Under the pieces are notes generated by a model. The model was given only the letters and a program-made list of their open reading frames with translations, was not told the origin of the DNA and ran no database searches. Positions 1 to 64,000 of a stretch of DNA of 64,000 nucleotides are shown here, one piece after another (position 1 is the first letter of the stretch; each line of letters starts with the position of its first letter). A program made the translations under genes and the position numbers. Where the stretch lies: the NCBI GenBank assembly GCA_965603825.1, contig CBFDEM010000032.1, positions 434,001 through 498,000 of the forward strand. Direction: 5' to 3'. The stretch is from Blepharisma stoltei ATCC 30299 (taxonomy: Eukaryota > Protista > Ciliophora).

Positions 1-215
1 AATTTTTGATATTAATCATCTTTCTTATCATCAATGGTAATCCTTGCCCGCAAGCATTGATTTTAATTATATAAAAATAATCAAGCAATGACTGCTAAAA
101 GTATAAAGTATAAAAATAGTTATCGTTGCTAATCTGGTAAAACAAATATATCTTCGCCAGATTTTTTAACGATTTTAACAGAAGTCTTTAATTAAAAATA
201 TGGATAATAATAAAT

Positions 216-815
216 ATGGATCTTGACTGGTCAGGAAGAGCTCACACAATATTAGAACAAACTTTAAATGAAATAAAGACCAGACTTGCCTCAGCAAGCT
301 GGAACCATATAGAAGAAACCAATACTATAGCAGTCTACAACACAAACATAGGAAATAGCTTCTTAGCCAAGGCAACAGGAACTATCAACACGTCTCCAGA
401 CAACCTTGTGAGGTTTTTCTCAGACTCAAATAATATCAGACAGTGGGTGGATAATCTAAAAAATGCAATTCAACTACAGCAGTCAGGAGATGTGAAACTA
501 ATCAAATATCAAATCCAAAATAAATGGCCTGTTGATGACCGTGAATTTCTTTATGTCACCAAATCATTTACCGAAGGAAACTTGACATACTTAATCGAAA
601 GAAGCGTTGATCTGCCAAATATCCCGACTGATGCCAAACATGTGAGAGGAGATTATATGGCTGGGTACATTTTTGAACCTCAAGGAGGGAATCTAACAAA
701 AACAACTCTTGTATTAAATTATGATCCCAGTGGAAATGTTCCTACAGCAATCAAGACAAGCATTTTGAATAAGCAAGCAAGTCGCCTTAAAGCTGCAAAA
801 GTTAATTTCGGATAA
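216..815 (+). CDS. START (StAR-related lipid transfer) domain protein, 199 aa
   Basis: Uninterrupted ORF from ATG to TAA. Contains START motifs (WPVDDREFLY, RSVD..P...HVRG, GYIFEP, DPSGNVP). Confidence 0.85.
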   Translation: MDLDWSGRAHTILEQTLNEIKTRLASASWNHIEETNTIAVYNTNIGNSFLAKATGTINTSPDNLVRFFSDSNNIRQWVDNLKNAIQLQQSGDVKLIKYQIQNKWPVDDREFLYVTKSFTEGNLTYLIERSVDLPNIPTDAKHVRGDYMAGYIFEPQGGNLTKTTLVLNYDPSGNVPTAIKTSILNKQASRLKAAKVNFG

Positions 816-869
816 CTATTTGTTAAAAATGAGGATTTATAAAAAAACTATTTTTTATCGATATAATTT

Positions 870-3326
870 TTAATTTTTTTTTTGAGGTTTCGTCATCTTC
901 TTCTTGTTCAATTGATGGCTTGCTATGGTTGCTTTATCTGATTGTAGAGATTTTCCTGGAGCTGGATTATGCTGTTCAGCAAGCATAACTTGATAAGAAG
1001 GAATGATATCTTCATTCATCTCATTTATCTGAGCCATTTGCTCCATATTTCTTTGATTTGAAAACATATATTGGTTCCAATTATTGATATTTTGCACTGC
1101 TTGACCATATTCTCCTTGTCGTGCCAAGCTTGCCGATTGTAATTTGCAATTTCTAGCCAGGACTTCAAAGTTAGCGTTTTGCATAATTTCTTCTTGATCA
1201 TCACTCACTTCAAAAATTTGGGTATCAACAAGCACACATTTCATGCCATTCATTTTCCTATGTTCAATAGTAACTTGGAATGGGACTTTTTCTAGATTTT
1301 CTGTGTTGTTGACATTATATTCAAAGGTAAACATGGTATCTTCAGTAACGTTTCCAAATTTTTTGATTAGTCTGGTCCCGCCTGGCTGAATAAGGGCTGG
1401 ATCTTGGTTTTTGAATGACAAAGCTTTGTGGAGATTCACAGTTACTACCACGTTTGTCGCCAAGATCTGCTGAGCCAAAATATTTGCGAAATCGGCAGAG
1501 ACGTCTTCAGGGTCAACTTTAGTAAGCTCTCCCCCTGTTTCTTCTACAACTTCAGCCAAACTTGCTAGTCTACAGTCTTCACTGGCTATAGAGATAACAG
1601 AAACACTTACACCTTTTTCCTTTGCAATTGTAGAAACTCTATTGTAATAAGAATTTGCTTGTGACAAATCTTGCAAATTTTCAAAAGACCCAATCCCTAC
1701 ATTAGCAATTCCATCTGTGCATATTATAACTTTGGACCCTGGCCCACCTTGTGAAGCAAGTCCTACAGAAACCAAAAGTGCAGGGCCTAGAGCAGTGGCT
1801 CCACCTTCCTCCAAGCCTAAAACTTTGCCACTCAGCTGTTCTTTTGTTTCATTGATCGTATGTCCCAAATATTCATTATGTTTGCGTTCAACCAAATTTA
1901 GTAGCCCATCAAAATTATTAAGCCTATCTCCCGTAATAGCAACAGTTTGGCTTCCATCTCCAATAATAGTAACTTCATTATTAAATGTGACAACTCCGAC
2001 ATGCCGATTAGGAGTTCCTCTTTGCATTTCAGTGAGCTGAGAATCAATAGCAGCTTGTAAACATTCAAGCCTTGACACATAAGTAATGTTTCTTTGTTCA
2101 CTAGGCATATATTGAGGGCCTTCAATGTCCATTCTAAATTGATTTTGCAAGTCTTTAAGCTTGTTAGTTTTCAGTAAAATATTACCTGAAACTGGCTGCG
2201 TCACACACATGGAGCCAGAAATATCAATACAAAATATGATAGTGGAATTGTCGTCTGGGCCTTGCAGTTGAGCTGCCACTTGTTGTGATGACTCGACAAG
2301 GTAGTTAAGTTTGCTTTGGGTAGGAATTTCTTCAGGCTCTAAATGGACTATATTATCGAAATTGCAAAATTCGCAGGTCCATTTTTGTTCTTCTTTGTCA
2401 GGAATTGGTGTCAATTTGCTGAAAAAATTAAATACTGCGTGGCATCCTTCACAGAACACAGGGTCACCAGTTGCAAAAGCATTTTGTTTAGCAAGTTCGT
2501 CCATACAAATTTCAGTAACATTTGCATCAAGATCTGGAGGTTGTTGAGGAATTCCTGGAAATGGTGGAAATCGAGGAGGAGCGCTAAACATTGGCTGTGG
2601 TATCATTGGAGGCATCACCTGAGGTATCCTTGGTAATTGGATAAATGCTGGAGGAGGAGGGGGTATAATATTTTGAATTGGAATTGGTTTTTGATCTTTC
2701 TGAGGAAGCGGTAGTGGAGGAGGCATAGGAATTATTTTAGGTGGATTAAAAGGGTTAATTTTGACTGGTGCTGGTTTCACTTCTCCAATTTTAACTTCTT
2801 CACTAGGACTGCTTTTGACTAATTTAACTTTTTTCCCTTTTAAGCTTGCATTGAAACCGAACCCAGGGCTTAATGATTCTGGCTGCAAAGCTCCTACATT
2901 TGCAGGCTGAGCAGGAACCTCTTTAGGCTTGCTGAATGAGAATAGCATATCATCAGAAACATTTGATTGAGGCGCATTCATCATATGAGGCATAGGAGGC
3001 GGAGGAGGCGGAGGCAAATTCATTAGACGCTGAGGTGAGGGAGATCCAAAAGAAGGTGCATAGTTAGGTTGATTGGCAGCTTGGCTAGGCTGAAAAAATG
3101 CTGGTGCCTTCTTTTGGGGAGCAGAAAAAGGAACATTGTTAAATTGAGGAGGTTGCATTGGATACGCATTCCCATATGGAACATTATACATTTGCTGGCT
3201 CTGCTGAGGCACGTTCATAAGGTATTGCTGATTTATTTGATGTTGGGCCTCAAATGGCTGAGCTGGAGCACTTTCCTGGGGCTGTGGTTTCTTTTTGGCA
3301 AAAACTTTATGGGCAGCAGATCTCAT
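870..3326 (-). CDS. Pro/Gln-rich N-terminus + Sec23/24-type Zn finger + vWA domain protein (resembles CPRas1-like vWA proteins, no Ras domain), 818 aa
   Basis: Zn knuckles CEGC...WTCEFC. MIDAS-like FCIDISGSM, GGATALGPAL and ICTDGIAN. Long poly-Pro N-terminal region. Confidence 0.75.
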   Translation of the reverse strand: MRSAAHKVFAKKKPQPQESAPAQPFEAQHQINQQYLMNVPQQSQQMYNVPYGNAYPMQPPQFNNVPFSAPQKKAPAFFQPSQAANQPNYAPSFGSPSPQRLMNLPPPPPPPMPHMMNAPQSNVSDDMLFSFSKPKEVPAQPANVGALQPESLSPGFGFNASLKGKKVKLVKSSPSEEVKIGEVKPAPVKINPFNPPKIIPMPPPLPLPQKDQKPIPIQNIIPPPPPAFIQLPRIPQVMPPMIPQPMFSAPPRFPPFPGIPQQPPDLDANVTEICMDELAKQNAFATGDPVFCEGCHAVFNFFSKLTPIPDKEEQKWTCEFCNFDNIVHLEPEEIPTQSKLNYLVESSQQVAAQLQGPDDNSTIIFCIDISGSMCVTQPVSGNILLKTNKLKDLQNQFRMDIEGPQYMPSEQRNITYVSRLECLQAAIDSQLTEMQRGTPNRHVGVVTFNNEVTIIGDGSQTVAITGDRLNNFDGLLNLVERKHNEYLGHTINETKEQLSGKVLGLEEGGATALGPALLVSVGLASQGGPGSKVIICTDGIANVGIGSFENLQDLSQANSYYNRVSTIAKEKGVSVSVISIASEDCRLASLAEVVEETGGELTKVDPEDVSADFANILAQQILATNVVVTVNLHKALSFKNQDPALIQPGGTRLIKKFGNVTEDTMFTFEYNVNNTENLEKVPFQVTIEHRKMNGMKCVLVDTQIFEVSDDQEEIMQNANFEVLARNCKLQSASLARQGEYGQAVQNINNWNQYMFSNQRNMEQMAQINEMNEDIIPSYQVMLAEQHNPAPGKSLQSDKATIASHQLNKKKMTKPQKKN

Positions 3327-3416
3327 CAGTAATATTTATTACATTTTCATTCTATAATTCAATAAAATAATCTAATAGATTTTCTAAATAATCAGCACTA
3401 TTAATTACTTTATAAA

Positions 3417-4652
3417 ATGCTAGGCAGATTTGCAAGAAGAGCTTATAAAGTGATGAATCGTGATGAATACAGAGAAAACATGAGGATTGCCCAGCTAGCT
3501 AGGAACGTTGACCGCCTCGAAATGCCTGATCTTCTTGCAGCCGATGGAGGTCTAATGAAAAGGGAGGAAAAGGTTTTACTCCATGCAGTCCCTGAAATTC
3601 CTATTAAGAAAGACGAAATTATTGACGACCCTTTATTTAACACCCTTTACACTTACAAGCCTGATTTAATTTATCTTCAGTTCAACCCTATGCACTACAT
3701 CACCAGGCAGCGATACATTTCATATCAATTAGCGATGAAGAATAACGAAGAATACAATAGAAAAGCTGCGTATTCATTTGATAATCCGATACCTTTAAGC
3801 TGGGACGAGTGCTGTGTGAATCTTATTACGCTAGATAGCATAACTCAGAATAAAAGTTATGAAGAATTGGATTATACTAAAGGCTTTGGAACATACTCAT
3901 ACCCGACTTTGCAAGCTTATGATATCCATAAGCAGCTAACGAATCCTTTTATTAATGCGATAACTGAGCACATTGCTGGAAGAGAATGGAGCAAATATCA
4001 TTATATCAATAATATCCTATATCTGGCACTTATGGGAAAATCTAAGGTTATCTTAGGAGACATGCCTGAGCAATTGTTACGTTTGCAGCTGGGAAATACA
4101 ATCCCTCTGGCTACAGTCAGGGAAATATATCACTTTGTCGTTGAAAAATTAAATGAGCATTACAAAGAAAACCCAGGCGTCTTGATGACAATGGAAGAAA
4201 TGACAATGAGCTATTTCCCACACATTTTTCAAATGCCAAGAGATCTTTATATCACTGCTATGCTTAAAGAAACCTTCCCTGCTGGAGCTTTAACAGCTGC
4301 ATTTTTAGGTAACCCTCACTATATTCCAATTCAAAGATATTGGGTTGGCCCTCCAATGGGGATTAACTATACACAAGCTACTTATGTCCCTCCAAAAATT
4401 CCAAATGAGACTGAAGAAATGCTAATTGAAAAGCAAGCTTTATTTGACATGCTGCTAGACACAAAAGTATGGGGCGCAAAATATGTGACAAATCCATTTT
4501 TGTATTTGACTGAATCCATTGAGGATATTCCTAAAAAAGATTTAACTTATTTCAAGAATTATTTCAAGCAAATCACGTCTCAGTATAATGAGGTGAGAAA
4601 CCAAAAATTGAAATTCCCTGATAAGATGCTTGCAGAGGAAAAAAGTAATTAA
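3417..4652 (+). CDS. Probable mitochondrial TraB-family-like protein, 411 aa
   Basis: Arg-rich presequence-like start MLGRFARRAYK. TraB-like motifs KPDLIYLQ, KVILGD and PRDLYITAML. Confidence 0.55.
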   Translation: MLGRFARRAYKVMNRDEYRENMRIAQLARNVDRLEMPDLLAADGGLMKREEKVLLHAVPEIPIKKDEIIDDPLFNTLYTYKPDLIYLQFNPMHYITRQRYISYQLAMKNNEEYNRKAAYSFDNPIPLSWDECCVNLITLDSITQNKSYEELDYTKGFGTYSYPTLQAYDIHKQLTNPFINAITEHIAGREWSKYHYINNILYLALMGKSKVILGDMPEQLLRLQLGNTIPLATVREIYHFVVEKLNEHYKENPGVLMTMEEMTMSYFPHIFQMPRDLYITAMLKETFPAGALTAAFLGNPHYIPIQRYWVGPPMGINYTQATYVPPKIPNETEEMLIEKQALFDMLLDTKVWGAKYVTNPFLYLTESIEDIPKKDLTYFKNYFKQITSQYNEVRNQKLKFPDKMLAEEKSN

Positions 4653-4752
4653 GTTAGATTAACTTTATTGATAAAAAATGTGATTTTTGAATGGCTTAAG
4701 CTTCAATTATTTTCTTATAAAAAACCAATAAATCCTAAAATTCGTTAAAATA

Positions 4753-4992
4753 TTAAGCGCTTGCCAATTTGTCTTGAGAAAAGAGCTTGCTTAAATGCTC
4801 ATTCGCTTCATAGTATTTGAAAACACACCTATCTACGCAGTTTTTCTCTCCATTGCTCAAATCAGCTGTCTTATATTCAGGAATGCATTTCTTTAAACAG
4901 TTTTTTTGCATGCTATATTGATGTTACCCCAACATAAAATCTTGATTTATTTTCGCAATCTTCTGAGGAGGTAAATTTCCAAATTGATTCAT
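4753..4992 (-). CDS. Small Tim chaperone (Tim10/Tim9 family, twin CX3C), 74 aa; absent from the ORF track
   Basis: Removing a 15-nt intron at 4913-4927 (gtaacatcaatatag, with an in-frame TAA if retained) gives MNQFG...MQKNCLKKCIPEYKTADLSNGEKNCVDRCVFKYYE, ending in TAA. Confidence 0.88.
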
Positions 4993-5041
4993 GAAAACAA
5001 TATAAGCAATATGGCTTTATTAAGACTTTTATAAGCCAATA

Positions 5042-5659
5042 ATGCAAATGATGAGACTTTTCTTATTACTTTTCACTGTTGTTTTCAGCCAAACTTTGGT
5101 GGAAAACTTGTTTCAAAAAATAGAAAAAACGAAAGGAAAGATTACGATAGAAGCTGGAGCGGCACTGGTGAACTTAAATGATGATGAACTTGATTTCTTG
5201 CTTTATAACTCAGAAGAAGACTGGGTTATTCTATTTTATGACTCATCAGAAAAGTCAGCGTTTTCTGTGAGCTCAACTTGGAACTTGGCAGCAAGGTATA
5301 TAAAGTACGAGGGATATAATGTTACTTTTGGAAAAGTAGATATAAAGAACTATAGCAAAAATTTCAAGAGATTGAGACTTTATAATCATCCAAGTGCTGT
5401 TTATGTGACTCATGGAACTTATTATAACTTGACAATGGGATTTGAGATGGAAGAGGTCCTGTCAATGATCAGAAACCAGACATACTTAGCATATCCCAAT
5501 AAAGAACTGCCAATTTCGACCCATGGTGTATTGGGACTGATGTCATATTTTTATGTTTGGCACTTTTTGTCTGGCTTTGCGATTTCTATATTTTTAACTT
5601 TGGGAGCCTCAAAGTTTTTAAAAATGTTGAAAAAGCCTAAAGCCAAGAAAAATATTTAA
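5042..5659 (+). CDS. TMX-like thioredoxin-fold ER membrane protein lacking CxxC, 205 aa
   Basis: Signal peptide, then DWVILFY...W...A...VTFGKVD thioredoxin-fold pattern, a C-terminal hydrophobic helix and a KKxx ER-retrieval end (KKNI). Confidence 0.7.
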   Translation: MQMMRLFLLLFTVVFSQTLVENLFQKIEKTKGKITIEAGAALVNLNDDELDFLLYNSEEDWVILFYDSSEKSAFSVSSTWNLAARYIKYEGYNVTFGKVDIKNYSKNFKRLRLYNHPSAVYVTHGTYYNLTMGFEMEEVLSMIRNQTYLAYPNKELPISTHGVLGLMSYFYVWHFLSGFAISIFLTLGASKFLKMLKKPKAKKNI

Positions 5660-6071
5660 AAATTATTTGAAGAAGTAATTAAAAAATTGATTATAAGAAT
5701 TTAAACGAAAATTTAACTTAAACTTTAAGTAGTAAGCTTATTTAAAATGGGTTCACTTCCCTATGAATATGGAGCTTAGAATTCTTATGAATTGTGCCAA
5801 CGAGATGAATTATTATAATATTGTAAAGGGTTTTTAAGTCTATATATTTTTTAAAATCACATAAAAATAAAAGTATCTTTATGTAATTTCTGAATATGCT
5901 GTTATCGTGCTCTCTCAGTATTTTCTTATCATAAAATATTTTTTAACACAATAAAGGTCCCAATAAGCAATGATCAGATCACTTAGTGTTATTAAAAATT
6001 AAAATAAATATAATAATTCAAATTATTTTTTTCCAAAAATATTACAATGATTATTAAACGGTATTATGCTT

Positions 6072-6785
6072 TTATATATTATCTCCAGCAATATTGATAC
6101 GAGATTGAAGTGTAAGATCCATATTAAAATCTGCGATTTCTTCCAGCTGAGGCATCTTTACTTCACATTCCTCTTTGCTGTCCTCTAATGCTCTTAATTC
6201 AGATTGAGTTCTATAAAAGTATCTTTTTATTTTCATTTCAGCCTCTCTCAATCTTTGCAAATTTTGCTGCGAGGTCATTGAAGCCAATAATTTTTTTTCT
6301 AAATTTAATTCTTCTTTTTCAGCAATCTGAACAATTGAAAAAGTAATATTTATTGCAATACCCAAATTTTCGATTAATTTAGGTCTTACATTTTCTAATA
6401 CTTCTTTGCACAATAGCAAACTTTCTGTGTAACTTCTATAAGACATAAAGAGAGGGCTATCTCCATTATACTCTAAATACGGGTATTCTGAAATAAAATT
6501 GATTTCTTCACCATCAGCCTTTAAAGTGGCAATTAGCATTTTGAATGGAATTCCAGGGTAGATTTCTTCGCACTGAGAGCCGAAGTTCAGCTGCTGGTAA
6601 AACTGTTTTTTGTTGTGTTTAAAGGAGCGCATATTTGCAAATGCTTGAGATGTCAAAGATTCGCAAGTTGTGTAGAAGGTGTCAATTTTAAGGATACCGG
6701 TTCGATAAAACTGGATAAATCCTGAGCCGATTTTTGACTTACAAGAGTTATCGGATTTTCGGCAATAGCTTATATTACAGCCCAT
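6072..6785 (-). CDS. Hypothetical protein with MGC N-terminus (possible myristoylation/palmitoylation), 237 aa
   Basis: Uninterrupted ORF from ATG to TAA, flanked by AT-rich DNA. No family recognised. Confidence 0.6.
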   Translation of the reverse strand: MGCNISYCRKSDNSCKSKIGSGFIQFYRTGILKIDTFYTTCESLTSQAFANMRSFKHNKKQFYQQLNFGSQCEEIYPGIPFKMLIATLKADGEEINFISEYPYLEYNGDSPLFMSYRSYTESLLLCKEVLENVRPKLIENLGIAINITFSIVQIAEKEELNLEKKLLASMTSQQNLQRLREAEMKIKRYFYRTQSELRALEDSKEECEVKMPQLEEIADFNMDLTLQSRINIAGDNI

Positions 6786-7846
6786 TTAAAAATAATAATT
6801 GTTGTGACTTGTGGCTTCTTTTATATCAAAATAAACCAGTTTAAGAAGAGTATCATTACTAAATTTTAATTAATTAAAATTCAAATGATTAATAAAATTA
6901 TATGAGGCCTAAAATGTTTTGTGAAAAAAAAATAGAAATACTTATAAAATTGTTTAAAAATTTAAAAGAAGGAAGTGCATTATATATTTTTTTTTCATTC
7001 CACTCTTATCTAAATATTCATTCACAAGAACCTAATCAAAATTTATGAGAAACAATATATATATTTCAATCTATTTCATAAAATAAAATTTTCAATATTA
7101 TGCTCTAGTTCTGCTTTGCCATCATTTTCACAATTGCACAATTTCCTTACTAAATCATAAGTTCATTTGCATATATTGTTAAATTGGATATTCATAAATT
7201 AATAGGCCTTCTATATCTCTAAAAAGATAAATTGTCCTTTGCAAACTTTTATGCATTCCTAATGTGCTCAATAAAAAGCAGGATTGTCTTGTGAAATAGT
7301 TTATGTATTAAATAAGTCATCAAAAATTTTCACAGGCAGCGATATATCTTTGAATATTTGGGCTAAATTAGTACTGATGCTTTAGATCTGCTCATCATCC
7401 GTTTAAAATACAGCAGGTCTGAAAATGAATTTATGATAATTTAAGTCAGCATTTATTTGAATATATTTGCATTATAGATAATTAAAAAATTCATATTCGC
7501 AGTGATGAAAATGATAGAAAGGGCGAGTGTTCAGAAAATATTCTCAATAATACAAAATTGCAAAGAATATTAAAAGATTTTAATAACCCTTAACAAAAAA
7601 TATAAAAAATGCCTTTATATTTAATTCCAGTTACTAATACTCGAACAATTTTCGCTTGGCCTAGCTATTGCGTAAAACAATTGGACTCTATCTGGTGCCA
7701 TGCCTTTGCATGTGTATTCGTTCCGACTCCTTATATTTTTTCAACATAATTATAAAAGCATCATATTTAAAAATATAAATTTTAATTATGATTAAATATT
7801 GGAATGGTTGATTTATGCTATTAAACTCAAAAATTTACCAAAATTC

Positions 7847-9896
7847 CTAAAGATTGGCATCATTAACAAACTGCTCTACTACTTCCTTTATTCTTCTATC
7901 CCCTAAGCCTTCAGTCCTCGATAGTAACTTTTTAACATCGAACCCAGGATAAGGATGTCTGGCTAGCATACACATAGCCTCATAAATCATTTGATTTTCA
8001 ATAAAAGCATCAGTTAGGACGTCAAAGGCTCTCATTCTATATAGCATATCTACAGCTAACTGTAAAGCTGGCGGATAATAATTAGGATTATTAGGTGTTG
8101 CCAGCGTTATTAATAAGCTCGCAAATTCTTTTGTGTCATTGAAAACATTATACTGTACTAATTGATGCAATAAATTGAGGTTTTTACCTTTTACTAAGAC
8201 TTTTGCTAGCAAAATTTGTAAATCTAGATGAACTTGTAAATCTTGGTCAACTAAAGTGCGATGATACTCCAATATTACAGATGATAAATAGCTGATACTT
8301 ATAGAGCCATCTAAAAATAAAGGATGGAATACTATTGACATTAGATCACTTTGAAATAGAACAGTCATCCCTGTTTCTAACCTCATTTCAGATTCTCCGT
8401 CTGCGTTTTGAAATAGCGAATATTTTCTTGGTGAGTTTGTTTTGCTAAGTGAAGCTGACATACTTGCCCTTCTCCTTAGGTCATCATTCTGAGAGCTTCC
8501 TTTTCTCTCCAGAGCTGCAATTTTATAAACTCTGTTTATAGTTGAAAAAAGGTAGGAAACGCCTTTTAAGTCTACTTTTTTACGTAAATAGTGCTTTAGC
8601 AATTCAAAGGCTTGCTTTTTGCATCCAATTCTGCGAAGCAAAAACAGAATTGATTCAATAGGGTCTGGGTGGTGTTTTACAAGCTTATCAGGAAACAGCT
8701 GCAGTTTATAACATCGACCATTTTTTATATCAACACAAGCGTCGTGATCAACATATATTAATGAAGGATCTAAGGGCATAGGACAATCTATGACTTGACC
8801 ATTTTTTCCTGATGTGTTATCAAATTCTTGCAAGGTCGAAATTTGTTTGCCATCAAATAATAATGTAGGCAATACTATAATATTAGGTTTTTCGATAATA
8901 ACTTTCATTTTGTATGTCATTGTTGGAGGATCCAGCGACATTCCATTTCACAGTGTGCAAAAAGGTTTAGCGCTATAATTTTCGCTTTTTATATCAAAAA
9001 TATAAGTTTCTTGTAAAGTGTAATTAAATATCAATAAAAGGTTGTCTATTGTGCATATTCCGTAAGCTCCGGGCTTAATTTTTATTGTTTCTCTATCTAA
9101 AGCTACTTTCTCATGAGTCAATTTATACAAATTTAGCTGCCCTTTTACGCAATTTCCATGAACTAGATACACTGACTCATAAATTTTCAGCAGCTCAACA
9201 TGATGCGGGTCTTGCTCTGTGTTATTTTCAGTGTCTTTTATGTTCTTTACATTTGTTTGGTCACTTGTTCATTTATCTGTTACTGAAGGATTAATATCAA
9301 TAAAAAACCTCGGTCCGTGGAAAAATTTGGGTCCTTTATCTTGGTATACAAAAAAAGTATCAATTTGTCCTAATTTCGGTGGGGAAGCTGCTACCACAAG
9401 AACTCCATCGCTTGGCTCGAATCAATAATGCCCTATATTAATTTGATATCCTCTTATATTAGAAAATTTCAAGCTCGCTTCAGCTAATTTGTAAAATTCG
9501 ACTCCAGCGTTAGTAACCATAACAAAATCACAAAAAGCTGACCTCTCACCTGTTCAATGATAGCCTAGAATTTTACGATTTTTCCCACCAATAATCTGCG
9601 TGTGGTCTTGTGTTTCTAAATTGAGGACATCCTAAATTATTTTTACAAGCTCATGATTAGACCGTTGAAATGCAACTATTTTGTTATCTTGAGAAAGACA
9701 GAGCGAGAGTAATTTTAGACTGAGTAAATCGTTACCCATATCCTTGTAAATCTATGTAGGGATATGTCACAAGATCATCTACCCCTTTAGAGTACATATA
9801 TTGGAATTTCTTTAATATAAGCCTTCGCTGGCTTGGATTATAAAAAAGTTCGACATCCTGTCCATGCTGCCATCTCTCGACAAGGCCAAGCTCCAT
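7847..9896 (-). CDS. RMC1: Regulator of MON1-CCZ1 complex (RMC1/Mic1-like), about 672 aa
   Basis: One frame after reading TGA as Trp and removing introns 9720-9735 (16 nt) and 9632-9646 (15 nt). N-terminal LSQDNKIVAFQRS, ILGYHW, VTNAGVEFY and IDNLLLI motifs. C-terminal Mic1-like LHQLVQYNVFNDTKEFA...QLAVDMLYRM. TAG stop. Confidence 0.75.
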
Positions 9897-9990
9897 ATTA
9901 CATGCTATTCATTTCGGTTAAAGAGAAAATGATTTTATAAATTAATTAAATGAAAATTTATTTGAGGTAAAAAGTTATTAGAAATTCTAT

Positions 9991-12198
9991 TTATGAAATG
10001 TGAATCTTTTTATTACTAACCACATCTTCTTGCTTTGTCCTTTTCTTTGGCAGCAAAGTCATTTCATTAAGAATGTGATCAAGCTGATATGATTGCATGC
10101 ACAATTTCTCAGCTCTTTGATAGTGCTTTTGCGAATATACAGAAATAGCTTGCAATATTTCTGAAACATTAGGGAAATTGCTATAAGAAACTCTATCAAA
10201 AATTTCGTAAAGGATTCTTTGGGCGAGTGATGAGTATTTTTTCATTGAATTCCAATCCCTTATATGTGTCAACAAACTAAGCAGCCCGTCTGGATCTTCC
10301 AAGAGTGTATCAACAAACAGAATTACTTCTTTTTCCGTCATTTCTTGTGTAATTTTATATAGCATTTGTGGTCTTTTTAATCTGTGAGCAATTAATGCAG
10401 CTTCTACTTTATCTCCACTTTTCAATTTATTTTGCATTAGCTGCTCTTGCTTTATAGCTTCCCTTTTTTCTTCTAATTGCTTGGTTTCTTCTTGCTCGGT
10501 GATATCCTTTCAAAGGACTAATTTTGAGTCAATTCCTCCAGTTAATAAGAATGATTCTTCGTTAATTTTCTGGCCTCCAATAGCCCAAATCTTGTCATTG
10601 TGCTCTTCTAAGCTTAAAACACAAGTTCCAGTCTTAAAATTCCAAATTTTCAGTAAATTATCGCTACTAACGCTAGCAATCCCTGATGGTATCCATGCAA
10701 GCTTCAAAACTGCATTTGTGTGGCCTTCTAAAGTTCTTATGCAGCTATAGGTTTCTAGCGACCAGAGCTTTACGGTCATATCACCACTTGATGATGCCAA
10801 AATTCTATCTGAAGGGTGGAATATTAAATCCCATATGCCTCTTTTATGCCCTTCTAAGGTTTGTAAATTCGCAAGCTTTTTGTTCCATAGCTTGATTGTT
10901 TTATCATGAGAGCCAGATGCAATTCTTTTGGAATCTGGGGATAACCTTACAACTCCTATATCTTTCTCGTGGGCAATTGTGGTTTGCAAAGCTGTTGCTA
11001 TTTCGCCTTCTGATTTTTCCCAGATTTTGATGGTGCGGTCTTGGCTTGATGTGACTAAAAAGTTTTTTTTTGATATTGCAACGGAGATGACTTCTTCGGT
11101 ATGGCCTTTATATACAGCTAAACATTTTGTGTTATGCCAGTATCTCATTGTTTGGTCTCTTGATGCAGTTGCTATGTATTCACCAAATATATCTATGCAC
11201 AAAATATTATCAGTGTGACCTTTAAGACTTTGTACTAGAGATGTGTTTATATCAAAAAGTTTTGCTTCTGTGCTGTTTAAGGCAAGAGCGACCTTACTTT
11301 CGTTGATCCATTTCAAATCTAAAATTTCATCAATGTCTCCAATGATTTCTTTTTGTAATTTAAGCTTATTATTCAAGAAATACATAGAAAATTCTTGATT
11401 CGATACCAACATCTCTTCATTGTTTATATGTTTGATCAAATTAATCCCAAAAATAGTCACTTGCTTTTTTCTTTTCACTTCTAGTTTATTTTTTGATAAA
11501 TTTACCACATTTCCGCTATCTTCTCCAATCCAAACGCCTCCCGAAATCTCAATTGCACTTATGTCCCCTTCAGCTTTATACACCCCTTTCTCTTCCCACT
11601 TTTTGATGCTTCACAATTTCGCTTCATCTGACGTACAAGTGACCAGTGATTTTTCAAGAAAAGCCACAAATCTTGTTGGATGTTGCATTGTTATTGTGTG
11701 TCTGCAGGAATATTTCATCAAATCGAAAACTCTAATTGAATAGTCATGAGATGAAGAAGCTAGAAGAAATTCTGTAGGGTGAAAAGATAAAGACAAAATA
11801 GGCCCAGAGTGCTGTTTGAAACAGTGTGTTAAATATGATTGTTCCAGCTGGTAAACTCTAATTGAGTTATCGCTGCCACCTGTAGCTAGCAAAGCATCTC
11901 TTGGATCGACTTGAAGTATTGTAATGGCACAGTCGCTTTTCCATATCTTTGGAGGATCCTTGTGGAATCTTATGATGTTGTCGACCCCAGAAGTGACTAA
12001 AGTTCCACTTTTTGTGAGGTCAAAGCAGGTGACATCTTCACCTGTATGAGAAAGAATTTGGAAATTTTCCAAGCTAAAACAGATAACTTGGTCTTTGTAT
12101 AGCGAAAATCCCATAGTCCCTTCTTGGTCCACACAAAGTTTCCCACCAGCGAAGACTGAACGGAAAACTTTTTCTGCTCTTCATACTTGGCTTTTCAT
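9991..12198 (-). CDS. TBL3: WD40 SSU-processome protein TBL3/UTP13, about 735 aa
   Basis: Three track ORFs join in frame via TGA=Trp at WD-repeat ends (AKL-W, KLVL-W-KD). Motifs GHKRGIW and GHTNAVLK. C-terminal Utp13 motif IRDWNS...AQRIL. Confidence 0.88.
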
Positions 12199-12245
12199 AT
12201 TAATTCAGCCAATTTATTATTAAAGATAAACACGTACCCTTATAA

Positions 12246-13463
12246 ATGGTAAAAACCATTGCGATTATACACCCAGATCTTGGTATTGGCGGTGCTGAGC
12301 AATTAATCGTTAATATTGCATTAGCATTACAAGCTTCGGGAAATTTTGTCAGAATTTATACACCTCATCATGATCCATCAAGAGCGTTTAAAGAAACTAC
12401 TGATGGGACTTTATCTGTGGAAGTAAGAGGAAATATATGCCCACCAACGTTTTTCGGAAGATTTGTGGCTTTATGCTCTTTGATTCGTATGCTGCTAGCA
12501 AGCTTATTTGTAGTTTTATATGCGGGGAGATATGATATTATTATAGTAGATCAAGTTTCAGCTATTTTGCCAATTTTTTGGATATGCCCTAGTAAGGTTG
12601 TTTTTTATTGCCATTACCCTGATCAGCTGCTATGCACAAACAGAAGTTCATTATTGAAAAGAATATATAGATTTCCATTAGATAAAGCTGAATGATTAGG
12701 ATTAAAAACTGCAGACAGGATTTTTGTAAATAGTAATTTCACAAAAGGGGTCGTAACAGGGCTATTTAGAGCTTTAGACGCTGAAAAAATCAATGTGGTT
12801 TATCCTTGTGTCGATTTAACTTATGAAGAAATTGATAGCCCACCTGGATTTTTAGATGGGAAAAAATATTTTTTCTCTTTGAATAGGTATGAAAGAAAGA
12901 AAAACATACAAAGAGCAATTGAAGGATATGCAAATTTGAAAAAAAGAAGCGCAAAGCTAGTAATAGGAGGAGGGTGGGACCCAAGGATGGCTGAAAATGT
13001 TGAGCATATAGAAGAACTCAGAAATAAAGCTGAATCTTTAGGACTGAAATGCGTAGAAGTTAAAGATTTTTCCAAGCCTTTAGAAAGCTATGATGTATAT
13101 TTTGTTAAAAATTTATCACATAGAGAAAGAGAGCAAGCACTTCAGCATGCAATATGTGTTTTATATACTCCAGAAAATGGTAATTTATATACAGAACATT
13201 TTGGAATTGTCCCAGTTGAAGCAATGGGAAGAGGAACGCCTGTCATAGCTATGAAGAGCGGAGGACCAACTGAGTCAGTTATACATGGTGAAACCGGATT
13301 TCTTGTAGAAAATGAAGAAGGATGGAGCAACTATATGGAAACTTTAGAAAGCAAAGAAAATCTCAGGAAGAAGTTTGGGGAGCAAGGAAAAAAGCACGCA
13401 AATAAATTTTTTTCTCTTAAGGGGATGAAATATCAATTGGAAGAAGAATTTGAAACTTTATAG
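12246..13463 (+). CDS. ALG2: Alpha-1,3/1,6-mannosyltransferase ALG2, about 400 aa
   Basis: Motifs HPDLGIGGAE, FYCHYPD, VNSNFT and SLNRYERKKN. YTPEN-EHFGIVPVEAM is restored by removing a 15-nt intron at 13180-13194. One TGA=Trp at 12693. TAG stop. Confidence 0.93.
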
Positions 13464-13489
13464 GATAGATAAATTATTATGAAAATTAA

Positions 13490-14002
13490 ATGCACAGCAT
13501 TCTATGAAGACTGAATGCACCTTTTTTCTTTGGAGTTATTGTGCTAGGGATTTTGACTGGAATCAATGTGATAAGCACTTATTTTGTGGACTATAGAGTT
13601 GATACGAGCATTCAGAATATTCATGTCAATAAATTTATAAATAATTCAAGATTCCATTGGGAAGAGGCTGAGCTATCATTCGATTTGAAAGGAGATTTCA
13701 GTGAAGTCTTTAATTGAAATGTGAATTATATATATATTTATGTGGAACTAGATTATGAATCTCCTATGAGAAATGCAATCATTATATGAGACAAAATAAT
13801 ACCGAGATTTTATTATAAGCCTCTTAAAATCGAGTATAAATCAGAAAAAGGCAAATACACACTTAAGAACAAGGGATACAATTTACGAGGGAAAAATGTT
13901 TTAGCCAAAATAAAACTAGAAATCGAGCCAATAGCTGGGTTTATATTTAAAATTGAAGGCTCTCATTCGAATATCACATTTCCTACAAATTATAGCTATT
14001 AA
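13490..14002 (+). CDS. SPCS3: Signal peptidase complex subunit 3 (SPC22/23), 170 aa; absent from the ORF track
   Basis: Translates as MHSILWRLNA...FDLKGDFSEVFNWNVNYIYIYV...NAIIIWDKII...FPTNY. The conserved Trp residues of FNWN and WDKI are encoded by TGA. Confidence 0.9.
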
Positions 14003-14036
14003 TCTCACTTATCTAAAAATTATTATAATAAAATCT

Positions 14037-16199
14037 ATGTCAAAGCTTGAGCAAGCCCTTCAAGAGCTTTTTCCGAGCAATGACCCACTGGACGCTCCAG
14101 ATTTCGATCCAGTTGCTTACATAAATTCTCAATTTCCCAACGAACAGAGCTTGTCAGGCATAGAAACAGTTCAAGCAAAACTCAAAGAAGAATACTCAAA
14201 TGTAACAAGTGAAATTTCCCAATTAATAAGGGAGCAAGCCAACCTGCGCGATTCTGCAATTTCTGAGCTATCAAACTCTAAGCAGACAATCAGTGAGCTT
14301 CAAGACAAAATTTTAATTATGAAGAAAAAGGCTGAAACATCAGAAGAAATGGTCGAAGAAATCTGCCAAGATATAAGAAGTCTTGACATTGCCAAAAAAA
14401 ATCTAACTAAAGTGGTATCATCATTAAAAAGACTCGGAATGCTCACACACGGAATTGACCAATTAGAAGGCGTCAGTGAGAAAAAGCAGTATAGAATGGC
14501 TGCAGCTTTACTGAACGCCACAACTGATTTGTTTTCACAATTCGAAGACTGTAAGAATTCTCCCTCATTAGTAACTTTGAAAAAACGTCGGGATCATATT
14601 GCTTCTGAGCTTCGTTTGCAAGTTCTTGAAGATTTTAGAGAAATGGAAAATGTGGCTCCTGAAATACTGGCTGAAGCATGCATATGTGCTGATGAGTTAG
14701 GAGAAGAAACAAGAGCTGATGTCTGCGATTTCCTGTGCTCACATTTTTTAGAGCCTTACATAAAATTATTTCAGCCAGGAGAAATGCATGCTGGATTTGA
14801 AAATGTAGAACGCCGCTATGCATGGCTTAAAAGGTGTTTAAGAGATATTAAGGATAATCATTTACAAAATTTCCCATCCCATTGGGGCGTTTTGTCATTA
14901 ATTGCTAGAGAATTTTGCGAGCTCACTAAAAAACACTTTATAGCACTTTTAGATAAAGGAGAAACTGACACCGGAGGACTTGTGGTGGCTTTACAGAAGA
15001 CAATGCAATTTGAACAAGAAATGCACAAGCGATTCGCTGCACATGTTCAGCAGCCAAAGGAATCAGAGCCTGTGATTCTTGATAGAGCCTTAGGAGATTA
15101 TGATCCATATAGCTATTCGCAAGCACCTCATAAAGCAGCGCCAACCCCTAAGTTCATAGGCGTCATTTCGATATGTTTTAATCCGTATTTGAGCAAATTT
15201 TGTGAAGATGAAGAGAATAAGTTGACAGAAAACGTGGAACAGTTTTTAAATGAAGATAACTTAACAGAAGGCACTGTTTTGCCATCAAGTATAAGGCTAT
15301 TCAGCTCGATTAGGCAGACTTTTAATAAGTGTCTTTCATTTACCACTGGAAAAATATTGAGTGAGCTATGCGAAGTTTTTAAAAGAATTTTGCAATACTA
15401 TGCTGAAAAACTTGTACAAAAACTGCCAAAAGTGGATAAGCCAGTAAAATTGGCAGAAGGAGAAGAGATAATGATAGCTTTTATTATAAATACAGCTGAA
15501 TACTGCAGAAATACTATAGTTGAAATGGAAACAACTATTAGAGCGAAGCTTGAAACCCAGTATGATGTAGAATTTTACCCAGAAGTGAACACATTTTTAG
15601 AGTAATTTTTATTCAGACTTGCTGGAAGAGGAGTCCAAAGCTTGATTTTGGGGATTGACACCAAGATGGAACCTCATTTTGTAACGATGACCAAAATGAA
15701 TTGGCTGCTAGAAGGAGTAGGAGATAAGAGCGAATACATCGTAAAACTCAATGAAGTGGTCTTAGGCTACAGTAAAAACATTGCGACAGTGCTAAATGAA
15801 GACTATTATGTCACTTTTCTTAATAAACTTGCTGAGTATTATTTATGTAGGATGATCAATATGAAATTAGTCACAAGCATTTATAAGTGCAAAAGAATTG
15901 GGGAATTCGGGGCTCAGCAAATTTTACTGGATTGTTTTGAGCTCAAACAAAAGTTTTTGACTCTTCAAGCTAAAAATTCAAGCTTCAGCGGGATCGTCAA
16001 TAGGCTGTTCCATAAAACTGAAGGGTTGCTGAAAATTATTAGTAGCCCGCCTGAAAGAGTCCAAGAAAATTATTCTTCTTTGATTGATAACCCAAATCAG
16101 CAGGATTTTGAAAAGCTTCTTACGATTATGGGTTTAAAAAAGAGCGATCACCCTTGGGAAAGCCTTACAAAGCCTGCAAAAAAACTGTTTAACTTTTAG
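14037..16199 (+). CDS. VPS53: GARP/EARP complex subunit VPS53, about 710 aa
   Basis: Motifs DPLDAPDFDPVAYINSQFPNEQSL, LDIAKKNLT, ERRYAWLKR, INTAEYC and GAQQILLD. Intron 15602-15616 is needed to keep the frame open; intron 15836-15850 is probable. Confidence 0.92.
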
Positions 16200-16219
16200 A
16201 TTAGTTTTCAAATTATATG

Positions 16220-16819
16220 TTAAAGTATTTGATAAATCGGTTGCGGTTCTTTTTCTATTACTTCTGAGCTTGCGCCAATACGGAAATCTACAGTTTGCAC
16301 AGTAATTGGCCTTTTCCCTCCAAATGCTGTACTCGGCAAGCTCTTCCTCGGAGTCTCTGACTTTTTTCTATCTGCTAAATGTGGTCGAGAAATAATTTCT
16401 TTATATTTCCTTGACGCTTTATACCCAGCTTCTCATTTTTTGACTGATAAAGTAGGACGAATATTGATTAGTCTATCTGCAAATTGTAAATTATCGTACT
16501 CAATTCTACTTTTTTCCTTCATTGTTGACGAGAGTCTCCTTAAATTATGCTTTTTCTTATGTGCTTTCACAATTGTTATGCCAGAAGTCACATCTAATAG
16601 CTTGTGCAGGAACCTATTATTTTCTTCATAAAGTCAGTTAACTTTCTCTGGAGATTTATTTTTGCGCTTACAAGGAGCTGAATGATAAAAGCTTGGCAAT
16701 AAATTATCGATTCTTCGGCTAGGAGTTTTCATTATTTCGGCTAGTTTTTGTTTGTGCTTTGATATTAAGTTTGTCCAGTCTTTGAATTGTGTGATTCTGT
16801 TATCTATATAATCTCCCAT
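16220..16819 (-). CDS. CFAP97/KIAA1430(hemingway)-like ciliary protein, 199 aa
   Basis: The track ORF extends through two TGA=Trp codons to a TAA at 16220. Pattern HKQKL..I...RIDN..P, EENNRFLHKL and RIEYDN..FADRLINIRP...W...Y. Confidence 0.6.
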
Positions 16820-16843
16820 TTATAAAGCGGAAAATTAAAGAAA

Positions 16844-17350
16844 TTAGTTATTAGTTTTAACATCTTCGTCAGAGAGCTCTCCTAGATCAGGATAAGATTC
16901 TATATCTTTTATCATGCTCTTGAACTGAGAGTCAATTTCTTTTGCATTTTTCTGAATTCCATCAGTGGTTGTAGATCTTACATTGATGTTTTCGCTACAG
17001 ACTGCGAGTCTTTTTCTGATTTCTGCCAAATCATCGTCTCCTTTTTTGAGTCCGCTCGTCATGTTCTCAACTTCTTTGATCATGTCTTCAAAGGACATTG
17101 GCTGATAATCAGCTGGAATTTGTTCTTCTATTTCATTAATTTCAGCTTCAGTAAGGAATGTTTCTTTATCGGTTGTTTTATTTTTTAAGGATGCTAGCCT
17201 TTTCTTTGTTATTGTGCCAGCTGATATGGGAGGTTGAGTTTTTGGAGGGTTGGTGTTTCCAAACGCAGCTGAGATGCTTTCTGCTATTGCTCCAGGCCGA
17301 AGTCTCCAGCTTACATCAGTTTTGCTCCTTATAAGTGAGTTTGAATCCAT
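16844..17350 (-). CDS. Hypothetical coiled-coil protein, 168 aa
   Basis: Uninterrupted ORF from ATG to TAA with a heptad-like C-terminal half. Confidence 0.65.
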
Positions 17351-17974
17351 TTTAAAATATATGCATGAAGTTTTGATAGTAAATTAAAGAAACTTTATGC
17401 AAAAGTGGCATTCCTATTTTTTAACTTGTTGCAAAATTACTATTTTTATTGAAACCTCATAAATATTCAAGTGCCTATATAATTAATTTGATCTTATAAA
17501 AATCGATCATTTTTCTTGAACTTGACTAATCTAAATACTTCTAATAAATTGTTGCTGCCTCACTGCCAAGAAAACCCAAAATATGGATATTATCTTATAA
17601 GTTCTGGTCATAATTTTTTAACATTTAAATTGCTATTCTTACCAGAAAAAAGTTACGATACTGGTTTCAGAGTTTAGCTTCGATTATGATTATCTATTCG
17701 CTGACTTACTAGCATTATTAAAAATCTTAATTATCTTATATCTTCGTCAGTAATACGGTTTAGGTTCGGCCTAATTAATCTTATAAACCATTATTATTTT
17801 TCAATTAAAAATAAAATAATTTTCTTTATCCTTATAATCTCTTCCTTAACACAAATTACCATTTTGTTCTCTGCATCCACAAATTATAAATTTAATTCCA
17901 AAATGTACAGCAAAATTTAAAGATTACCTGATATCCTCATCTTCTCATAAAAAAAATTATGACATAAACATAAT

Positions 17975-18787
17975 ATGGGCACTTGTGTTTCTGCCAATTC
18001 TGCTAACAAAGTTGTTTCTATCAAGATTGACAACACAAACATAAAAGAAACTGAGCACTCCCTTGCCGATAAACGATACAGCAGCCAAGTAAACAGAAAA
18101 ATCCTTTTGGATTATTACGCAGCTGCCCGAAGCCAAATGCATAGAAAAATAAAACAACTATTCGAAATCATTTTTTCAGGAGACCATTTGGACACCAAAG
18201 AAATCAATTTAAATTTCACAAAAATTGACGTTGTAGGGATTTACCACATAAAAACAGTTCTGCAATATTTTGAGAACTTGAAATCCCTGAGTCTTTGGAA
18301 AACAGGGATTGTGTCAAGAGATCTCAAAAGGCTTTCAAAATCGTTTGAGACGCTGGTAAAGCTGGAAAATTTGAACTTGCAGGGAAATAATATTGATTCT
18401 GAAGGGGGGAAATATTTATCAGGGATTCTCCGCAAAACCAGGCAGCTTAAAACTTTGTATTTGAGTGAAAATCAGTTAGGATACGAAGGGACAATTAGTT
18501 TTGCACCATCCTTGAGATCAATTTCAAATTTAGAGCAGCTAGCGCTGGATGAAAACAAAATCCAGGATGAAGGGCTAGCTGCACTGATACCGAATTTACT
18601 GTATATGACAAAACTGAAGTATTTAGGGTTAAGATATAACGACTTAACTATAAATTCTAAAAACAACTTGGAGCTTTTGGCAACCACACTCACAAATCTG
18701 AAAACTCTGGGTTTAAGAGATAACGAAATTCCAGACAGCATTCTACAGGTCATTAAATTCCGTGCACCAAAGATAGAGTTTGTTTAA
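17975..18787 (+). CDS. RI-like leucine-rich-repeat protein with MGxC N-terminus, 270 aa
   Basis: 28-residue LRRs (LxxLxLxxNxIxxxG) repeated about 6 times. Confidence 0.85.
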   Translation: MGTCVSANSANKVVSIKIDNTNIKETEHSLADKRYSSQVNRKILLDYYAAARSQMHRKIKQLFEIIFSGDHLDTKEINLNFTKIDVVGIYHIKTVLQYFENLKSLSLWKTGIVSRDLKRLSKSFETLVKLENLNLQGNNIDSEGGKYLSGILRKTRQLKTLYLSENQLGYEGTISFAPSLRSISNLEQLALDENKIQDEGLAALIPNLLYMTKLKYLGLRYNDLTINSKNNLELLATTLTNLKTLGLRDNEIPDSILQVIKFRAPKIEFV

Positions 18788-18879
18788 TTGCCTCGTAGAA
18801 TATAAACTATAAAATATCGTAGATATTACATAAATACAAATTCCTGTTATATTTATTTTCATAATTAAATACCATTTAG

Positions 18880-19507
18880 CTATAACTCTTCCAAATCCTT
18901 CGCTTCCTCCTCTAGCTTCTGAAGAAAACTCAGCTTTGATAGAGCTTCCCTAATTGCCATCCAATTTTCTTGCTTAAATCCTTTATCTATACACTTTTTG
19001 AGTTCCTCCTCATCTTTTTGCACTTCTCTCAATATCTTTTTGGCTGCCCTCGCCCCTTGCTGCTGAAGAGTCTCCCTTTTGCTAATCTGCTCTTCCAAAA
19101 ATTCAATATCATCCATTGCAAAATCTTCAACATTTTCATTGTGCAGCTTGAGCTAACTAGTTTCTCACCAAGTATTTTCCTCTCTGTACATCACAACTCA
19201 GCGTCTGGTATGCTTCTGATAGGAATTTTGAGTAATTTGGATTTGTAATTCCATTAGACCTTAATACATCTGGATGCAAAACCTTTTGAAAAAGCTTGTA
19301 CTTCTTGTGAAGATCTTCTTTGTCTATCAAATAGCTTTGTTCCCTTTATAAAAATTACATAATATATAACTTGTAATAATTTACCCCTGCTTCTAGAACA
19401 GCTTGAGCTTCGTCGTAGCAGAGAGGGCAAAAGAGCTTGCAGTAGTGGGGATGCTTCATTAAAGCTTTGCATTTGTGAGCAAATCCTCGAGAAAGAAAAC
19501 CCAACAT
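18880..19507 (-). CDS. HSCB: Mitochondrial Fe-S cluster co-chaperone HscB/Jac1 (J-domain), about 198 aa
   Basis: Removing introns 19344-19358 (15 nt) and 19153-19168 (16 nt, GTGAG donor) gives a presequence-like start, a Cys cluster (CKLFCPLC), NYYKL, LHPD, AYQTL...RGKYLL and EFLEEQ. TAG stop. Confidence 0.85.
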
Positions 19508-19557
19508 ATTTATTACATTGGCTGGAGAAAATAGTTAGGTTAAATATAATAATTTAA

Positions 19558-20682
19558 TTAGTAGTCTGCGCTGCTCATTTCTCTGTCATTTAAAGTCTTA
19601 GAACTCTGGATCTCTGCTTTAAGCCTCTCAATTTTTTGTTGCTGCTCTTGGACTGTTTCTTTGAGCTCTTTTATTTTTTTTTCTTCTTCAGCGACCATGG
19701 ATTGTCTTACAGAGCGGACTCCCGGCTCTTGAGGAGTCAGGCCTTGGTCTAGATCATTCTGGACTTTTTGTGTTTTTTCCTCAATCGTGCTTATTTCTGT
19801 GTCTAACTCTGTTAGCTCTTGAGTTAGTGATTTATTTTCACCTTTGATTTCTTTAATTTGATTTAAAGCTGCTTCAATTTCGTCTATTAATTTCTCTTCT
19901 TTCTCTCCTCGTTTTCTCGTCTTGTTTTCTCTGACTGGAGGAGCTTCTTCCTCTTCAAGTTTCCTCAGCAGTCTTTCTTTTTCTGCTTGTTTTTCGGCAA
20001 TTATGTTCCTTGCTTCCTCTAATTCAGCTTTATCTCTCTCCAATGCGTCTTTTAATGATTCAGCTTCATATTTCAAGACATTTATGCTCCCATACTGGCC
20101 ATCCCTATCTTCCTCTGCAGCCTGGATTTTATTCCTCATCTTCCCATATTTCTTTGCAATTTTTTCTTTTTTCACCTTCAGAGTATCAGCTTGGTGCTGC
20201 TGTTCTTCCACTCGATAATTCGCATCATTTTGCACTTGCTCAAGCTTCTCTTCTAATTGTTCTTTTTCTTTTATCAGCATTTCATTTTCTCGTTTTGCGC
20301 TTTCTAACTGTATTTGTAGCTCATCATTATCACTGCGGGCTCTATTTAGCTCATAAGTATAGGTTTCAGAAATTTTATTCTCCTTTGATTTTTGGAAGCA
20401 GGAATTACAGATTCTTTGAGGCTTGTCAAAGTCAGGATGCCTGGCTCGCGTTTTTGAGCAGTCTCCACATGTTCCTCTCCAGCAAAACTTGCACCGAAAC
20501 TTCTTTTCATTTATTAAAGAAATTTTGCTACCAAACTTCTTTTTGCATATGTGGCAAACTTTGTCTTTTTTTCACTGCTGCTCATTTGGGGCGATGTCAA
20601 TATAAACGTCGTAGATGGACTTGTTCGGGTCGACGAAAGAACTGTTGTTGCTTGAGGTGTCTGACTTATTGTCCTCGTCCAT
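19558..20682 (-). CDS. FYVE-like Zn finger + long coiled-coil protein, 374 aa
   Basis: WKKD (W encoded by TGA), CHIC, CKFC...CGDC and RICNSC, in frame with the coiled-coil track ORF 19558-20280. Confidence 0.8.
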
Positions 20683-21040
20683 TTTATCACCAGAGTGAAT
20701 ATAATAAAATTAATGTATTTGGAGTTATATGGATATACGAGAAGACTTAATTACTATTCTTGGTAAAAGTTAGTATGAAGGTTTCAGAATGAAAGCTAAT
20801 TTATTATTTCTATTTGTTTTATTGAGAGCACGTAAAAGCTTCATGGTTTGTAATTTGAATTGCTGGATTGAATATAAAGCAAAAGCATTTAAAACAAAAC
20901 CGGATATTGTTATGAATTCCATGATGCTATTGATTAATCTAATGAAAATATTTACTATAGTCCATTTTTCTCGTCAACTTAAGATACTGTAAGAATAGTT
21001 TGCTTGGCATTAATTTATCATAATATATATAACTTGCAAT

Positions 21041-21677
21041 ATGGAAAGAGAATCTATCTTCATTGCAAGTGCAGAAGTTAAGAGTTATGACATTGTAATC
21101 TTAATAATAGCAAGATATCTACGATCTTGAAGATTGCTTAGATATTTTCGATTCAATAGTTCAAGATCTTAAAATCCCCAATAAAAAGAAAAGTGAAATC
21201 AGTGAAGTAATTTTTACACAGCTCATGGCGAAATATGTATACATGGAAGATTCAATTTTAGATGGCCTAGATAAGCTTCCAAAGTCAGCCAAAACCGCTA
21301 AAATGCAACAAGTAAAGACTATTTAGAGACTTCTAGATGATACCCAAAAATTTAATGAATTAGGATGCGATTTCCAGGATACATGAAACAACGAATACTG
21401 GTCAGTTTACGAATTAACTAGAGATGGATATAATTCTAAATCATTGAAAACAAACCAAGACCAAATCCCAGGCAAAACGATAAAACAAATTTCAAAGGAG
21501 TTATATGACTTGCAAGATATGGCACTAGTTTTAAGCAGAATGAGTCGAGGCGGCGAAAATAAAGACATCCATGGCTACCAATCTTTAGCTGCAATCGATG
21601 AAGAAGCAGAGCATTACTCAACCCCTCCCAGACAAAATGCAGCTAATAGAAGCTGCAAAGTATGCGTTTTATATTAA
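21041..21677 (+). CDS. Hypothetical protein with C-terminal CxxCaaX-like end (CKVCVLY), about 196 aa
   Basis: Continuous frame after removing introns 21095-21110 (16 nt), 21207-21221 (15 nt, in frame, probable) and 21312-21326 (15 nt), with one TGA=Trp. Confidence 0.7.
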
Positions 21678-23848
21678 GCTTTATAACGATATAAATTAAT
21701 ATTTCTTTCATCTCTTTCTAAATAATCTCTCTCTATCAAACTTTCAATTCTTTTCTTCACGGTCTTAATATCAGGCGTAAATCTGTGGCTTACCAATTTG
21801 CATACCTCTACAATTAAATTGGGATGCTCAAGTTCCCTTCTTGATTTCATGACTCTTATAATGGCAGACTCAATCACGTGCTTTCTTTCTTCATCCACCA
21901 TGGTTTGGGATTGTGAATTTTTTTCTTTTTCTTTTGATGAAATTATTGTGACTTGGATTCTTTTTAATTTATTTGTGAATTTTGTGTTTAGGGTTAACAC
22001 TGAGTCGTCAGGAAGATCTTTACCTCTTGCTGGCTTTGTGAGGATTTTTGCTTTGACTAGGCCAAGGATGTGCTTTACGAGCTCGTCTTTAAAGCCTCTT
22101 AAAGAAGAAATGATGGAAGTTAAAGGATAATTGTCAGTTTCATTATAAAGCAGCAAAACACAGGCTTGGTAAGTAGAAACTAAAAGCTCGTACTGTTTTC
22201 CTTCGCATCCTATATTGGCTTTTAATATGCAGTTTCCATAGGAATGTTTCCAATTTAAGCGGCGGCCTGAATGCTGAGTCATGTAGAAGTTTGTAAATTT
22301 TTCAGAAATCTGAGCAAGCTGAACTGGCAGCAAAATAGGTTGCAAATCGTCTTGGGGCCAGTAAGTTTGAGTCAGTACTCTAACTTCGAAGTCAAACTGA
22401 GCTGTATTTTGGAAATGATTGCTATCTTGCTTAGCCACTCCCATATCGTTAATCATTCCTTCTATTCTTGATGTATACTGAGATCCACACTCAGTTTTCA
22501 TCAGTCTCACAAATGATTTTTCAGCCTCATCATTAAGACTTTTATCAGATAAAAGCCTTTTAGCTAAATAGTTTTTATAGTAGCTTTCGAAAACATCTTT
22601 ATCTGAAATATACTTAAAAAGGGCTATAATCTTATTCAACTTCAGATCGATTTCTTCGTCACTAATTCCTTTTATTTCTTTTTGAAACAAATAGTCAATG
22701 TAAAGCACAAGTGCCAAAACAATTCTTGGATATTTATTGAAGACATTTTCAAAGCTACGGCGGATTGAGACTTCAGCCATAATATCTCGCTTAAAAGCAC
22801 TTGTATGAATTAAAATAATTTTTTCGCGCAACTCAATAATATCGCTTATAAGCTTTATTGGATTTTTAATAGATTCTTGGTTTTTAACAATTTCTTCACA
22901 TTTTTCTAAAATATAGCGTTCTAAACAGGCATGAATTTCTTTTTGTAAATCATGTGTCCTTTGATAAAGCCTATACATCCTACAAATGTCATTAATACTT
23001 GTATTATTGATCATTTTAGCTAGCCCAGAATCAGAATTCACTAATGCTTTAGCATTTATTTCAATAAAATTCTTATCTACAAGCCTCAATAATGGCTCCA
23101 TTGAAGAAATATCTAAATATGCAAAAACTCTTCGTTTTTCTTCTTCCAGCCTCTCTTCAGCTTTTTTCAAAAATTCTGGCACCTGTATTTCATCAATCAA
23201 AAGCTTTGCTTCATTATTATAAAATATATCAGTTTGCATCAAAAACGAATCTTCTAAAATTTCTTTATACATTTGTCTAGAATTTAAGCCAACTTCAATT
23301 AGCATATTTGATATAGATTTTATCACATCTTTTTCTATGACTTCTCCATTCCTATCCTTATTTATCATTTCCATCAGCAAATTATTTAATTTCGGACATA
23401 ATGTTTCGTCTTTAAAAACTAATTCTTTAAAAGTAATAAGCCCTAAATCATAAATCGGCGTCAGTCTATTTTGCTGTATATACCCCGTCTCCAAATAGCT
23501 CATTAAATTTTTCACGTATCCTGTACAAGTTTTATGGGTATCCCAAAGATCTCTAAACTTCACCAACAAATTTTCCCTTTGAACGCCTTTGAGCTGCTCA
23601 GTGATAATTTTGGTTTTTTCTTCTATGATTGATTTTAACGAGTTATATAGGATTTTTTCCTTTTTGCTCATGGTCAGCGTATAGCAGTATGAGTAATACT
23701 CTTGGTATCTTAATGTGGAAGTCTCAAAGTTATAGATCTGATTGATCGCTTTCGATATTTTTTCAAGCAATTCTTCTGCTTCTTCTACAGAAGCTACTTT
23801 GGCGATGGACTTAAAACTCTTGATTTTAGGCTTTTTCTTATCAGACAT
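21674..23848 (-). CDS. CUL3: Cullin (cullin-3-like), 724 aa
   Basis: Motifs DKDVFESYYKNYLAKRLL, KTECGSQYTSRIEGM and HSGRRLNW. Neddylation motif IIRVMKSR and KKRIESLIERDYLER. Confidence 0.88.
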   Translation of the reverse strand: MSDKKKPKIKSFKSIAKVASVEEAEELLEKISKAINQIYNFETSTLRYQEYYSYCYTLTMSKKEKILYNSLKSIIEEKTKIITEQLKGVQRENLLVKFRDLWDTHKTCTGYVKNLMSYLETGYIQQNRLTPIYDLGLITFKELVFKDETLCPKLNNLLMEMINKDRNGEVIEKDVIKSISNMLIEVGLNSRQMYKEILEDSFLMQTDIFYNNEAKLLIDEIQVPEFLKKAEERLEEEKRRVFAYLDISSMEPLLRLVDKNFIEINAKALVNSDSGLAKMINNTSINDICRMYRLYQRTHDLQKEIHACLERYILEKCEEIVKNQESIKNPIKLISDIIELREKIILIHTSAFKRDIMAEVSIRRSFENVFNKYPRIVLALVLYIDYLFQKEIKGISDEEIDLKLNKIIALFKYISDKDVFESYYKNYLAKRLLSDKSLNDEAEKSFVRLMKTECGSQYTSRIEGMINDMGVAKQDSNHFQNTAQFDFEVRVLTQTYWPQDDLQPILLPVQLAQISEKFTNFYMTQHSGRRLNWKHSYGNCILKANIGCEGKQYELLVSTYQACVLLLYNETDNYPLTSIISSLRGFKDELVKHILGLVKAKILTKPARGKDLPDDSVLTLNTKFTNKLKRIQVTIISSKEKEKNSQSQTMVDEERKHVIESAIIRVMKSRRELEHPNLIVEVCKLVSHRFTPDIKTVKKRIESLIERDYLERDERNINLYRYKA

Positions 23849-23890
23849 TTATAGGTGTCTTTAAAATTAGATAGAAAATTAGAAAGTGGT

Positions 23891-24070
23891 TTAATTAGAC
23901 ATGTTATTTCCATTATTTTTACGCTTTTCTGGAAATGGTTCTAGGGGCTCTGCTTCACGCTTTGTGGAGTTTTGAGGACGATCTCGAACACCAGGAATTT
24001 GAGCTTGAAATTGAGGGCCAACTCGAGTATGCCTAGCCTCTGTAGGAGGTAGCATGTATTTTCTTTCCAT
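23891..24070 (-). CDS. 59-aa microprotein with ELM2-type RVGxxFQAxIP motif; below the ORF-track cutoff
   Basis: MERKYMLPPTEARHTRVGPQFQAQIPGVRD...MSN, ending in TAA. It is a GC-richer island between AT-rich spacers, and the ATG follows an A-rich context like neighbouring genes. Confidence 0.65.
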   Translation of the reverse strand: MERKYMLPPTEARHTRVGPQFQAQIPGVRDRPQNSTKREAEPLEPFPEKRKNNGNNMSN

Positions 24071-24230
24071 TTTAATTATTATAAAGTCATTCTTGAGGAT
24101 TTTTATTATTTCATATAGTTAATGTCTTATAATTTTATATTTTGGAAAGCTAATTGTTTAAATATAAGTGATTACCTTGTCTGGAATTAGCAAAAAGATA
24201 TGAGTTAATTATTTCTACTTATAACTTTCA

Positions 24231-25085
24231 TTAATTAGCTGTCGTATGGGGCCTTATCGTACTAGCCAAATCTAAACTCATGATCTTCAGCGCAAGTGTT
24301 TTTTCGTTCATATTTTGAGTTTTTGCTTGACTTGGAGCTGTCCACAAATGAGAGAGTGTAGACTGTCTCCACTTCGCCTGCGTTGTCGTCTTCCAAAACG
24401 TCGCACAAGGGTCATCAGACCTTCTCATCTTGAATTCATACCCTTTCTCATTTACCTGCCTCGTAAAACTTTTGCTAAATCTTGCATCCAAAGCCAAATT
24501 GCTAATAGCAATGACTGCAAAATCAAATGGAATATGCAAAGTTCTTCCTAATTTTGCTAGATCCTTAATAGCTTTAAATATTGCATTATGAGTGTCTCTG
24601 ACTACATTTTTTTCTAAATAGCATGCCATAGAGATCGGCACTGGGTTGCAGTAAATCATTTGGAAGCCTCTCTGATAAATCGAGCTTTGACTTGCAGGTT
24701 TTTCTAAGAAGTTCTTGCCATGATATCTTGATAAAACATATTGAAGAGATGCATCAGGAACAAAGATGGGATAATTCTTATGGAGATGATGCCTTTCTAG
24801 TCGCTGCTCATTTATGTCTCCGAGATTGGGATTGATGGACCCAATCCTTGGGAGCTCAGTTTCAATGCTGAAAGTGAAAGCTCCAAAGTTTGGGATGTTT
24901 ACGCCTTTTCCTTGTAACAGTTTTTCATGGATGTACTCAACTGTGGCTTTCCAGATCAATTGCATTTGGGAAGCTGGCTCAAGAGGTTTTAAAGACGGGT
25001 TAGAACGGGGCTGAGATCTTGACTGCATCCCTGGGTATCGCTGAGGGTTTTTTAGAATCCACGCTATGATTGCTTCAATATCCAT
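24231..25085 (-). CDS. CCDC81-like HU-domain protein, 284 aa
   Basis: Motifs IWKATVEYI...GKGVNIPNFGAFTF and PIFV, plus a second HU-like unit (IFKAIKDL...LHIPF...F). Confidence 0.65.
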   Translation of the reverse strand: MDIEAIIAWILKNPQRYPGMQSRSQPRSNPSLKPLEPASQMQLIWKATVEYIHEKLLQGKGVNIPNFGAFTFSIETELPRIGSINPNLGDINEQRLERHHLHKNYPIFVPDASLQYVLSRYHGKNFLEKPASQSSIYQRGFQMIYCNPVPISMACYLEKNVVRDTHNAIFKAIKDLAKLGRTLHIPFDFAVIAISNLALDARFSKSFTRQVNEKGYEFKMRRSDDPCATFWKTTTQAKWRQSTLSHLWTAPSQAKTQNMNEKTLALKIMSLDLASTIRPHTTAN

Positions 25086-25135
25086 TATAAAATTCTTTTT
25101 AGAAAATGGAAATTAGCTAGTTATAATAAAAATCA

Positions 25136-28100
25136 TTAATTGGAGCTTTCACGCAAAATGTCATTCGCGAGTTTTTTACGCTCTCTGGCTTCTAAGGGCT
25201 TAGAGGTGATTATTTGTTGCATTAAGACCATTGTGTCCTTTGGGTCTTGGGTTAGATTCATGTATTTTAATAACCCTCTTAAAGTGTCACCAGTGCAGTT
25301 TAATAGATCAGAAGACTCGACCGGCTTTTTGATAAACCTGTGAATATATTCTTGGCCATAAGCAGCAATCCTTATTAGAGCTTCTTCAAATTCTGGATAC
25401 GACAAAATGCTTTGATCAGAAACTTTGTCCTTAGTGATCGATCTAAATATTTTAAGAAGCCTTTCTTGTGGGATAATTCCGGGAATCATGACGAAATTGA
25501 GAGCAAACTTAAGAAACCCTGCATAATCCAGTCCATATGGGGCTTCAATTTTTGACTTTTTCGAAGATTTAGCAGAAATATCAAATAAGACTTCTAAAGA
25601 TTTAGAAAATTCTTCGAGAACTGATCTAATTTCATGGTCTACTGACAGCTGATTTAACGCTAGTTTTTCTTTGTACTCTTGGCTTCTTTTTTGCCTTTGT
25701 TCATCTATAAACTTCATAGATTTCTTTTTGAGCTCATTTAGCTTTTCTTTATTGTTTTCTTCGCTTTCTAAAGCTTTTTTCTTTGCTTCTTCTTTTTCTT
25801 GAGTGATTTTTTTCATTTCAGTAATCATATTTTGAGTTCGCTCTTTCAGTTTCCTCTCAATTTCTTCTCTCCGACTCTCCTTCCATCTTTTCTCCATTTC
25901 TTCCTTTTCTTGCTTTTCAGACTCTTCTTTTTCTTTAATTTCTTTCCAATTCTGCACCATTTTTTTCTTTTCTTTTATTTTTTCTTTTAATTTCTCTTCC
26001 TTTTTCATTTTCCTCTCGTTTTCTCTTGCTTCTTGTTCCTCTTTTAGCTTCTGCTCTTCTCTTTCTTTTCTTTCTTTTTCTTCTTTTAATTTTTGATGTT
26101 CAGCTTCTGTTTGCTTTTTTATTTTTTGGAATTTTTCTTCGAATTTTTGCTGATTCAGTCTTTGTGCCGCAGCTTCCATTTCTTTTTTGTGCAAAGCTTG
26201 ATTTTGAATTTTACTAGGAGGAATAGGGGAAACTGAGACCAAAGTTGCACTGTTTATTTCTACACTGTATAATAAATCCTCTAATACTTTGGCACATTCA
26301 ATAGCATGATCTGTAGGGTATCGATTGATTAGTTGGGAAAGCTCAAAGCGAAGGACTGAAGAAAGGTTTATATAAGGAGGCAATGAAGGAGGAAGAATTT
26401 TATGTCGGGGGCTTTGAGCTTTCATTGGTTTATAGCCTCTTGCACGTGTTACAGGAGTTAAAGAAAGCTGAGGATGGAGAAAATGAACACCCAAAGTATC
26501 AAATAGAAGCTCATCTAATATTTCGATAGAGTTTTTTTGAGATTCCTTTAGCCCAATTTCCTCTGGTATAAAATATGACAGCTCTATATCATGATCTATG
26601 AATTTTTGATAATTTGGAGGCATTTCATATTCTGGGTTTTCTTTTAACATAGAGTTCAAATATTTGACTACTTCTCTGTCTCCATTTCCTGGGTCTGGCT
26701 CATCATAAATTCATGTAGCTTTTCCGCCATTATTTCTAAACTCCATTAATAAGCTGTAATAGTTATAAGAAATTGGCAAAATTGCCTGGGATTTATAGTT
26801 GCTTGCAAGATTCCCTGCAACTTGTATAAGAATTCCTACAAACCCTTTCATGTCAAACATTGTGTCTGATTTTTGGTCTCTTTTAGCATATTCTTTAATA
26901 ATCCAAATAGCGTCTTCTCTTTTCAGAAATGGGCCAAAGATACTATGATCTTTTAATAAAAGCAAAATTTGCGTTTCATTTATGACATCTTCTAGAGGGA
27001 TTTTATGTAACTCAGTGCGATTTTGGGATATTTTCTGATATTTTTGATATTTTCTATATAACAGGCTTAATGGCAGTGCATATCTCTTAGTTATTTTTGA
27101 AATTGTGCTAACTTCATTCGGAGGCTCTTCATTCAGATCTATGTAATACACATTTCCTCCAATTTCTGGGAGGATTTTAGGTGCAATTAAAGCAGTCTCT
27201 GAAAGCCCAAGCTCGATTTTTCTTCTTTCAATAACTGTCCTTGATGACTGTAGCATTTTCATTGATTTATTTTTAAAAAATGTCTCCTGTTCTTTTTTCG
27301 CTTTTTCTGATTGTATTTTCTTATGCTTGATTTTTTCCAAATCATCAGCAATTTTCCCTGTTATTGGTGGAGGTCGATAAATTGCAGGAGACATAATCCC
27401 TGATTCAGCTCTATCGCTCATGGCTTCTCTATATGGCATAATTGACATATTTTGGCTTTCATATTCTCTTATCATTTCATCACTATTTCCAATTATTTCT
27501 AGCAGTACCTCAAAGCCTTTAAAATTGTTCCCAGTTGATCTTTTGACAGTCCTATTTCCTTGCAACAGAATTAATTTGATTTTTTCATTAAAATCCGAAT
27601 TTTCAAGTTTCATAAGCTTGGCTGTTAAATCTAATATTAAATTCCGCTTGTGAAGAATTGTTGTTTCTTCATCAAAATCTTCAACTGTAAGCGGCTGCCC
27701 TAAAACTACAGGCTGATTTAAATATCTCGGCAGCTTCTTTTGCAGAGGTTTTTTCTGTTTTTCAGAAGCAACTATCATATTCAACGCGACTTGCAAGTAT
27801 TTTATGATATATTCTTGCACAATTGGTTTATCAAAAAAACGAGATGTCAACAAGACAAATGGAGTAGAAGCCGCTTTGGAAAATTGAATATCGTTTAAAT
27901 AAACTCGGCCCAATGAATCCAGCATCTGTACTGCATTTTCTGAAGAAATTCTTGGATGCCTTGCAATAGCAATATAAAAGTCAAAATCGAAGATATTCAT
28001 AGAAATTTCTTCAAGAATTTGAAGCTGCTTGAATAAAGGCTCAACAATGATTCCTACAGGCAAGCTTTGGATTTGCTCTAAAAGCTGAATCATGTTGCTC

Positions 28101-29548
28101 ATAATAAACTCTCTCATAGTTTCAGAGCTGTAATTTTCTATAAGTAAAAATGTAAGCGTTTTAAAAAGAATTGGGGCATAAAGATTTTTTGTCTCGTAAA
28201 AGGAATCCAACAATGCGAAAAGTCTTGATAAGCAGCTTATGCGAATCATCCATGATTTATCACGGCATCCTCGTTTAAGGACACTTAGAAACGAGCTTGT
28301 AATGTCTTCTCTTGTTTTGAAATATTCTTGGTACTCCATCCATATATTGCAAAGCAGATTTATCCCAATATGTCTGGTGCTTAAATCTTTATTTGAGTCA
28401 TAGTCACCTTCTCTCAATACAGTTCCTATATAATAGTCAAACAGTCCACTTCTCTTGAAAACTTCTTTATGATTTATTAGCCCTTCAAATAAAGTCTGCA
28501 ATAGAGAAAGATAAATTTTACTATTTTCTGCAGTTTCTTTCATTATATTGCATACGATATTGTTCAAATTGTCTGGGCCGAATTTTACAAAGAGATCAGT
28601 GATATCATTTGCAATTCCTTCTCGAAGTCTCTGCAAAGAAATCACACAAGCACTGACTCCTTCAGACTGAAACCAATCCCATAAAGCACCCATCATATTT
28701 TTCTCTATGAGAACTTCGAATAAGCTGTTGTATAGATCACAGCAGGCATGAGCAATATCTTCATTTTTGCTTAAAAACCCAGGCCTAAAAGCAGAAAGCA
28801 CAAGCTTAATTGACCCATTTGGCTCTTCATTTATCATGAGATCTGTCAATCGGCTTAGGTGCTCAAGAATCGTTTTATACCATGAATAGATCGGTTTTAA
28901 ATCTCCTTTAAGACCTTTGACAATTATGTGGGCAAGGTATTTATTTCCTTGAGTTAGTAAACCTGCAGCTTGCTTTGGTTTTAACTCAAAATATTGGCAA
29001 AACGTGACCAGTAAAAATTCCAAACATGTATCTGTGCTATCTAAGCCTCTATAGACATTGACGCTATCAATATAAAGTGCCCCGTCTTTTGCGATTTTTG
29101 GTTTTTTCCCTTTTTTCTTCAGTGTAGGGGTACTTGAAATTTTTGGTAAAAATCTTTGTGAAGATTTCTCTTTTTCCAAAATTTCTTCTAAGATTTCAAT
29201 CACAATGTCGTTATCCCCAGCCATTATCAAAAGCTTTTTGTCTTCATCAACATTTATGCCAACAGCATCTAATGCTTTGTAAATTATTTTTCAATTGTAA
29301 AGTTTCGCTGATGCTGAGTCTGCTGTTTTCATTGCTTTTGATTCTGGTAGGGGTGAAACCTCTCTATTATTCGCAGACATGATCGTGTGTAACCGTCTTA
29401 TGAGTGGCAATATAAGTTGGCCTGACTCTAGATGCTGAGTGGTAAATGCATCGAGTAGAATTATTTTATTAGGTCCGAAAGCAGGAGGCAGTTCATCAAT
29501 AATACCAGCATTTCGAAGCCATTTCGCTATATCTTCTTTAACTTGCAT
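25136..29548 (-). CDS. Large hypothetical protein: N-terminal CH-like domain, helical (ARM/HEAT-like) middle, charged coiled coil, EF-hand-like C-terminus; about 1470 aa
   Basis: Three track ORFs are in the same frame and join via TGA=Trp. One join gives the CH-like KLYN-W-KIIYKAL...GI...AGD motif. TAA stop. Confidence 0.7.
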
Positions 29549-29705
29549 ATTTATATGAGATTATTTTTATATTTAAAAACAAATTCCTACTCTTTTTCAA
29601 TTTTATTAAACTTATAAATTATATCAAAGTTCTCACAAATAGGTATTTTAATCAATAATTCTAGTAGCCTTTACATATCATTATGTCACAGAAAATAATC
29701 ATAAA

Positions 29706-30317
29706 ATGGACACCATCTTCGGCTTTGTTGGGGCAGATTTCGTTCTATTAGGTGCTGACCGCTCTACAAATTTCTCTATTGTGAGACTTACAGACACTGA
29801 AGATAAAATTTTTTCAATCGACAGCAATAAACTTTTGGCAACAGCTGGAGATCCCAATCTTCGCTCTGATTTCGGAAGTTTAATGCAAAAGAACATGCAT
29901 TTATATCATCTCAGAAATGGAATCAAATTAAGCACTCATGGCACTGCTCATTTTATAAGGACTTATGTTGCAGAAGGTCTGAGAAAAAGCCCATCATATA
30001 CTGATATGCTATTAGCAGGCTTTGATGAAAGCGGCCCTTCCCTATATTATCTTGACTACTTAGGCGTAGTTCAGAAAATTCGTGTTGGATCTCACGGGCA
30101 TGCTGGATCTTTTATTCTCGGACTTTTAGACAATTGGTGGAGTCCTGTAAATTTTATTTAGAACATGACTCTTGAGGAAGCCAAAGAAGTCGCCAAAAAA
30201 TGCGTGAATGAGGTGAAGACCAGGTTTTTAGTTGCTCAGCCAGAATTCATCATAAAAATAGCTGATAAGGTAAGAAATATTCAGAATGGAGTGACGGAGT
30301 TAGAATTATCAGCCTAA
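29706..30317 (+). CDS. PSMB2: 20S proteasome subunit beta type-2 (beta4/PRE1), about 193 aa
   Basis: Motifs MDTIFG, EDKIF, LRKSPS..DMLLAGFDESGPSLYYLDYLG and NMTLEEAKEV..KC..E...RF. 15-nt introns at 30147-30161 and 30270-30284. Confidence 0.92.
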
Positions 30318-30434
30318 CTAAAGATATTATTCAAATTAAGCCTTAATTAATATGGAATTTACAAAATTGTTAATTTCACGTTATTAAAATATTCATCTAA
30401 ATTTCAGCCCTTCTTTTAACCTTTATGATTATAA

Positions 30435-30444
30435 TTGGCGCGAA
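30435..30444. promoter_or_regulatory. Putative E2F/DP binding site (TTGGCGCGAA) just upstream of the RB-related gene
   Basis: The only GC-rich run in an AT-rich spacer. Its reverse complement TTCGCGCCAA is the core of the classic TTTCGCGCCAAA E2F element. Confidence 0.45.
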
Positions 30445-30454
30445 GTAATAAAAA

Positions 30455-32887
30455 ATGAGTGGAGATTTAGCCGCCAATGTCCAAGAGAATGATTTTACTC
30501 AGAATTTAGAAGGAATTCAAAATATTGGTCGACAGACCATAGAGGAAGCACAACAGATGTACGCCTATTTTAAACAGAACGATCCTCACTGAAATGAAAC
30601 CAAAGCCAATAATGTCAAAAAGTGTGCCATACTTGTGGCTTCGAAATCCGTGGTCCTTCATACAGTTGAAGGCGAAGAAATCAAAGGAGATATGCTCAGT
30701 CTATCTCAAATAATCAAAATTTCCTCCGATTCTGATATGAACTCTATGATTCACCAGCTAAAAGAGTTCATTTCAATTGTAAAGATCCCCGAACCTTTAT
30801 CGCATGATATTCATAGGACGATACAGAGCTTTGCGATGTCTCTATTAATCTATAAAAAATTCCAGGAAATATGAAAAACAATTAATTTTCAAGGTGATGT
30901 GGATTATATCCACCAAATTTTCCATACAGCGTGGCTCCTACTTATTACAGCAAGAGCTTATTTGCTAGGCAGAAATGGAGATATTTTTCATTGTGGATGC
31001 TTGATAATTGGCGTTTTGCATTTAGTTCTTACTAATTTGCCAAATTCTGTCTCAGTTAATATGAATGCATCAGCTCTCCCTTATCTGTGCTCGCTTCTTC
31101 AAGCCCAAGCAGATCAAGCTTTGCCTTGGATTGAGAAGCTTTCTCACTTCATTGTCCAAATGAGAGATCAGGGCTTCATTAAATACAAAGGTAATCACCA
31201 AACCGCCAGAATTTTCGCTGAGAACGTGATAAATTTCAATATTACCAGTTTAGGAGCTTATTATCAAAAATCAATGAATTTGGATGATTTTGATGAGAGA
31301 GATTTATCTGGCCCAACCAATAAAATTGCTACCCCTATGAAAAACCGAATGGGGCTAACGCCATTTACAAGAAGAGGAATTGTTAAAAAAGGAGTAAATG
31401 GCAAAACACTTAACTGGGACGAAAATGAAAATAAAATTGACATCCATTCGAATTTGAATGAAATTCCTGCTCAAAGCTCCCCATTTGTTGTTCCTCCCAC
31501 TCCTATGACTTCTGCTATGGAAATGAATTCATGACTTTCTAATGTTTTGGATGAAAATCTTGATTATCAGCTCAGAGAAATCTGCAAAAAGTTAAGCCCA
31601 GATATTTCTGAAGAAATTGAAATTAGATTGGAGAGACAAAGCAATACAATAGAAGATTTATTTACCCAAAGAGGAGTAATTAGCATCAATGGAAATGACA
31701 GAGGATGCCTAGTTCAGTATTTTGACTCTATCGATGGGATGATGGCTCCATCTGCATCAAAAAGCAACCATAAAGTGCAGGAGGTTAAAAAACTTTATAA
31801 GTGCTATTTAATTAAAATGATAAAAGAAGAAATGAGTAAAGAAGAACTAGAAAATGTTTTATTAGTCATGAAAAACGATGCTTTTCATCAATCACTTTAT
31901 GCATGCTGCTTAGAATCCATTTTGTACGCCTATAGCGTCACTTCTATATCATTTGAAGATGTTTTGCATTTTACCCATGTCCTTCCTTTTGAGTTTTGGA
32001 AGCAAATTAATAAGTTTGGAAAAATTGATAGCACAATGCCTCTTCAGTTAAAACGGCACTTCAAAGAAATTGAGATCAAAATTCTTTCTCATTTAGGATG
32101 GAAAGAAGATAGCCCAGTTTATGGTGTGATCAAACAAGTAATTTCAAATAACGAATCTTGCGATATAAACCATAAGTCATTTCAAATGTATTTTAGGAGA
32201 TTTTTGAGCCAAGCTGCTCAGAAAATTTTGGATTTGACGAATGCAATAAATGCCCCAGAGCATGTCAAAGAAAAAATTTGAAGCAGCTTAAAATATTTAT
32301 TGAGCGAAAAGACTGAAATACTGATAAATAGACATTTAGATCAGCTAATTTTATGCACTATTTATGGAGTTTGCAAATTATCTGAGTGCCCTATGAACTT
32401 TAAAACACTTATGGAGAAATATAGTTCATTCTATAATGAGGAAGAAGGGCTATTTAATCATGTTTACATTGATACAGGCCGCTATGAAGATATTATTAAA
32501 TTTTATAATAAAATTTATATACCTTCAATGAAAGATAAGTTGAAAACAAATTGCTTTATGGAAATGCCCAGAATTGGGCAATTATGTCCAGAGAGCCCAT
32601 TAAGAGCTGTTATCCCAACAACGCAATTTGCACAGCCCACTTTAGGACTTAGTGTTCCAAGATCTCCTATAAGGTCTCCATTTTTAACTCCAAGAACAAA
32701 GGCATTGTTTGCAGTGAGTGAATCTCCATCACACAACAGCTGCCTAAATATAAACTTTCCTCAAAAATCATCAAGAGAGCTAGACTTCAATAAAAATGGG
32801 CCTACCAAGAAATTAAAAGTCCTTGCACAGATATTTGATAAGTCCAAAGGTGAAAGCATTGGTACACCAACTTTGAAAAAAGAATAA
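30455..32887 (+). CDS. RBR: Retinoblastoma-related pocket protein, about 810 aa
   Basis: Four track ORFs join via TGA=Trp. RB-A: TPMTSAMEMNSWL and FHQSLYACCLE. RB-B: IW...NRHLDQLILCTIYGVCK and DIIKFYNKIY. C-terminal SP/TP CDK-site cluster. Confidence 0.92.
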
Positions 32888-32932
32888 TTAATTTAATGAC
32901 TTGCATATAATGATTATTTATAATTAGCAATT

Positions 32933-34096
32933 TTATTGGGTTACACAAATATTTCCTTCAGTATGGTCAGAGTAAATATCTGCTATAATGCTTCTTATGG
33001 AATCTAAATCATGCTTTATGCCTATCAAATCTCGAGAAATTTGATGGGCTGATGATTTAGAATAAATATTTTCTTCTCCCATCAAAATTACCTTTAAATT
33101 AACTTGTTTACCTTCTTTAAGCTCTTTAAGAACATTCAATGTCTGCGAAACATCTCGCTTAATTTTTCTAACATCAGAAGAAAAATATAATAAATTTCCC
33201 CCATCACCCTGCTTCATCAACATTTCATTTTCTTCTATCAACTTTGAATTTTCTGCTGACAATATTTCGTTTAATTTTTCTAATTCTTGGATCTTTTGAG
33301 TAAATAATCTTTCTTCTTCTTTCTTAATTTCATTTTGATCTAAATCAATTATAACAGACCTTCGGAAATTTTTAAAATTTCCTTCACTTCCTGCCTCTTG
33401 CAAAGATTGAACTTTATTTATTGTACCTGATGATCTATTTCTAATTGTGTCATCTTTTCTTATTAGTTGAAGTTCTAATTCTTTCATTCTTCTATTTTTC
33501 TCTTTGATAATTTTTTTCAAATTTTCTAATTCAATGCTCATCATTATTTTACTTTTTTTCTCTTTTTCTTCAAAGACCTTTTCCAAATTTCTTATTTCTT
33601 CATTTCTTTTAATTAATTCTTTTTCTCACTTTTCAGTCAGTTTAACTATATCATTTGTCTGTCTGTTTTTGTATTTTCCCTTGAGTTTTTCGTTTTCTTG
33701 GGCAAGCAGTTCGATTTTATTCTCAAATTCATCTAACGTAATTGTCATTTGTTCAACAAGCTTTTCAAGTTCATTAATATGATATTCCTTTTGCTTGATC
33801 TCTAATTTTAGATCTAGGATTATTTTTGATGTAAAGGAAAAGTCTTTACCTGATGTTGTAGTTTCTAAATAGTCTGACTGAATTACGGGAGACCCAGTGA
33901 GGCTTGTATTAAGTGAAGAATTTGGAGATTTATAGTCGGATTTTTTATTATAGGTTGACAAAGAGTGAGGAATATTGAATGAGGATGTAGATTGAGGGGT
34001 TGCATCGGGGATAAGTAGTGCGGAGGATGTATAAAGAGGAGAATATTTTGGAGATGTTGGAATGATTGTATCAGTATAGCCTCGTCTTCTTGACAT
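32933..34096 (-). CDS. CEP85-like coiled-coil protein with CaaX end (CVTQ), 387 aa
   Basis: Two track ORFs join via one TGA. The C-terminus (EGKQVNLKVILMG...IRSIIADIYSDHTEGNICVTQ) resembles my recollection of the CEP85/CEP85L tail. Confidence 0.6.
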
Positions 34097-34469
34097 TTAT
34101 AGTAAAAGAGATAATGTTTTTGAGCATATAAACGTATAATAGAAACATATAAAAAGTATTACATCAACAGCTGCCTAAAAACTATGTTTGATTTATTTAA
34201 ATGTTAGGTGAAATAAAATCATTGAATTAATTAAATTTGAGAGGGCTAGATAAGGAAGAAAGCTATCTAACTTCCTCCAAATATAAAAGTAGCAGCTTGC
34301 TTAGGTTAACTCCTTGACCATAAGAATTAGATTTTAGTTCTTGCTTTTTACGTAAAAGTGAAAAAGGGGAAAATATGCGCTATAATAAGTCACCATATTT
34401 TTCATTTTTCAAAATTTTTGTATCTTTATAATCCACAAAATTTTTTTATAATTTAATATGTTACTAAAA

Positions 34470-35048
34470 TTACTTCAAGAATTGACTCAGCCATCTAAAA
34501 GCTTCTACATATCCAGTTCTCCTTCTAACTGAACACATAAACAGTTCAACTGGCCTTAATCCTTCAGGATGCTTTCCACTTTTATTTATAAATCCATAGC
34601 TCTGCAGTCCTAATTCAAGCCTGAGCTCATCTTCATTTGCAGCTTCATCCAAATCGATTTTATTGCCTAAAATCGCAAAGGGGACATCTTGAAGTTCTTC
34701 CAATTTTAACAGCCCATCAAGTTCGCTTTTTGCCAATTCAAATCTTTCTCTGTCTGAAGAGTCTACTACAAAAACAATTCCATCTACAAGCCCCAAGTAA
34801 TCTGTCCAAATTTTTCTAGCGATTTCATGACCTCCAAGATCAACAGTATGGAACCGAATAGATCCCATTACAAGTTCTTCTGATTGTGGATGAATTGTAG
34901 GCAATAACTCTTCAGCTTTATCATCCTTTAGCATTTTGAGAAGTGTTGATTTTCCAGCATTGTCTAAGCCAAGAAAGACAAGCTTGGCATTTTTGTAGTA
35001 GAGGCCTAAATAGCCAAGAGCACTATAAAACCAATTCAATAGAAACAT
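34470..35048 (-). CDS. SAR1: COPII small GTPase SAR1, 192 aa
   Basis: Motifs [30 protein letters not shown] and [10 protein letters not shown]. Confidence 0.95.
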
Positions 35049-35109
35049 TTTGAATAATTTTTTATATTAATTGTAAATAGTTAACAATATCTGGACTCCA
35101 TTTTTAAAA

Positions 35110-35463
35110 TCCTACGTGGACTACCTTTTAAATTCTAATTCACTTATTAAATGCTTTAATAAATTTGATTAATTAAGATAAAAAACTTTGAAATATAAAT
35201 ATTCCAGGAAAAAGAATTCTCTTTTATGATTTTTCTATGTATTTTGTTTGTGTCTTATAGGAAATAATTAAATATTATTTGAATATATAAATAAAAATGG
35301 ATTGATATTTTCTAAAATTATAGCTTTTCTTTACTATTAAACTCTTGCTTCTTAAAAATCAAACGCATGATAATTCGGCCACTTGGCTTATATAAATCAT
35401 ACATTATTTGTTAATAAGACATAATATCATTTATATATTTCCTGCATATTTCCTACGTGGACT
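35110..35463. repeat. 13-bp direct repeat TCCTACGTGGACT at 35110-35122 and 35451-35463
   Basis: Exact duplicate of a GC-rich 13-mer in the AT-rich spacer upstream of SAR1. Confidence 0.6.
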
Positions 35464-35516
35464 TTAATCTAATATCTTTATGAAATAAACAAAATTAATT
35501 TCAATATGAATTATTA

Positions 35517-38500
35517 TTATCTAAAATTTCTATCAATCTGCTGCATTCTTTTTGACGATGATTTTTTTAGAGACTTCTCTGAATTCTTTTTGACTTTAGG
35601 CATCGTTTTTTCTCTAGGATTGTCAAGTTCTCTATTTATTGTCTGAATTTTATTGAAAACAAAAACAGAATGGGACACTAAAATTTCATCTGAAAAAGCT
35701 GCACCAAGGTTTTCAATTTTTTCGAATCCAATATCAATATCCCAAAAATCACTTTTTGTGATATACATTTTAATAGGTAAAGCTTCATTCAAGTCAGCAG
35801 TTAAGCATCTTATAATAAATCTAAGCAGCGCATATTGAACTTCATGCCTATCAGGAAAACCATTGCTACTGTCACATTGTTGGATTATTTCAATAATTCT
35901 TTGCTCAAAATTATCTGACTTATCTTCTTTTTTATATTCAGCTCTGATAAATTTCAGCATGTAAGGGAAATAAGCTTGCTCGATTTTTTCATATAAAGCA
36001 ATAATGTTTTCTAATTTTATGCTTGATAAATGGCTTCTGGATTTAAAGAAATCGCTGATTTTAGTCATATTTAGAGTTTCTCTACAAAATTCTGATATGT
36101 TTTTTTCAGGATTTATTTTTGAATTTTTGAGATAGCACAAAATATAGTTTAATGAGCCATAAATTTCTTTGAGTTTTATCGAAATTCCTCCTCTTTCTCG
36201 AGCTTCTAAATCTCTTAAGAAATAGTTTACCTTTATCATTGTTTCTTCATCAAAGTGTTTTTGATGGACTGAGTTCCTGATTTCTAAAATAAGCCCAGAC
36301 TCTTCATTTTGCATATTTAGTAATTCCAGCTGGTATTGGATTAAATCAAGCTTTGTCTTATCTAAAAACTTTTTATTGATAATATTTTTCACCAAATTTA
36401 TTTGCAGTCTTTCAAAATCATAAGAGATTTCACTGCCCATTCCATATTCAGGATTATTAAACGAGCAAATCCGCATTATCGTAATATCATCAATCTCTAA
36501 CGATAGTAGATTTTCTTTCTTGACCCTTTGCAAAGGATAAAATATAGGATCAACTATATTTAAGTTTTCAACTTGTTTCTCTGAGCTAATTTCATTATTC
36601 ATCTGCAGTAAAATTTTATTCTGAATTTCCGCCAACTCTAGCATTGCTGATGCCATATACATGCCTCCTCCATGCTCTTTATTGTCTATCAAAAAGAAAT
36701 TTAAACTGCTTGATCTATTGAAAGGAATATTTTTAAGGGCTTTACAGCCATACTGCATTTCATCAAGTCCTTTTGTTTCCCATGCCTTTAAAAAGCTATC
36801 AAACAGGGCCTCGAGATTTTTATTTTTGCTATCTTTTATAGCGTCACCTATTGTCAGCACCCTAGCTTCTTCACGAGGAATAGTGTGATTATAAATTTCT
36901 AATAGAGCATTGGTAAATTCAATTATTGGATAAAGACTTTCAACTTTTTTGATATCTTCATAATTTTGGAAATAAATGCGCAATAGCCCATATTTTTTGT
37001 TTTCTCTTTCCAGTTCAAAAGCATTTTTCATCGCTTCAAAGCTGGGCTCCTCGTTGTGCCTGAAGAATTTGAGCATTGGATAATTTTCATCTTCAGGGCC
37101 TTTTAGCTCTTCAATATAATCTTTAAACGAAGCTTCAAACTCCAAATCTGATTTTAGTCTATTTTTGTAGTCCATTATAACTGCTGGCGTACTTAGACGA
37201 CTATTAATTATTTCATTTTCAAAAAATGTTTCAAAATCATCTCTTATATCTTTTTCAGATGGTTCTCTGCTAATTTGTTCAATAATTCATGGTAAATGAG
37301 AAAACACTTCATACAGCCATACATGCCTTTCATTAGTGCCTAACATATTTTCAAGATTATTTAAGTCAGCTTCAATTCCTCTGCTTAAGAAGTTTTCGTA
37401 ATTATCATTATTTGGTAGAATATCTCTCAAATCTCTATCAGAAATTAAGTTCAGCTTTAAGAGACCATATAAAGAGCTTCCAAGTATAAGATGGAGAGCT
37501 TGAGAAGAAATAGGCTTGAGTCCTCTCATATAAATTTTTTCGCCAATATTTCTGTAGTATTTACATCCTTTGCTTGTCTGTGCTTCTTGTCTGGCTATAG
37601 AATTTCTTAAAAACGCTAGTGCTTCGTCATGAGACAAATTTTCATGTCCAGGTCTCTGAACAAGTTGGTGATTCACTCCTCCAATTTGTTGGCCGCAAAA
37701 TGGGCAATTGCCTAATTGTGTAGGACCCCCGCAATTGCTGATAAAGTACATATAATCACATGTATCAGAGCATTTATAAGTACTTCCTCTGGCATAAGGA
37801 GCTATAAAGGTATTTGAAATCAGATTATTGAAGTTTTCCAGAGTAGATCTTGTGAATTGAAGCATAGGGCTTGGCTCAGAAGCGACAATAAACATATTAT
37901 TAAATCGGTTGGGTAAATTTCGATCAATTTTTCCCGACCTGGAAAAGAAAATACTTGTCAGAGGGTTGGCTGTATCTTTATAGGCGAAAAGATTTATCAG
38001 AATCATGCAGATTATCAAAGATTGATGGACTTCCTTTTGAGGTTGGCCTATAGAAAGATGCAAAATAGAGTTTCTTGAGAAATTGTGTATAAAATTGAAA
38101 AGAAGAGAATAAAATTCATCTCCAAGAGCTTCAACAACTATTTCTTTGCTGTCTTCAAACCATCTAGCTAAGTTGTCATTTATTCGTTCATCTAAAGTAA
38201 ACAAAGTAAACACTTCATTCATAAAAGCTAATCCCAAAGCAAGCCTTTCCCTTGGGCTTCTCGATGCTAAAATCTTTGTAGAAAGTTCTCCATAAAAATT
38301 TTGCCCTTGAATAATTCCATTAAGAATTGCTACTGTTTCAATATAAGGCTTCTTCAAATTTTGAATATATGGAATGATCTCCAATTTATTTTCGACCTGG
38401 AGTTGGCCTATTCTGCTAATTCATTCAACTCCTCTTTTAGCTTTTAAGAACTTAGATAGATCGTCTATTGTGAATTGATTATGATAAAAAATATTTTTTA

Positions 38501-41500
38501 AGCAAAATAATCTAAAAGTTTCTCCATATTGTGATTCGCAAAGAAATTGATTCACGTTGCCCATAGCATACTGTAGATCAGGCTCAAAATTATTGGAGTC
38601 TTCTAATAATAACATAGAATAAATTTCCAGATAAATTCTTATTTGTACCATTGATATTATTTTTTTGATATTTGAAAAATTTCCAGAGTAGTCATAGAGA
38701 TAATTATTCAAAAAGGCGACTAATGGCGCTTTAGCAATCAATAACTCTTTATAAAATTCAGTTTGATCATGTTGATTATCAGCTTCTTTTAGCTCTTCAT
38801 TAGACTCTTCAAGCTCTTCAGGCTCTTGCTGTTCTTCATCTTTAATAAATTTGCAAATTGTATCACTTAAAAGCAGGGCAAATTTGCAATCTAGTCCAAT
38901 ATCTGATAGCAATATTTCTATTGCATTCAAATAAGGATTTTCATCTATCTCGAAGTCAGGATTTTCACCTTCCCCTATTCTTTTAGAAAGTTCACTTATA
39001 GTGCCAATTAATCCAGAGTTGTTTAAGGCAGTTGTAATTAATTTTGTTGAATATTTCCATATTTCACTATTTTCAAATTCTTCTGCTATATTTAATATAT
39101 ATTCAGCGTTCTTGTTTAAAAGTAATTTCATATATGAGGCTTTAAATGCTGCAAGGTCATTTTCGTTAGCTTGTTCTTGAAATTCGTCTTCTGAATTTAT
39201 CATTTCAAAGATATAAGTTACAAATTTTTTATTATAAATGTAGCTATTCTCATTTTCAGCGTAGAATTGTCCTACTTGATGAATATATAATAATTTTTGC
39301 TGATTTATCTTTGATTTTGCAACAAGTGAGCTAAAATAAACCCAGAATTCAAGCTCATCCAAGTTTTCTAGTTCTAATTTTCCTTTTAATTCTGTTTCTG
39401 CAAGCAGATTATAAATTTTCTCAACTCTTATTGGATAATCCAAGCCATTTTTGTCAACGATCAATGCTTCATGTTTGGGCATCATTTCTTTTATGAGGAC
39501 TTTTAGGACATAAGTAATTGATTGTATTAATGATTCATTAAAATCATCCTCAGCAAACGATTCAAGACTCTCTTCACTTGTTTCTGACTCGCTTTGATCA
39601 CTCTCAGTGTATACGCCTTCTTTGTATTCTTCGTTCTCTAATTGCATAGAGTTTTCTATTATTCCAAGCAAATTCTCAGCAGAAATCAAAGATACACTGA
39701 AGATTTCGCACAAAAGGACTAGTAAGTTTTCAAAATTCATGAAAGAAATTAATTTTTCTTCAAAACTTTCAATATCCTTGACACTTGAACAGAAAAGTCT
39801 AAAAATTACAAATTCATATTCCATGCTCATTAAGTTCCTTGCTAAGCAAATCCTTATCATGTCTTTGATAAAAATATCCTGCAAATATTTATTTTGCTCT
39901 ATAATAGCTAAATTATCTTTATAAACTGTTTTTTCTCTGTAGCTTTCAACAAAAGTTCCTAGAGCATCTTTATCCCTTTTATTTACCTTATATATTTTGT
40001 AAAGCTCTGTAATAGTCCTATATTCTGGCTTTGAGAATGGAAAATTAAGCTCAAATTCGAGCTTCAAAATATTTCCCTGATTTACATTTTGCAGTGCAAT
40101 ATTTCCCGTCTTCATAGTTTTAAAGATTGACAACCAAACATTTCTTTTTTCTTCTCCATACTCTTGATCTTTTTCACTAAAATAGCTTAATAATGCTGAC
40201 TTTTCTTCCAAAAGATAAATAAGGATAGTCAGTGCACTTTCTATTTCTCTTGAAATTGCTGAAGTAATTGCTGTAAATAATCGGTTTGAGTCTGATACAA
40301 GTTCACTATTATAAAATATTTCTGATTTTCAGTCTTTAACTCTCGGCTTCTGTCTAATTAGATTAAATGATTTTTCTTTAAGAGCTTCAATTAGAATTTC
40401 ATCTTTTGCTATTTTATCAATAATATCTAGAAGGTAGGAGTTTAATTTTTCTTTGCTAGCATAAATAGTTTGCTCATATTTAAATCTTAAAATGCAATTT
40501 TCTACTAAAGACCCAATATTTTCTTCGAAGTTTACTATTTGATTTTCAAGGATAAGCTCTTTAGTGGTTTTATTTAGCAGCTCGTCTGAAATTTCAAGTG
40601 TTTCCATTGAGAGATCATCAAACATTCTAATTTCCCATGAGCCAAACAAAATGACAGAGCTGTCATATTTTATGTTTCTTGTCATATGAATTATCACACA
40701 CACTAATTTACTGCATTTCCAATAATCTTTAGTTTCTTTTTCTTCACGGTCAATGATGAATTTTATTAGCGAAAGATGGCTGCTATCCTTTGAAAAATCA
40801 AGCTCTAAAATGTATAATGATTTAGTTTCACTATAGTAAAATGCCTCAATATCTTTAGTGATTTCTCTTTCAGAACCAAAATTGCTGATTTCATTTATAA
40901 CAATTTCATCACTTTTTATTTCTTGAATTTGGTTTGCTAATCTATTATCATAGGTAAATGCAATTAATTTATCAAAAGGTGCTTGATTTTCTATCATTAA
41001 TTTCAAAACTTCAGGGAATTTTTGACTGTGAAATTCTCTTCAATGACTATTGATAAAGCTTTTTTCTTCATGGTCTAATGAATTTAGTTCAAGTAATATT
41101 AGTATATCTGCTGGGGCTATTTTTAAGAGAGTTTTTTTGCAATCACTTAGCACTTGATTTTTATTTTTACTATCATCAAACAATATTTGCAAAGCAAGTG
41201 TTTCTCGGCTGTAAATTGGGAATATATGATTTTTAGTAAAAATGAGATCAGAGTCATCTTGATAAGAGAGAATTGAATTTACCCAATTTTCTAATTCAGT
41301 CAAAAGGCCAGCTTGTTCCTGGTTTAGCATAGATTCTAACGATAGGCAATGCTTTTCAAATCTATTCAAAAATGGAGCATCTGCCTTCAGAAGATTATTT
41401 TCATCATCATTCATAAAGACAATGACATGAAAATTGCTATGCACAAAACATCTTGGATTAAAAAGTGCACCTAATGCAATTCTGCAATATCTCCTTTCTC

Positions 41501-44500
41501 CTTCCCCTTCTCCTGAAACGGCAAAATTCTGATTAAATAAATCATATAGAGAGCTGTATATGTGATCCATATCTTTTAGTATTACAGAAATTCCTCTTTC
41601 CATATAGAGAATAATATCACTCAGAGACCTAAAACTATACTCTTCTTGATCAGTATCATTCTTTAGCTTGCTTCCTACAATAATTCTTCGTTCTGCTAAT
41701 GAGTTCAAATGTTTGTCAATTATATATGTGATAACATCCACTCTTCCAATGAGCATTAAATACCTGGAGCTTGGATCTCTTAAATTATCATTAATGAGAT
41801 CTAAAACGTTTATTTCTGGCAAATATTGGTAAATGTGCTCAAAATGATGAACCTGGGCAAAAAATAGTCCCATTTTATTTGAAGAGCCTGGCTTTCCCCC
41901 AAAATTTCTTTCAATTCCTTGCTTAACAACCATTGCAATTTCTTGATTATCTAAAACATTTCTATTAATAAGATTTTTTGACACTTGCTTGATTAAATGA
42001 TAAAAATCTCTCAGCCCATAAAAATCTGTGAATTCAGTATTTTTATATTCATTTTTCAGAGCAAAGTATGATTTTGCAAGACTGTTTATGACTGATTCAT
42101 GAGTTCTGAGGCCATCGCTATATGAAATATAAATGCTCATAGCAGTGTGAATTAAATCTTTTTCATCTGGGTCTGGTCTCGCAAGATATAAAGCTCTGTT
42201 CATTTTAGAAGCATCAAGCCTCCAATTAGAAATTCCTATAAAGCCTACCACATTATTTTCTATTTCTAGTAGAGAATGTAGGACTTTAAGTGGATTATGC
42301 TTAGATATTTCTGCAAGCCCAATTTCATCAAATACAATAACTGGCAATAAATTGGAGTCAGCATTTAGGAACTTTTTAGACCTTTCAAATGCCTTTAAAA
42401 TACCTTCTGATGTGCACGAGTCTGATCCTTGAAACGGTACTAATGTTAGCTCTGGAAGCATTTTAAAATAAGGATCAGTTGATTTTTCACCCCTTAAATT
42501 AGCAAAAATAAGCTGAATTGATAATGATTTACTACATCCAGGTTTTCCACATATAAAAATTGGAATTTTATTGATGATGCATGGAATTACAGCAAAAATA
42601 TTTTCTCTTAAAGCTTGGTTTAAAGCTGTCCCTTTTGTTATTTCCATTCTGGCCAAATAATCATTCTGCTCCTCTTCCACTATTTTAAGTATTTTTTCTA
42701 CAGTTAGAAATTCAGCATCTAATTCCTTTACAATTTCTTCTAGAAATTCATTTCTTTCTCTTTGTGATGAAATCCTCAAATAATAGCAATGCGAAAACGC
42801 AAGAATTCCAGCTTTTAAATCAAAATCTCCATTATCCACTTGATCGTCTATAGCCAGACCATATTTTTTCAAATTTTCATAAAATAAATCTCCTCTTAAT
42901 TCATTCTTGGATTGTATTGATTCCCTGAACCATAAATAGAGCATAATAAATCTTGTGACATCTCTAAGACTTACGCTGCTTACATCTTCTTTTGATTGGA
43001 AGTATTTGTGAGATAAGCAAATCAAATAAACGAAAAAGTCATGATAATTAGTATTGATTCTTGTTTTCAGCATAGTGTGAATGTATTTTCTTGAATCATT
43101 GTCAGCTAAATAGCCGAAATCCCACACATATTCAATCATTGTGTCTGGAAGCGGCTTAACAATATGCATTAATTTGCTGATTTTTGCATTAGCTTTTTTG
43201 ATTCCAACATTTTCTTCGTATGTAGCTTTTCTACAAGAAACTCTATAGGGATTGCAGGCACCTAAAAATGCCATATTATCAGGCAAAGAATCGCCCTCTA
43301 TACTTCGCTCGCACATAATCTCACATATTAGCCCTATGCTATCAGTTGTATTAAATTCGTCAAAGAATATTCACAATTTTTCTTCGCTGCCTATGTCATA
43401 TGCTAATTCAACTAATTTTCCCATTTTTTCTTTAATTTCCTTTGATGTAACTCCTGCATGGATGCTTATTTTTATCAATTGATTTCCTAAGACTTCTTCG
43501 ACGAAAAATTGAATCAGTGAGGTCTTTCCGCACCCTGTCTCACCCATGATAATTACTGGAATATTTGATTGAGTTCTTAGGTAAATCAAATTCATTTTTA
43601 AGAAATTATCTGGAGTCATGATATATCGAGAATTTGAATATTCCAACACAAGATCTTTTCCATGCTTATTGTAGGTTTGAAGCTTCTGGAGCAATCCATT
43701 ATGAGACATATTGGCATAGTCATCGATTTCATATTCTTGAGATTCTATCAATTTGGCAAGCTCTTCCCCTGGTCTGTTATAATTGTGCTGTCAGAAAATC
43801 AATTTTCTTATGCTTTCTGGAACTTGGTCTTTATTTCGGTATATTGGAACAAATGATCCGTCTTCTAAAAAGATCATAGTGAAATGATTGGAGTTTTCCC
43901 ATGTCAACGTGCACTGAAAAGCATTTGCAAAATCTTCTTGATTGTCTTGTATTTCTTCATTTTTTCATAGATTTTGTGAAGCTTTAAACTGAGATCTTCT
44001 AACATTCTTAATGCTTTTTGTAGTAAACTCTTCTGTAGTAAGTAGCAATGCATCTATTATTGTGGCCCTGAAATTCTCGAATTCCTTAATTAAAAATTCA
44101 AGGTTATTGTATACCAAGTCATTCATAATTGTTCTTATTATTTCTGGATCGAAAGGGCTTCTTCCAAAATTTCTCAATAGCCTATCAAGAATGTTTATAA
44201 AGACACTGATTTGCGTATAAGTAATCTGCTCTTTATCGGCTTGCTTATCGATGAAGTATCTTGTTAAGAGAGCAATTGCGCTTTCTTTATTTGTAAAATT
44301 AAAATGGTTCTCATTAACGCTTTGAGCTTCAATTCTGCCAGTCTCGTATAATTTCAGATATCTGGCTATAAATTGAAGTTTATCGGAATGATCAGAATTC
44401 ACTATTAGTTCGTTGAGGTCTAAGCCATTGATATGAACGCATCTTAAATATTTCAAATAGTCGATAGAGTTGTAAAGCATATTGTCATACGTGTTAGCAA

Positions 44501-47500
44501 CTTCAATACAAATTAGCATGTCTTTTGGGAAAATTATAATATCTTCTGTATAGTTTAGAGTTCTAAATAAACAAATGTTCATGAGAATTTCATTTAATAG
44601 AGCTGCATTGCTAACAAAACTTAATTGAAGGTGCAAAATACAGTCTTCGTTAAGATCTATAATAGAAAATCTATTGGAGATATCAATGCAATCAATATCT
44701 CCTAATATAGGAAACGTTACAAGCTTTTCCCCTTCGTTATTAGCCATAGATCGTATGGCGGTAGTTTTCCCCAATCCAGCAGACGCAGAGGTATAAACAA
44801 TGCTATTTTTATCTTCTAAATGCATAATGAGGCTAAGTTTTTCATCAATCAATATCTGGCTCTCTCGAAGATTAATAACTCTAGGCGAATCAAGATACTT
44901 AAAATAAGACGACAAAGATGATCTTGGGTCAGAAGTTATGATTCCAAGTCTAAACTGAAGATCGCCTACACGGTCAAAAATAAGTTGAGTGAATAATGCC
45001 TTAGCCTTATTTTGATTTTCCAATGATAAATTTTCGCAATTAATCAGCAAATAAAGCTCGCCATTTTTATTTAAAAAGCATCTATGGAAGAATGATAATA
45101 AATCTTTTCAATGAGTTGCATACTGGCAAAAAAATACCTGGTCTGCTCTAGGCAATTTATTTCTGGAGTTTATATAAGCTGAAATCACTGCATTGATTAG
45201 TTTTGAGGTTTCTATATAAAGAATTTCACCATTGTTTTGGGAAATAACTGAACGCGGGGCAATCTCATATTCGTTATCAATTCTTATATCTTCCAAATTT
45301 GGTATTTGATCTAATAATATTGCCAGGAGCTGAAGTCGGCTTTCAACGTCTTCATTGACTCTAATGTGTTCAATTTCTGCAAAATAAGACTGCTTTCCCA
45401 TAAATGTCAATAAATTTTCTGCTTTTCTTCTGTATGTTTGGTCTTTTAGGATTATATATTTTTCTAATGTCCAAAATTGTTTGCCATTCATGAATGATAG
45501 ATAATAATTTGACTTATAATGGCCAACTAAGTTTTTTTCTCAATTGCTGAAGATCTCAAGAAGATCTTTTTCAAACTGCTCAACTTCATCGTATTTTCCA
45601 TCTATGCACGAAAAAATTTTTTTAGGACATTGAGAATTCGGATACCCATATACATCTAGATTTTTTAAGTTTGCCAAAATATTTTGGATTGATAAAGAAT
45701 ACTGATTAAACTGAGAGTAATAAGCCATGTCTGTGTCACCATTTTCTTCTTGCTTTGAATGGGTCTTGGTATGAATTAATAGCAGAGACCTGTCTCTTAA
45801 TTCAAGCAAATTTACTAGGTTAAATGTTTGTTTATCATTCTTTTCATATGTCAGATTTACATCATAACTGTCTCCAACAGAAATGATTTCAAATGTCGAT
45901 TTCTTTACAATTCCAATAATTTGCTTTTGCTTGGCTTCCTCTTTGCAGTTCAGTACATTATGGAGTTCTTTTATTCCTGGAAGATTTATTCTGCAGTTCG
46001 AGAACTTTTCTTTCAATTTTCCTTCTCTACCATCAATTTTCTCAAGTATAAACAAAGCCATCGTTTTATAAGAATCTGTAGTTTTCGCTATTTCTTTAAA
46101 AAAGTACCACAAAAACTCAAAATCTAGAATCACTTGTGTGGTTACATACATATCATCATAATCATTAACGCTTTCTTTTAGCTGCTCTAGTTCATTTTCT
46201 CTTACTCTTGAAGCAAACTTTATAAGATCTTCTGATTTAGATAATTCATCAAGCACTGAAATTAATTTGTCTTCTCTTTCTTGATCAATGTACATATATA
46301 AATTGCTTCTTAAACTGTCTGAAATTTTAAAAAAACTAGCAAGGCTTCTTTTGTTTATATTTTTAATGAAGCTTGTATATTTATTGCATATTTTTATATA
46401 AGCTTGATCATTAAAATCAATCAAAGTTTGAAGTTTAATTAGGCTTTCGCAGGCTCTTAGATAATTGTTTTTACTTTTGATGAAGTAAAGGCATCACCCG
46501 AAAAACTCAATCGTTTCTTGATTTGGATTGAAAATTGAATTTATAAGTGAAATTTCTTTTTCAAAATCATTGACTTTTTCAAAAATCGCAATAATTTTCG
46601 CAACTGAATACTTCTTTATATCAGTCATAATTTCATTGAAATCACTTATCATTGATTCATAGGCAATTTTACTTATTTCTCCAACATTTTTTGAAGTAAT
46701 TGATTGCTCCTTTTCTTTTTCTAAAGGAAGATAATAATTTAGATAAATTGATGAGTTTATCACAGGGACGATATCCCTAATAACATTTAGCAACGAAACT
46801 AAGTCTTCATGAAATCCGAAATCAACAATATCTGCTTCTAAATAATCCTGAGTGGAATTACGATATAAGGTTTCCAAGTTATCACGATCTTCTACATCAT
46901 TGCAGACTATATCGATATAAGTTCTTAAAACATTAATGTAAACTTTGATTACATCTAATTTCTGGAATATATTATTTTCGAGATTCCCAAAGAAATCAAT
47001 ATTTTCTCTATTCTTAATTTGTAAGCAACTTTGTATATAGAAATTAAAAGCCTCTCTTTGATTTTCGCTATGACTTTTAATTGCCAATAAATTTTTAATT
47101 TTCACTTTGCCTTGAACAATATTTTCTGCTGATTCTGTAATGGCGTTAACTAATGCTGTCACATACCTTAAATTTTGAAAATTATCAAAAAACCTTATAA
47201 GCAAACACCAAAAATGATTCAATGAAGGATTGCAAAATAAATGCTCTTCAATAGCATTTTCAGAAACATTGTCACCTTCAGTTATAGCAATTTTATAGGC
47301 TAAAAACGCAGTTGCCAGTTCATTGTCCTTTTCATTTGCTTGATAATACTCTAAAGTTTTTATTTGATCTTTATCATAATTGTTCAGAACATTCTGATAG
47401 CAATAGTTGCTGTAGGCTTCCTTTAAAAGTTTTGTATTGCACCGATTAAACTCTGGAATATAGCTCAGAAGGCTTATACGTTTATATTTAGAGCGAGCAC

Positions 47501-49280
47501 CTAGCAAATTTATAAACTCTCTACAAAAATATTTTTTATCTTTTTCATCGTTAGGCATGCGTAAGATCTCTGAGTCAAAAATGAATATTTGGTCTCTATA
47601 ATAACTGCTTTCAAATGGAAGTAATGTATTCAATCACTCCATGAATTTTTCTTTTCATATTTCTTCATCAAGTTCAAAAGATTGAAAAATATCTGAAAAT
47701 AGACATTTTCCTTGCCTTATTAAGGATGAGCAAGCAGATTTTGCTGTTTCAGGATCAACTAATTGAGCGTCAAAATAATCTTTATATATGCTCTTTAAAT
47801 CAATTAGAGTGCTGTCGGTTATAGGGTAGGGATCTTTTATTTTGGCATTTATCAAGTTTGCTAAACTAGATTCGTAAAATAAAATTTTAAAAGAAGAAGG
47901 CATGGCATGCAAAACTTCAAGTGTCTTTGCAATTTCGTCTGTTTTTAGAAAATAATTTTTACTTATATATCTGTTGATGAATACAATTAATTCTTGCTGA
48001 TTTCAATATTTCTCGAACCATTCATCCAGATTGATATCAGTTCCTCTTTTGTAAATAATAGTTTTCAGTAACACAACGAAGTCAGAAAAATTTTCGCATA
48101 AAAATGCTATTTTAAGTGAATAATCAATAATTTTATTTTCTTCTAAATTCCCAATTATCTCAAATAAAACTTCGCAATCATTGAAATTTAAATGAAGATG
48201 CGACTCAGAATTTTTAATAAATTTTTCAATGACTTCTTCTTTTATTTCAGTATTTTCTATATGACCCAAAATCATTTTTCATTCATCCTTATTTGAAAAT
48301 TTTGAAAATATCATCATATGTGTCAATCCTTGAATTGCTGCGGGGTAATGCTGTAAATTTTTTAATTTTTCTAAAGTAGATGATATAGAATTTCCAAGAA
48401 AACTTAAAAAGGTATCAGTGTTATCTATTTTAGCGATTTGATAAGAATGGATATTATGTGGAAAGCACCCTAATAATGATAAGATTGCTAAGCAGCCTTC
48501 ATCAATTCTATCGGCATGTATATATTCGATAGCAGTGCTAATTAATTTGATTAATTCTAGACTGGTATCTTTAGTAGCAATAGGATTCATGCAATAACTT
48601 AAAAATTGTCCAGCAAGAATTGGAAAAGTCAGAGTTCAATCACTTTGTTCAAGTAAATAATAAGAATAGCATATAAGGTGTATTAATGAATCCATGACTG
48701 CAGCTCCGGCTGGCTGGGATTTTATGATTCCTGAATTTGGAACGAACATTAAATTGAAAATGAAGGCGAAATTTTCATCCGGAAAGACCCTGATACACTC
48801 ATCTTTTTCATAGTGAATGAGATCTGCTAATAAGACTCTGTGCTTTTTTAAGCTTATCTTAAAATATGGACTGCACCCACTATAGGGATAATAACCCACT
48901 TTATAAAGCCAGATTTTTTTCTTATCAAAAGGATTTGTATAAGAAAATCCAGTTTGCTCAAATTCTAGAGTAGTGGAATTATCTTTTTTCTGGATTATTA
49001 ATTGTAGGGCGTTGCTTTGATATTGCTCATCGTTAAACGAATAAATAGCCAAAAGAGTTTTTAATGGATCTGATTCGTGCTTTTCCAGTATCATATAATC
49101 TTTTGACTCTTCCTGGGTAGGCTCGTTCTCTTCTTTTATATCCTTAGGTTCTAAAGTCAATTTTGCACCTGCCTTATTATCAGATTCAAGCATTTCTCCT
49201 TTTTCGTTGGACTTATTCTTATTCTTCTTATTCTTCTTATCCTTCTTCTTCTGCGTATTGCTTGTCTTCTGCCTTTTCAT
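35517..49280 (-). CDS. Giant RNF213/mysterin-like AAA+ ATPase-E3 ligase, paralog A, about 4587 aa, no intron needed
   Basis: Twelve-plus track ORFs share one frame, broken only by TGA (15 by my count) with no TAA/TAG. Motifs: SASAGLGKTT; TPDNFLKM...IPVIIMGETGCGKT (Walker A 43521-43544); FFDEFNT; GACNPYR; SVSLRDV; GKPGCSKS (42525-42548); FDEIGLAE; GISNWRLDASKMNR; YGLRDFY; LYDLFNQNF; RFEK. RZ finger at 37668-37772. Confidence 0.9.
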
Positions 49281-50120
49281 TTTTATAGATTTGTATTTTA
49301 GTTGTCAGGCATATTTTAGTTCTAAAGAAAATCGGGAAAATGCCATTGGATATTGGGCTCTAAAGCTAAAGATTATCAGAAATAAATATATTTTTAACAT
49401 AAGCTTATTGGATTCCGAAAGGACTCATTTAGTCAGACTTAATATTAGGTCGCCATATTTAAATATATAATAAGGTCTAGCTGCCCATAGGATGAAAACT
49501 TTTATTATAATTTATTGCATAAAATTTTATGCTCACTAAGAAAAGTGTTTGCTAAAAGTTTGGCTTGTTTGATTATTACCGTAAAAGGATGAATAATTTG
49601 CAATCTTTTATCAATTAACCTATATCTTAAGTAAAGAATTTTACATTGCGTTCAAGTTTTTTGCTTTGGCTTTTCGATAGCAAGACACTGGCTTGAAAAA
49701 TTTGATCGAAGTTTTTTATATTCAACAGGTGTTTACTCTGAAGTTTATTAGTTTTTCCGATCAAATTTCTGTCCAGAAAAAGATTGATAAGTGGAATCTG
49801 CTAATATCAAAAAAAAAATAGGGCGGATAAAATTTAGCTCTTTTTACATTTATTTCTTACTTGATCCTTTAGCTTCAAGTTTTCAGTCTTTTCTTAATCT
49901 AAATATTTTATAGACTATTAGGCTATTTCAAGCCTCTTTTCCTGATATATGAAATCATTTACTTGAAAAAAAATATTAGGCAATATTATTTATTCATCCA
50001 TCTTATCAGTATCTTTTATTTTAAAGATTTAATAAAAGAAAAATTTCTTACTTTTGATAATAAAGTTAAGATTCTATAAAAATAAGGTAATTTTATCATC
50101 CAATAATTTGCCTATAATAA

Positions 50121-53100
50121 ATGTGTCCAGCTGGTAAGAAAAGTAAGAAAGGAAAACCAATTGATAAAAATCAACCCTCTCCAATTGAAGAAACAAAAAG
50201 AGAGTCTGACCTAGGAAGGCAATCCCTTTTAGATAGTGAAATGTCTCAGAAAGATATTGAATCACAAGGATACATTTTAGACACCAAAACAGGAAAATTT
50301 AAAGAGTGCAAATTCGCTTACATTCTTTATGCTTTTGACGATCATCAATTTTCACAGAACGAATTTATGTTGATGATTCATCAATTTAGTTATAAAATCA
50401 GAGAGGTGCCCTTTCATTATCAAAACTATGATTACGCTGAATTTGGATTGAATAGAAATATAAAACTTTACAGAGTAGCTTATATCCCTGTAAAACATGA
50501 TAAAACAGATTCATTTCAATTAAAATTATGAAGAAGTCAATCAGATGATTTTTATGAAAAAGAAGGAACTTTTAGAGATTTTAAAAGTTGAAGCCACGCT
50601 TTTATTTTCAGCATGCAGATTGTAAAAAAAACTTGGTGGGGTTTTGGATGAAAAAGTCCAGATGGTGAACCTGTGCTCGATCCAATAGAGCAGCTAACTT
50701 TTTATTCTTTATATGCTTTTCGAAGTGCCAAATGAGAAATACTTCTCCCAATTCTCATCGAACAATTTAATTACAAATTTGATTACCGAAAATTTAATGT
50801 TGAAAAGCAAAGAGCAATTGAATTTCTCCAGGTTTTGGATTACTTTATTAGAGAGCAAGATTCAAATTACTCTGAAGAATCTTCGTATATAATTTTAGCA
50901 CTTTTAGGCTGCCTTAAAGCAGAAGCCATTCAACACCAAGAATGCAGACTGGATTCTGGGATTAGTCTTCTGTTAAGGATTGAAAATTTTGAAAATTTCT
51001 TTGAAAAAATCAGAATGCAATCGCTTTATAAAAATGCAATTTCAGGAATTGGCTATGCTTTAGCATTAAATAAAAAAGCAGGAGGAAGAGAATGGGCATT
51101 TATTCTTAATAAGATTGAAGATAGAGGCCAGAAATCTATAATTTTGCATCAATTTATAGAAATTGTGAGCTCACTAGGCCTTACTCTTAATAAAGATGAA
51201 TGCGAAGCTTTACAATTGATTATACAAACATTAGGCTCAAGTGAAATTTATAGCAAAATACTAGCATGTGCTGAGTCGCTCCTGCTATTCACAGAACTTT
51301 TACATGTACTGTTTTTATCAGTCGATGAGAATGCCAGAAGGGAATTCAACATAAAGCAAAATTGGAAAAGGGCAATCAATTTATTTCTTGAAAAGCAGCC
51401 ATTGAGAATAGACATAGTAGCTGATTTGTTGGAAATATTGCATAATAAAGAGCCTGAGTTCAAAAATTTATTCTATGATTCAAATTTTTCTAATATTGTA
51501 GATTCAGCAATAAGGAAATGCTTAGAAAGCTTCAATAAAAGCGACTTGGTTTACTTTAAGAAAATTTATAAGCTTTATTATAATGAAAGAGTTCGTTTTT
51601 CTATGAAATCAGATTCTGTATGCGAAACACTTTTAAAAAATTATTATTTAAAGCCACACGAATTGATAGAAAACTTCAACATCGATTGCAGATGGCTATT
51701 CAAATATTGATTAAAACAGCTTAAAATCAACTGTTATTCTGACATAGAAAAAATTATCAAGGAGTTAGAAATAGAAATTAAAATAATAAAAAGCCTCGAG
51801 ATCAAAGGCGTATTCGAAACAATTAATGCCATTATCAATAATGGAATAGTGCACATCTATGAATCTAGTAAAAGAATACTAAACAGCATTTTCGAGCTCG
51901 CGCCAATTATTGATGGTTTTGAAACACTTAAAACTGGTTATATTCAATTCATTCAAGAAACACAATTTTCTCTTTATAATTATTCAAGATCTTATGATGA
52001 CCAAGTTGGTAAAATTCTTGAGTTGCAAAAAAGGTATAAACATTGCGATCTCCTAAAAGAATTGTTAGCATTAAAGCTCGCCATTTCTGGAGTAGCTGAA
52101 TTACCCGAAAAGGAAACTAAAATGTGCCTTTATAAGGATCCATCCTCTCAATTCTTCTGGGCCGCTTTGATTGAATCTCACAAGTACTATTATTCAAGAA
52201 ACTTGGAATATTTTGCCAATTTGATAAGTTTTTGGGAAAAAGAAGGCTTAAAAATAGTGAATGAAGAAATTAAAGTTGATGATTTAATGATTATAAAATA
52301 CCAAAGTGAAGAAGACAGAGCTGCCTTTTTAAAATATCTAAATGCACCATTTGACATTAAAGGAAATAAGGCTAGGCCTGATTTTTTTGGAAAAATAAAG
52401 GAATTATTGACTAGGATTGATTTTATTAGTGAGGAAATGAGCCATGTGAAAGCTTTTATAGACATAATCTGCATAAATCTGCTTGATGTAGAAGGGGCAT
52501 ATAAAATATCCTTACATAGCTTTTCTTATATGGATTTAAAAGATTTTCAGTATCACCCAATAATTTTGCAAATAAAAGAACTTGCTGTAAGCTTAGCTAC
52601 GGTTTTGCATTCTCATTCATATATCCATTATTTCTTACAAAAAGAATTAGAAGTCTCTCCCTTAAGCCTATCAAACATTGCAACAATCTGCACGGAAGCA
52701 AAAAATAAAATGAAAAATGAACTAAATTCACTTTTTACCACATTTGAAAATTATCCTATGGAAAAATTTTTAGCAATCTTCAAAGACCTCAATTACATTC
52801 AAAAGGAAATATCAATCATTGAAAACTTATTTCCAAATCCAGATCCTGTAAAGCTTTTAAATCTGGGCCAATGCCTAGGTTATTTAAAAGAAAAAGAATC
52901 CTTAATATTCTCTTGCAATGCCATCAAAGAGCTTTCAGTGCTTTTTACTGGAGATGAAAATATCATAAAAATATGCCAAGATTGCATCGCTATTTTGCAA
53001 AATATTAAATCTCAAAAATTAAGTGTGTTTTTATCTGTATCTACCTTGGCAAAAGAAAGCTTGAGTAAAGATCTTAAAATAGGGGATGAAGAGATATTTT

Positions 53101-56100
53101 TTAAAACAATAAATGAAATATCAAGATCAGAAGAGCTGATAGCTTTTTTGAATAGTATTAATGAAAGTGATATGCTGCAGCTGAAAGAAAGTGTAAATGA
53201 TTATGATGATTTATACGCTGATACTCAAGCCATTATGGATTTAGAAAATTTATGGGAGTCTATTCGAGAAATCAAAAACATATTTTATGATTATCCAAGT
53301 TTTTGCAAGATTTTTAACCAGAGAAGGATTGATAAAAAATATGATAAAATTATAGCTCAGCTGCAAAATTGTAGGTCTCAGCTAGCAGGAATAAAAGAGC
53401 TGCATGTAAATATAAATTGCAAAGAAGAAGCCAAGAAAAAACAAATTGTTGAAATAATAACAGACTCAGAATTCCGCATAGTTTTAGTTGGAGATTTTTA
53501 TGATGTGAATTTGAAATACTTAAAAAACCAAAAGCATGATTTCAACTTGCCTAGTTTGCTTGAATTCAAAGAGCGTGCTTCATTGCTTCTTCATACTCTT
53601 GATGCAGCCCAAATTCAAGACCCAGATATGATTCTTCTTCCTGGATTTAAAAACTTAGTTACATCAATTCAAGAGATTTTGGCAAATCTAAATAATCTCA
53701 GAGTATATGGGTATCCTCTTATAGAAATTCCGGAATTATTTAGAGTTCATAACGGAGATATTTCAAGTGTTCTGGACTATGAAAAGCAGTTATCAGAGCA
53801 ATTTAAAACCTGGGAAATTTCACTGTCTGATAAATATAGTAGTAACTATTTGCTTACTTTTCTTCATGGGCAGCAGTTTTGGTGGCTTGAAGGTTATTTA
53901 ATTGATGATAAAAAGGAATTTGAAAAGGAGGCTAATAGTCTTTTAGAATATATGGGGAAATCCTATGCAAAAATAACAGATGTACGAATTGCAAATAAAA
54001 ATAATGCAGCTGAAAGGCTTTTATTATTAGGAGAAACACTGGAACAACTTCCTAATCTTCAGAACAACGACGCAAAGCTAAATTATTGTCCGAGAAACAG
54101 AAACAAATTCATCATAAACAATGGAGAAGTTGTTTACCTTGAGACTTCCAAAATATTACTAGGTATATTTTCAGTTTATTTTAATTCTTGCTCTTCAATG
54201 CCTCGAGCAGATCAAATCTTTTTCTGCCAATATAAAACCTCCTGGAATGAGCTCTTTGCATTTTTATATAGGTGTTTCACAAATCCAGGCCATGAACTAT
54301 ATCTTTTAGTTAACTGCGAAGAATTAGCTTTAGAGATTCAAAATAAATTTAAATCTTTATTTGCAGATTTGTGCTTCCACAAAGTCGGAGATATGCAATT
54401 TAAATTAGGCATAATTACAGCAGATAAATCTTCTGCATTATCATCATACTTTAAAAATACCGAATTAACAAGAGTGATTATTTTGAATGATAGCAAGTTG
54501 CTGAGCGATGATGACTTGAAAGAAATAGTTTTGGAGACTAATAGAAATTACGTGACTGTAGTAACTTCTGAGATGGCTGGGCTTGGAAAAACAACAGAAA
54601 TAAGACAGCAAGTAAAACAAATTAAAAATTATAGCCTTAATGATGAAGATGCTGAAAAAAGATTAGATGAAATAATAAAAATGTTCCCAATAGCTGGGGA
54701 AGTTGACTGTATTGATCTTTGTAAAAATTTCCCTTTCATTTCTGAGTCAATGGCTTTGCATCTTCATTTAAGCTACGTAAGCAACAGTTATCTGCTAAAT
54801 GAGTTCCTTATTAATCTATGCATTTTCCGAACACTAAATTACACAAAAAATATTATAATAATACCAAGAGAAATAAGGATTTTTATTGAAGTTTCCAACA
54901 CATATTCAAATATTCTTTTAAACTCTTTAGAATGTCTCCACTACTTCAACCATATTCATATAGAAAAATTTTCTTTAGATAGGCTAATTATCAGCAGAAA
55001 TCGAAATGATAAATTACAATTTATTTGTTCTTATCTTGACTTATATCATAGAAAATTGTTAGACAGTCAATCAATTTCTGAAATGACAGACCAAGGTTTA
55101 TCAGTTTATGATAATGAAAAAGTTCGTTTTTTGCTTGCTACCTACTTACTACCTAAACAAGGGGATGAAAAAAGCAATATATCTTATATTCAGCTAGACA
55201 TTATGATCAAAATTTTAACAAGCCTATGCAGGAATTTCGGAAATTGTGGATTTTTTGAGCCATGGATGATTAATGAAATGAAAAGTGATTTCGCAGCTAG
55301 TGGATTGGGTGCCTTTGTTTCTGATCTTGATAGTCTAAGATCTCGCATATTTGAAAGCATACTTTTGACTGTTAAAGAATTTACTTCAAAGTGTATTGCT
55401 GATGTTAGAAATCAACAGTTGAGAACCTCTCAAAATATCCAAGCAAATACTAGCATAATTGAGGATGAGGAATTAGCTGACAGATTCAAATGCTGCTTGA
55501 AATGAGAGTCATCAAACCACTTTACAATGGTTTTTCTAGAAGATGGTTCATTGATTCCCATATACAGAGATCCAAATGAAGTCCCAGTAAATATCAAGAA
55601 GCTGATTTTTACTCAGCACAATGCTCTGACGGCATATAAAGGAGGTGGAATCCCAGCAAATCAAATCAATCAAATAATCAAATCTGGAGCATACACAATT
55701 GAGGATTATCGACAGATGTTTCACAGTGATTTTCTTTTTAAATTACAAACTTATTGCAAAGACAAAAGGGACCTGCAATTAATGTACGTAGACTCTCAAT
55801 ATGTTATTACTCCAGACAATTTTTTAAAAATGAATTTAATTTATTTGAGAGCAATATCAAATATCCCCATAATCATAATGGGAGAAACAGGCTGTGGGAA
55901 AACATCTTTAATCCAATTTTTTGTGGAAAATATCCTTGGAGACCAGCTTGTAAAAATCAGTATTCATGCTGGCACCACATCAAGTGAAATAAAACAAGAA
56001 CTAGAGTCTCCGATGCTACAGTCGCAGATGTATATTGAGGAGGCTGCAATATGAGGCATAAAAGTAAAGAAACTCTGAGTTTTCTTTGATGAATTTAATA

Positions 56101-59100
56101 CAACTGAAAGTGTAGGGCTCATTTGCGAAATAATATGCAATAGAACACTCGAGGGAAGGAAACTGCCTGAAAACATGGTATTTATTGGTGCTTGCAATCC
56201 TTATAGGCTATCAATTCGAAGCCAAAGCTATCAAGAAAATGTTGGAATTAAAAAAGACACCAAAACAATTAGCAAACTCTCACATGTTGTTAAGCCGCTT
56301 CCAGAAACCATGATTGAGTATATATGAGACTATGGAGCTCTGACTGCTAATGATGAAAGAGAATATGTTATAGCTATGTTTAAAAATATTGAATCAAGTT
56401 ATACTGATCTTTTTGTAGATTTTATTTGCTTATCTCATAATCATTTTCAAAAATCTGAAGATGCAAGCAGTGTTAGTCTGAGAGATGTTTCAAGATTTAT
56501 CAAATTATATAAATGATTCAAGAACTCCATTATAGAAAAGAAAGCTCATAGAAATGAAAGATACCAAGAAAACCTGAAAAAATATAATTTGATTACCGAA
56601 GATAGAAATAGTGACCCTGATTTTGATGCAGGAATTTTAGCTTTTTGCCACTGCTACTATTTAAGGCATAGCACTCAAATCAAAAGATTTGAATTTTTAG
56701 AGGAGATTTGTAGAATTATTAATAGAGATACAATTTTTGTAGAGAGAATAATAGCAATAATTGAAAATGAGCAAAATGACTATCTTGCAAGGATGGAACT
56801 GCCTAAAGGAACAGCGTTTAATAAAGCTTTAAGGGAAAATATTTTTACAATTATTCCTTGCATTATAAATAAAATTCCTGTATTTCTATGTGGTAAGCCA
56901 GGATGCAGTAAAACTTTATCAATTCAACTTATCTTTGCCCATCTTAGGGGCAAAAAATCAACTGACTCCTATTTTCAAACACTTCCAGAACTTATTCAAG
57001 TGCCATTTCAAGGCTCAGATTCATGCACATCAGAAGGAATTATAAAAGCTTTTAAGAGAGCGGAAAAATATTATGAGACCGATAAAGCTCTGCTGCTACC
57101 AGTTATAATATTTGATGAGATTGGGCTTGCTGAAATTTCAAAGCATAATCCATTAAAAGTCCTTCATAATTTGCTTGAAATAGAAAATGTAACAGTAGGC
57201 TTTGTCGGAATTTCTAATTGAAGACTCGATGCATCTAAAATGAACCGAGCGCTTTATCTCGCAAGACCTGATCCGGATGAACTTGATTTAGTGTATACTG
57301 CAAACAGCATTTATTCATCTTTTGGAGGTATAGATAAAGTACACAAAAAAGTAATCAAGCATTTGGCTTTGTCATATTTTGAATTTAAGAATCAGTACAA
57401 GGATACCAATTATGCTGATTTTTATGGGCTTCGAGACTTTTATCACTTGATAAAGCAAGCATCAAAACAATTAGTCGTTAATAATTTCTTGGATCCTCAG
57501 CAAATTGCAGGAGTAGTTAAGAGAGCAATTGAAAGGAATTTTGGTGGGAAAGAAGGAGCTGCAGGAGAAATGGGAAGTATTTTTATGAAGTTGCATGGAT
57601 TTGAAAATATTTATCCTTATTGTGAGCCAAATATCAATATTTTAGATCTTATTAAAGAAAACTTAAAAGATCCAAGCTCACGTTATCTTATGCTTATAGG
57701 TAGGGTTGATGCTGTCTCATTTATTCTTGACAAGCATTTACATTCTCTTTTAGAAAGAAGAATAATTGTTGGAAGCAAATTAAAAGATGATATAAGCCAA
57801 GAAGAATACGGCTTTCGGTCACTCAGTGATATTATTCTCTATATGGAAAAAGGAATTTCTATAATTCTGAAAAATATGGATCATATATATAGCTCTTTAT
57901 ATGATTTATTCAACCAAAATTTCGCTGTCTCAGGAGAAGGGGAAGGAGAAAGAAAATATTGCAGGATTGCTTTAGGGGCTTTGTTTAACCCCAGGTGCTA
58001 TGTGAATAATAATTTCCATGCTATTGTTTTTATGGATAATGACAAAGACATTTTGCTTAAAGCTGATGCCCCCTTTTTAAATCGATTTGAAAAACATAAC
58101 TTGTCACTTGACAAAATTCTGACTTCTGAACAGAAAAGAATCCAAGAAAACTTAATAAAATGGGCAAAAAGAATATTTTATTTTCAAGGAGGAAACAAAA
58201 TGCTTTACACAATTAACCACTTATTCCCTATATATAGCTCAGAAACAATTGCATTATTGGTACTTTTCAACTATTGTGCAGATGAAGAAGAAACAATGAA
58301 AAGATGCAAGGATGTGCTACTAAGAGTGGCACCTTCTGATATTAAAGTACTACTTGAAGTAAACTATATGGAAGAGCATGAGAAGATTCCTATTATTAGT
58401 GAATGAAATGAACTTCATTTTGATAACTTTCCTGATCACATCGATTCTATTTTAAATGATTCAAAAGTAAATGGAAAATTTAGCAAACTTATTGCTTTTA
58501 CTTATGATACTAATTATTATTCAAACGAATATGAACAAGAAAACAAAAGCAAAATGCTTGTGAAAGAATTAAGTAGCTTTAAATCAGAACAGGATCTAAC
58601 CAAAGACCTACAAAAATTTTATGTTGAAGACAAAGAAATATATATTTTGGAGCTTGAATTTTCAAAAGAAAGCCAGCATTTATCGCTGATAAAGTTTATT
58701 ATAGATAAACTTGAGGATGAATTAAAGATAGAAAAAAATATTTGCATTATTATTCATATGAAAAGAAATATTAAATATGATAATGCAATTATACTGTTTG
58801 AGTCATGGAAAATGCAAATGTTTGATGGCCTTTCAACAGAGTCTTTTGATGTATCTGATAAATTAGCGAAAGATACTAAAACTCTTATATCTGAAAATCT
58901 CGTTATTAACTTTGAGGACAATGTAAGTGTTTTTATTGAAAAATGTTTATTGAAATTTAAGTATGACCAAAAACTGGCAAATAAAGAGAATTTAAACGAT
59001 CACATTGCTTCAATTATTAATAGTGCTTCTGCAGACAAAGAATTTGTAAAAGAATTAAAAGGAAAAGTTTTCGAAGAAATTAAAAAATCTGAAAATGTTA

Positions 59101-62100
59101 GGGACTGGAAAGAGCAGATTTTTATGAGTTCGGCTATTGTTTCAGATTCAAATAAGCTAGAAAATGCGATAAAGGCAGCTCTTTCTTATGAAATTGAAAA
59201 AGTTTTAACGCTGATTTTATATTCTCTTGAAGAAAGTTCGGCCCTTATTAGTTTTTTTAAAAATGGAAATAAAGAAATAAATGCAATTAAACGTGACATT
59301 TGGCTTGATAGTTTCTGAAATATCAGTACTGGGGAAATAAAACTGCAAGATATTAATCAAGGAAATTTGCTGAGCTTAGAATTAGTTTTAAATTTCCCAA
59401 CTTCTAAAGCAGAATATAAAATTATTGAAGACCTATGTGAGAACTGGAAAGAAAAAGGCATTTTTTATGAGGAGTCAATAATTAAAAGTAACATCCGAGA
59501 ATTATATAAACAAAAATCGCTTTTCTATAATAAATTTGATGCATTAAATCAAAACCTCGAACTTCAAGAGCTGCTTCTGAGTGATCTGGTCAAAATTTTA
59601 TTAAATAAAAATCTAATAAATCAAGAATTCGAAGATTTTGTGTTTAATCTGCTAAGGTTAGTTACAATCTATGAAAGCTCTCTAGAAGAAAAAATCTTAG
59701 CATTTATGAAGTTCAAACCTATTTTTGTACTTATTTGCTATGCAATTAACTTATTTTATTATTCGCCAGAATCCAAAATTAATGCGATTCAGAGTTATCT
59801 CAATAAATCTTTATCGATTTTAGAAAAATTGAAGAATAAATCCCCTGAAAGCGAAGAAGATAAGGAAGAAGAATCAAACTGCTTTAGTAAGATATCTCAG
59901 CCAGAGTGGAAGCTATTCATTAGTAATATATTGAATGAATTAATAATCTACTCTTGTCCAGACCAAATTGATAAAATCTACAGTGAAAATTGAGAATCTT
60001 ACCCTTCAGAAACAGGGAAATTAATAAGTATCATCAAAGAGATAGAAAACATAGAGGTTTTTGATATAAGAGGATTAGATTATCTTGAGTTTTGAGCAAC
60101 TTTTAGTACTTATATGACCAAATATGAAACAAAAGAAAATTTATTAAAGGTCTTTGAGGCCTCAAAGTCATTTGAGAAAGCCAATTCGTCTTTTCTTTAC
60201 AATCAAGATTTTGTAGAATATGTGTTTGGCTATATGAATCAGAACTCATCAAGTGATATCTATCAAAAGGCTGCATCTTTAAAATTTCAAAGCTATTATT
60301 TGGGCGTTTTACTTAAACAAGATGAAAAATATGTGCTAAAAATAGCTCAGCTTGTAGAGCAAAGTGAGATATGAAGGTATTCATCAGAGTTATTCAGTAA
60401 TTTATTGAATTATATGAACATAAAATGTGGTTTAAACACTAGAATGCTTGATACAGAAGATTTAAGAAATAATAAATATTCATTAGAAGTAGAAAAAACT
60501 ATTGAAATATGTGGATTTGAAAGCAAGTTTTCTATATTATTAAATGATTTTATTGGAAAGCATATAGATGAAGTGAATGAAAAAGAAAAATCAAGAGAGC
60601 ACAGTAATATTTTTAAATTCATGGAAAGGAAATTTTTGTTTGCTCAGCATTATAGGAATCTCTGCATGGTTCCTTCTGAATTTCCTTATTTAAACAGACT
60701 CTTTTCAATTTCATTTATTAAGCAAAATCTTGAAATTTATGCCTCGTATTTTAATCCTGAAAACAGTAATTTTGAAGATATTAATGAGGAATCCCGTCAG
60801 TTTTTGAACAAAATTAATGAAGAGTTGAGTTTAGAAACAAGCTTTCGGGATACTCTGAAGCTTTACTGTTTAAAAAACATTCACAAATCAAAGAATTTTG
60901 ATGGCTTTATAGAAGAAAATAGAGAACTACCTTGAATTCAGAATTATTCACCGTCAGAAAATGAGAATGAAAGATCTATATTCCCTTACTTCCCAAGCAT
61001 GAAAGAATCTTATTTAGAAATGGTTTATTTATTAAAATCATTGATAAATGATAAGTCAGAAAATATATTAGATGAAAAAATTATAAATGCAGATAACCCA
61101 AAATCCAGAATTGTGATTGCAATGGCTTTTATGAATGAGGTATTTATTAAGCATTCTTTAGGAGAAAAAATAAACACTTCCGTTAAAAATTGGTTTACAA
61201 ACAAAAAAGATATGATCCTTTCAAATCTTGGTAAGGAATTTTATCAACTTTTATACTTTTTTATTAATAATTTCCATCGCAGCAGCTATCTTTGCTTATA
61301 TAAGAATCAGCCAATTGAAGAAGTAGAAAAAATTCTAATTTTATGCTCTATTTCAATTCTCATTCTTTCTTATCGAAATTTTTCAAACCCCCTTTCCAGT
61401 CTCTTTTTCACGCCTGAAGGAACAATAGATCCTGACTTCCAAAAGCATTTCAACAATTTATATGTCATTTGTTCTGAGCCAAGTCCTATGTTACACTACT
61501 TGAAAGATACACTTAAAAATTTTAATTCTCTCATATCGAGTACTTGGAGGGCTCCACATTCTAAAGGGAGCACTTATAAATGTTCAAGTGATTGCGATTT
61601 TCTTTATTTTGTGAATGCATGTGGTGGGCCAACAGAAAAAGGATTTTGTCCATATTGCAAACGAGAAATAGGCGGAATAGGCCATAAACCAGTTCCCAGA
61701 GAAGGGCATGAGAATTTATCACATGAAGAGGCTATGAAGTTTCTGCAGGATTCAATAGCTCGAAGAGAAGCAAATGAATGCAAAGGATGCCAAAATTATG
61801 GAAGCTTTAATGGAGTAAAGCTGATTAGAGAATTGAAGCCAATTACATCAGAGTCACTTCATCTTATTCTTAGTGGAAGCCTTTATGTAATATTGAAGCT
61901 TGATGTTTTAAGGATAGGTGATATTGCTTCAGCAATAAATAAACCTCCTTTAGAATGCGAAGGCATTTTATGAGCAGCAATTCAAAATGATTTTACACAA
62001 ATTTCTTCACTTTTGAGTATACATGAGCCAAATATATGAATATTCAGCATTATATCAGAGCTCCCTGAAATAATTGAAGCTTTTAATGTTGAGCCCAGCA

Positions 62101-63755
62101 CAAAAGAAATTAGAGATAACTTTGAAAACTACTTTGAAAGAGAAATAATAAATAGCCATATGAGTCCATCATCTGTGATAATTGACTATAAAAATAATTT
62201 TTGTGAATCTTTTGGAAATGGAGGCATCTCTGATATTCTTGATGAATTAAAAGGCATGTACAAGCCAGAGTATCCAAATTTAAGATTATTCAGATTAATA
62301 GACAAGCCTTCAGCAGAAGAAATGAAAAATTATTTTTTGTTTCACAACCCAAGCCAGCAATTCAATTTGCTAAGCATATATTTTAAAAATTATGAAGAAA
62401 TTAAAACTATTGAAAGCTTATACCCTATTATTGATTTAACGAATAGCCTTCTAGAAATTTACAATCACAAAATTGCTAGAGACCAAGCAAGAAACTTGAC
62501 TATCAAAGATGCAATATTTGCGAATGAAAGCATTAAAGAAAAGTTCAGAAAATTTAAGCAGGCATGGAAAAGTAAAGGAATTGATGAGCTTTACTATGAA
62601 TGCAAAAGACTTGAATCAATTGAGTTTGAAGACGAGAACTCACCATTATCATATTTCCTAGTGGACAACAAAGAGGTTGGAGGAGGAATGTATATGGCTG
62701 CTGCGCTATTAGAACTAGCCTCACGCCATAATAAGTTATTAGGTCTAATGAAAGACGCTTTACCATCAAATCAGCCAAATAGCTTCCAAAGTTCTAGCAT
62801 TGAGATGCATCCAGTTCAAAATGCAATGAAAAATCATATACTTTCATGCGAATTAGATGACCCAGATATAATCAACAGCTCTTCAATAAATAACCCTCAA
62901 TATGGAAAAGGGAGGGAACTTATATATGATTTTGAAAAATTGCAGTCCTATTTAGCAAACTCTCTACTCACGAAGAAGTACCTTGACAAATCAAAACTTG
63001 GCCTAATTCAATATCAATTTGAGCTATTAAATATTCAAGATGAAAACTCAGGCTTAATATCAGAAATTCATAATTTGATATGCCAGCAGCCTTTTAGCAA
63101 GGAAACTGAAATCAAAGTAAAGCTGTTCTTTAAAGAATTAAAAGAAAAAGAGGAAAGAGGGTATCAAATCATAGTTAAAGAAATTTACTCTTCATTAGAT
63201 TACATACTTTGCTATCTTAAAAACTCCAAAGAAAACCCTGAGAAATCGATAAGTGATTTCTGCCAAAGACTGAATCAAGCCAAAATAAGTGAATTCATCA
63301 AAGGCCGTCATGCTTTAGCTGAGATAAGTCTATTTAATATTGTAGCTCTATATGAGCATATAGAATTTTGCTATTTCCCTTACATGAAAGACTTAATCCG
63401 TGCAGAGTTTCAGAAATCAGCCAACAAGGATGTCATTAAACATCAGCTGCATGGCTTGATTGAAGAGTGTGATGGACTTAGACTCCCAACTCGACTTCAG
63501 GCTCAAAACGCTTTGATGAGATTTATAATGAGATGCTTGACTGCTGAATTAAATCCCAATTTACCAATACAAATGTATATTCAAAAATCAGACTTTTGGG
63601 ATAAGTCAGTTTCCTATGAACAAATTCAGCTATTTGAAATGAGATTTTCAGAAAAGGTGAAGATCTCTCATTCATTGGCAACTTATGAGGAAATCATGAC
63701 TATTGGAGAAGAGCTTGAAAAAAGGGCAAGATTGATGGAATTTGAGAATAATTAA
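50121..63755 (+). CDS. Giant RNF213/mysterin-like AAA+ ATPase-E3 ligase, paralog B, about 4544 aa, no intron needed
   Basis: Single frame broken only by TGA (19 by my count). Same motif order as paralog A: SEMAGLGKTT, GETGCGKT (55881-55904), FFDEFNT, GKPGCSKT (56892-56915), FDEIGLAE and an RZ finger at 61581-61685. TAA stop. Confidence 0.9.
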
Positions 63756-64000
63756 TTCTTAGCTTAGCCTTATTAATAAATGGGATCTTTTAAATTAAAA
63801 AACCCTATTAATTAATTTAATTTTATTACCTTGAAATGTTATGTTTTAATTGCTATATGGCTGATATATCAATTGAATAGCTCGAGAAAAAAAATCGAGA
63901 AACAATTTAACTTCTAAAATAGCTTATTTTCATCAATATATATAATCTAATGTTGGAAAGATTAAAGAATAACAATTTGAGTTCAAGCTTCCCATTTATT

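Follow-up and report, generated by a model that had tools for sequence, protein, structure and literature searches.

RNF213 is the moyamoya disease gene, and the ligase it encodes attaches ubiquitin to LPS on bacteria in the cytosol. To our knowledge, work on RNF213 has been confined almost wholly to mammals. The structural description presents it as a vertebrate protein (PMC7311170). A literature search pairing RNF213 with ciliates and protists found no paper on protist homologues; all its matches were unrelated, drawn in by 'ciliated' cells. Vertebrate RNF213/mysterin (mouse 6TAX and 7OIK; human 8S24) is a giant single polypeptide with a dynein-like ring of six AAA modules, Walker A and B motifs kept in AAA3 and AAA4, a helical E3 shell, an RZ finger with a nucleophilic cysteine and a general-base histidine, and a C-terminal domain (CTD). 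ZNFX1 has an RZ finger with an identical Cys/His dyad and a transthiolating E3 chemistry (PMC12075652; bioRxiv 10.1101/2025.09.05.674436). In ZNFX1, however, the finger belongs to an SF1 RNA helicase that also carries NFX1-type zinc fingers. Dynein heavy chain also carries six AAA modules per chain, with a linker ahead of them.

We analyzed 64,000 nucleotides of the Blepharisma stoltei ATCC 30299 genome (contig CBFDEM010000032.1, positions 434,001 to 498,000; below, the window). Two giant genes, termed gene A and gene B, lie head to head in it. Both most probably encode full-length, apparently functional RNF213-family AAA+/RZ-finger ligases without a RING. The coding sequences and the spacer between them are as follows.

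35517..49346, minus strand: gene A coding sequence, 4,609 codons plus TAA; 16 in-frame TGA codons are translated as Trp, and the product matches public protein P0161 exactly.
49347..50120, no strand: divergent intergenic spacer of 774 bp between the two head-to-head genes.
50121..63755, plus strand: gene B coding sequence, 4,544 codons plus TAA; 19 in-frame TGA codons are translated as Trp, and the product matches public protein P0162 exactly.

The macronuclear genome of B. stoltei is 41 Mb in size and is read with UGA as Trp. With the bacterial code, 24 separate ORFs of 100 aa or more are called in the region of the two genes. When only TAA and TAG were taken as stops, exactly two giant frames were obtained in the window (4,665 and 4,545 codons). 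Gene A runs in one frame with 15-16 in-frame TGA codons and gene B in one frame with 19; each has a single terminal TAA and no in-frame TAG. In the other five frames of this region TAA and TAG make up 5.2% of the codons. At this rate, the chance probability of such long stop-free frames is about 1e-104 to 1e-108. In an alignment of the two copies, TGA stands opposite Trp or a TGA of the other copy at 10 of 15 positions in gene A and 12 of 19 in gene B (22 of 34 together). Thus the initial annotation, which had read UGA as Trp and joined ORF fragments into two unbroken frames of some 4.5k residues each, was correct on both points. The same holds for the divergent orientation and for the description as colinear paralogues, since the two proteins share 45-46% identity across some 4,400 aligned residues. 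Its spacer of 840 bp is right when counted to the Met of gene A at 49280, and the distance is 774 bp from the publicly annotated start at 49346. The genes are, however, in practice not hidden by the UGA=Trp code, as had been proposed. Both translations are identical, residue by residue, to public protein entries, and the public annotation, which was guided by RNA-seq, takes out no introns in either gene. Four read runs from one study, whose type is unrecorded and only guessed to be RNA, gave 4-8 short contigs each over both genes at a depth of 2-8. No joints were seen in these contigs over the two genes. Rfam gave no matches across the window, and no convincing ORF was found in the 774-bp spacer.

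Homology to RNF213 covers gene A from around residue 800 to around residue 4450, out of 4,609 residues. The modules follow the order known from RNF213, with an RNF213-like N-terminal part, AAA3-6, a hinge and helical E3 shell, the RZ finger and the CTD. The N-terminal arm and the AAA ring comprise the following parts.

46950..49346, minus strand: gene A N-terminal arm, residues 1-799, which has diverged most (29-31% identical to gene B).
43632..46949, minus strand: gene A residues 800-1905, with a predicted fold closest to the N-terminal part of RNF213.
40560..43631, minus strand: gene A residues 1906-2929, the ring from AAA3 onward; phmmer match to mouse RNF213 2352-3423, E 7e-103.
43521..43544, minus strand: gene A AAA3 Walker A, GETGCGKT; motif present in both proteins.
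43356..43367, minus strand: gene A AAA3 Walker B, FFDE, opposite mouse E2449.
42528..42548, minus strand: gene A AAA4 Walker A, GKPGCSK, opposite mouse K2736.
42309..42332, minus strand: gene A AAA4 Walker B, FDEIGLAE, opposite mouse E2806.
55740..58265, plus strand: gene B AAA core, residues 1874-2715; phmmer match to human RNF213 2413-3271, E 5e-106.
55881..55904, plus strand: gene B AAA3 Walker A, GETGCGKT, by motif.
56082..56093, plus strand: gene B AAA3 Walker B, FFDE, by motif.
56892..56912, plus strand: gene B AAA4 Walker A, GKPGCSK, by motif.
57111..57134, plus strand: gene B AAA4 Walker B, FDEIGLAE, by motif.

In the phmmer searches with gene A and gene B the only PDB chains matched were RNF213 (E 7e-103 and 5e-106). 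A 776-aa core piece of gene A gave the same result, with RNF213 chains only at E 9e-84. Pfam alone reports only generic AAA models for this core (AAA_7, AAA_5 and AAA). The four motifs listed by the initial annotation (GETGCGKT, FFDE, GKPGxSK and FDEIGLAE) were each found in both proteins, and the catalytic motifs look intact. Upstream of the core, a profile of gene A residues 1-1905 had no matches in the PDB. An AF2 model of residues 800-1905 was obtained with a pLDDT of 88 and compared by Foldseek. The top eight matches were RNF213 (E 1.6e-23 to 3e-19). Dynein motors followed from rank 9 at E 6e-7, 16 orders weaker than RNF213. The assignment of this segment to the linker and AAA1-AAA2 was made by chain position (Foldseek printed no aligned ranges). 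It contains a P-loop, GLGKT at residues 1524-1528, that does not vary among 77 homologues. The assignment of this P-loop as the Walker A motif of AAA2 likewise follows chain position and not an alignment; vertebrate RNF213 also has a conserved P-loop upstream of AAA3 and AAA4.

The C-terminal half is made up of the following parts.

37773..40559, minus strand: gene A hinge and all-helical E3 shell, residues 2930-3858, with a disordered acidic loop at 3243-3264.
37668..37772, minus strand: gene A RZ finger, residues 3859-3893, by Pfam ZnF_RZ-type and alignment to mouse.
35520..37667, minus strand: gene A CTD, residues 3894-4609; the profile reaches mouse residue 5025 through the RNF213 CTD.
61581..61685, plus strand: gene B RZ finger, residues 3821-3855, with Cys4 knuckles and Cys/His dyad as in gene A.
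61686..63752, plus strand: gene B CTD, by alignment with gene A; gene B is a row of the profile alignment.

Homology of the E3 shell and RZ finger to RNF213 is visible only through a family profile and predicted folds. Searched with phmmer, the E3-shell piece and the RZ-containing piece of gene A had no matches in the PDB at E up to 0.1. An 80-aa RZ query alone hit RNF213 at E about 2, in the correct register, and eIF2-gamma zinc ribbons at chance level. A profile built from 34 sequences over the C-terminal 1,680 residues matched mouse RNF213 4084-5025 (E 2e-37), and the RZ fingers fell in register. Pfam PF20173 (ZnF_RZ-type) scored 45.6 and 38.8 bits in the two proteins, above its gathering cut-off of 27. 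The AF2 model of gene A residues 2931-3860 is all-helical with a pLDDT of 87. In Foldseek its top seven matches were RNF213 (E 6.5e-7 to 6.6e-4; TM-scores 0.32-0.39), generic solenoids appeared at E above 0.01, and dynein was not among the matches. The global TM-scores to RNF213 are modest for both modelled pieces (0.32-0.48), because the domain arrangements differ or are mispredicted. A structure comparison with PDB chains of at most 3,000 residues, which leaves out RNF213, gave only generic helical repeats (Z at most 6). Sequence, profile and fold agree on the proposed RNF213-like architecture of linker/AAA core, helical E3 module, RZ finger and CTD, with RNF213 as the best Foldseek match.

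Roles of the RZ residues were taken from PMC12075652 and transferred by alignment to mouse RNF213. The four zinc ligands of gene A are C3859, C3863, C3881 and C3884, the second being Cys rather than His; C3872 is the predicted nucleophile and H3893 the predicted general base. The counterparts in mouse are the ligands C4451, H4455, C4471 and C4474, with C4462 and H4483. All six functional residues (four zinc ligands, Cys and His) are kept. In contrast to the CxxxH of mammals, the first zinc knuckle is CxxxC, and the spacer ahead of the catalytic Cys is two residues longer. By transfer from mouse and human RNF213 (PMC12075652, PMC7311170), ATP bound at AAA3/AAA4 would activate the E3 module. An E2~ubiquitin of the Cys-reactive type would then dock onto the CTD and E3 shell, and the cysteine of the RZ loop (C3872 in A, C3834 in B) would take over ubiquitin by transthiolation. 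The conserved histidine (H3893 in A, H3855 in B) would help to pass it to the substrate nucleophile, which could be a hydroxyl on a lipid or sugar.

The main difference from RNF213 is the RING. No RING Pfam match was obtained in gene A or gene B at E up to 0.1, and about 100 full-length homologues showed no RING pattern either. Where the RING is expected, the proteins are helical with the disordered acidic loop, and the 9 Cys and 7 His of gene A residues 2931-3850 are all scattered. We therefore refer to RNF213-family homologues and not to RNF213 orthologues. Mammalian RZ chemistry runs without the RING, so its absence is no argument against activity of gene A or gene B. Further differences are a chain about 540-600 residues shorter, an identity of only about 11-15% outside the core, and an N-terminal 800 residues, the putative N-arm/stalk of the initial annotation, without detectable similarity to RNF213 in the PDB profile search. 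Compared to ZNFX1, the ATPase part is a six-AAA ring. Neither an SF1 helicase nor NFX1-type zinc fingers were found in the full-length proteins, for which Pfam lists AAA-type models and the RZ finger only.

The initial annotation described gene A and gene B as a pair. They are neither special nor isolated in this respect, being two of six full-length paralogues in the B. stoltei genome, all of them intact, compared to one or two copies for RNF213. At NCBI/UniProt the other four are listed with automatic names, "RZ-type domain-containing protein" among them. All six keep both Walker motifs of AAA3 and AAA4, and five keep the RZ Cys/His dyad. In each of them the RZ finger is the sole Cys/His cluster. 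Identity between gene A and gene B is 29% over the N-terminal 900 residues and rises to 75% in the AAA core. Different targets are probably set by the fast-diverging N-terminal arms of these lineage-specific paralogues. In a quick IQ-TREE tree (SH-aLRT support only, midpoint root, vertebrate RNF213 row left out) the six Blepharisma copies form a clade of their own, which suggests that they arose within the Blepharisma lineage.

RNF213-like proteins beyond animals are already present in databases. Relatives were found in Stentor coeruleus (three proteins), bdelloid rotifers, bivalves/molluscs and many environmental contigs; those of Foraminifera and Mucoromycota are atlas leads only. The uncharacterised Stentor, rotifer, bivalve and environmental relatives are closer to gene A and gene B than vertebrate RNF213 is (400-760 versus 285 bits for the core piece). 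They are similar in length, many have an RZ finger and none has a listed RING Pfam domain. Together, the intact RING-less ciliate copies and their Stentor, rotifer and mollusc kin point to the AAA ring, RZ finger and CTD as an ancient, conserved machine. The vertebrate line may have acquired the RING later, in agreement with the biochemical finding that it is dispensable. For the field, the RING-less homologues are natural "RING-deletion" variants. Heterotrich ciliates may serve as systems for asking what the ancestral job of RNF213 was; feeding RNAi works in Stentor.

As for the function of the two genes, several roles were weighed. A non-immune housekeeping task has a fair claim, if somewhat short of an even chance. 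Here RNF213-family ligases would act on lipid droplets, damaged organelle or phagosome membranes or other non-protein surfaces, with paralogues splitting the compartments. The catalytic core is conserved, and the family is widespread across eukaryotes of very different life styles. The spread over Stentor, rotifers and molluscs, with the leads from Foraminifera and Mucoromycota, fits an ancient general function. Non-pathogen targets of mammalian RNF213, such as damaged mitochondria, are reported in a recent preprint (bioRxiv 10.64898/2026.09.21.752888). However, six diverging paralogues seem too many for a single task.

A cell-autonomous antibacterial system, as suggested by the initial annotation, is unlikely. 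In such a system cytosolic bacteria, endosymbionts and parasites would be coated with ubiquitin, similar to LPS by mammalian RNF213. Blepharisma feeds on bacteria, and the conserved RZ Cys/His dyad, AAA3/4 sites and CTD are the machinery of mammalian lipid A/LPS ubiquitylation. A lineage-level expansion to six, in which the N-terminal arm changes fastest, is a common pattern of immune genes, but many ciliate gene families show lineage-specific expansion. In symbiotic bivalves, a link has been drawn between RNF213 expansions and LPS handling (PMC9993606). Nevertheless, an antibacterial role is drawn from analogy alone, and sequence, neighboring genes and reads do not bear on role. The neighbors are housekeeping genes (Sec23/24-type zinc finger, RMC1, WD40, Vps53, cullin and RB). 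Mammalian RNF213 has several other targets, among them lipid droplets and damaged mitochondria, so membership in the family is no proof of immunity. Co-regulation of gene A and gene B and RNF213-type immunity beyond animals may likewise be imagined, purely by analogy. Quite improbable is the wider proposal that RZ-finger ubiquitylation is an ancient eukaryotic cell-autonomous defence older than animals. The RING-less form would then be ancestral, and the six paralogues would be diversified sensors and effectors with which a phagotrophic protist tags escaped prey bacteria, symbionts or parasites. Should the immune reading prove true, it would be important.

It is hardly conceivable that the genes encode dynein, midasin or other AAA+ mechanoenzymes with a superficial likeness to RNF213, or are decayed pseudogenes joined by read-through; generic Pfam AAA models and dynein motors among the fold matches are set against the far weaker dynein fold score, the lack of midasin or dynein chains in any sequence search, an RZ finger and CTD specific to RNF213, and about 4,500 open codons with TGA at Trp positions in a family of six intact paralogues. 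These readings are refuted by sequence searches, C-terminal profile, Foldseek and frame statistics, and the comparison with dynein and midasin asked for at the outset left RNF213 as the best match by both sequence and structure. Pseudogenes were rejected on the open frames, the TGA positions and the intact paralogues. As RNF213-family ligases, gene A and gene B share with dynein heavy chain the six AAA modules and the preceding linker, and the fold similarity is weak (E from 6e-7 upward). They differ from it in lacking the microtubule-binding stalk and any sequence match, in conserving active-site motifs in AAA3 and AAA4 and not in AAA1, and in a C-terminal half that is an E3 module. A bacterial origin with code 4 was also considered and rejected, because the neighboring genes are eukaryotic and the proteins exactly match Blepharisma entries.

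Read with the standard or bacterial code, positions 35,000 to 64,000 of the window break up into 24 open reading frames of at least 100 aa. With only TAA and TAG taken as stops, just two giant frames remain in the window, one of 4,665 and one of 4,545 codons. These correspond to two genes, arranged head to head:

35517-49346, minus strand: gene A, public protein P0161, 4,609 aa
50121-63755, plus strand: gene B, public protein P0162, 4,544 aa

In each gene TGA is the only in-frame stop type, occurring 15 times in A (single frame 35517-49280) and 19 times in B (single frame 50121-63755), and each frame terminates at one TAA. In the remaining five frames of this DNA, 5.2% of codons are TAA or TAG, so that a run of 4,500 codons free of both would arise by chance with a probability of about 1e-104 to 1e-108. 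The in-frame TGA codons face Trp (TGG) or TGA in the paralogue at 10 of 15 positions in A and 12 of 19 in B, and this pairing is direct evidence for UGA = Trp. The two open giant frames proposed in the initial annotation were therefore confirmed. The macronuclear genome of B. stoltei ATCC 30299 has been described as 41 Mbp with 66% AT and UGA reassigned to Trp (PMC9942806); the assembly used here comprises 41.46 Mb in 64 contigs, the window being C32:434001-498000 (C32, contig CBFDEM010000032.1).

The same annotation regarded the genes as hidden. They are indeed concealed from a standard-code reader, but only from such a reader, since the proteins are already public. Each of the six family translations from the genome is contained without mismatch in a public protein. 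The four paralogues outside the window are listed at NCBI as "unnamed protein product [Blepharisma stoltei]", and at UniProt as "RZ-type domain-containing protein" or "AAA+ ATPase domain-containing protein". The A and B proteins are in public databases yet uncharacterised, and as far as could be found they have not been discussed. Gene prediction in this strain was RNA-seq-guided, with introns of 15-16 bp (PMC9942806). The public models of A and B are uninterrupted frames, so no introns were called, and the annotated start of A, a Met at 49346, gives an A-B spacer of 774 bp.

Kinship of A and B with RNF213 is strongly supported. In a sequence search of the PDB, full-length A and B matched RNF213 chains only (A 1906-2929 to mouse 2352-3423, E 7e-103; B 1874-2715 to human 2413-3271, E 5e-106). 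The TGA-free core piece of A alone (776 aa) matched RNF213 in the PDB with E 9e-84. In this alignment FFDE corresponds to mouse E2449 (AAA3 Walker B), GKPGCSK to K2736 (AAA4 Walker A) and FDEIGLAE to E2806 (AAA4 Walker B); the AAA3 Walker A of A and B reads GETGCGKT. In RNF213, ATP is bound and hydrolysed by two modules, AAA3 and AAA4 (PMC12075652), and all four motifs are present in every one of the six Blepharisma paralogues. An extra P-loop, GLGKT (A 1524-1528), is invariant across 77 homologues and by its position is the AAA2 Walker A.

Two segments of A were modelled with AlphaFold2 from alignments of 72-77 homologues. For A 800-1905 (pLDDT 88) the top eight Foldseek hits were all RNF213 (E 1.6e-23 to 3e-19), followed by dynein motors from E 6e-7. 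Foldseek gave no aligned ranges, and we assign this segment to the linker plus AAA1-2 by its position directly upstream of the AAA3 alignment. The A 2931-3860 model (pLDDT 87) was all-helical; its top seven hits were all RNF213 (E 6.5e-7 to 6.6e-4), and importin-like solenoids came next at E >0.01. A profile built from 34 sequences and covering the final 1,680 residues matched mouse RNF213 4084-5025 with E 2e-37, a span comprising the distal E3 shell, the RZ finger and the C-terminal domain (CTD). Thus dynein or midasin was the better match in none of the searches or folds, and the RNF213-type identity initially proposed was upheld. A and B are colinear paralogues that share 45-46% identity across an alignment of ~4,400 positions. 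The AAA core is the best conserved part (58-75% identity), ahead of the CTD (~50%), the E3 shell (32-41%) and the N-terminal 900 residues (29-31%).

Pfam ZnF_RZ-type exceeded its cut-off in both proteins. The RZ finger of mouse RNF213 uses C4451, H4455, C4471 and C4474 as zinc ligands, C4462 as transthiolation nucleophile and H4483 as general base (PMC12075652). A C3872, C3881, C3884 and H3893 align with mouse C4462, C4471, C4474 and H4483. In contrast to mouse, the first knuckle of A (C3859-x3-C3863) carries Cys instead of His, and two additional residues precede the nucleophile. The RZ finger of B follows the same pattern, from C3821 to H3855.

RING models gave no Pfam match in A or B at E up to 0.1, and the sole Cys/His cluster in each of the six paralogues is the RZ finger. 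In A, Cys and His are few and scattered (9 and 7, respectively) over the 920 residues between ring and RZ finger; this region is modelled as helical with a single disordered acidic Ser/Glu-rich loop (3243-3264). The family profile left the RING-bearing mouse segment 3940-3999 unaligned. No canonical RING pattern was found among ~100 full-length homologues, and no RING Pfam domain is recorded among the best 120 relatives listed. A and B are thus RING-less members of the RNF213 family rather than RNF213 orthologues. Since RING is not needed for mammalian transthiolating activity (PMC7311170, PMC12075652), its loss or absence does not predict inactivity.

Paralogue F (C52:117252-130829, plus strand, loci L004 and L008, protein P0005) keeps the four RZ zinc ligands and intact AAA3 and AAA4 Walker motifs. 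It has Asp at the nucleophile position (PGDGYP vs xCGxP) and Lys at the general-base position (GGENK vs GGxxH), and its database record lacks the RZ Pfam domain. Judged from these substitutions, F probably represents a pseudo-ligase without catalytic activity.

In total, the genome contains six intact paralogues, 4,515-4,609 residues long and with pairwise identities of 30-64%: the A/B pair on C32, F on contig C52, and three on contig C38 (4,548-4,582 aa, all intact):

C38:118296-131996, minus strand: paralogue C
C38:163199-176848, minus strand: paralogue D
C38:177939-191708, minus strand: paralogue E

C, D and E share 57-64% identity, and D and E lie in tandem ~1.1 kb apart. When 1.84 billion cluster representatives were searched with the core piece, 3,787 hits were obtained at E<=1e-3 and 1,026 at E<=1e-30. 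The best 150 scored ~410-760 bits, all above mouse RNF213 (285 bits). Named relatives were three Stentor coeruleus proteins, very many from bdelloid rotifers and one from a clam; the protein atlas gave Foraminifera and Mucoromycota as further leads. In a quick maximum-likelihood tree of the core (45 rows, SH-aLRT support only, midpoint root), the six Blepharisma copies formed one clade (99), nested with Stentor and environmental sequences (100) and separate from the rotifer/mollusc clade. The tree fits vertical descent with expansion within the lineage rather than recent transfer from animals. The RNF213-like proteins of bdelloid rotifers (Rotaria, Adineta, Didymodactylos; P0160-P0265) are very numerous, with dozens of 90%-identity clusters within the best 120 matches; among these, RING Pfam is listed for none and the RZ finger for some only.

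By homology, the E3 module would be activated when AAA3 and AAA4 bind ATP, E2~Ub would dock at the CTD and shell, and ubiquitin would pass to the RZ cysteine and on to the substrate. No report of protist RNF213 was found in the literature searched; an RNF213 expansion has been noted in symbiotic bivalves (PMC9993606). A role outside immunity, in the surveillance of membranes or organelles, is no less likely than an antibacterial one. The antibacterial role suggested initially is a reasonable hypothesis, albeit in our assessment rather an unlikely one. The neighbours of A and B are ordinary eukaryotic genes and silent on the biological target:

870-3335: Sec23/24-type zinc-finger protein
7847-9631: RMC1
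9991-12213: WD40 protein
13935-15605: Vps53
21674-23848, minus strand: cullin, complete (Cullin and neddylation domain), E 4e-153
30452-32887, plus strand: retinoblastoma (RB)-family protein (RB_A domain), E 2e-29

The window also has an open frame of 1,475 codons at 25136-29560 on the minus strand (TGA as Trp), whose two large pieces (859 and 524 aa) gave no Pfam match at E<=1e-4.

In four sequencing runs of unrecorded type, contigs over A and B were sparse and short. Within the A-B spacer, at 49500-49922, one contig each from three of the four runs matched (236-423 nt, depth ~7). These contigs differ from the window by ~4% and 1-4 single-base indels, while most contigs of the coding parts were exact. 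The diverged spacer contigs may stem from another strain or allele, or from a diverged repeat copy.
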